Assembly: GCA_051294905.1 (NCBI GenBank)
Contig: CM119371.1
Coordinates: 11,038,001 to 11,102,000, forward strand
Direction of reading: 5' to 3'
Source: Botryllus schlosseri
Lineage: Eukaryota
DNA: 64,000 nucleotides
The notes under the pieces are model-generated. The model was not told the DNA's origin and made no database searches. It saw only the letters and a program-made list of their open reading frames with translations. Below, one piece after another: positions 1 to 64,000 of this stretch. Both the position numbers and the translations under genes were made by a program. Each line of letters opens with the position of its first letter. Position 1 is the stretch's first letter.

Positions 1-39
1 GAAGAATTTCTATTTCAAACGACTGTTACTAATTCGCCG

Positions 40-317
40 TTGGTGGCGAGATAGCGCAGTGGTATAATCCGCAGCTGCAACACCAATGGTTGCGGGTTCG
101 AGTCCGACCAAGCTGGACTTCAGAATTACTATAGCCAAGTGTTAGAGGTTTATATAGGCTCCTCCTCGCCACCTCATCCGCGTAAGCGGCGTCTTCAAAA
201 ACACCTAGAAGTGGGCCGTGCTATCAGTTGGCAGTTACGGAAAAAATGAAGAATATCGGCCTGATGTAAATGACCATAGTAGTAGACTAACACCATGAAT
301 ACCATAAAACAAACAAA
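40..317 (+). mobile_element. tRNA-derived SINE family 1, near full length
   Basis: A-box TAGCGCAGTGG, B-box GGTTCGAGTCC, loop CTGCAAC, central GGCTCCTCCTCGCC block, (AAAC)n tail. Imperfect TSD actaattcgccg (28-39) / actgatttgccg (318-329). Several other copies in the window. Confidence 0.9.
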
Positions 318-881
318 ACTGATTTGCCGATACTAACAACCCCAAATCTAAATAATTTCGCTAACATATCGAAGTCACCCTGTTCGACCTTGCTATCTCC
401 GACATTTTATTTTTCCACAAACCCCAACAAAACATCTCTAAAGAGCAATATCTCTGCATCGGCAGGCTATTGGAAATTTGGCAATAAATGGGTTTGCACG
501 CACAATCGTACATTTCATCTCTGGTGACCATTTCAATGATGTGAGTCCTAATAAAGTTTGCGCAATTATGAAGCAAAACTGTCCTATGCTTTCCCTGATT
601 TAAAAAAATACAAATCAGGTTTTCGATCATTTTGAAAATTTAGAGGTTTAGCGGACCCCCTGAAAATGCTTCGTGGACTCCCAGTTGAGAACCGCTGCTC
701 TGCGCACTGACTTGAACTCGGACTTTACCCAGTGGTGAATTGAAAAAGACTCGATTTGTCTCCAGTCGAAACTGTAAATGTGATATTGACTTGTGACTCG
801 GGACCTTGTGACTTGGTACAACCCTGGAAATATGGGTTATCTGGAATCATCCGTAATTATATTAGTAATTCAGGTAAATGC

Positions 882-1442
882 TAGGGATGGTGTTAACGTG
901 AGGTTCACGTTTGCGTTCTGTGTTGAACCTCTAAAATTTAGAATTTCTCGTTAACGTTGGTAGTTTCTGCACTGTGAACCTTTTTGATGTATCACAAATT
1001 TTCAAGTCAATATAACGTATTTAGTTGCAATTCTTTTGCATTTCAACCTTCGATCACTCTTCACGTGCCGCCAGCAGCATGAATATATATTCAGCACTAA
1101 ATCACTATGCACCTTGCCAGTTCCAAAAACTAGTTCGGAATATTCATCTTACCGTTTGTGAATCTTTAGTGACTTTGTGAAATTATGATAGCATTTTATT
1201 GTTCCAGTTGATACATTAGGTGACGTTTAAAAATACAGCATGTACTTCGTCAACATTGTGGCATACTATGACCTGAGTCGTCGCTAGTTTTCATGTACAT
1301 TAATAGATGATTTTTGGAACTTTCGGGTTCGAATGGGCAATATGACGTCACGGGATGTCATGGGTTCGCGTTCACACAGATCCTTTCTAAAAGGTTCGCG
1401 TTCACACTAACCAGAATCTTTCAGAGGTTCGCACCATCCTTA
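882..1442. mobile_element. hAT-type MITE, TAGGGATG family
   Basis: TIR tagggatggtg / caccatcctta, subterminal ggttcgcgttcac repeats, 8-bp TSD gtaaatgc / gtaaatac. Confidence 0.85.
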
Positions 1443-1883
1443 GTAAATACGTTTGACATAAACTATCATTTGGCCTGGACCATGGAGTTTGGAAAAGATG
1501 CAATATGTTAGATCAATCATGAACCTCAGTTGAGACATGTTAGCGTTACCAATATCATTTGAGTAGCGACAATCTCTAGCTGACTTAGTGCCAAAATTAT
1601 GTTGAAAACCCTACGAGCACCCGAAACAAGCGATTGGGGGCGGCTGAACAAAATGCTGTCTTGGTCCAATCTAGATTAGAGGTACGAGAAAATTTCATGA
1701 AGGCTCAAGCGCTAAGAGCGCCTAAAAGGTTAAAAACAATGATTGATCACGAGTATTCTTGTCTGCTTCATACACTCGTATGCTCAAATTGTCGTGCAAT
1801 TGCACCGGTAGTCGTGTAATTTAACTCATTTCTCATACGAATCGCTGTGCATCGAAATACGTTGTCATTCGTTCGGACATATC

Positions 1884-3223
1884 CAGGCCGTGTTATTTTT
1901 GGCATATGCCAAAACTGCCAAAAATAACTTATTTTTGGCATTTTTCGATATTTATTTTTGGCAGTTTTGGCATCGTCCTCTAAATAGATAGTTTCAGCCT
2001 CGACTTAATCACAAAAACGCTTTATTGGGGCTAGTTTGTCAAAAGACACCACAAAATGTGCAGCATCCGCTTACAATCAGTGCCAACAAACAATAGGAAG
2101 AAGAAAAAACCTAACGATTTCCTAGGTTAATAATATCAAACGAAACCACAAAATGTGCAGTATTCATCGGAATCGGTGCCAATAAGCAAAAAAGAAAGAA
2201 AAGCCAAACAAACACGCTCAACAGCTGATTGTTACAGCTGTTGAATAGACTTAAAACGTTTGCACTGTAACAGTCCTTCCAAACTCAGGTCAGCTAAGTT
2301 TCTCCTAAATTCATTTCTCGCCCAGAGAATCTGGGAAATATCGGCTTCAACAGTAGCCGTTGAGGGGAAGAAGGTTGCCAGTCATCCACAAAAGGTTTTC
2401 AGAGCTTCGAAATCTTTGGAGGGCCGAACCGGCTTCCATGCATCATGAAAAGAGATCACTTCGCCAGTGCCATCGATCTCGTCGCGGAAAGAATTTTCTT
2501 CCCGATCCTTTTCCAGGAGTTTCCTGTGTTGTCTCTCAACACATTCTATTTAGTAGCCCGACTATCATTTCTCCTTCGGTCTACTGATATATTCACTTCA
2601 GGTGGCTTTAATATTACAAACTCGCATGGAAGAGCCCTGGGAAGGTTAGCTTGTTTAAGAACATTGACGCAACAATACTGTCTGGCAAAACGAGACTATT
2701 CAGCTCAGAAATAGCCAGACAGTTTGTTGCGTCACAATGTTCAACTCGATCACAATGCAAAAATCGTGGTTGATTTTGGGGGTTCCAGTTCCATGAGCAG
2801 AATATAATTTATATTTTAATAATCAGTACTGCGGCAGCTTCTCATTGATACCCGTTTTATCAAATTTAGCGCTCGACAAGCCGGTCAAAAATGGTCGGAA
2901 AATTGCCTTTGGACAAATGGAAAGTATGACGTAAACCAAATGCAGTCAGCCGTTCAATCTCGCTGTGCCCACGCCATTTATGACACCATGCTTTCACCCC
3001 TAATGGGTGGGCTGGACCCAGATTAAGAAACCTGCCTTTCACAAACGCTCGTCTCGCTTGTAACGCGGTCCTGTTAACACAACACCATGAACGAAATACA
3101 CTATTTGGCAGGCCGTTTTATTTTTGGCATATGCCAAAAATTGCTTATTTTTGGCATTTTCAAATTTTTATTTTTGGCAATTTTGGCATCCAGCTCCTGA
3201 AATGCCAAAAATAACACGGCCTG
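1884..3223. mobile_element. hAT-type MITE (CAGGCCGTG TIR) with internal insert
   Basis: TIR caggccgtgttatttttggcat / atgccaaaaataacacggcctg, perfect TSD GACATATC. Related partial copies at ~6145 and ~6667-6790. Confidence 0.88.
2232..2650 (-). pseudogene. hAT transposase C-terminal (dimerisation region) remnant
   Basis: Manual translation: ANLPRALPCEFVILKPPEV /frameshift/ IECVERQHRKLLEKDREENSFRDEIDGTGEVISFHDAWKPVRPSKDFEALKTFCG*LATFFPSTATVEADISQILWARNEFRRNLADLSLEGLLQCKRFKSIQQL*. P-S-T-A-x-V-E resembles the hAT dimerisation motif. One stop and one frameshift. Confidence 0.75.
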
Positions 3224-3411
3224 GACATATCGCATGGTGGATATATCTCACAATATTGCATGAAAATATTTCGCGAACTGTAAATGATTGGAACGCACGG
3301 AACCTGTTATAAATAAAATGTTGCAATATTAAATCAAAATTTTTCATCATCTTGTAATGTATTGTCGTTGATCAACACTCTTCATCTGTCAACGAGTCCC
3401 GAAGCGAGTGT

Positions 3412-3631
3412 TTATATTTCAACGACCTCATAGCTAAGACCACTGGCTTGTGCAGAATTGGAAGTCACGTCGATCACTGATTCATACGCATTTCTGTCTT
3501 CGAGTTTCCTCCAGAACACATTCCATCGTTGTCGTACGGCGACTGCTCTCGTGATCCATCCAATTCATAAATTTCGAATTCGTTCACCTCTGATAGACCA
3601 TTTGAGCTGCTTTCTTGTTCACGTCCATTTC
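3412..3631 (-). pseudogene. Putative terminal exon of a Tyr-motif cytoplasmic tail, frameshifted
   Basis: Acceptor ttattgcttttag. The phase-1 frame reads NGREQESSSNGLSEVNEFEIYELDGSREQSPYDND...*. A shifted frame continues KLEDRNAYESVIDVTSNSAQASGLSYEVVEI*. No upstream exon securely linked. Confidence 0.4.
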
Positions 3632-3760
3632 CTAAAAGCAATAAAATTATATAATTTAATACGTATCAGTTTAAATTTACGTACTGAATCAGTGTATCGA
3701 TATCGCACTACGCGAAAGTGTTAGGATCAAGTCCCCACCTTCGAATCATAAGTCATGTCG

Positions 3761-5974
3761 CAGTGGTGGCTCGTGACAATATCGGGTGGTGGGGCAAGGG
3801 CTGCGAGCGACTTTTATCAACTTGACGTCACAATGGCGATTTCCAACGTAAAAAAGTAACTTTATGATGGTCACATGAATTTCCCGACAACAGTGATTTC
3901 AACGTAGGTGCCGCGAGAGGTTTGCCGGTGAGCCGTGACTTGAAGTGTGGTAACAAATGTTTTATTCATTATTTTTAATCAAAGGATTATTTTACAAAAT
4001 GTACGTGAACTAAGAATCGTCCTTATGCCACGAATCAATTATCAGGTCATCCTTAGTAGCAAGCGTTATGATTTAATGGTAGAGTTAGAGATTACGCAAA
4101 TCGATAGGCCCTAATTTTTCTAAGCCCGTCCGAAAGTGTTTCTTACAGGATCCTGGTGTGTTACGACCACTGAGCTGGTGGTTACGACCAGGTGATAGGC
4201 AACCAATGCGGAAGCACCCGGCGTACGATTGGATCAATGGACTGGACAACTTCTAGACCTCTAATTTTCGCTCTAAAGGCAACTGGTAAACTACGTACGG
4301 AGCAAAGATTCAATACGATTCATGTTTGCACTTTTGACCTGACTAATTACAATGACTAGAACTCGATATATTGCATAAGCCTAACTGGAAAGGTCAACGA
4401 GTTCAGACACATACGCAATTGTTATCTCAGAGATTGGGCCTGTCATATTGAATCCAGAACATCAATTTGAATGGTCTTTGAAGAACTAAGGACAGCAGCC
4501 TCGGAACTTCGGTCTCGGAACAACATAGGACATTTTGGCCTTGAAACTGGAGACTGTGTCACAACACATACAGCTTACTGTCTATAAGTCTGCTGCGAAA
4601 TCGCCTTTGAAAAATATATTAATCAATAAATACATGAATGAAAGCCGTAAACTTAGTATACTGTTACAAGAAATCATCGAGAAGTAGCATACGCAATCTC
4701 ATAACCCATTACGGCATGGTACACTGTCAAAATCAATGCAAACAGACGAACACCGAACTTTGAATAAAATAGATCGAGGAATAGGCTGATCGAATGATCA
4801 GCTGTAAGCCGACATCGAAAATGAAATAGCTATCGCATGTGACAGGGGATTGTAAGCAAATGGTTTGAAGGCCACAATTTCAAAGTGAAATGGAGATTGG
4901 CGAACATAAAATTATGTGAATATTTGAATATGACACAGGCTTTTGCGTGAGATCCGCAATGAAGTAGGTAGGCTAAGTATCAGATCAGCGCGCATCTCTA
5001 CCATACTCGACCTCGAAACCGAAATAACTGCCTCAATCATTGAGTGTCAACTTTAAGACTTGGCACCGCGTTCGATACTAAAATCAAGACATACCGTGCG
5101 AAAGCTCATGACAGATCTAGGTATGGAACATCGTTAAAATCAATAGAGACCAATAACAGCTTTTGCGTAAATCTGTTAGCGATAAATGAAGAGTCAGCTC
5201 TCACTCGACTTTGGAAACGAAATTACCACCCACATAGTTCAGTGACAAACTTAAAACTTGTTACAGCGGTCGATACTAACATTAAGACTTACCGTGCCCA
5301 ATGTAATGACCGATCTCGGTATGGAACATCGTCAAAATGAATGGAGACCAATACCGGCTTTCGAGTAAAATCTGTTTGCTGTACAATGTACATGATAGAT
5401 CAGCACACACTGAATTTCGCAAACGAAATTACTACCCTTAGCAAGCCTGAAACTTGGAGCAGTGTTAAATACTACCTTCACAACATATCATACCAAGTTT
5501 CAAGAATTATCATGGTGCGAAACACTTCAAAATCAACCTATACCAGCAAAGGTCGACTCAACGCATATTACGGTAACGGAGTTCAGATATAGATACAATT
5601 GTTACATCACACCTTAGGGGCAACCAGGCATATTTGCCCCGCTTGCTCGACCATTTTACCAACAGGAGAGAGTAAATCAACGTTTCTTTATTGTGCGCGG
5701 CTTTGAGAGAATAGATAGTGAAAGCTTGTTATGAGCGCTACCCGGGCAAGCCACGGCTAGGCATTCACAAAAAGAAAAAACAGAAGAGAATTTGATTTTC
5801 GCAGAGACTTCGCTATGTATGGGCATTTGCAAGCGAAAGCACAAAAAGAACGCGGGTTTCGCTGTGATCTCGGTATATATTGATTGCTGTGCATCTATAA
5901 ATGGTTAAATTGTTATTGAACAGAATTTTAGGTGGGGCAATGCCCAAGTTGCCCTATAGGACGAGCCGCCACTG
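3761..5974. mobile_element. Non-autonomous hAT element (CAGTGG TIR)
   Basis: TIR cagtggtggctcgt / acgagccgccactg, subterminal ggtggggcaa at both ends, TSD tcatgtcg / tcatatcg. Confidence 0.85.
5030..5450. repeat. Degenerate ~200-bp tandem repeat inside the hAT element
   Basis: Unit ttaa(g/a)acttg...cgatactaa...aagac.taccgtgc...ggtatggaacatcgt.aaaat...gagaccaata recurs at ~5053 and ~5251. Confidence 0.75.
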
Positions 5975-6962
5975 TCATATCGAGTCATTACGCATTTTGA
6001 CCCGAATCACATCAAGTCAGTCGATTTTGTAAGGTGACACGAGTCGATTCAAATCACTCGAGTTTTTATAGCTCAAGGTAATCTTCGAGTCAATTCAAGT
6101 CACAAAGTCATGTCAAATTTCTGAAGTAGCCTATGAGGCATGTCATGGCGTGTTATTTTTGGCATATGCCAAGCTTATTTTTAGCAGATTATATTGTTGG
6201 TAATTTTTGCATCGCCATGAAATCATATTTATAGACGCGAATTAGCCATGTAAATTGCTTTAGTTTGGTCTCTCTTATAAAACAAAAGTCATAAAACATG
6301 CAGTATCCACACTCTGCCATCAAACAGCACGATTTGAATCCGAATTGAAAACGATGTTGGAGACCAAATTTATCCGATACAAAACCGAGTGCTTCTGTAA
6401 TATCTATTCTCAATAGTCGGTTCACTATATGTACAACATAACCGGCATTCACACAGGTCACAATCACAATACTTGCAATAAAAATTCAAAAATGTTTCTG
6501 CAACGTCTGGCTAGCAGCCGTCACCACCAACCAATGATTAGAAATCATGAAGGAATTTATTAGTCAATATAACATGAAAAATCATCAACCCGGCAATGAA
6601 AAACTTGGGAATGACTGCATAAATGTATGTATGTGTGGTGCGTATATATCTGGAGGCCTTTTGCACAGGCAGTGTTATTTTTTGCATACGCCAAAAATAC
6701 CAAAAATGTATTTTTTTGGATATTTCAAAATTTTATTTTAGGCAGTTTTGGCATTTGGTTTCCGAAATGGCAAAAATAACATAGCCTGGGCATGATTCAG
6801 TTCATTCCCTTTTGCAAGATGATTAAAATACAGTTATGCATATCGAGTTAACCAAACTTCGTATGACTAACTACATCGGCATCTGTCAGTCAAATCGATG
6901 GTGGAATACGAAGCGTCGGAAATTAAGCTGAAAGAAATTGATATGATGCAATATATATACAA

Positions 6963-8604
6963 TAGGGTTGTTCAAAATTTGGAAAATCTTACAAATCCTC
7001 CGTTGTAATGTCTTATTCTATAGATTATTGATAAAAAACGACACTGAGCCTAAAAGAAGCTTACAGGAAGGCCGTTAAGATTTCGTGCAAAGCGTTTGAA
7101 AGTAGCTGCCAAAGAATGGGCGTGCCACCGACCATCGAGCGGCGAGAAGACTAATAATCACGAAACCACGGCTCTTGATTGGCTGATCGGCTATGCTTCA
7201 ATGAACACGGCAGCAGCTACTTGCTGATTATGTGATCAAGGAGTCTGCTACCGGCGGCGATTCTGAAAGCGCATTGTATGTAAGCTGACAATTAATGATT
7301 TAGGATTGATTCAGGGTATGTTGAGGTACGAAATACATGCTGAACAAACAACAGCTGCTTCACAAATCCGTCTAAAGCATGGCCGCTTTAATGCGAAGGA
7401 CACCGCCGTAGCCTATATGCCTTGTTTTCAACGAGGGAAAGCATAGGCGCTTATGCAAGTGGCGACGGATTCCAAGTTTCAGAAAGGATCTATCATTATT
7501 GAATACAAATATAAAACTTAACAATGAAACTACTTTGTCTGTGTGATCTTATTGGGCTCAGGTTGTAGTACATAGTTGAAGTTTTGAAAGCTCTAACGAT
7601 CGGCTGAATCAGCGGGTTATGCTTGGCACTTATCAGATGCTTACAGCAAATTGTATTCACTTGCAAGTGTTGTCAAAGTCCTTAATGCTGACGCAGAAAA
7701 GGGGTGTAAAAGTAAGCACATACTATGCTGGATATGATATGTCAAAGTCCTAAATAATCGTGCCGAAAAGGAGTGTAAAGGTAAGCACATACAATGATGC
7801 ATAGTGCACAGTATCCAGCATAGTTTGTATGTAATATCCAGCATAGTCTGTGCTTACATTTACACCTCGTTTCTGCGGCATCATTAGGGACTTTGTAAAC
7901 ACTTACAAGTGAATTCAATTTGCTGTAAACATCTGATAAGGGCCAAACTTAACTGTCTGATTCAGCCGATCCCTAGAGCATTCAAAACTGCAACTATGTA
8001 CTACAACCTAAGCCCAATAAGATCACACAAATTATATTGTCATTGTTAAGCTTTATATTTGTATTCAATAATGATAGATCCTATCTGAAACTTGGAATCC
8101 GTCGCCACTTGCATAAGCGCCTATGCTTTCCCTCGTTGAAAACAAGGCATATAGGCTATGGCGGTGTCCTTCACATTAAAGCGGTCATGCTTTAGACGTT
8201 TTTGTGAAGCAGCTGTTGTTTTTCCATCATGTATTTCGTACCTCAACATACCCTGAATCAATCCTAAATCATTAACTGTCAGCTTACATACAGTGCGCTT
8301 TCAGAATCGCCACCGGTAGCAGACTCCTTGATCACATAATCAGCAAGCTGCTGCTGCAGTGGTCATTGAAGCATAGCCGATCAGCCAATCAAGAGTCGTG
8401 GTTTCGTGATTACTAGTCTTCTCGCCGTTCGATGGTCGGTGGTACGCCCATTCTTTGGCAGCTACTTTCAAACGCTTTGCACGAAATCTTAACGGCCTTC
8501 CTGTGAGCTTCTTTTAGGCCCATTGTCGTTTTTTATCAATAATCTATAGAATAAGACATTACAACGGGGGATTTGTAAGATTTTCCAAATTTTGGACAAC
8601 CCTA
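6963..8604. mobile_element. Foldback (palindromic) hAT-type element, ~770-bp arms
   Basis: 6963-~7735 is the reverse complement of ~7833-8604 with scattered mismatches. Ends TAGGGTTG / CAACCCTA, perfect 8-bp TSD ATATACAA. Confidence 0.93.
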
Positions 8605-8712
8605 ATATACAATCCACCATCCTTACGACACAATTTATCTCTGCGCCAATTGTGGACAAGTCTTTCCTTAGGAGTTTAACATGATCCTTGATCATGCCTA
8701 TACCCTATACCT

Positions 8713-9861
8713 CAGTGGTCGTGAACCTATGGCTCGCGAGCCATATATGGCTCTTTTGGGTGTAAGATATGGCTCTTTGATGAATTTTCAATTTTATACC
8801 TAATTTATCAATATTGCAGCAACCTGTTGGTAAATTTTCATGACTGCCCGAATATAATATTATCGTGGCATTATAGACATGTCTTTGAGAGGTCAAGACA
8901 GTGGGTTAACCAGGGTTAGGGGTTCGTATCCTACTTTTCAAAATCCTCAAATTTAAGTTGCAGTCGCGCCGTTGACTAACACGACTGGCGAATTCGATCT
9001 ACCCGCTATCGCGCGCCTCGAAATCTTGGATTGCACAATATCTTGATTGATATACTTTGAAATGTCGACGCTTGTAGGACAATGCAGTTTTCAAATACCC
9101 ATTGTCTTCCGGATCTACGATGATAAACAAACTTCCTCGGAAGTGACATTACCAATCACAATTTCAAATTAAAAAACAACGCCATAGCTATCCGAGTTCT
9201 TCATTGATGACGTAAGTAGCTTTCTATAACCGACGTAAAATGTAGGTGTGTAGCGTTATGTTACGCCGAATACTTTAGAAGTCGATCAACACTTAGATTT
9301 TCGGAATTAGCGCGACAATTTCATTTCAATTTCATAATATCAGTGATGATAGATTCCAAGGTATTTACGATGAGTTGCGCTATCACAGGTAAGGCTTGCC
9401 CCCTCTGTGGCTCATCTGTGCCTTATCTCTCATTTTGCGCGTTATTTTCGAACAATATGTGAAAATTCCGTGATTTGGGGAATTGAAATGCCCCAAATCT
9501 AATCATTCATAAAAATGGATAAAAATACCAATAATCACGATTGAAGGTTTCACAATTTTCCCTCGCTCATCCCTGACGACATGTGAAGCACTGCCCCACT
9601 TGCCTCCCATAACCCCACGTCACTGACGTAGCACACCCTGCAGTAGGTATGTACTGCTGTAGTGACCATGTTTGGCACCACCTACGCATGTTGGCAGAAA
9701 ATATAGCACACACTACGAAGCCTATGTATTAGTGCTACCAATGCGTCACGAATTTTCAATTGTGACTTAACAGTTGATTGACATGTATGGCTCTTTGGAT
9801 GTTACAATTGGAAATATTGGGTCAATATGGCTCTTCGGTCGAAAAAGGTTCCCGACCACTG
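8713..9861. mobile_element. hAT (Charlie-like) MITE with nested insert
   Basis: TIR cagtggtcgtgaacct / aggttcccgaccactg, tggctc repeats, perfect TSD CTATACCT. Confidence 0.88.
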
Positions 9862-10192
9862 CTATACCTGTTCGAGTTAGATTCGACCGAGTTTAGTGGT
9901 TTTCCGAAGCGCTATTCTTCTCGATTTATACGCTATGCTGAAATAGTACCGTATGCAATTAAAGCAGTTTTTTATTGTAACTTTTGTATTAAATAATGTG
10001 CATCGCGGCTTTGGCTATGTGGATCTACAATACATACAATATCATAGAATGGATTTATATTTTAAACTAGAGGTAATCAGCAATTTTAATTGACATTTTT
10101 GGATTCAACGTACAAAAAAGGATAGGAGTCGACTGCTTTCTTATCGAAAACAAAACCAAATTCTTATCAAAATTTAAAAAAAAGTTGTGTAA

Positions 10193-10808
10193 CACGGTGG
10201 CTCCAAAACTTTTTGATCTTCTGGCACACTAGAGAACTTATAAAACTCTCGCGGCACACTTGGGCCAAGAAAATATGCTTTAATAAGATCGATATCTTTT
10301 AATACATTAGCATGACATATCCAATAGAAAGTAAGTTGAATTGTTCATAAACCTAACCGCATTTTGTCATTAATTCTATAAAGTTTCTCTCGTTTACAGC
10401 TAATAATTCCACTGAAATAAGAAATGCCATGTCCACCAAGCCAGGAGTATGCAAATTTAAACACTATATTGATCGTTTTGCATAAATTATATGGAATAGC
10501 ATTTGCTGGCCGACATCTAAAAATCATACAATTTCTTTTGAAGAAATAGCTTTAAGATTTACATTGACATTTCGTAAATCATTTAGCTTCTCTTCTGAGA
10601 TTACTTGATTTATTTTGATGTCATAACTGATTTCATTGTTACTTGTGCTTATATCAGCTGTTGAAGAAGTTAAAGCGTGTGCACGTCGCATTTACTAGTC
10701 TTCGGGCATTGTTCAAAATATTTATACAGTTCTATTCCAAAACTCCAAAAATGTTCACGGCACACGTGAAAATCTGTGGCGGCACACTACTGTGTCACAG
10801 CACACAGT
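10193..10808. mobile_element. Degenerate hAT-type MITE
   Basis: Left end cacggtggctccaaaactttt, repeated gcggcacac motifs at both ends, right TIR eroded. Confidence 0.5.
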
Positions 10809-10844
10809 AAACATTGGTAATAAATACGGTATGGTTCTAAACCT

Positions 10845-11059
10845 TTACCAAAAGCAATACGTGATCGTAGAATCGAAATGTAGTGATCGACATATTTTAA
10901 CATTCCAAGCCTTGTCTACTGAGATGACGTCATCATAAGTGGCACTCAGATATTCGACTGGACTCAGAATCGACATATCATTACGTTGCAGCGACGAAAT
11001 TCTTTCTGTATCTCGAATATGACAACGACTCCTCATGAGAGTCGGTCGAAATTCTCCGA
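10845..11059 (-). pseudogene. Putative cytoplasmic-tail exon of decayed receptor C
   Basis: Acceptor ttttgtccag. The phase-2 join to the TM exon gives SRRISTDSHEE... ending in a stop. The adjacent frame carries VEYLSATYDDVISVD, similar to TYAxVTDD of genes A and B. Confidence 0.35.
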
Positions 11060-11199
11060 CTGGACAAAACTTGGCAATATGAAGGTTTTGCTTCTCGTGA
11101 TTATCAAAATATAGAAAATGCAAAAATAGATAATTTTCAGAAATTGTGGAACGATTTGCAACGTTTTTGCAGATGATGGCAGCTGCAACAAAAACTCAC

Positions 11200-11301
11200 C
11201 TAATGTATGTCAATATGAATACTCCAATGAAAATCAGCAGCAGGAAGCTTGCCGCAGATGAAATGATTGGAATACTAATTCCTGAGTTTCATAATCCATG
11301 C
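11200..11301 (-). pseudogene. Transmembrane exon of decayed receptor C
   Basis: SGISIPIISSAASFLLLIFIGVFILTYI then AG|gtgagt, a phase-2 donor as in the TM exons of A and B. There is an in-frame stop or frameshift just 5' if the acceptor at 11302 is used; an alternative acceptor lies at 11282. Confidence 0.55.
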
Positions 11302-11820
11302 CTGAAAGGAATGAAAACACTTCTTATCCTCTTCAAAATTACCATCGATGCAGATGAAATCCAGTGTCGCGCGTATATTGTAGTTGTTGTTTCAGTATTT
11401 TTGCTGTTTCGAATCATTTAGTCATTTCACATCAAGACCGATATTCTTGTTAACGAATCCTTTGCAATTTGAGTTTGACACATCTGGCCTAAATCATTCG
11501 ATAAAAGTTTTGAGGCATCATTTTTTTTTTGAAATTTGTAGATCAGTGTAATATTTTGGGTCGACAAGTGCTTCTGACTGAACGAAGATATAGAATTACT
11601 CGATTCAAATTCATCAAAACTCACTCATTCTGTTCTACAACAACCCAGGTTTCATGATAGATGATTTTAATAACAATATTTGATCTGTTGCTGTTGTATG
11701 CTAAACGTGATGTCACCAACGAAAGCCGAAATTTGATTGATTTACGAAAATGGGAAATAATTCATATAGAAAAAAAAATTGACGGGACAGAGAAATTCCG
11801 AGCACAGAATCGGATTCAGT

Positions 11821-12396
11821 CAGGGTTGTAACCAAGTCACAAGGCTCCGAGTCACAAGTCAATCTCACTTTTATAGTTTTGACTCGAGTCAAGTCGAGTC
11901 ATTTCAATTCACTACCGAGTCAAGTCCGCGTCCAAGTCAGCGAGCAGAGGGTCGAGTCCAAGTCATGGAATTATGACTCGAGTCCGAGTCCAAGTCACTG
12001 TGTTGACTGCTCAGTTTCCAGTTAAATTCTTGGTAAACCCACTTTTTATAACTCTGTTTGGTGATATCGAATGGTTCGCATTTATAATATATCAATTTTC
12101 CTCGATTTTAGCAGTTTCTGGTCGTATTTTCAACTACCAGTACCAACAGACGAAATCCCAATAGCTTCAGAATTACAATGAATTGTCGGTCTTGGTTGTC
12201 TAAGTCTCGAGTCAATGACTTGGTTCGAGTCATGCGCAATGACTCGAGTCCAAGTCGAGTCAATACACAGATTGACTCAAGTCGAGTCGAGTCATTTCCG
12301 TATTTTGAAAAATGACTCGAGTCAAGTCGAGTCATCAGAGAATCGTGACTCGAGTCGGACTCGAGTCGAGTCATGACTCGAGTCATTACAACCCTG
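11821..12396. mobile_element. hAT-type MITE rich in GACTCGAGTC repeats
   Basis: TIR cagggttgta / tacaaccctg, TSD gattcagt / gattcagc, many palindromic gactcgagtc units. Confidence 0.9.
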
Positions 12397-12702
12397 GATT
12401 CAGCAACCTTAAATTAGCCCCAATCAATAAAAAATTTTGCCGCAAAATTTTTTTAGAAATTTTTAGACCAGTGTTATCGTTTGGCCGATAATATCGAGAC
12501 GATATCACACTTTGAAGGAATTATCGGTATGGCCATTGGAGCTGAAAAATTACTGGTGATTTTCGTGACGTCACAAGATGCCGGTCTTAAGTCAGAAAAC
12601 TATAATCTTTGACCTCTAGACTGAGAGTATTGATACATTTCATATATCGTACACTTTACATGTGTCCAGATGCAATCTTTCTAGTTTATTTCATGTTCAA
12701 GT

Positions 12703-13825
12703 CAAGAGGTGGGCAAACTTTTGAGCTCGCGGGCCGCATTCAACATCTGAATCCATTCGCGGGCCGTACTATATAAAATTTGGATTATTAACCAAAACGC
12801 AATGTTGGTATTTGATTATATAGTGAGGACATGGAGATAATATATATGCTAATTTAAAACAAAACAAACATTGCTTTGGTGATATCATACACGCGTCAGA
12901 AACAGTGGCGAGATTACATAGGCTGGTCGACCTCAATATCCAATTTCTCAAAACTATAGCGATGAAAGTCGGTTTTCCCTATTCTTAGAACAGGATTGAA
13001 ATTTAACTCTGTGAAAAGCGATATGTTCATAGATTTGCTAATTCAACTTTTGGTTTAGTTCCAGGACACACAATGGTGACAGCATCATAACCATGTTAGA
13101 GTCAAACAGGCCTCTACCATGTGTAGATAAAATATAAATACTCTAATTCCACGCATACAGAGAACGAATCTGCCTAAGACACCCGGAAATCGTTATTAAT
13201 AAGCACATCACTGAAATAATTAAAATTGGAGTGGCCAATCTGACATCACTATCGTGATCCGAATAATGCCAATCTCGTTTAGGATTTCTGTGATATTTAG
13301 CAGTTGTAACCTTTCAAACTGCGTCGGCCGATCGGGCTGTCGCGCCAGATATTCAACATAAAAAATATTATAGGACGTATTTACCTTAGAACAGTGGCTC
13401 TCAAACTTTTTAATACACGCCCTCCTTGTGACGGTTTAATATTTCCTTACCCCCCTATCGTCATATCACAAAACGCAACCAGGGTGCTAGCAAACCTAAC
13501 GGATAGGTTAATGGCATGAAAGGTTACGACTGTGGATGAGAGATTTTTAAATATGAAATTCAGACTAAATACAGAGCAATGAATATGTATTGGTTGGAAA
13601 TCGCGGGGACCCCAAGGGGGATCGCTCCCCAGTTTGAGAACCTTTGTCTTAGAATTATCATGGTGAAATATACTTAGAAAAAGTTTCATCAAGTCTCTGC
13701 AATAATTCGATTTTTACTACGCATTTTATCAATATTTATACCAAGTTTTTTTAGACTCGCGCGGGCGGCAGAGAACGGTGCTGCGGGGCGCATGCGGCCC
13801 GCGGGCCTTAGTTTGCCCACCCCTA
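12703..13825. mobile_element. hAT (Charlie-like) MITE containing a nested MITE at 13392-13646
   Basis: Ends ggtgggcaaact / agtttgcccacccc with gcgggccgc subterminals. The nested element has TSD ccttagaa / tcttagaa. Confidence 0.75.
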
Positions 13826-15844
13826 TTCAAGTATAACAATGGCTGTAAACATGTTCAAATAAATGCTCCGAAGATTTGAAACTGTGCTTATGTATATCCA
13901 ACTTCTTTTGAATATCGGCTGAATGTATTGGGGTTCTCGGACAAGGTATGAAATATCGGTTTTATCGGTATCGAACAAAAGTTCAATACCGGTCGGGCTA
14001 TAGAATATACCAAATCTTATTTTCTGCTATGTCCTGCAGCGATAAAGTGGCTTAAAACCCCATTGGAAGTCGAATATGTCCATTGTAGATGTCTCTGACA
14101 CTAACTTAATAACAGAAAGGGAAGTCGAATTGATGGATGAACTTTACCAGAAGTGCAAAAGGACATATATTCGAAGATTAAATTCGTAGCAAAGAATATC
14201 TTTGACTTTTAAGTTTTTTCTATATTTGAACAAGTTTCGAAAATTGAAATTAGTTCCTGCGGGACATTTTTTTTTCGATTGGAACAAAATAATTGTGATT
14301 TTGTAAATTTATGTCAAAATGTTCATTAATTCCTGTGACAGGCAATGTTTTTATCAAGTGATAACCCTAGTGTCCATACCTCATTGTAAAACCGGCTAGT
14401 AAGCGGTAAAGAGTGTTCGGAATTTGAGTCAAAAAAATACGGTAACCATATTTTAGGTATAGTTAGAAGATCCGATATTTCTATGGTAATGCGTATAGTT
14501 GTGCATTTCTTGTTGCATTAAGGTTATGAGTTCTAGCTCGGTCAAAGTCGACTATGAAATTCTCCTTAACTTTTGCTGGTTTATCTAGCCTCCTCGTCGG
14601 TATCTCTGAATTTGATATTAACATAATGGTATATAATGAATCGCCTTTGTCAGATTAAATACGAGTAGTTCATCTCGAGATGATAGCAACTCGCCCATAT
14701 GCAAGTCATTACTCACTTCAGCATCCCGGTGTCAAAGCGCATTCTGTGAATTCTGATAAACTGTTAAGCACCTGCCCACCAGAAGAATTTTTTGCTTATT
14801 GCATGCAAAATTCTACACACCAGCACAGAGATATGTGATACCTATTTTTCGAATCACATACCTAATCAAATCTAGAAAGCATTATTTTCACATTATTTCC
14901 AGCACTAAACATTTTTAGTATGAATAGAGTGTATGCGCTACAAGTATATTCTGAGATAATAAAATGATTACCACAAAGAGATGCATAGAAATACAGAACA
15001 TGCCAATACATTTGAATAATATAATCATATTTATTATTCCAAGCTTGACGAGCAGGCACTTAACAGGTTAAACGATCAGAAAGAATCCGTACATTCATAA
15101 TCTTTGATTAGTATCAATCGGTATTGTTATTTGATAACGTCATACGCATATTAAAAAAAGATATGAAAATACACAAGTCTATATTCAAACGATTACAGGC
15201 ATCGAGTGTACAATGAATTATAGGCCGGCTTGATACCGACACTATTTAGCACTATAATATCTACAATTATACAATAACAGGCTGCAGTTTTGAAGTAAAT
15301 GCCTTCCTCTATGATTTGTAGATGCAAGGTATTGTAAAATTCCATTTCCAAAACGGATTTGTCAACTGGAAAGCACCTAGGCTACAAGAATGGGATGCTT
15401 TCGACTTCATTTGAATAATAACGATTGGCGGAAAGATTTGCGTAGTTAAAGACATGTGACTGATACAATCGAAATAAACGCTGGAATTACTGCTTATACA
15501 GATTCCAGTGTGAGATGGTATGGTGTGATGGTCTGATCTATCTGGTCATTATGTTATTTTAGTAGTTCGTGAGCAGTTGTGAACTGTTGACTTTAAATGC
15601 GCGAATGCAATATGTCAGAAAGGGAATGAAATCACAATATTCTATTACCGTACAATAATATATAATGATAATGCTAGAGCATTACTTTGGTATTAATAAA
15701 ATTATGTTTTATATGTAATTAAAATTAAAAGGAACCTACTTGAACGGGCGTTGCAAGTATCCAGACTATTTGTAGACTGTAAAATTACAGCTGAGTCACT
15801 TGCGGCCACGCTCCTCGAGTCGATTGGTTATTTATACGGACAGG

Positions 15845-16008
15845 TTGTTTTTTGTGGCGTGTTCATGGTGTTTTTCGACTAGTATGGACAGTTAAACCCG
15901 GCGAATTTTCTTCATTTTTATTCCGTAACTGCCGAGTTGTAGCACGGCACACTTCTACAGGTTTTTATAAGACACCGCTTACAGGGATGAGCTGACGAGG
16001 AGGACATA
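15845..16008 (-). mobile_element. SINE family 1, 3' part
   Basis: Reverse complement matches the body and tail of 160-317. Confidence 0.8.
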
Positions 16009-16130
16009 GTAAACATTTCAGAAGAAATAGGATATTGATGAGCAAGCTGGTTTACTACAAGATCCGCGGGAATTATATGTAAGCTGATTAGAAAAGCAGT
16101 ATGACTACCTTCGTTTCATGGTCAGGTGTA

Positions 16131-16379
16131 TGTAGTGAGATAGCGCAGTAGCAGTACCCGCCACTGCAACACTATTAGAATGCATGTGCGAATACGACCG
16201 AGATCGAATTCAGAATTCTCGTCGCTATTCCATCCGCGTTAGCGGTGTCTTAAAAAGCCTAGAAGTGGACAATGCTACAAGTCTGCATCTGAGTCATAAT
16301 AATCTGCCGGGTGTGGTCAGGGTAGTCGTAAAACAACACGAATATCAAAAACAACAACAACAACAACAACAACAACAAT
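16131..16379 (+). mobile_element. SINE family 1, diverged copy with (CAA)n tail
   Basis: Head gtagtgagatagcgcagtag...ctgcaacac, body catccgcgttagcggtgtc, (caa)n tail. Confidence 0.8.
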
Positions 16380-16697
16380 ATCAGGTATTTCGTTCAGTCT
16401 GTTTGTGTAGCAATATGTCTGAATTATTCTCAACGTAACATTTGTTAATGTAAAATCAACTTGATTGTGAATCCTTATTTCGATGTCACCTAGTCGCTTG
16501 TGAGGAGTGTAGAAATTACCAATTGCATTGCGGAAGTCACACATACAGCAATGGTGCGCTTACAATCCAATGCATGGGATCGATGAGAATTCTTACTCAT
16601 TATACATCCTGGTTGACGCACTCAATTACAATAGAAATAGTCAATGGGTCATTTCAATTCGGCGGAGAGATGATTAGAGTTGCTTCCAATGGCAGAT

Positions 16698-16947
16698 TTA
16701 ACTGCTCCCGTAAAGTACGTTTTCCTTCATGACACTGTCTCTGCCATCACCAGTCACAGGAAGATCTGCAAACGTGTACGTCATATCCGATTGGTGTGCT
16801 ATCTCCTGATTCGTGACTTTTTTGGCGGTTGTAGAAGTACCGCCTTTTTTATTGCTTGGAGCGTCATCTGTCACTGCCGCGTATGTACCTTCCACATCAC
16901 AAAGAGCGAATCCTTTGTCTTCGGGGATAATTCTTTGTCTCCTTCTT
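16698..16947 (-). CDS. Receptor gene A, last exon (cytoplasmic tail with Tyr motifs)
   Basis: Acceptor acattttcag; phase 2 matches the TM exon. Reads RRRQRIIPEDKGFALCDVEGTYAAVTDDAPS...SDMTYTFADLP...VMKENVLYGSS*. Clear paralog at 57822-58071. Confidence 0.85.
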
Positions 16948-17493
16948 CTGAAAATGTACGTCATAGTTCGGTACTGTTACAATCGGGGCTCGCCAACTCA
17001 TAGCGGGTCGCGAGCCGCTTTTCAAATATTCTAGAGGCCGCGGGCCACATGAATTCAATATCGAGCTTTTAAACTGCAGCATATTTTTAAAACTGCACGT
17101 CAGCACAGTGCAGTGCTTCCTCTCTCTCTCTCTCTCCCGCTCTCTGATATTGGCAAAAACCATAGTTTACACAAAAGAAATATTATTTTACTAAATGAAT
17201 ACAAATACAACAAACATATCATGATCATCACTTTCATTCGATCTTGAGCTAGGAGCTGCGCGCGATAGTAGGGGTTCTTAAAGTATGGGACTCTACCCGA
17301 ACATGGATCGCGAAGGGTATCATTTTGGGTCGCGACTGCACTATATGGCTTGGTCATGAAAATGTGCTGACCTTTTAAACACAAACTGATGTGAATTCAT
17401 GATAAGATTTGTCCAACATTGGATTCTCTGAAAACCACCGTCGGTGGCCACTGGGGTGCGTTAGTGCAATGGTGTGCATTGTGCAACGAGCGT

Positions 17494-17587
17494 TTGTTTT
17501 GTTTGTTTTATTCACAACCGAACTCGAACCAGCAACCATTGGTGTCGTGACTGCAGTGTTTAACCAACTGCGCCACTCGCTTCCCCA
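17494..17587 (-). mobile_element. Minimal tRNA-derived SINE (head plus (AAAC)n tail)
   Basis: Reverse complement GGGGAAGCGAGTGGCGCAGTTGG...GGTTCGAGTTCGG..AATAAAACAAAC, perfect 12-bp TSD TGCAACGAGCGT. Confidence 0.85.
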
Positions 17588-17839
17588 TGCAACGAGCGTG
17601 TGCGGAACTATGAGACACAGTTATTGGGTGACCAGCCCCTTCCGCGCCGGGACATATGAAGACATGAAGTTTTAGCCAACATATATGGCTGGACAAAATG
17701 ACGGCCATTGGTGGCCGAAACCTTCAACCCTGATCTGTCCGGCCGTCGGCCTTCTCTTTAATGTGTCAATATTGGGTCGCGAGATGCCAATAAAACTCAG
17801 GTTTGGGTCGCAGTGTAAAAAGTTTATAAAACAATAAAA

Positions 17840-18926
17840 TAGGGTTGCCATACGTCCGGAATTTCCAGGACATGTCCAGAATTTCACCGTTCAAACTACG
17901 TCCGGGAGGAAATTTCAAAATATGCCTAAATGTCCAGAATTTTGAAGGCTTGATATAAGATCAAAATTATTTTGTAAATCAACATAAACGATTTTATTTT
18001 TGGGCAGATTTATGTCACTTGAGTGCTACGCGCGAGTTGGTGTTACATTCAATGATTTTAATATGTGAACCACCAACCCCGTAAAATATGCAATCGTAAA
18101 TATGTAAAAATAACCATCATTTAGTGATACGAGTCTAATTTTGATCGCAATTATAGAAGAACATCATATTCCTAGAGTCGGTTCAGGTTATTTATATGCT
18201 GTAGTCAAAGTCAGTGGCTCTAAATCAGGAGGTCGTTTGATTTTATTCGGGGGTTCCCAAAGATGTTGAACGTAATCAGCTTATCAAATTGTGAGCTGAG
18301 CCGCAGAACATCTTTAACCTATAGAAATGGAGTCGCGACCATTAAAGGTTAAAGACCACCATATGTGAAACCTGCTGGTGCGGACGGGCATTTAGGCTCC
18401 GAAATAGTGTTATCCGTGTGACATGACATGACTTTACGATGTATATTTACGTTCCCTGCATTTTCGACGTAATTTATTCTTCCCCAGCTCTACCGCTAAC
18501 TATGATCATGTCGGCGGAGAGGATAAAGGTTTTATAGTATTATATGGAAGAACCAATATTATAGACAGATTTCATTCACAAAATTCATACATAGAATAGA
18601 TGCATAGAATCCAGATGTTTATAGTACGTCCTCCAGAATGTGCACCGATTACCCTATGATGGGCTCAAGATCAGTGTTTATTTGGACGGGAGGGGGCTGA
18701 AAAAATGTATTTTCGGTCCTGGTTACAACAAACAACCACATAAATTAACCGACCGAACATTATAGCGGATCATGATCCGGATTGTGACCACCTCTGGTCG
18801 ATAGGCAAAGCTTTGTTAGTATGACGTACTTTTAGCAGACGACAATTTGGCATACCTCATCTTAAAATCCGCTTGTGGGGGCTAAAGAGTACTCGGAATG
18901 GACTCAACAAAATTATGGCAACCTTA
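17840..18926. mobile_element. hAT-type MITE, TAGGGTTGCCA family
   Basis: TIR tagggttgccata / tatggcaacctta, gtccgga repeats. Internal sequence is collinear with 36886-40449. Nested inside other Charlie-like MITEs spanning ~16984-19283. Confidence 0.8.
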
Positions 18927-19697
18927 GACTAGCTAGACTAAGAAATCGATGTTGCTGGAAAACTATCTTCTCCAAAGGCTTGATCCTGTGTTGAAGCCCT
19001 AGGTCGTTTTCTAAGCGTCGTGGTCTTGTCAGTGTATGGGCAATTGCAAGTCCAAGCCACGTGCCAATTCATATCAGCTAATTTTTCCTCCACTATCGCA
19101 GAGCCCTATAGTCTAATGAGGGATAGCGATGTTGGGCACAGAGGAATAGCTTACTTTGAACAAGAACAATGATCTTTTTAAACTGAAATAAATTTCAGCA
19201 TTTCAAGACGATTTAGGCTTTCTTTCGAAATTTCAAATCAGGTTGTGGGCCGCAAAATATGATCTCGCGTGCTCGTGACCCTGGTTTAAATCATACAGGC
19301 ATAGCCCTATGTTAAACCAGCGAATCTGATATGGCACCTTTGCCTCTCGTAATTTTCAGCGGTGACATTGTGACGGGTGATGACATCTTATGCTCGCTGA
19401 CGAACTGACGACATTGTAGCATAAAAATTGCCCGAGCTCCGTCTTTGCCAATTATTCGTGAACTTTTTTTTAACGTGGATGTATATATATATAACATGGC
19501 GATACGTCAGCATAAAACAAATCAGGATATAAGTATAAATTAAACACATATCTTATAAATTGGAAAAATGTAATTTTATAATATGCTGTTGTAGTTTAAA
19601 CGATGACTTTTCATAGACCCCTTGAAACTTGTCTCATAAATTCACCTCATAAATTGGAAGTGCATAGCAAAAACCGATTCGCACGAATTGTAATGAC

Positions 19698-20589
19698 TAG
19701 GGTGATTTTTTACCTAAAAAAATGGAAATTGTGACCTGAAAAATCAAAGTTTTGACATTTTTTGACCTGAACATACTGAATTTTGACCAAATATCGACAT
19801 AACGTCTGCAAATTAGGTGTTTTCCCACATCATGGTAAAATTTTACCACTTATCTTCATTTCTGGTTATAACTGGCTGTCCTGACGAAGTAGTTTGTTCT
19901 CAAAAAACGTTTTGGCTTAAAAACAGGCAAATTGATACATAAAAAACGAATATGTTAACGAAATCTGGCCCTATGAAGAATTCTAGTAGTTAAGTTACTA
20001 TACGTATTATGGTAGAAATAATTAAAATTCGTTGTAGTACAACGTGAAATAGTTTCCTACATTGTTGGGTAGAAAGTTCATATCCTTACTAAGAAGCTTG
20101 CCAAGAATGGAGAAAGAACGTTCAACAGCAGCAGTTGTTGGCTGCTAACACTCAAGTGGCGCGCACACTGCTGGTGACAAACCGTGTTGCTTCATTCGCA
20201 CAATTTTTCATTATGCGCTTCTAAGTATAATAATGATGCAATGCCCAAGAACTCTTTTTTCAGTTAGGATATTGCAGTACGTTGACCATATCACCATGTC
20301 CACCTATTTGTTTTAATGGACTATTTATGATTCACAATGAGCTGAAAATCGGCCATTTACAACTGTAAGGCCTATAAAGTCGGCTACAAGCTGTAAAATA
20401 TCAAATGATAACTTCACCGATAGTGCCAAATCTACGATACATACGAAATGCAGGCGTCAAAAAGAATTTGACTTTATGAACAATTTTGACAAATTTTAAC
20501 TTTGTGAACAATCTTGACAAATTTTCCCCAAACACTACAATTTTGACAAAATTTTAACAATTTTTAACATATCAAAATAAATCGCCCTA
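19698..20589. mobile_element. hAT-type MITE (TAGGGTGATTT) with ttttgac repeats
   Basis: TIR tagggtgattt / aaatcgcccta, imperfect TSD gtaatgac / gtagtgat. Confidence 0.7.
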
Positions 20590-21201
20590 GTAGTGATTCT
20601 TCGTCACTTGACCACTTCCCACATTCATAGCTGACCTTATTCAGATGCTTATTTTTGCAACCCATGTAAGAGAACATTTTTATTTTGGTAAGTTCACAAT
20701 AACATTGGTATTTTGGTTCGTCGTTCACGGCTCGGGTTGCGAACCGTGTCTTGCATGAAGAGTGGTCGATTTATTTTGTCCCAATCTGATTGTAATACCC
20801 ATTATTTGATGATGCTCCCTAGGAAGCTACTTCAAAGGTCTCGATTAAGACCGAGAAAGTTCGAGAACCCGACGTGTGTGTCCAAACTGTCCATGCAGTT
20901 AAATCTCCAGGATATTTTAGAGACCTGTGGCTGCAATAAATCACTAGAAATACTCCGGCGTAGCAATCTAGACTGTGCCTCAGGTTTAGTAGGGCTGTTG
21001 GATATCATTTTTCAATGTTATCATCGTCATAATATACAGTGTAAACCCTTCATCTTTGGCGATAGACCCTCAATACTGTCATATTATCGTTTACATTTTG
21101 CATATATGCTCGAAAATATTTTGAGGATATGAGGATATTGTTTGATGAAAAGCATTTCATTAGAGAACTTATTGAGCTTTATACAAGTTTTATTCATTTA
21201 C

Positions 21202-21301
21202 CTCGTGTACAGCATGACCATGGCCGCCAATAAAATAAGCGCAACAAGTATACAAGTAACGATCGCTACAACAACTCCCGTGCTGTGCAGTGATGAAGCA
21301 C
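21202..21301 (-). CDS. Receptor gene A, transmembrane exon
   Basis: ttttccag|...|gtaaat, 100 nt, phase 1/2. Reads (G)ASSLHSTGVVVAIVTCILVALILLAAMVMLYT(R). Confidence 0.87.
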
Positions 21302-21420
21302 CTGGAAAATTTAATAAGTATTGTCTCAAATATTGTAATTGGGTAATGTGGGTATCCTAAAACGCTTGGTGATGGTGATTGCTAAATCCCCTCGAATCAG
21401 TGTTGAAAGTGAGAATCTAC

Positions 21421-24317
21421 TAGGGATGTTGTGAACGTGATGTTTACGTTTGCGTTCTGTGGGTGAACCTCGCAAATTTAGAGGTTCTCTTTCACAAACG
21501 AGCCTTGGTAGGCTCTGCACTGTGAACCGTTTTCATATATTACAATTTTCAGTTCATTGTAACATATTTGGTTCAAATTTATAGCGTTTTAACTGCGGGC
21601 CACTATTTGCATGGCGCTGGCATCATAACAAATCAACACTAAACGAGCAGGCACCCTGACAATCTCCAAAATTTCACTTGCTTTGTTACAAAAGTTGGCT
21701 CGAATATCCATGTACGCTCTTAGGTGAGCTCGACTCACAATCAAAAAACATAAAAATAGAAATACACTACATGTAGGTAGTCAGCGAATGATGCTTATTC
21801 GACCAATCAATGAAATTGATATCGTTTTATGATGTAAAAAATCTAGCAGGCGTGCGGGTTCATCTTGATTTCATACGTTCATTGTACCTTAAAAACCAAA
21901 TCCGCGCAATTGGGTTGTTGGCTACTGCTGTATCACATGATAACGGGGTATTATCGATAGCAAGTATAGAAACCCGTTTTACACTCTGCTCAGTGTAAAC
22001 GTAGCAATACTTGGACGCCGAATATATTGTCCGGTCTGGCCTAGACAGTTAAGACGTACGCTTATATTCCCTTGTAAGTCCTCGTCGAAATCGTTGGCAA
22101 AGAGGCCGAAGATATTTATTTTATGGGATTATTATATCATTCGATTGCTCTAGTTGATACAGTTGGTGACGTTTAGAACGTCAATATCTAATTCAGCATT
22201 GTGGCATTATGTGACCCGAGTCGTCGCTAGGTATCGTGTACATCAGAAGGCACAAACACGCGGCCCGCGACAGAATTTTGAAATTTTAAGTATTCAACAA
22301 TATATTCAAGTGCCATATATACTTTTTAGATATAGACCTTAAAGTTCACTCTAAAACTACAATAAAAACCAATGAAATATTCACAAACTTCACCATCACA
22401 TCACTTTTAAAAGCTACTATGCGGTAGAAAATCAGCTATTACGTCAGATTTCTAGTTCATGATGATAAAACATGACCCTCTTATGATTCGTGACTGAAAA
22501 TTGCGATTTGGTTTGGTGCGACCTTCTAGTAAAATTACTGAGGTTGACTGGGTGACTAAATAAAAATGACTCGAAGTGAGTCGGGTCAAACGTTAAAATC
22601 AGAGAAGGACTCGCGACTCGAAACGGTGACTTGGTAATCCCACTGATGCAGCAATCTATTTAACTGTCATGTGGAATAGTAATATATCAAAAGGTCATAG
22701 CTTGCCTTGCATAGGTTGTATAGCTATCTAATCAGGTCAATATTGCAACCCTTGGCATTCTATGACCCCCGTGAAATATAGTTGGTTAGATGCTGGGTAT
22801 TGTTTGTTCTCTTTATCCATGTTATTATCTGTGGCGAGCAAGATAGTAGTATGCTCTACAGCTGTAACACCAATGAATTATTTGCCGATTGGACATTTCT
22901 ATTCCTGGGATTCTTAACCAGGGTCCGTTGATCCCATCGGGGTACGAAGCACCATGGCACATCAGGGTTTTAGCACGCTTTGGCACGCTACCTGAGTATG
23001 GACTATACGCCGCGTTCCCTCTAGGGTCCGCAACAGAGAGTCGGCGGATACGTTGGCCAGCACTTTATTGCACGACAGAAAACATCAACGGACTAACGGT
23101 AAAACATCCGATAAAATAACAGCGTTGGTCGTACAGCGTCGGTCGATCGTCAGGTAAAAAGTCAGCACCACTTGTCAGGTAAAAGGGCCGTAACAGTCGT
23201 CAGGTATAAAGGCGGTGGCACTTGTCAGGTAAAAAGCCAGCATGCATGCAACGAAGGTCTTCGTTAAATAGGCGAAAACCAGACACAATGATCAGCAATG
23301 ATTGTTTATTGGATGATCCGGCGTCGAGAGGGTATGTGTGGTACACCAATCCGCCATGGGGTGTACTAGATGCATCGTGGAATTAGCCCAATAAGCTGTG
23401 GAATATTTTATTGGCCAATTCTTTCAACTGGAAAATAGTCTTCGCGCTACGCACGATTTTATGTGAATGAGCATTCTGATTTTAATATAGGTACCATTAG
23501 AAATTGTGTTGAAAATGTACAGGGGGTACGAGACATCTCATTGGAAGCACAAGGGGTACGATAGCTAAAAAGGTTAAGAAGCAATGCTTTTACTATGGCT
23601 CAATAATTATTATCTTTAAGTTGTTATTGATATGTTCCAATATTAATCGAAGGAAAAATCTAACGCTTATTTAATTTGAATTTGGCAATGACAGTGACAA
23701 TAGCCTACACTTATCACGACTATATCAAAACCAGAATAAGGCCACACCGCTCAAATGCTCTGATATCAGATGAATCTTGATTCGATTTTAAAATATTCTG
23801 CATAAAATTGTGGCACGTCAAAGGTCCACTAGCTGCAACATTATAACCCGACAGTTTTACTATGTCATGATGCATCCTCTCGCATTATGTCTATCACTCT
23901 AATTAATTTTTTTTCAATATGCCCGGCGGCCCAAAAAGAATTTTATTCAAATATTTGAAAATGTGATTTTTTTTTCGTGTCAAGCGTGAACAATACAATA
24001 GTTAATTACATTTCCACGGCGTTTGTGGAATGCCTGTCTGCAAGGTCCCGTAAAAAATTCCTACTTGAAAATTATACATTGAATATTCCTATTACTGATG
24101 CTGCGGCCCGCGGCAGCATAAAAAACGAGGGAATTAGCCCGCTAGCAGATTTGAGTTTGAGACCTCTGGTGTGCATTAATACAGGAAATGTAGGGTTGGA
24201 ATGAGTAATATGACGCCACGTGACGTCATGAGGTTCACGTTCGCGTTCACACAGAACCTTTCAAAAAGATTCGCGTTCACACGAACCTGAACCTTTCAGA
24301 GGTTCACACCATCCCTA
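21421..24317. mobile_element. TAGGGATG-family MITE interrupted by nested elements
   Basis: Both ends match 882-1442; no clean TSD. Confidence 0.8.
22244..24168. mobile_element. CAGAGGTCTC-family hAT MITE, older copy with inner MITE but no LINE
   Basis: Collinear with 32587-36535, TSD gtgtacat / gtgtgcat. Shows the empty site cacatcagggt at ~22958. Confidence 0.85.
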
Positions 24318-24885
24318 CTAAATACTCTACACGGCTTTCTGCCACGTGTTTATTGTATGTCATACATCTTTGTTGCAATACAAAGTATGCATGATGAGAA
24401 ATCATGATTTCACAAAGCATTCGATAATACATAATTTTCGATTGGGATTACAATTACTATGTTGGCATTTTTCAAATGTAGTCGATGGACCCATGTTTGC
24501 TAACTCTAACGCGCTCCAAGCAAGCCCTTCTATTTCACACAAATTTTTACAGTTAACCGTCATATACAATTTTATATATTCATATTTAAATATTATATTT
24601 ATTCCATATAAAAGATTTGTCGACTTGTACTACTTAAATATTCTTGAATCATTCCACTGCAACATTTTGGGCCTGAGCTACTGAATGTTAAAATATTCCT
24701 ATTTTGTCAAGTATATATATATTCATCATTGTCTAGAATTATCTGTCTTCCTCTCAGTGAAGTCAGCGAGTAATATGATGAATTCAAGGAATGTTCATCA
24801 CAGATGCTACCAAAGCATCATGTATTCGCATATCGAACAGGCAAATGCACATTAAAAACAGTAAACCATAACAACCATCACGCAC

Positions 24886-24984
24886 CTCCTTCGGTTGAAA
24901 GTATTGCGGACGACGACGGCATAGTGGTTGTTACTGTAGACTCAGGTGTAGAATCTGATACAGAAGTCATGATGCTGCTTTGTT
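24886..24984 (-). CDS. Receptor gene A, S/T-rich stalk exon
   Basis: ttttttag|...|gtgcgt, 99 nt, phase 1/1. Reads (E)QSSIMTSVSDSTPESTVTTTMPSSSAILSTEG. Confidence 0.82.
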
Positions 24985-25329
24985 CTAAAAAATCGTATAT
25001 TATACTTAAGAAGATGACAAAATATTGTAACAGGCTACATTAGTCTGGAATTTTTGTAAATGGAAGTAGCTATGTCTAAAGTTGACGCTTACGACATTCG
25101 ATATACGATCTACACACGCGCTCATAAGAAAGCTATAAAAACGGTGGAAGAACTGCTGTAATGCCGCGACTCTTCGACTAATATTTGACAACAACTCAAA
25201 ACCAGCCTTCAATTTGTGAGATAGCAGTCCCTTCAGTATATCATATCTCATATATCAAAGGTATAAGGGAAAAACCGATATGGACATTTGCGATAAGTTG
25301 AATATGTGCTGTGAAACTTTCCAAAAGTA

Positions 25330-26659
25330 GGAGAGACCGGGAACAACACGAAGCAAATGTAATAATCGCCCTCACCGCTAGTATGATGGAGAAATCACCT
25401 TCATATTCTGAGTCCACATGCGGCAGTTGTCTCCTAACATACCTAAAGTTACGTTAAGCTACGACGCGAAACCCAAGAATAATTAAAAAAAAATAAAAAT
25501 TTTGCACAATTGAGTAAATATTTTCAGGTCTGGAATAATTTTTTCAGAAGAATAATACCTCAGATGGCGACAACGTAGCTGGAACAATGCTACCATAGTC
25601 TAGCGTGATGATAGGAAAACTAGGAATTGCATCGCAGGGAAGGTACCATACTGAGACCCTAATCATGGTCGAGCGTGTCAGGGGCAATTTTAACACTCTG
25701 ATACTTTTGCCCCGTTACAATATCTTTTCAATGCTAAATATCTGTATTCATATGTTGGTATAACCATTTATCTACTGCAGATGAATCTTGTAACAGCAAG
25801 AAGTTCAATACCAGAACAGACACTATCTTGTCATTTCAATTTTAACATGATCCTCCGTAGGAACGGCCATACAGAAGTGGTGATGTGAATCATAGGGTTC
25901 GGTTATTTCCATGATTCTAACACCTTTTCTCATGCTGATCGACTTTTTGTGCATCGATCTTCAAAGGTCACTTAAGAACTTGGCCATGACTGAATGCTCA
26001 TTCCCTAACTTGGAGCATGCCCCATTTAAATTTTGACATTTGGTGTTCACAGTTTACTTTAATTTTAATTTAATTTTACTACGCTATCACCATCATTCAA
26101 CCAAGATATTTTAGCCAGGTCGGTTTCGCACCTTCGCATGTGACCCAATGCCTAACCCATTATGCACGCTGAACTACAGCACCTTGGTAGAAGAGACCGG
26201 ATGTGTGTAGGGAAATGATGGCATGAATGTGTTTCTTGTACACTTTTGATCTCATGCAAAAGGCACGACGGGTGATACTTTATTCGTATGCCAAAAATGC
26301 GATGGCGCGTAGCCTGAAAGCGCACAAATTTCTCGTTTTAAATTTAATGCAATAATACAATTTGTGTTCCCGTTTTTGTTGTTCATTTCGTTTGTTTTTA
26401 TTCATAAATAATCCTGTTATTATTGCCACACATGGGCATTAAAATTGCCCCTGGGTACAGGGCGATTGTAACATTTTCGAGACGATTTTCGCGATCAAAA
26501 ATTTTTATGATTGACTGTTGACTGAGTTCCATTTTTGTTTTTCTATCCACTATCGATTTGTTGGCTTCTTTATATAAAACTTTGAAAATAAAATATTCCC
26601 GTGAAAAACACGTAATTCTACGAAATACAAAAAGTGTTAGAATTGCCCCCGGTGTCCCC
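25330..26659. mobile_element. Non-autonomous DNA transposon with TA TSD (Tc1/mariner/pogo-like)
   Basis: TA-ggagagaccggg ... cccggtgtcccc-TA, internal ggggcaa / ttgcccc repeats. Confidence 0.65.
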
Positions 26660-26809
26660 TACAAAACATCAATAAATATGTAAACTAAGCGATTGTTCCG
26701 ACCATTTCTTCGCTGGCCAGATCGGCCAAGAAAACTCCCTAATAAGAGTATAGTTGAGACTGATTGAGCCTCACATTGCTAGAAAGAACCTCAGTAATTT
26801 ATCACATAC

Positions 26810-26872
26810 CGAAATTTACTGTGCTTTGGTCCGTCGCCGTTGTCTCTGTGGATGTGGACTCGAACGTTGAAA
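26810..26872 (-). CDS. Receptor gene A, S/T-rich stalk exon
   Basis: tgtctttcag|...|gtatgt, 63 nt, phase 1/1. Reads (V)STFESTSTETTATDQSTVNF. Confidence 0.8.
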
Positions 26873-39412: not shown

Positions 39413-40004
39413 GTTTAGTCAAAGACAGTTGATCTAAACATATGTCGATGGTTTTTCTTTATTATGGGGGTAAGCGGGGGGTGGTTGCAAAGATATTAGT
39501 TGTCATCTGCTTCCCAAATAAGCCGTGAGGAAGTCTGGGCCCTTTTTTAATATTCCATTTTTTGAGCTTTTCAAATTGGAAATGAGCTTGCGGCCATAAA
39601 TGGTGGAAACCACCGGGTGTGCAATCTACTGGTGTATTTTATAGAAATAGATGGAAGAACCAAAAATTGACAGAATTTATTCACAAATCTTGACAAGCAG
39701 ATGCATATAGAAAGCCCGCAAGAAGTTGCATCGATTAGCTCTTGGTGGGCCCGAGATTGGTGATTTTCTTGGGCGGAAGGGGCTGAAACAATGTTTTTGC
39801 GACCTGTTCACAACACGCAACCAGATAACCACACCGATCGAACAGTATAGCAGGGCTGTCAAACACACAAACGGCGGACCGGATAAGGTCCACCTGACGA
39901 TCTCATCCGGCCCGTGAACTAATCTGTTGCAGACCCATGCGATCATCAGAGCTCAACATTAGAGACCCCCAATTCCAAACCCATCTTCCACTCCACTCGT
40001 GTAT

Positions 40005-40345
40005 ACAGTCGACAGGCGATAAGGTCATTTGCGCCCGATCATGACTATTATCCTTTGCTTGGTCTTTTTGTTTGCGGTGCGTCCAGTCACACTCTCATCC
40101 ACGCCTTTCACTCCCTCTCGCGCGCATCCCCGTCAGAGTCGGTCACAGCCGATCTTCGTATAAGCTCCACTTTACTTGCTTTATCTGAGCTTTCCTTACG
40201 ACACTGCATATGCAGCGAGGTCAGCGATGAGGAGCCCATATAAACCTCCAACACATAGAAGTAGTTTCGAAACGGGATTCGAGCCACTATACCATTGGTG
40301 TCATAACGCTGGTGCATAACCAACTGCGCCACCACCTCCTTCCCC
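40005..40345 (-). mobile_element. tRNA-derived SINE, family 2 head with the shared central block
   Basis: On the minus strand: head GGGGAAGG..TGGCGCAGTTGG..GGCTCGAATCC, body gtgttggaggtttatatgggctcctc, tail gggcgcaaatgacc...gtcgac. Confidence 0.75.
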
Positions 40346-40455
40346 GTTACGTCAGACTTACTGGTAATGGATTTAGACCTTATTGTAAAATACGTTAGTC
40401 GGCGCTAAAGAGTGTCCGGAATTTGATCAACTAAAATATCGTTACCCTAGGTTAC

Positions 40456-40547
40456 GGAAAATGCTTGCCAAATTCTAATATCACAATTTTTTCAGACATA
40501 AAAAGCGCCCTGACAGCAAATAACATGTGTAACACAACGAATAGCAT
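40456..40547 (-). CDS. Candidate first exon (signal peptide) of gene A
   Basis: MLFVVLHMLFAVRALFMSEKIVILEFGKHF+CC|gtaacc. The phase-2 end fits the exon starting at 28565 or at 32347. The donor lies within a MITE TSD, so it is uncertain. Confidence 0.35.
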
Positions 40548-40665
40548 CTTCGTTGATGTAAAAGAATACAAAACGCCATGGTCTTCAATAAGAAAGCAGT
40601 TTCGATGGTATGGATCCCTGGACACAAGAGTGTTAGTTTCAACGAGACAGCTGATCAACTATCGA

Positions 40666-41270
40666 TATGATACAATTATACGTGCCGCTGCGACAGTCGG
40701 TATGTGGGTCGTACATCACTGCGTTTGCAACAAAGAATTGACCAACATGTGTCGAAGCACATTAGAAAACCTGACGTCAATGCTATTTCAGACAGCCAAT
40801 CGCCTACAAGTAACCCTTTCTTGCGACACTGTGGACCAGACCATGGTATGTAACTCTGCAATAGGTCAGCACCTTACGCATCTAGAGTGCGCAAAATCGT
40901 ATAGCGATAACACATTTTTGATTCTTGATCGCGGACGTGCTCCTTTCCATTTAAAGGTTCTCGAATCGAGAATAATAAAACTCGAGCAACCGATTCCTTG
41001 TCAACAATAGGACCGGTTCTATTCTCTCCGTGTATTTCAATAGTGTTGCGTCTCTGACTATATAATATAGCCAATTTGAATTGCGCTAATCGCATATTAG
41101 CTTAACGCTCTCGTTTTGTGAAATCTCTCGTTGTTGTTTTTATACCATTCTTACGTCACACTACCTATTTCATCTTTATATTTCAAATTGCAATCTCCGG
41201 ATTTACTGACGGCCGATGAGTGTCAGTTGAAATGATGAGAGTGAATGAATTGCGAATATGAATGTGTTTT
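40666..41270 (+). mobile_element. Penelope-like retroelement remnant (GIY-YIG endonuclease and 3' flank)
   Basis: YNYTCRCDSRYVGRTSLRLQQRIDQHVSKHIR /frameshift/ NSAIGQHLTHLECAKSYSDNTFLILDRGRAPFHLKVLESRIIKLEQPIPCQQ*. Matches the typical PLE pattern Y-x-x-x-C-x-C...YVGRT...R...H...SAI..H...LE. Confidence 0.88.
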
Positions 41271-43980
41271 TCGTTGCAATATTCACCGGATAGTATTGAA
41301 TAATGATAGAAACAATGCAAACAAACTCAAGGACCAAGTCTAACCCTTATCTGAATTGATTATGCCAACTTGGATTCAGCATCTGGATTATTTCCATGAA
41401 CGTTTCACTTTAACTATTGATTCGAGGATGGAAGAAGGTGACTCTACCCTATTCCATAGTAAAAAGTACTGATCCGGCTCCGATCCTGCTCCGGCCGTTT
41501 CAGAAAAAGTACTGATCCAGCTCAGCTCCGAGCTGACTCCGGCTAAAATCTAAAAAAGGTCCGGTCGGTTATCCAATCCAGCTCCGGTCCATGCTCCGCC
41601 CTAATAAGTGGCTGGCTGTGGCGGCAGATTGAAATGTTGAGTGAAGAATTGCGAAATAACGATTGGTACCTGTTTGCAGTGAGTCATGTAGGAATAATAT
41701 AAAGTGAGCATTAGTGGTGGCTGGTGTGTATTGATATCGAGACATACGGAGTGGCGATGGTAGTTTCAACCCTAATACTAAAGCGTATATTTATATACTA
41801 CGTGTGGATAATTGATTACGAAATGACGAGCAAGGCTGATACGTGTGATGTAATAATAAGCAGTTGAGTATGAAAATTAGAGTATTCTGCTATCAATAAC
41901 CTTCTATTGAATTGCACTGTTTCTTGTTTAGGAATGTTCAATTGACATCATAGTCCTTGTACAGGTGAAAGTAATAGTACTTTCACAAAGAAATCGAATA
42001 ATTATATGTGAACATAGTCGATTACTATTACGACTACTTCGAATTTTTCCTAATCCAATCGATTGCGATTATCAGTACTTGATAATGCTGTAAGCTTAGT
42101 AATCAATTACGATTACAAATGACAATTGCCCCATGCGCAGTCTTGAGGGAAGAAAATAATATAACCGCTGATTAAACGGGCCGCGGAGACGGTACTTCGT
42201 TACATTATATCAAAGCCTCTAACTCTGACTCTCGAAACTGTTAAAACACCCAACCACATTTACAACTCGGAACCTCTTTTTCTCGCTTATTGGAAGAACA
42301 CAATACCTTCACTTGAAAATGTAAATGTCGAAGAGTAAGAATGTATTTCAAAAGCTATGACGAAGTAGAAGCACTATAGAAAACAAAATTCGCTGGACTA
42401 AATCGATGTAATGATGGTGGCCCTCGTATCACTTAATATTCGTGTTTTATCTTTCCTCTCCCCCAAGTAAAATACAGATTTTTGTCACATTAAAATCCGG
42501 TGAATTTTGTCGTTTCCAGCTATTTAATGTCATAATCAATGTTTAAATTTTGACGACGTGGGCGGATTATCAGGCAGAACGGTCCGGGCACAATAAATCA
42601 GAACTTTCAAATTGCCAAATACGGCAAAAGATTGTACACCAACATTGTAATGCTTCAGGTCGTGGAGCTTTGCAAAGCTAGTAGGACCGTGACCATTTTA
42701 ATTGCTGATCCACGCTTAAGATGGTTTATCAACTTGACGAAGCAGCTCAAACAGATACCTTCGTAAATTCTACGAGAACCTATGCGGGTTGACAAGATTT
42801 TCAGCATACTTCAACGAAGGCGTGTGAATATAATGTTTTAGATTTCAGAGAAAGATCGAAAACAACATACAAAGGATTAGTTTTGCAGATAAGTCTGAAC
42901 TTCATACACTTCCTTGTGATCGAAAGTAAGGCCGGTCATCGAGTTTATTTCCTGTCAAATCCTGTCAAATCCAAACACAGCAACGTCAACTCACTATGCT
43001 GCACCACCATCAGAGACCTTATGAGTCTGATGTGATTTGCAAGGGCAATGTAATATGCGTGTTGTATGTAATTAAATTATTCTTTAAAATCCATGATTTC
43101 AATGTTTTGAAAGCAGAATTCGCGATTCTAGATATGTTAAAACACAGGGATTTCGTTAAGCGGCTCCCGTAAGGTTTAAAACAACGATATATATGATTTT
43201 CTTACCGTTCTGATGATGTTATCATGTTATACTTTGTCAAATGACATAGGATCTCTCTTCCCTCCACTTGACAAACCTTTTCAATTTGTGTCATGATACC
43301 TGTTCATCATAATTTAGACATACACAATAAACATAGGCTATTGATTCGGCAATACATAGGCTCCCAACCTTTTTGTAGTTGCGACTCAAATTCCGATTTG
43401 AAAATTCTCCGCGATTCACCTCCAACTTCTGGATGCTGATTATTTAAAAAAAGGTCAGAACCTTCGCCCAGACCGACTAAAGGCTTATGTGAATAGGGCG
43501 ACTATGTGCGCAGCAGTTGCAATTATGTTACCACGCTGTTGAAACAAATACTCATATATTAAATTCATGCATAAGTATTCTTACGGGAGATGGTTGGTAC
43601 TGCATCGTGCTGACAAGCTTATCTAGCGTGCTGTTTTGCCAGACCACCCCTTAGATATCGTTCTACTATCAGTTCATTGATACAATGATTGTAATATGGA
43701 TATGCACTTGCATTTCGTTTCGATTGTTAGCAATCAGTCTATCAAGACCATAACATATATATTCGTTTTCAGAGCGATTTATATCCAATCTAATTGGAAT
43801 CGTGCTTCTTGAAATCCTGCGTCATTTAAAACCCGGATAACGATCTATAATGATCTATGATGTTATAGATTCTCCGAACGAAGACAATGGCGGAAGAGGA
43901 ACAAGTAAAGGCGATTGGTAACGTATCACAGAGTACCAGTCAGCGTAATGAAGAGGGTTTTGTTAATAATCGTATACGAC

Positions 43981-44546
43981 AGGGACGGGCAACATACCAC
44001 AGGCGGAGGGATTTTCATCGGCCCGATGACAGTTTCTATCCTGAAAGTTGAATTCTATTCTGGAAGTAGTGACCGATATTATGAGGAACAGATAGGGCTG
44101 AGCATAATCGATTAAGCCAGCCTGAGTGATTCGATTCTGAATGACGTAACACGCTTCGAGTCGAGAATGAATCGAAGTTTGCCAACCTGAGAAAGATTGA
44201 CGTGGACATGAAACTACTTGCTCTGTTCGGGTCTACATAATCATTTTCGGCCATGAACATTGAACATTAACGAGACAAGGCTGCGTTCCAAAATAACTGA
44301 TGTTCACGTTCAGTCTTTGAGGGTTTCTAGATACGACATGCAGCCAGAGTTCAAATAACTCGGTGACGACTTGGGCCGACCGCAAATGTTTGATTGACAT
44401 CAACAACTATTGGTAATAAATTCCTTAAATACTGTTTTTGGTCTCTATGCTTCAAACTTAAATGCATATATTCTTTAATATCCGGCCCTTCAAGTACTTC
44501 ATTTTTCCGTATCCGGCTCGCCGACCGGAGAAGTTAACCGCCCCTG
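43981..44546. mobile_element. Degenerate Charlie-like MITE
   Basis: Ends agggacgggcaacata / gttaaccgcccctg, similar to 31378-32485. Confidence 0.6.
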
Positions 44547-44576
44547 AAATATGCGATCAAACATGATATTGCGAAG

Positions 44577-45574
44577 TTGGGATGGTGCGAACCCCTGAAA
44601 GGTTGGTTCTGAAAGCGAACGGGAGCTATTGCTAATCACAACTCTATATTTGCGTAAAGTTATGTGTTACTGAACATGAAACCTACTGACGACTCATACC
44701 GAATTATGCCACAATGGACATGCTCAATTTTTAACGTCACCTAATGTATCAACTGGAGCAGTAAACAATAATACCACAAAATCAATATTTTCCGTGGCTA
44801 TGCCAACAATTTTGACAAAGATTCGGCTACACAGGACAGGCGTATTCTTATCAGTGAAACGTCGGTTCCTATACTAGCGTCATATATTATCTCAAGAACA
44901 AGTTAGCCCACGCTGCAATCGGGTGGATATGGTTTTCGTGATACTGTAAGAGTTTTTTGGAGGTGCAGAACTTCACTATACAATTGAATAGTACTCATGT
45001 TGAAATGAACCCGAATATTTTCGGCTGACACTGGTCAGGGATAGTCTTCAGTAACTTTCCAATTCTCTACTCTTTGCTGACGATTACCCTTAACAAGTGT
45101 CATCCGAAAATATTCGGGTTCATTCCAATGTGAATATTTTTTTACATAAGACATCGATCCAGTCTTTATATCAATTTCGTGGATATAAATAACTGATTGG
45201 TTGACTATAATCACAACTCGCTGAATTACTACCAGTAGTATGTTTCGTTCTTGGTAATGTGTGATTGCGGGCAAAGCTCAAAGCGGTGAGTCACTGAATA
45301 TTCACAAACGGAAAGCTGAATACTTCGCGCAAACTTTCGCGCAAAATTGGGAAGGTATATGCTCGTTTATTGCTGAATTTCTTTTCATGCTGCAAGCGTC
45401 GGATAGTGGTCCGAATGCAAAGACGTGCAACAAATACGTTAAAATGTCGTAAAAAATTGTAATAATACATGGAAAAGGTTCACTCTGCAAAGGTTCGTTA
45501 TGAACGAGAACCTCCAAATTTCCTAGGCTCACATACAGACCGCGAACGTGATTCCCACGTTCACGCCATGCCTA
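44577..45574. mobile_element. TAGGGATG-family MITE, reverse orientation
   Basis: Reverse complement of the 882 / 21421 / 29156 family, imperfect TSD ttgcgaag / ttccgaat. Confidence 0.75.
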
Positions 45575-48432
45575 TTCCGAATCTTGTTCGCCGAAGTCTT
45601 CAATACTATATAATCCAGTATATTCAACAGCAATACAAAGAAATTATTCCTCGTAGGGCATTGTTCAACAGCAATAAAATAATACAATAATACTTATGGT
45701 ATAAGTATATCGTTTTCTACCCAATAGAGAGAGACTAATAGTCGTTGGCGGGTCAACCACAGTCAAACAGGTAGCCTACGATCCACTGTTCGCATCAGGT
45801 CTGTGACAACATCAGTACCTTACAGATACGGCTGACAGCTTAAATTGATAAAAAGTTTCGATAAATTAACGAATTGAACCCCTGGTATATGGCAATAAAA
45901 CTCACTGATAGTAAATACGGTACAAATTGGGACCTTCAAAATACCAATAACCAGACGCTAATATCGTGCTCCCAAAATTATATCCACTCGTTGTATCGAT
46001 CATTGCTCAATGACGCTAGCAGGCGTGCGGGTAATTTTCGTTTGGTTTGAAAGTATATTCTAATGATAATTCTATGCATCATCATTCTCGTTATTAAAGA
46101 GTTATACTTATTGTTTTAAACTTTATAACGTCGGCACCCGGTATATCTAAATTCATTTTCACACACCCAAGTACCCTTATAACTGCAAAACGCACACCGC
46201 TTTTAGAGTTACCGTGTCTATGCATCGTCCACTACGCCTTTTGTATTCTCCAAACTATGACAGCTGTTTCCTGTTAATCTCCGAAATTTATGATTCAGCG
46301 CTGGTTAATTACAATGTCATGTTGCGTGTAACGTTTGTGATAACGGCAGGGGAAATTCGAGAGGAGACGCTCGAGCTGTCGATTCCTCATTTTGAATCGT
46401 GATGCTGAAAATATTGATAGGAAATTGATTATTATAACGGATAATTATGCATGTAAAAAATATCGAGAGAGAGTGAAAGAGAGCAAAGATCTATTTTCGT
46501 CTGCATTCCATCGAGGTGATTTGACGGTGGAGATGCGAGAAGACCATCATGTTTATGGTTATCTAGTCTAGTGTCCATCAACATTTTTCGTCGTGGTACA
46601 CCCTTTTAACGTTTACTCAAAACTCGTTCACACCTGACCACATAATTACACCGATTCCGTAGTAAGTCTAATCCAGGGGTTATCAACCTTAATGCTATAC
46701 TGGGCCTCATTCCGATTACAGATATAGCATGCGGCCGTATCCAAGCAGAGAGTCGTCATGACCAATCAGGACGACAAATAATCATATTAAATTGACAACA
46801 TGGGAACTTTTCGCCCTCGTGGCGATCTGTTCTACCAGTGAATTATAGAGATCAACCTTGAGTATTAAAGTTTCTAATTGTAGGCTTACTATTTATGACC
46901 TGAAATCTCGAGTACTAATGTTATGAAAGGTTTTGGGGTTTAGATTTCTAGTCGGGTCGTGAGCTAATATTTTTTTCACATCTTGAATGAATTTTGTCGA
47001 TAATATTGGTCGTTTCATATATTACTGTTCAATATCTATCAATTCCCAGCCCACGTGATCAGATTAACTAGTAGACCTGATGGAGTGGTGTCTACGAAAA
47101 AATTGGCCACAAAATTAATGATGATACACCTTTCAGTTTTTCTTAATCATTTTGCTGCATGTTATTATTTTTTGACCTCACATCAGCATTGTGGCCGGGT
47201 ATAGTCAATATATATTGGTATCGCCTAATCTTGCCACAGAAACTTTCATTCGTGAGACGCGAGCGAGTCCAAATTGGTATTTATTTATGGGGCGCGAAAA
47301 ATTCAAGTCACTTTGAATCTCTCAACAAAATGATAATTTAGATTGGATTAATACACGGCGATCCCATAAAAATTATTATCAATAATAGCTTCCAGCAATA
47401 CCACCTAGCACAGAACAATGTGGTGGAAGAACTTATAAAGGAAATTATTGGCATTTCATTGCATGTATATATGCCGATCGCTTCCAGGCTTCGTATAGAT
47501 TTTTATTACTTTACCGAAGCTATATTCCAACGACAAGTTGGTGCTTGTTTCCCACCATCTAGCTGTATATCGTTTCGTCTATGATAACGGAACCCGTAGC
47601 AGACATGGGGTAATCGCGATTAGTAATCGTAATCGATTACAACGATTACAGCATTTTGAAGTAATCGTAATCGCCATCGATTACATTCGAAAAAAATCCG
47701 AAGTAATCGTAATCGTAATCGACTACTTCCCATATCTAATCGATTTTTTTGTGAAAGAACGATTACTTTTTGTTTGTACAAGGACTATGACATAAACTGA
47801 ATATTCGTGAACAAGAATAAGATAATATACCACGTTAGCGATAGGACAAAGTCTGCTTTCAAACGCCACTGACTCATTATAACGTCATAAGTATTAGCTC
47901 CGCTCGTCATTGCGTAAGAAGTATCCACACATAGTAAACAGACATGCGATAGCCATTGTAGTGTGATTGTAAGAACACCTCCCGTGGTGTATATCGGGTT
48001 ATCAATACACTACAGAAGCCGCTACCTCGCAGCAGGATATTGATCACCACTCTGCCTATAGTTTCAAATAGTAACTTATGTATTAATGTTTGGTTGTGCT
48101 TAGTTAAACGCAGTTTACCATTGCTGCTTGGCGAGCAGGAGGCCTACGTCGCACGTGCACCTGACGAAGATTCGGAATTTTGTACTCGTCGAATAAAACA
48201 TTGCAGTTTCCACAACGAAGCATTACAAATAAACAGCTGCTGATATATATCATAACCGAGCCGTGCTTAGCCGTTTCTCGTAACAGCAGCTCGCTGTATA
48301 TGTATAAAGTTGAAGGCAGAATTTTTATGTTAGCTATAACTTATTCTCATATAATTACTTGAAACCGGCGTCAATCGTTATTTCACAGTTCGTTACTTAG
48401 CATTTGGACCTGCCGCCATAACCATCCGCTTA

Positions 48433-48947
48433 TAGGGCTGGGCAAAATCGAGTACCTGAGTGATTCGATTCTGAATCACGTATTATGCTTCGAGTCGAGT
48501 CGAGTATTCGAGTATCACTCATTATGACGTCAAAGCAAAATGTAGTATGTCAAAGTTCAAATATGTACCATTTTGTGCCACCACAAAGAATATAATGCCT
48601 GTTATCCATCACATTGAAGATACTTCGGTATTTCTCCGACCCTACCGCTTTCATTGCACTTTGCAACAATGTTGTGGGATGGTCAGGACTTCAGAAATGT
48701 TTTTCCTGTAACGGTCGTAGCGTTGTACTATATGTTTCGTATGCTGCAATACGGCCAATCAAGGTTCCAAGGCTTTTACTGTGGAAAATAGTATCAAAAC
48801 CATAATTCTCGTTGATAAAATAACTTTCAGTTGCGAGGAACGTAATATTTGAGTACTCGAAAAAATCGTTTTTTGCTACTCGACTCGAATCATTAAAATA
48901 ATTACTCGATTCAGATTCGAGTACTCGAATCATTGTGCCCAGCCCTA
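48433..48947. mobile_element. hAT-type MITE (TAGGGCTGGGCA)
   Basis: TIR tagggctgggca / tgcccagcccta, perfect TSD TCCGCTTA. Confidence 0.92.
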
Positions 48948-49622
48948 TCCGCTTATATAGCCTGACATGTTAGCGTGGGTTGTAGCTAGAATCAGCAATT
49001 CAGCCGAAACAGCAATTCCCCTGTCCAACCGTTGGTTAATTTTCAAAACTGAATTTCGTTAATAATATTGGTAATTGCATTATACTACTATTCAATTATA
49101 ACCTCTCTGAGCACCGAGTGTCAGATTTACCTGTAAAGCTGGGGCACGTAATTCATATTCATAGCATCTGGTATGTTGTTATAATTACTGTATGTTGTTA
49201 ATTCGCGACCTCCAGTCCGTTGTATAATCAAAAGATATTGTACTCGCCCAAACGTAGCAGACTAAAAGAATATCTTTTGTGAGACGGACACACAATTTGT
49301 CATGGCTTTATTCCTTTGTGGATGCGCCGGGTGACATTTGCATTGTGGGCCCAGATTGGAAGGACAGGAGTTATTAGTCACGCCCACCAAGCGCGGCTAT
49401 TGGCAATGGACGAATACCCTAAGTTTTGGCCAAGGTATTTCTTTGGTATCACATCCCGTGGAGTTGCGTGTTGGCCGAAACTGCATATGACTTTTGGTGT
49501 GTTGTGGGATCGTGACGCGGTAATGACCGGCTCCGAAATGCCTGTTCCCATAATATATAGCCTATGTATGTTTTTTCTTGAGGGAAAGAGGTATGCATTT
49601 CAAACCCAGCTATCTACTGGAG

Positions 49623-50564
49623 CAGGGGTCACCAACTGTTTTGAAACAAAAAGCTACTTCTTGTGTAGTGTGTACTGATTATTGCGACGACCGACGGGTT
49701 ACCACATACTCCCGTCGTTTATCCATGTTCAGTTGGATCTCTTCACTTAGAGTAAGACAATCAGAGAACTGGGCCGGGTTTCCGCCTCTTACCAAGAAAA
49801 AAAAAACGCTCACTCGCAGGGACTCACACCAGCTCCTCCAAGCTCAGTTGCGTTGCTGCAGTGCGCGCAGAAGCGCCAATCCCCGAGTCTAGACTCGGGA
49901 ATATTAACTATAGATTCCCATTGAGCCGCCGCGTGGGCGAAGACAAGCAATGCCCCGAGCGACTGCGTTCGTATGTTCCTTGGCGTCGGGCGACCCATGT
50001 TCAACTGCTGCTCATATGAAACGAGCTTCAACTTTCAAATTTCTCATTGGATATTTGTAACAGCGCAGTGGTGGCCATACGAACGGGGGGGGGGGGGGAG
50101 GCTGGGCGAGACTTACCGGGGCCCCCTATAAGTATATATCCGTAACTTATGGGGGGCTTCGCCCCCAAGACCTCCCTTTCGCATCTGTTATTATTATCTA
50201 TCTATCAAGGTTTGGCGAGGTGCTGAAGTCGGCCATGTCTATTTTTTCATGTGTGCAAGGATAGACTACATTAAAACTAAGTAATCTACCGCATGCAGAG
50301 ACGTGATGATTATCGGAATTCGGGACTTTTCAAACAGAAGCAGAGATTTGATGATGTTTGACCCATCTGTACGGAATCCTATTCTTGCTTTACACGGATT
50401 TCCATGTTTATTCGGTATTGTCCTTGAAAAAAGCGCATAATCCAAATAGGGGAGCCCTTCGACCAGCCCCCCCCCCCCGGCGACCACCCACCTCGCCCAC
50501 CCCAAAAGCCACCACTACTACAGCGACCGCGGGCGACTCATTTGGTCCGCGTTGGTGACCCCTG
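49623..50564. mobile_element. Charlie-like MITE with a nested G-rich MITE (~50066-50517)
   Basis: TIR caggggtcaccaac / gttggtgacccctg, TSD tactggag / tactagag. Confidence 0.88.
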
Positions 50565-52084
50565 TACTAGAGACATTTGAACTGCAAAGCTCGAAAAACA
50601 TTTTCAAGAATAAATTAAATTCTCGAAAATACTCTATAATATATGTTGGTTTACGAAATACTTTTGAGTCCCCTTCGAGCACGCTCCCCACTCTATTAAG
50701 GAATTTGGGGTGCGGCAGGTAATGACCTGGCAGTAATGCGAATCGTTGGATGCGATAAATCATCCACTATAAAGTTGGGCAATTGATATATTATGACGTA
50801 ATAAGCTAATGACGCATGATGTATGAAGAAAGTTGATATCTCATTAAGCCATCGCAATCCTTGTATTGTCTTCCCATATATCATTTAAGATTATAGTCCT
50901 AAGCAAAACAAATGTAATCGTGAGTAATCGTGATTACTTTTTCAATGTAATCGTAATCGTAATCGACTACTTCCTGATTTTGCTGTAATCGTAATCGCAA
51001 TCGCAATCGATTACATTCATAAAGTAATCACCCCATGTCTGACCCGTAGTCTTATGATTGATTGGTTTGAAAACTGAATATTGCATGATAATGAACATCC
51101 ATGGTGATTGGTGAGCGTTGGTGATGATTTCAAATTGAATGCGCCTTGAATGACGTAACCATATAATCATATAACTCTTTTTAGTGCATAAAAATCGATT
51201 TTAGCTACCGTATTCTACACATATATAACCAACTTGTATAATGCCCTCTATTGCCCTCAGTACCCCCCAATTGCCGTTTTGTAGGTAGCGCCCCCTTCGA
51301 GATCGCAAATTACATCAGGCGGGCGTTGCCGCCCACTTTGAGAAGAGCTGGCCTAAACAGAGACGTGCTTGAAATGATGATATATATTTTTAGTAAGTAT
51401 TGTAGCTTCCTAAGCATTAAATCGACCAGCAGTGGTCAACCTGCCGCCGTCCATGAATAACTCGTGTGTATTTCGATAAACATGTGTAGGCGGACTTCAA
51501 GATACATTTCGACTGTATGAATCGTCCCGTAAGTCGGTATGTAGAATAAAAAGCATAACCACAGATGAAGTTAGTCATTCCTTGAAAATTTGACCGTCCT
51601 TCGACCGACATTATTTCAGGAATTCAGCAACTGCCGAATCGCTACCTATTATCAAACTCATACACATTACATCTCCTCGTCCTTGGAATCGATTGAAGAG
51701 GTTCGCGATCAAAAAAATTTCATAACGGCGGATCGAAATCCTATATACTAGATGTCATAAGTTGTAGGCCTACTTGGCAAAAGGATACTCAAATCCGAGT
51801 CGGCTATCAATAGTACGATACGACGTACTAATTCACCACCAATCGTCATCCGACTCATCCCTAATAATAATTGGCGCTGATTGTGCGCGACCCTGTCACC
51901 AACTGCCTATTTTAAAGAAGATTACCGTTTGATGCGTGCCGCCGATCCAGCGACGCTGTATGTCAGTGATCTTTTACCGAAGAACGAGTGATGCTGCTAC
52001 GCTATTTATGATTCCATTGCCTTACGTTAGAACTGCCAATGGGTTCTGTTGATGAATAAAGTTTATACCGACTTATTGCCGACT

Positions 52085-53031
52085 CTTTATTGTTGATCCT
52101 AGAGCAGGGGTTCAAATCATACGGCCCACAGGTCGCATCCGCCGCGCCAGGCAATTTCTTCCAGCACGCGAAGCTATGCTGAGTAGATTGAAAATTTATT
52201 ACATTATCCAACACGTTTGTGACAATTTGAAATATTTCCATTAAATAATCCCTCAAGTCAGCAATCTCGAACATGTTCATTGTTCATATAGGCCACATTA
52301 AAACCACCCGGCTGAAACGTTCTTGTTTCGCTCTAGTTCACTAGGAACAAGTCCGTGATACAGACACTCAATTTTGAGAAGTCAAAAATGTGCACACTGA
52401 GCTCATAGTTTTATGGAAAAATGGGCCGAAAATTAGTTATTAAGAAAAGCGAAAACGCCAATGCAGAACTGTTATATCCAGTTTACATGCAGATTATAGC
52501 CTAGTATTTACACCAATTATAATTCAAAAGGGTATATTCGCACTGCTGTGTCAGCTCCGACTCAAAAGGTCTCCGGACGCCGAAGGAACCTGAATCGCGA
52601 TTTATTATTAATAAAGCAAATCCCAACGTCCGTGTTTACAGTTGAATCTCTATATTCCTTACATTACATGCACAACATGCACACATGCTAGACTAAATCA
52701 GAGAGAGCATAGAAATATGCCAACTTATATCGTCGTTAGCACCACTGTTCGAATGTTCATAACTGTATTCAACCGGCCAATCATCTTATTTTAGTCAGCA
52801 ATTCCGATCTTCGCAAATAATGGCGTTGCTAATACTTGCTGGAATAAAACCCCTACGATCTGTGATAGAATTTAATATACTATTATCTATATATGCCTAT
52901 TGCCTAATAATAAGGTTAGGTGAAAAATAAGGGCATGAGGTAACAATTTTTATTCAGTTGACTAGTCCGGCACGCGAGCGAGTTGAAGGTTCGAATCCGG
53001 CCCGCGACGCAATTTGAGTTAGAAATTCCTG
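52085..53031. mobile_element. Degenerate Charlie-like MITE
   Basis: Ends caggggttcaaa...cggccc / cggcccgcg...gagttagaaattcctg; TSD not clear. Confidence 0.55.
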
Positions 53032-53301
53032 CCCAAGTGGGAACGTGACATCTCGCATTTGACAGACGAACCTGAGCGCCATAATAGGTATGAATATTAT
53101 TAGTCTACTGCTGAACGCCGTTGTGTAATGTCGATGTGTCGGTCGTAACCTCGTAACTCAGTGTTCAAAGAAAGTTACGCCGGGCAACAAAAGTTGCCTG
53201 AAGTGTCATACCTGTATTTCTGTATTCATATCTGTATTTGATCGAACCGCATCATCGTATTTGTCATGACCAAGACACGAAAACTAATACAACGATGTCA
53301 G

Positions 53302-55015
53302 CAATGTTCCCCCTAATTTTTCATGAGTCTGCGCAAACACGTCAACTTACTGCGCAGGCCCATGAACAACAGTGCGCAACCAGGCCCCTATATGGTGATA
53401 ACCCGATCTTCTGGGGGCTTCGCCCCCCCAGACCCCCCTCGGCACCTACCTTTTTTGCCGCAACCTATCATCTACATTGGGTGTCCTTTAGTGGGTGTGT
53501 AGCCTAGACGCGCGAAAATTTTATATAATTCATGATTGAATCGGTCAATATGATCGGGAATTACATATATATTGCTATTAATACTTATCCTCTCTCTGCT
53601 CACGTAATCAGATTTACCGGTAGAGCTGATCGAGTGAAGTGTGTTCGAAAAGGTAGGACCCCTAAATAATAATCAAACATCTTCGGGCGTACCCTTTGGT
53701 ATAAGGACTTCGTGTCCTCCTATCTGCTGTGTCAGAAGATATTGAAATTACCCAAACGTACTAAACTAAGACGTACACGGTTTCAAATTGTCATTTCTTC
53801 TTTGAAAAAGTTGCATCAATTTCCAAAAAAATACTCCATGATTCATGTTTATTCACGAAATAATTTTGGCTTCCCTTTGAGATCGGGTCCCCCAATTGCG
53901 GGGTTTGGGGTGCAGCAGTTAGGGTCCTGTGCGTAACCCAGACGTGCGTGCATCCATTCGAGTCACATGATTCATTGATAGAATCAAAGTACAGCATTAA
54001 CATTTAGTTTTATTGCATGACACCAGATAATCACATTATGAGTGAAGAAGGGGAACTACGCTCTAAACATGATGTGGTCTCGACTTGAAGTTAAGCCATT
54101 GAGGACATTTATTTTCAGAAAGCCACCGCGTTTAAATATTTTCGAGTATGCACCATAACACACGTGCGACTCTGTGGTGTCGCAAAGGGTTAAGAAGCAT
54201 TCACGCGCAATGGCGATAAACCTCGACCTCATGGATATCCCACTTGTGCTTTGGTGCATATTTTGAGGGTGATTTGGCTTCAGTGCGAGTGCGGTGGCTT
54301 TCCGAAGAAAATGTATCCTATTCTTTTCCATATTTTGCTTCTAGACATATTTTGCAGAGCAGACCTTACATTGTTTTCTTCCGTTTTCACATGCTCCGAC
54401 AACCATTTCATGTTAAACGAATCGCACTTATTTGTTAATTTGGCTTGCATATTATCCTATGTCACCATACGTGATCAGATCCGCCTGATGGAGGCGATGA
54501 CTTCGAAAATTCACGGCATGTAATTGTACAGTAAATCTTACGCAATGTTCATGCCACGCGGAAAAGACTATTCGTTAGTTTCTCGCAGATTAACCTTGAG
54601 CTAGCCCATTGTTATTTATAACTTTGTTAAACCATGTTATATCGCCATTCCCAGAAAAGATTGCGCAATTGAAATGAAATCAGTATCGCTCACGTGTACG
54701 AGACCATACTAAAAGAAAAATCTCGTTCGTGAGGCGCACGTGATTGCAGATTCTCAATTCTTCACGGAGCGCAATATCTACCTTTGCGGGCAGCACTTGT
54801 ACTTCGGCTTCAGACTTCAGCGATAGCACTATTTTCCCCTGGCTATATTCCCTATAATTTTTCTGCGCGCCTGCGCGGTCCCTTTGACAACAGTGCGCAA
54901 CGACTGAAAAAAAATTATCACTTCGGATTTTTTGTGCGCAGCCTAGATTTTCTGGGCGCAGAGACCGTTTCAGCACTGCGCATTTGCGCACGTGCGCAGC
55001 TTAGAGGGAACATTG
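53302..55015. mobile_element. hAT-type element with TGCGCA repeats
   Basis: TIR caatgttccc / gggaacattg, perfect TSD GATGTCAG. Confidence 0.92.
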
Positions 55016-55225
55016 GATGTCAGTATGGTATTATTATTCTTATTGTCACTATAAAAATACAAACCAAACTGGAAATTTCGTGAGTAAGTATAAATTCATA
55101 TTAATACTGGAGGGAAATGCCACGCCAATTTGCAAGCGCGTGCGACTATATGGCAAGAAATTTTATTTTTAGTTGAATATGATACTTTTGGACGATTTCA
55201 ATTACTTATGCCTAGTGCGATATTT

Positions 55226-55293
55226 GACTCGAACTCGAACCCGCACCCATTGGTGTTGCAGCCGCGGATTATACCACTGCGCTATCTCGCCAC
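55226..55293 (-). mobile_element. SINE family 1 head
   Basis: Reverse complement gtggcgagatagcgcagtggtataatccgcggctgcaacaccaatgggtgcgggttcgagttcg is nearly identical to 43-105. Confidence 0.85.
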
Positions 55294-55919
55294 ACAAAAA
55301 ACAGCATATGTCTAGTCTACATGCACTTAGTCAAGCATTCAAGGAATAGGTCACTAGGACTTGCAGTCTTTCTTAATCAGTTGTTCGACCCAAGCAGCTA
55401 AGCTACACTACAAATATTTTTAATTTTGTCAAGTGGGAAGGAGTATTCGGTTACATTTACATCAATTTTACAACCAGACGATATGTTTGCTCTGTCACAA
55501 TAACTTGGCATAATTCCAAAAATCGCATCAATTTGTGACTGCATCACGCATATTGCTTCTTTTCTTCCTCTATGCAACTGAATTGTAATTTGCCTATATT
55601 CTCGAATTCTATTTATGTCAGGGGTGGCCAACTTTTTCGGCCAAAGGGCAACATGAGATTTACGAACCAATTGAATGTTGATAACATTTTTTTAGTCGAC
55701 CGATAGGGATGAACCGAATTAGGCAACAATGAAAACAAGACTTACATGACTTCGCTTTAAAATTGATTACAATTATGTCATGAAAACTCCGTGTGCAACT
55801 GTACAGTGTGCACTGTGCAGTCGTGCCTTGGTCCCGCGAAGTACAAAATTTTCTCAAAGGTAATGAATGAATTCGATCAATAAATATATATATTACTTGC
55901 ATATATTGAGGGTATAGCC

Positions 55920-56629
55920 CAGGGGTGGCCAACCTTTTTGGCCAAAGGGCCACATTCAATTGACGAACCAGCGCGCGGGCGACTAGCTGCGCTCAGCGCG
56001 AACATTTTTTCAAAGTGATTAAGGTAAATAACATTGTTACTTGAGTATATTGCGGGTCTGCTGTATATCGCTTGGCTAAGTTCGCAAGGATTTGACTATT
56101 CGGCCCCTGGACATATCGATATCGAAAGCTTCGGTCAACATGTGTCAATCATTTTGTGCCTATTGGTTTCGTCGTCGACGGTGTTTCTGCGAGCGCAAAC
56201 GTACGATCGCATGTTGGACGACATTTTCTCTCGTAATTGCAAATATAGTTACACTCTATCTGGTACCTAGGCTCCTCCTCGCCCCCTCATCCGCGTCAGC
56301 GGTGTCTTACAAAAAGCCTAGAGGTGGGCCGTGCTATAAGTCGGCAGTTACAGAAAAATAAGAAGAATATCGGCCTGGTGTAAATGACCATAGTAGTCGA
56401 CAAACACCATGAATACCCCACAAACACACAAACAAACAAACTCGATCTGGTAAATTATGCGTTCTTTCATTTCCAGGGAGGGGGTGGAACAATATATTAG
56501 AAGCAAGAAATCGAGTGACATCATATTACAGGAAGAAAATTTTCACTTTGGATAAATCTACCGCAGGATATTCTCAAAATCATTTCGCGGGCCGAATGTG
56601 GCCCGCGGGCCACGGGTTGGCCGGCCCTG
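55920..56629. mobile_element. Charlie-like MITE carrying a SINE insertion
   Basis: TIR caggggtggccaacc / ggttggccggccctg; inverted sister copy at 56781-57360. Confidence 0.85.
56266..56440 (+). mobile_element. 5'-truncated SINE family 1 copy
   Basis: Body and tail match 155-317, TSD ctctatctggta / ctcgatctggta. The empty site is visible in the sister MITE at ~57020-57032. Confidence 0.9.
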
Positions 56630-56780
56630 ACCTAAAGCTACCATTTTGACAAAATTTTGGATTATTTTGACATGTCGAAAATTGCCCCACCTATGACTAT
56701 ATAGGCTACGAGCGGTCGTGAAATACCAACATGGAGCAGATTAACGTACCAGTACCGACAAAATATGTATAATTATACGG

Positions 56781-57360
56781 CAGGGCCGGCCAACCCGTGG
56801 CCCGCGAGAAAGTTTTGAGCGGCCCGCTAGGTAATTTCCGAAATTGGTAATATGATCAAAAATGGATTGCACAGATTTTTTACTACAATAAAGCAGAATA
56901 ACTTGGAATGGATTTACCAAAAGTAAAAATTTTCTACACGCTTCGCGCAACATGTTGTCACTTGATTTCTTGCTTTTAATATTGTTAGCCGTTTGTGAAA
57001 ATGAAAGAACGCCTAATGTATCAGATTGAGTCTACTATATTCGCAATTACGAGACAAAGTGTCGTGCAACATATGCGACTTTGCGTTTGCGCTCGCAGAA
57101 AGACTGTCGACTATTAATCCTAGGCACAAAATGATTGACGCATGTTGATCGAAGCTTTCGAAATTGATATGTCCAGGTGCCGAAAAGTTCAGTCCTTGCA
57201 AACTGAGCCCAGCGATATACAACAGGTCCGCAATATAGTCAAGTGACAATATTATTGAGCTATGAACTTCGAAAAATTTTCTCACTTTGCGTGGCTAGTG
57301 ACCCGCGCAATATTTGGTCAATCGCATGTAGCCATTTGGCGAAAAAGTTGACCACCCCTG
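56781..57360. mobile_element. Charlie-like MITE, inverted sister copy
   Basis: TIR cagggccggccaac / gttgaccacccctg, TSD ttatacgg / ttgtacgg. Confidence 0.85.
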
Positions 57361-57821
57361 TTGTACGGGCATTCGATTTTCGCAGTAGAAACCGCTCTAC
57401 AGGTAAATCTGATAAATTGGACTGAGAGAGGATGAACAAATATAGCAGTATATGTCAATAACAACTACACAGTTAAAATGCAATGCTGAATTGGGTATTA
57501 TTTTCGCGCAAAACAAGTAAACACTGACCCAACAAGGTTAGAACATCCTTTTCTAGTAGTAGTGAGTGTTGTGCTGACAAAGTACTGCTGATTGATGATA
57601 ATTATTTTTTTAACCAGCCTGGTCATAACATTCATTGGATTCTATGATATACGCCCGGCCTTGATTTCGCGATTTTCAGTGTGAAGTAACCATAGGAATG
57701 ATGATTCTCAATATTAAAATAATTCATTTTAGTACTCATAAAACCAAGATGGATGTCCTTACAGTGGAGTAACTCAATGTAAAGCCGCCTGAGTTCCTAT
57801 TGATAATGTTTTTATTTTGAT

Positions 57822-58071
57822 TTACTGATGTCCGTATAATATGTTTTCCTTCATGACAGTGCCATTAGCACGATTCGCCAATGGCTCGTCTGCTAAGGAG
57901 TACGCACTATCCGACGGACACGGATTTGCGTCATCTGTCACGTCAGCGAATAAATACGCATCGTTTTTTCGTTCAATAGGCGCATCATCCGTCACTTCCG
58001 CGTACGTTGCATGTTCTTCGTGCAGTGGATTTTGTCTGCTTTCTTGGATGACTCGGTTCTGACTACTTTTT
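57822..58071 (-). CDS. Receptor gene B, last exon (cytoplasmic tail with Tyr motifs)
   Basis: Acceptor atttttcag, phase 2, 250 nt to the stop like gene A. Reads KSSQNRVIQE...HATYAEVTDDAP...DAYLFADVTDDA...DSAYSLADEP...VMKENILYGHQ*. Confidence 0.85.
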
Positions 58072-58481
58072 CTGAAAAATACGCGAAAGGTACCTCCTTC
58101 ATACATTCATTTGACATTTTCACGTTGTTTTGAAGCTCAATAGTCGAATCAGATTCATTCATTCGGAGCACTCCTTAATATCATCTGTATCAATCAAAGC
58201 TTCTTAGCGAATACCATTAATGTCATCCCACATTCATACGTGCATTTTAATAGTAGCTCGGTTACAGCAATCAAGGAGAATTTAAATTTAGTATACAAAA
58301 ATAATTGGTACTGATTTTTAGTGTAGCATGGACGTGTTTTCCTGAGGATATAAAATATTTGTGTGGTGTTGAAGGATTTCAAATTGCCAACTTTCGAGAT
58401 CCATCGATGCATATATATCAGGGAGAAAAGATATGTAATGAAACATTTTCTAGAATATCAACTACTACAAATTATACTTAC

Positions 58482-58578
58482 TTTTTAAACACCATGACAG
58501 CAGCTGCCACTAACAACAGAGTCGCGGCTAGAACACATGCAACTATAACTCCTGAACTAAGCGGCGATGCGTCGAGAT
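58482..58578 (-). CDS. Receptor gene B, transmembrane exon
   Basis: tttttccag|...|gtaagt, 97 nt, phase 1/2. Reads (D)LDASPLSSGVIVACVLAATLLLVAAAVMVFK(K). Confidence 0.87.
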
Positions 58579-59737
58579 CTGGAAAAATTCAATGATTAGC
58601 CTTCGTATCGTTTGGCATAGGATATTGCAGCTACATCAGGCTGGTGTGCCAGCTGAGTCACGGGAATGCGGACACTCATAACCGAGCTGTATCCATAGAT
58701 TAGAATTCGAAATGGATCAATAAAGTTTCATGATTACGATGAATCCAGGTGATTTGACCACATATTCGTTGATATATAATAGCGAAGTTGAAGCAATGCG
58801 TTACAGTCAAATTCCCTGTAATATTTGGTCTGATTAGAATTGCTTTTGTTCTATGTAAATTATCGTTCTTGAGGATTGATGAAGTACCCAAAAAGTCGGC
58901 GCGGCGCCTCTTTGGGAAATTGGACTCTAGCTACCAAAATAGCGACTTGGAAAATAAGAGTAAATGTCGGAACTATGAAGTATGGACAGCTGTAATAAAA
59001 ATTATTCAATGAGTTATCAAACCAACAAATAAATCATGAATATATTTGTTTGTTAGCAGGCGAGGTCTACTGCTGAGCACCAGTCCCGAAAACACACATT
59101 AAAGCGCTTACAACATAAACGCTTACTTCACCACCACGAACTATCATGGCGGTAATTGAGAACTGCCATGCACGATATTATTCCTTGATTGTGTCTGTTT
59201 AGAACTTTCCGCATCGCCGAGACTCTGGCATCGCCTGTATAGTTCATCTCATTGCTTGCGTACGTGGCTCATGCGCGAATCGGGTTAAAATCTGCCTTGT
59301 TTGATATCAATCGCTCTGTGCAGATTAATTTGGCATGATCAGATTTGCTATGATTCTTCGACTGGCGACAGCTTGATACCAATAACACAGGCATATTTGA
59401 TGGCGGTGTGTATCAAACATCTACAAAGCCTTCACAAAGGGATACTGGAAAGATTCCCCGTGCAATGCCATTATGGTTAGTTAACTGATAAAACATAACT
59501 GTAAGTTTTTTTTTCGGGTATAATATGTTTATCAAATATTGATAACATAGCCAAGCAATTTTAATTTCAAACCAATGTTCCGTACTCATTGTCGTATTCT
59601 TTCAAGAGACCGAGTCGAACTAAAGACGTTATTGATGGTTTTAAATATTATACTGTCACCAACTTTGACCATTACACTTGGCAACGTGCCCTTAAAGTGC
59701 CACGGTCTCGCCACTGGAAAGCGAGTATAATCTACAG

Positions 59738-60917
59738 CAGAGGTCTCAAACTCAAGTGTGCTCGCGGGCCAGTTTTCCAGTTTTGACGACGCCGCGGGCC
59801 GCAGCATTTATAGGGGTATTCTATGTCTTTCCAAGTAGGCCTTATTTGACGGGAATGAATTGTCCTATTGTAAGTGAGCCGATCCAGCAGACTGACAGTA
59901 AACACACATCGCCAAAATGTGATTTACTCTTGTATTAATTTAGGCCTTGCATGAAAAGAATCATCACATTTATAACTATTTGAATAGAATTGTTGTTGTA
60001 CTTGATATAGCCTATATTAATCATAAGATATAGACACCATATGGGCGTACAAATGTATGATGCCATCATAAAGCTATCGGGTTATTATTTTGCAGCTATT
60101 ATTAAATATTTTGAATAACATATTGATAATAGAGACTGATCTGATATCAAAACATTTTCAGGTTGAGCTGTAATTTCAATCCAGGATTCGGGTATACTTC
60201 TGATAAGTGGGCTAATAATCTCATGGCCAAATATCTTCAAATATAGGAATAGAAAAAATATAAATATAATATAAATATATTATTGAATGTGTCCTAGTGT
60301 TTGAAATGTCGGAACGCCGGACGCCCCATTGTTGTTACATCGTTGGAGCGTAGGCTACCACTACGGTACTCGGTACCTTTAAGTGGTCTTAATATCATGG
60401 TTTAGAAACCAAAGATGTAACAAACAGATTGCCAATGGTTGCCATAACTATTTGCTTGGTTAGCGAAATACCAATCTGCCATCTTCTGATCTATTACTAT
60501 TCCCCTGATACGCGATTAGTTTGTTGCGTCGATGGTTTTAACAAATTCACGTCAATCCGTGTCAATCCGAGTCCACTCGAGTCACTTTCATTTTGCCCCC
60601 GTGTTAGCCCGGGACTGACTAATTCTAAGAAAAGTTGCGTCCAAGTCAAACTTACAAATTTCAGTCACAAATCGTCTATAAGGGTCAGGTTTTGTCATCA
60701 TGAATTGAAAATGTGGCGAAATAGTGAATTCTCCACTGCATATGGTAGCGTTTGCAATTGATGTCATAGTGAAGTTTGCTGAATAGTTTCAGGCTTTCGG
60801 AGCAATTTAAGAGGAAATTTTCAGGTTATAACCTGAAAAGATGTATGTGACACTTATATATTGTCAAATTGATAAAAATCTAAAATGTCGTCGCGGGCCG
60901 CGTGTTTGAGACCTCTG
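59738..60917. mobile_element. CAGAGGTCTC-family hAT MITE, simplest form
   Basis: Same TIRs as the composite copies, TSD atctacag / atatacag. Lacks the inner MITE and the LINE. Confidence 0.9.
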
Positions 60918-63900
60918 ATATACAGGATGTTTTCAAAGTGGTTTAAATCACGGCTTATTCAAACTGAAAGCAATCTCACGAGGATGGTGACATTTGGACT
61001 GGCATCATTCGCAAGATTGAACTCAAGCTGTGTTGTGTAACTAAAAGTGCTTTGCACTGTTTCACCAAGGAGTGACTTTAGCAACACTGCTATGACACCC
61101 ATTGAGACAAGTTAAAGTTCAGACTATGCGTTTTCAGGTGTCGGATTTTCAGTTGCGTTCCTATCATCGATTTCAATGCAAACGCATTGTGTGGAACTGT
61201 ACGGGCGGAGTAAGTTCAGCAGAGAAGTCACCAAGGCAGTTTGTATGCGCAGTAACTATACCGATTTTTTTTGTTGAATTTGGTGCGGGTGGTACCTGTT
61301 TCATTACCCAGTGCGGAACGCCGAAAGCACAAATATTCGCTGAGGCATATACACAAAAATCCAACACAATGTGCATTAACACATCCGACAACACATAGTA
61401 TACCTAACTACAGATTAATGGTGCAGAAAATGAACTGTACATCAACAGAGTCCTAAGAGAATGAAATCATTGAAATATAATTATACACGAAAAGAAAATA
61501 TTATAGTGAATATTTTTCCAATCAGTGGGACTTCTGATGTTTCCTTTCATATACCAGTCCCGAAGTGCGAGGCTTCACCTTGAAATGGGTCGTGGTATTG
61601 TTCGGTCGGAACAACTCAGCAGGATACCAATTGCTTAATTGGAAATATACTTATAAATATTGGAGATGGAAACGGCGACTCAGTAGGACACGGTTCTGAT
61701 TGTGAACCCGAAGGTACCCTGCGTACGCCACTGTCCCAAGATCTATACCACCACTACAGTCGCAATTTGACTACTTATCGGGCCTGATTATCTGCAACCA
61801 ATGGTTGCCAAGACGGGCGTGTTAATCATATGTATGAGTTGCGGGTGTTTTGACCTGCAGGGAACCAGCTAACATGGCTCAGAAATCCCTGGTGTTCTGC
61901 GAAACACCGGTTATGAAACACGGATACAGCGTAACACATAACACCATTGAACGCGGTTATCTTTGATCCCGTTGTTAATATTCCGGTAGACGCTGGAATA
62001 TAATCTGAGATCGATGTCAGGTATGAAATGTCTTAATATACTTCAAGAGTGCTGGGATAATAATACCTTATATTCGTGGCCAATCAGTAGAAAAACCGAT
62101 TTACGAATTACCAAAAGATGAGCTAGGGAAACAAACTGAATATATGGAGCAGTGTTTATCAACCTTTGTGACGGTCTGCACTTGTGTGAATGAAAAGAAA
62201 TCACAGTGTGAATGACGAAGGTGGTGCTAATGGTGCGAATGAAAAATCTGGTTGAGTGCGAATGAAAATTGTGAATGATTGTTAATTTCTCTGCCGTGGA
62301 ATAATTCAAATACACCTAATAGTAAGGGCAGTGTACCTGTTGTAGTTGAGACGCAAAAACTTGTTCAACTCACGACGAACCACTAATCGTAGCTCTCACA
62401 AGCCGTAGTGAATTAATATTTTGGCACTATAAATATTACGTAACGAAAAGCCTGGTTTGTAAGCTGGTGTAGTGGCAGATATACAGTATATCAGTCCGTC
62501 TGAGCCTGCTACTGGCTGAAAAAATGTCGTTAAATTGACTTTCTGCTTTCTTTTGCTAAACAATCATAATATTTTCGTACCATCAATACAGGCTCACATT
62601 TGTAAGCTACTGTACCGCGAATTTGTACAATTCAAGGTTTATTAAAGTATGGACCACAAAGGGTATTATTTTGGGTCGATACGGTGCCAAAGCTATCTGT
62701 TAATGTGTATATAACATTTGGTGAATTTATTGCAAAAAATCCGGGGATACTTTTCACATATCGAAGGCCACTGTGTTGGGTACTGTAGCCACTTAGCGAG
62801 ACACGCACGAAAGATGGCTTTATCATGAGAATTCATGACAAGATTTGCCCGACCGGTTTTTCTGGAAAACATGGTCGAAGACAGCTGGATGAACGACTGT
62901 AGGGTTGTGCAACATCCAAGGTCAGGCCTATGACACTCATTCATTTCGAAGCCAAACCCTTCTGCGTCGGGGCACATGAAGACGTCAAGTTTTGGCCAAA
63001 AACCGCTGATAAAATGCGGAGTCAAAACATAAGCAGCGACAAAACGTTGACCAAAAATGACATATGCTGGATGGCCAAACCTTTCGATATGGATATGCTA
63101 CGTTGTCGGCACGGAATAGTCCTTGAAATCTGAGAAGACAGTAGTACAATTGTCACACGCAGAAGAATTTAATTCAAGCTAATTTGAAATCGCGTGCGTC
63201 TAACATATTTTGTAGAGCTTTATTGGGTAGAATTGTGGTGCGCGCGTTCTGTATGTCATACATTCCCGTAAAATCGTAGCATACTACTGTAATAATAAAA
63301 CGAAGTCCTTTTTGTGGGTGAGGCTCGGGTCGCGAGTTGCCACAAAAACTCAGATTTTGGTGGTACTCTGAAAAGCTGCTTCACCGTTATTTAGCTGTTA
63401 TGAATTCTCAAGTTAGATTAAGCTAAAGAGCAGAACGCACAGTATCGTGAGTTTATTTGCTCTTCTCATATTCTCGCGAGACAGAAAATGAGAAATCGAA
63501 AAAAACAAACCAGTCGGAGCAACGTATCGTAAGGTAGCGAGCTCTAATGTGCCTACTCTCCTTGGTCGTTTTGAAACTTATTTTCCAAGACATAAGGCAA
63601 TAGCCTCAACACAAACATGTGGTTTTTCACCCTTTCGACGTACTGGAGCCTCCGGGACCTTTGTGTCAGCTTTAAAAAAGTATTTCTACCAGCAGGCATT
63701 TTTACCTCGCCAAAATACGCTGTATTTGTTATAGAAAGGCAGAACACATTTTAAAATCTGGCCATCCAAGCACTAGCAGTAATTTTTGTTCAAAACCCAA
63801 CAACTTGGTTGGCTGACAAGGGTTTTAGTGAAATATTTGAAATCAAAACGAGCAAAAAAAGTTTCCTCAAGAATGAGATAGTTGATTGCTTCTGCTACAT

Positions 63901-64000
63901 AGTAGTCAAGTTGTTGGACATCTGAACAAAACGATGTTAAGTATCTTTATCTTCATTTTGCATAACAATTTTCGGTTAGTTTGTGCGAATGAAATTTATT

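Follow-up and report, generated by a model that had tools for sequence, protein, structure and literature searches.

A tandemly expanded, lineage-restricted family of predicted single-pass membrane proteins in Botryllus schlosseri shares a transmembrane–tail cassette with a C-terminal NxxY motif

In integrin β tails, the membrane-proximal NPxY motif is read by the F3 domain of talin and the C-terminal NxxY motif by that of kindlin; in β3, the tyrosine of the latter (Tyr759) lies four residues from the chain end. ITIM and ITSM receptors such as SIRP-alpha, PECAM-1 and the Siglecs follow the textbook consensus strings [S/I/V/L]-x-Y-x-x-[I/V/L] and T-x-Y-x-x-[V/I]. The engulfment receptors CED-1, Draper and MEGF10 are single-pass proteins with a Cys-rich ectodomain, whose tails combine NPxY, bound by the PTB adaptor CED-6/GULP, with YxxL. 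Shc- or Dab-type PTB ligands typically have a hydrophobic residue at −5, and endocytic signals of the FxNPxY type normally have a proline and an aromatic residue at −5. The invertebrate recognition loci Hydractinia Alr and Botryllus fester/FuHC owe their definition to Ig-like or other known ectodomains and to fusion/rejection genetics. For integrin β3, a published report describes binding of the C-terminal NITY759 motif and a T/S cluster to the PTB-like F3 domain of kindlin-2, with tolerance of a Tyr-to-Phe exchange (PMC2364684).

Here we describe a family of predicted single-pass membrane proteins in B. schlosseri that we regard as real, unannotated, tandemly expanded and lineage-restricted. 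A 64,000-nucleotide stretch of DNA (hereafter the window) contains three members: A and B look intact, and Z (3474–11301) is decayed. Common to the members are only a transmembrane (TM) exon and a tyrosine-bearing tail exon. We propose, with moderate confidence, that the window lies within a 2.3-Mb birth-and-death cluster of type I single-pass proteins, in which this constrained TM–tail cassette would act as a docking platform.

An earlier note on this DNA had described two minus-strand genes with a shared architecture, and we found their reading frames where it had placed them. The last exons of gene A (16698–16947) and gene B (57822–58071) each span 250 nt including the stop, begin at a phase-2 acceptor and encode 82-residue tails. 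The TM exons run from phase 1 to phase 2 in both (gene A, 21202–21301, 100 nt, donor GTAAAT; gene B, 58482–58578, 97 nt, donor GTAAGT), leaving two cassettes that look intact and phase-compatible. The acidic gene A tail carries TYAAV, SDMTYTFAD and a C-terminal MKENVLYGSS, while that of gene B carries TYAEV, DAYLFAD, SDSAYSLAD and a C-terminal MKENILYGHQ; the three tyrosine blocks reported as shared are exactly in place. The gene B tail is 73% identical to that of the next gene, at C1:11119440, and the gene A TM exon resembles those of the L003 and L005 genes. All five junctions proposed for the two genes are GT..AG with a pyrimidine tract.

The same cassette recurs across the family as a phase 1 to 2 TM exon followed by a phase-2 last exon of 238–259 nt. 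Among the 10 tails analysed, the last exon measures 250 nt with phase 2 in six, 238 nt in one and 259 nt in three. TM exons end in ..LY[KR] before a GTAAGT donor, and phase-2 TM exons with this donor occur in B, L003, L004, L005, L007, L009 and L010, gene A having GTAAAT. When the window was scanned strictly for TM helices, three segments were returned on the minus strand and one on the plus strand, each of the minus-strand three lying upstream of a tail exon and followed by a GTRAGT donor.

The third of these belongs to member Z, which looks like a pseudogene judging from its sequence. Its TM-helix exon (11200–11301, minus strand) ends at a GTGAGT donor and, with 11301 as its acceptor, would have an in-frame TGA upstream of the helix. 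Its last exon (3474–3665, minus strand; L007 subfamily, match E 0.18) has, compared with L007 and L010, gained one base right behind the acceptor and lost 15 nt; it contains an in-frame TGA and lacks the KENILYG end. Decay is also seen in a TGA-bearing copy at C1:12781442 and in ten partial copies, identical to one another and all with a TGA, on contigs other than C1.

Upstream of its TM exon, gene A had been thought to add two S/T-rich stalk exons and a Cys-rich exon, and this proposal stood in part. Read together, all five proposed exons give a single open frame. The two S/T-rich segments (24886–24984, 99 nt; 26810–26872, 63 nt; both on the minus strand, phase 1-1, with GT..AG borders and an open frame) are plausible as predicted exons, and S/T-rich phase 1-1 candidates across eight family loci gave 10 sense matches versus 1 antisense match. 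Such stalk exons do not distinguish gene A, because the L005 and L007 genes also have candidates of this kind upstream of the TM exon. The part that fell away is the Cys-rich segment (28405–28636, minus strand), an open frame with a good donor whose status as an exon is unsupported. A search for a good acceptor found none, its upstream end overlaps a repeat (D14/I10) from ~28609, and the paralogue search returned only itself and three matches at E >0.17, all with TGA stops. Neither a related ORF of near length in the protein collection nor a Pfam family match was found for it. A scan for signal-peptide exons upstream of gene A, and of gene B within the window, yielded weak candidates only.

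For gene A, we mapped four bulk RNA-seq runs from unspecified tissue, reading 6–13% of each, on positions 16201–36200. Mean depth ranged from about 0 to 0.2 across the predicted exons and was 0 at 26810–26872; no reads fell on the Cys-rich segment or on the stalk exon at 24886–24984, and those that landed in the region were repeat-derived. None of the four predicted junctions (28405>26872, 26810>24984, 24886>21301 and 21202>16947) appeared in these portions of the four runs. A search of sequencing runs found no RNA run with sequence from 16000–17000.

The genome-wide tail search that the earlier note had suggested returned many copies, clustered on contig C1. The similarity between A and B goes beyond chance, because a six-frame search of the 495.5-Mb genome with tail A recovered tail B at E 4.5e-8 together with nine further copies. 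With single tails as queries, tail A gave 11 matches and the L007 tail 34; taken together, the searches place the cassette at no fewer than 19 sites on C1 that span 10.84–13.11 Mb. Those as far as 11.46 Mb are on the minus strand, and those beginning at 12.77 Mb on the plus strand. The introns and 3′ flanks of distant members, at 39–54% identity, cannot be aligned, so that only exons have been kept. When paralogues were compared for ectodomain exons, the ORFs shared beyond the TM exon, the tail and two exons of B, L005 and C (X and Y, below) were all multi-frame, reflecting repeats or recent duplication.

Outside this genome, a profile of 10 tails searched against 1.84 billion proteins matched six unnamed tail-only ORFs (P0001–P0006; E 5e-28 to 4e-10), each from a single short, unannotated assembly contig of another sample. 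Each best matches the tail of one subfamily, the closest pairs being P0002–A (61%), P0001–L011 (72%; L009 71%), P0003–L003 (64%), P0006–L005 (58%), P0004–L003 (48%) and P0005–L007 (46%), and in all six the stop follows YG at a distance of two residues. P0002, the nearest relative of the gene A tail outside the genome, keeps the same end (SVMKENVLYGSS). No annotated or spliced protein with a family tail was found among the 1.84 billion representatives or among longer proteins, and tail A matched nothing among longer proteins or in the ESM Atlas. Three larger profile matches, P0007–P0009 (616–2508 aa, 4–14 matched stretches), were rejected as repeat or low-complexity; P0009 is a secreted-type protein, repetitive in sequence and with no relation to the tails.

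PDB sequence searches gave no match. The Pfam search covered 502 ORFs: 121 window ORFs of ≥75 aa from both strands, 247 minus-strand ORFs of 40–74 aa from 17.5–64 kb, 127 ORFs of L016–L019 and 7 chosen exons. It returned only TE domains and sub-threshold noise, and no Pfam-A match to a known ectodomain family (Ig, EGF, LRR, C-type/SUEL lectin, CUB and others) upstream of the TM exon among these ORFs of ≥40 aa and the 7 exons. A syndecan hit (PF01034) to the gene A TM exon was dismissed (E 0.26; score 11.7 bits, cut-off 25.2), the tails ending in YG-x-x instead of EFYA. The strings ENILYG, ENVLYG, ENIIYG, TYAEVTDD and TYAAVTDD did not occur in the literature searched, and KENILY had a single, unrelated match. 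The view that this is a lineage-specific family, placeable in no named one, stands: the tandem array is confirmed, the Pfam and PDB searches came back empty and the profile search found only unnamed tail ORFs.

The tails are acidic, ~80 residues long and probably disordered, and all end in [KT][ED]N[IV][ILM]YG-x-x-stop. Their invariant columns are A60, E75, N76, Y79 and G80. All 16 of the tails compared have the C-terminal NxxY, without a hydrophobic residue at −5; NxxY is a motif of only four residues. Strict NPxY occurs in 1 of 16. A second, membrane-proximal NxxY occurs in L004, L005, L007, L009, L010, L011, P0001 and P0005. Further upstream, the tail has a [ST][FL]A[DEQ] block, which is conserved, and subfamily motifs, namely a membrane-proximal KENxLYE.D and/or TYA.V. 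Since NxxYG-x-x-stop is the sole universal feature, docking of the PTB/FERM-F3 type is indicated more than SH2 docking. A KEN-box degron reading of KENILY was rejected, as the Lys and Glu vary (TEN in L004 and P0004, KDN in P0005).

The SH2-type reading first drawn from the YxxV cores fares less well, the blocks not being family-wide. YxxPhi (YA[AEV]V, with the YxxV core) is found in 6 of 16 tails and is absent from the L004, L007 and L009 subfamilies, TYA[AE]V occurs in four members (A, B, L003 and L005), and the middle-block tyrosine is replaced in five tails (L003, L009, L011, P0003 and P0004). The misfit to canonical ITIM and ITSM was correctly noted: regular expressions matched neither in any of the 16 tails, Thr standing at −1 and not at −2. 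ITAM (Y-x-x-[L/I]-x(6-12)-Y-x-x-[L/I]) and hemITAM (an acidic stretch, then YxxL) were likewise found in 0/16.

The tails evolve by purifying selection. Their dN/dS was 0.43 (B–L005), 0.22 (L009–L011) and 0.17 (L007–L010), and the pooled differences (40 non-synonymous, 33 synonymous) depart from the neutral expectation of 79% non-synonymous (binomial p = 4e-6). Ectodomains vary by subfamily, B having an 8-Cys module and an S/T-rich stalk, and gene A only S/T-rich stalk candidates. The gene B module lies beyond the window end and is split over exons X (L016:8649–8760, 112 nt, phase 1 to 2) and Y (L016:4131–4282, 152 or 149 nt, phase 2 to 1), whose phases fit each other and the phase-1 stalk and TM exons; together they form 88 codons, followed by S/T-rich stalk exons. 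All eight cysteines are kept in three paralogues (B, L005 and C), with dN/dS of 1.01, 1.00 and 0.56 compared with 0.43 for the B–L005 tail. Values near 1 could reflect relaxed constraint in the L005 gene instead of diversifying selection. HMMs of X and Y matched nothing in the window or in the L003, L004, L007, L009 and L010 regions, and each exon searched alone had no Pfam match at E up to 1 and no PDB sequence match. Exon Y matched nothing among longer proteins or in the ESM Atlas, and its AlphaFold2 model from a three-row alignment was poor (mean pLDDT 55.7). The cysteine spacing of X and Y may resemble that of the SUEL/rhamnose-binding lectin domain (Pfam Gal_Lectin, ~90 residues, 8 Cys).

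We weighed several other accounts of these data. Immune or allorecognition receptors, on whose phosphorylated YxxV or ITIM-like motifs SH2-domain phosphatases or kinases would dock, would fit a clustered birth-and-death array that includes a pseudogene, a B-subfamily ectodomain that evolves faster than its tail, and TYA[AE]V in four members. This account is nevertheless unlikely, as the canonical immune tyrosine motifs are absent from all 16 tails, YxxPhi is confined to a minority and missing from whole subfamilies, and Pfam matches to Ig, LRR, lectin or other recognition domains are missing from the 502 ORFs searched. The immune or allorecognition role suggested at the outset is speculation, the evidence for it being the clustering and, in one subfamily, an ectodomain that evolves fast. 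We also consider it unlikely that the proteins are cargo receptors for endocytosis or sorting, or adhesion mucins, with the tyrosine motifs acting as trafficking signals (YxxPhi for AP-2, NxxY for Dab2/ARH/Numb-type adaptors). YA[AE]V does fit YxxPhi, the conserved NxxY has hydrophobic residues at −1 and −2, mucin-like S/T-rich stalk candidates occur in A, L005 and L007, and integrin NxxY readers tolerate Tyr-to-Phe (PMC2364684); against this, NPxY is found in one tail and 10 of 16 lack YxxPhi.

Another account is that gene A, perhaps along with much of the cluster, is a silent or dying relic whose open cassette exons lie outside any expressed gene. The near-absence of RNA coverage of gene A in four runs, the failure to find supported 5′ exons or a signal peptide for it, and its decayed neighbours speak for this. 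We think it improbable, however, given that the TM and tail exons of gene A are intact and phase-compatible, another sample retains an A-like tail (61% identity), the tails of other subfamilies have dN/dS well below 1, and the RNA sample was small and of unspecified tissue. That a transposable element carries the similarity, or that the frames are open by chance, is effectively refuted. The window is repeat-rich, with TE fragments in introns, yet exons align where the flanks of distant members do not, intron phases are conserved, synonymous change is in excess and A finds B genome-wide at E 4.5e-8. A bolder proposal, to which we give only a slim chance, is that the TM–tail cassette is a portable module, exon-shuffled onto unrelated, fast-diversifying ectodomains throughout the 2.3-Mb cluster, forming a new self/non-self or pathogen-recognition system of this lineage that works via the invariant C-terminal NxxYG and not via ITIM or ITAM motifs.

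Under the docking-platform reading that we prefer, the terminal NxxY, which is invariant and has its tyrosine four residues from the C-terminus, would be bound by a PTB or FERM-F3-type adaptor, variable tyrosine motifs may add phosphotyrosine (SH2) or AP-2 (YxxPhi) inputs, and the ligand of the ectodomain would be one that changes fast in evolution. For the terminal motif, the integrin β tail is the best functional analogy (PMC2364684). Each is a short type I tail that bears a pair of NxxY motifs (in the L004, L005, L007 and L009 subfamilies, KENxLYE.D and KENILYG), and in both the last tyrosine has that distance from the chain end. However, there is no sequence homology and no integrin ectodomain match in Pfam; the tail here is ~80 residues long and acidic, has no Pro in the motif and spaces its motifs by ~58 residues, compared with ~12 in integrin.

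ITIM/ITSM receptors are likewise single-pass and enzyme-free, with several tail tyrosines and multigene clusters, and TYA[AE]V resembles their xYxxV core, but no tail has the consensus and Ig-domain exons were not found. A Cys-rich ectodomain on a single-pass protein whose tail combines an NxxY-type PTB site with a further tyrosine motif recalls CED-1, Draper and MEGF10. The family shares no sequence similarity with these; the Pfam searches found no EGF or EMI exons, NPxY occurs in 1/16 tails and YxxL/ITAM in 0/16. Tandem clusters of single-pass proteins, birth-and-death evolution and a fast-evolving ectodomain are reminiscent of Alr and fester/FuHC; those families, in contrast, are defined by the ectodomains and genetics named above, and here the Pfam searches matched no known ectodomain.

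One subfamily combines a constrained tail with a fast-changing 8-Cys ectodomain, a contrast that recognition receptors would be expected to show. If unexpressed, the array would be an ordinary decaying gene cluster. If expressed, it would add 15–20 or more unannotated receptors to a genome used in many single-cell RNA studies, and its signature of a TM exon, a phase-2 last exon and NxxYG-x-x-stop could be used for gene finding, cell-type assignment and the search for adaptors.

Two minus-strand genes in the window, A and B, each end in a cassette of a transmembrane (TM) exon and a last exon encoding a tyrosine-bearing cytoplasmic tail. The TM exon of gene A occupies 21301–21202 (100 nt) and that of gene B 58578–58482 (97 nt), both running from phase 1 to phase 2 and preceded by nearly identical acceptors. 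The tail open reading frames (ORFs) lie at 16698–16976 and 57822–58106 on the minus strand and read ...TYAAVTDDAP...SDMTYTFAD...MKENVLYGSS-stop and ...TYAEVTDDAP...SDSAYSLAD...MKENILYGHQ-stop, respectively; a six-frame motif scan found the shared blocks nowhere in the rest of the window. All five junctions proposed earlier have a GT donor and a pyrimidine tract with an AG acceptor, and the claimed in-frame joining holds: spliced together, the five gene A exons give a single open frame, and the TM exon of B continues in frame into the B tail.

Scanned strictly for TM helices, the window yielded one plus-strand segment and three minus-strand segments, the latter all being family TM exons. The third (about 11200–11301) pairs with an ORF at 3474–3665 whose DNA can be aligned with a last exon of the type found in the paralogue L007. 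In this ORF a base has been gained directly behind the acceptor, 15 nt have been lost, a TGA stands in frame and the KENILYG end is missing; the TM exon also has an in-frame TGA, provided that the ancestral acceptor is used. On its sequence, this third member, Z, is read as a pseudogene.

We searched the 495.5-Mb eukaryotic assembly in six frames; the window occupies positions 11,038,001–11,102,000 of its contig CM119371.1 (C1). The gene A tail matched the gene B tail (E = 4.5e-8) and nine other places, with 10 of the 11 matches on C1, and an L007-type tail matched 34 places. With all tail searches pooled, C1 has 19 tail places spanning 10.84–13.11 Mb, of which 15 reach E ≤0.01; those up to 11.46 Mb are exclusively minus-strand and those from 12.77 Mb exclusively plus-strand. 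Of the ten genomic tails analysed, six have a 250-nt last exon with a phase-2 acceptor, three a last exon of 259 nt and one a last exon of 238 nt. A TM exon ending in ..LY[KR] with a phase-2 GTAAGT donor lies 0.4–5 kb upstream of the tail in B, in the neighbouring gene L005 and in the paralogues L003, L004, L007, L009 and L010; gene A is arranged likewise, but with a GTAAAT donor. In comparisons of distant members, neither the 300 nt of intron sequence nor the 300 nt of 3′ flank adjoining the tail exon can be aligned (39–54% identity), so that conservation is confined to exons and a transposon carrying the similarity is ruled out.

Tail dN/dS (Nei–Gojobori) in three independent close pairs was 0.43 (B–L005), 0.22 (L009–L011) and 0.17 (L007–L010). 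The pooled differences, 40 non-synonymous and 33 synonymous against a neutral expectation of 79% non-synonymous (binomial p = 4e-6), are small in number, with the same direction in five of five close comparisons. The hidden tandem family proposed in the earlier note is real, its TM–tail cassette is selectively maintained and no named family fits it; that observation was essentially right.

A further tail exon, incomplete in the ORF listing and ending in ...IMKENII, lies at C1:13086109–13086312 (+). The L009 tail follows it on that strand, 21.8 kb downstream, a spacing that suggests that genes in the distal cluster run head to tail and are no longer than 22 kb. On contigs C17, C18, C21, C33 and C45 we found ten incomplete copies of the tail, identical in score, each covering residues 1–61 of 85 with one TGA (for example, C33:17415, 75705 and 136899; C45:22785 and 81074), spaced about 58–61 kb apart. 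These seem to be a pseudogenised family member inside a large tandem or segmental repeat unit present on several contigs.

We compared a profile built from the ten tails with 1.84 billion representative proteins and obtained nine matches at E ≤0.001. Six of them (P0001–P0006) are ORFs of 55–119 residues, last exons read straight from genomic DNA, each from one assembly contig of 1.1–1.7 kb. Their nearest subfamilies differ: A for P0002 (61%), L011 for P0001 (72%; L009, 71%), L003 for P0003 (64%) and P0004 (48%), L005 for P0006 (58%) and L007 for P0005 (46%). The stop falls two residues past YG in all six. The other three matches, long repetitive proteins with many short matched stretches (one inspected), were set aside. 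Neither this profile search nor one among longer proteins found an annotated or spliced protein with the family tail.

Columns A60, E75, N76, Y79 and G80 do not vary among the ten genomic tails; once the six outside ORFs join, the C-terminal N-x-x-Y-G alone is universal, because P0005 has KDN. The first block, TYA.V, occurs in A, B, L005, L003, P0002 and P0004, making YxxPhi a feature of 6 of the 16 tails. The middle-block tyrosine is replaced in L003, L009, L011, P0003 and P0004, with the following [ST][FL]A[DEQ] kept. The three tyrosine blocks reported earlier are shared by A and B, but neither TYA.V nor the middle tyrosine is family-wide. A membrane-proximal KENxLYE.D block forms a second NxxY in eight tails and is degenerate in A and B, and NPxY occurs in 1 of 16.

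The signalling reading put forward earlier must be revised: its SH2-type YxxV is not the hallmark of the family, a place taken by the C-terminal NxxYG. None of the 16 tails contains a canonical ITIM, ITSM, ITAM or hemITAM pattern. Given this absence, the universal NxxYG and the restricted YxxPhi, an NxxY docking tail is the best-supported interpretation of these sequences. Of the known systems considered, the integrin beta3 tail is the nearest functional parallel to the family tail, an analogy of mechanism with no homology. In integrin beta3, the talin F3 domain recognises NPLY747; the PTB-like F3 domain of kindlin-2 recognises the C-terminal NITY759 along with a T/S cluster, and Tyr-to-Phe substitution is tolerated (PMC2364684).

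No Pfam domain beyond transposable element (TE) fragments was found in 502 ORFs from the window and 40 kb beyond. The 'Cys-rich exon' assigned earlier to gene A is unsupported: it has no paralogue, related ORF elsewhere, acceptable acceptor or Pfam family, and it overlaps a repeat. Both S/T-rich exons can reasonably be taken as candidate stalk exons but are not peculiar to A, since similar candidates occur in the L005 and L007 genes; over eight loci, such candidates, several of them overlapping, number 10 in sense versus 1 in antisense.

The gene B ectodomain is located outside the window, where exon X of 112 nt (phase 1 to 2) and exon Y of 152 nt (phase 2 to 1) form an 88-codon, phase 1–1 module with eight cysteines. 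Module and splice sites are conserved in B, L005 and a third copy, C, at 11.187 Mb. Module dN/dS is 1.01 for B–L005, 1.00 for L005–C and 0.56 for B–C, with 0.43 for the B–L005 tail; the pattern reflects either diversification over an unchanging disulphide framework or relaxed constraint on the L005 copy. Queried exon by exon, X and Y had no Pfam, PDB-sequence or Atlas match, and exon Y alone gave a poor predicted fold (pLDDT 55.7). The cysteine spacing may resemble that of SUEL/rhamnose-binding lectin domains, a lead rather than a result. HMMs of X and Y gave no match in the region upstream of A or in the regions of five further subfamilies, so the subfamilies appear to share the cassette but to differ in their ectodomains.

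The third X/Y copy (C1:11186929–11188097; stretches L035–L037) has a short intron of about 0.8 kb. At C1:11169402–11169587, 17.5 kb downstream of this copy, there is a weak tail-like match (E 0.2), and C1 11170001–11200000 contains no KENILYG-type motif. Upstream of the L005 gene, L019:6017–7703 (−), corresponding to C1:11138017–11139703, holds an open 441-aa RVT_1 ORF followed by a GIY-YIG ORF, the domain pair of Penelope-like retroelements.

The window holds further elements. A full-length U6 spliceosomal RNA match at 27988–28089 (−; 49.6 bits, just above an Rfam gathering threshold of 44, E = 1.8e-9) sits in the putative intron between 28405 and 26872; it is possibly a pseudogene, as its RNA depth is 0 in four runs. 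The last intron contains a hAT-transposon fragment (20025–20456, −; weak Dimer_Tnp_hAT match) that recurs in introns or flanks of L007, L009 and L010 members at 65–85% protein identity (L007 versus L010, about 91% DNA identity). A probable TE palindrome of recent origin lies at 32577–39422: a nested, nearly perfect inverted repeat whose arms measure 1,357 nt and 663 nt (both 99%) and 148 nt (100%). It includes a weak zf-RVT match (38054–38413) and a stretch of modest RNA depth, about 6–9 in two runs (34210–34876), and a diverged third copy (82–93%) lies inside a gene A intron at 22260–24134.

No RNA run is listed as containing the stretch 16000–17000. In four bulk runs, 6–13% of each read over 16201–36200 (gene A region only), mean depth was 0–0.2 at every predicted A exon, bins 26206–28206 had depth 0 in all four, and none of the four predicted A junctions was seen. 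Nearly all placed reads were partial matches heaped on a tRNA-derived, SINE-like element at 17522–17586. Gene A appears unexpressed in these data, which makes its activity in the tissue material sampled less likely. In the element itself, thousands of reads match only the roughly 65-nt core, with unlike flanks on both sides and frequent variants at 17532 and 17552; ARAGORN calls no tRNA in the window, and the element represents a repeat family that is abundant and transcribed. Animal genomes commonly contain lineage-specific expansions of receptors. For the present family, an immune or allorecognition role is no more than a possibility.
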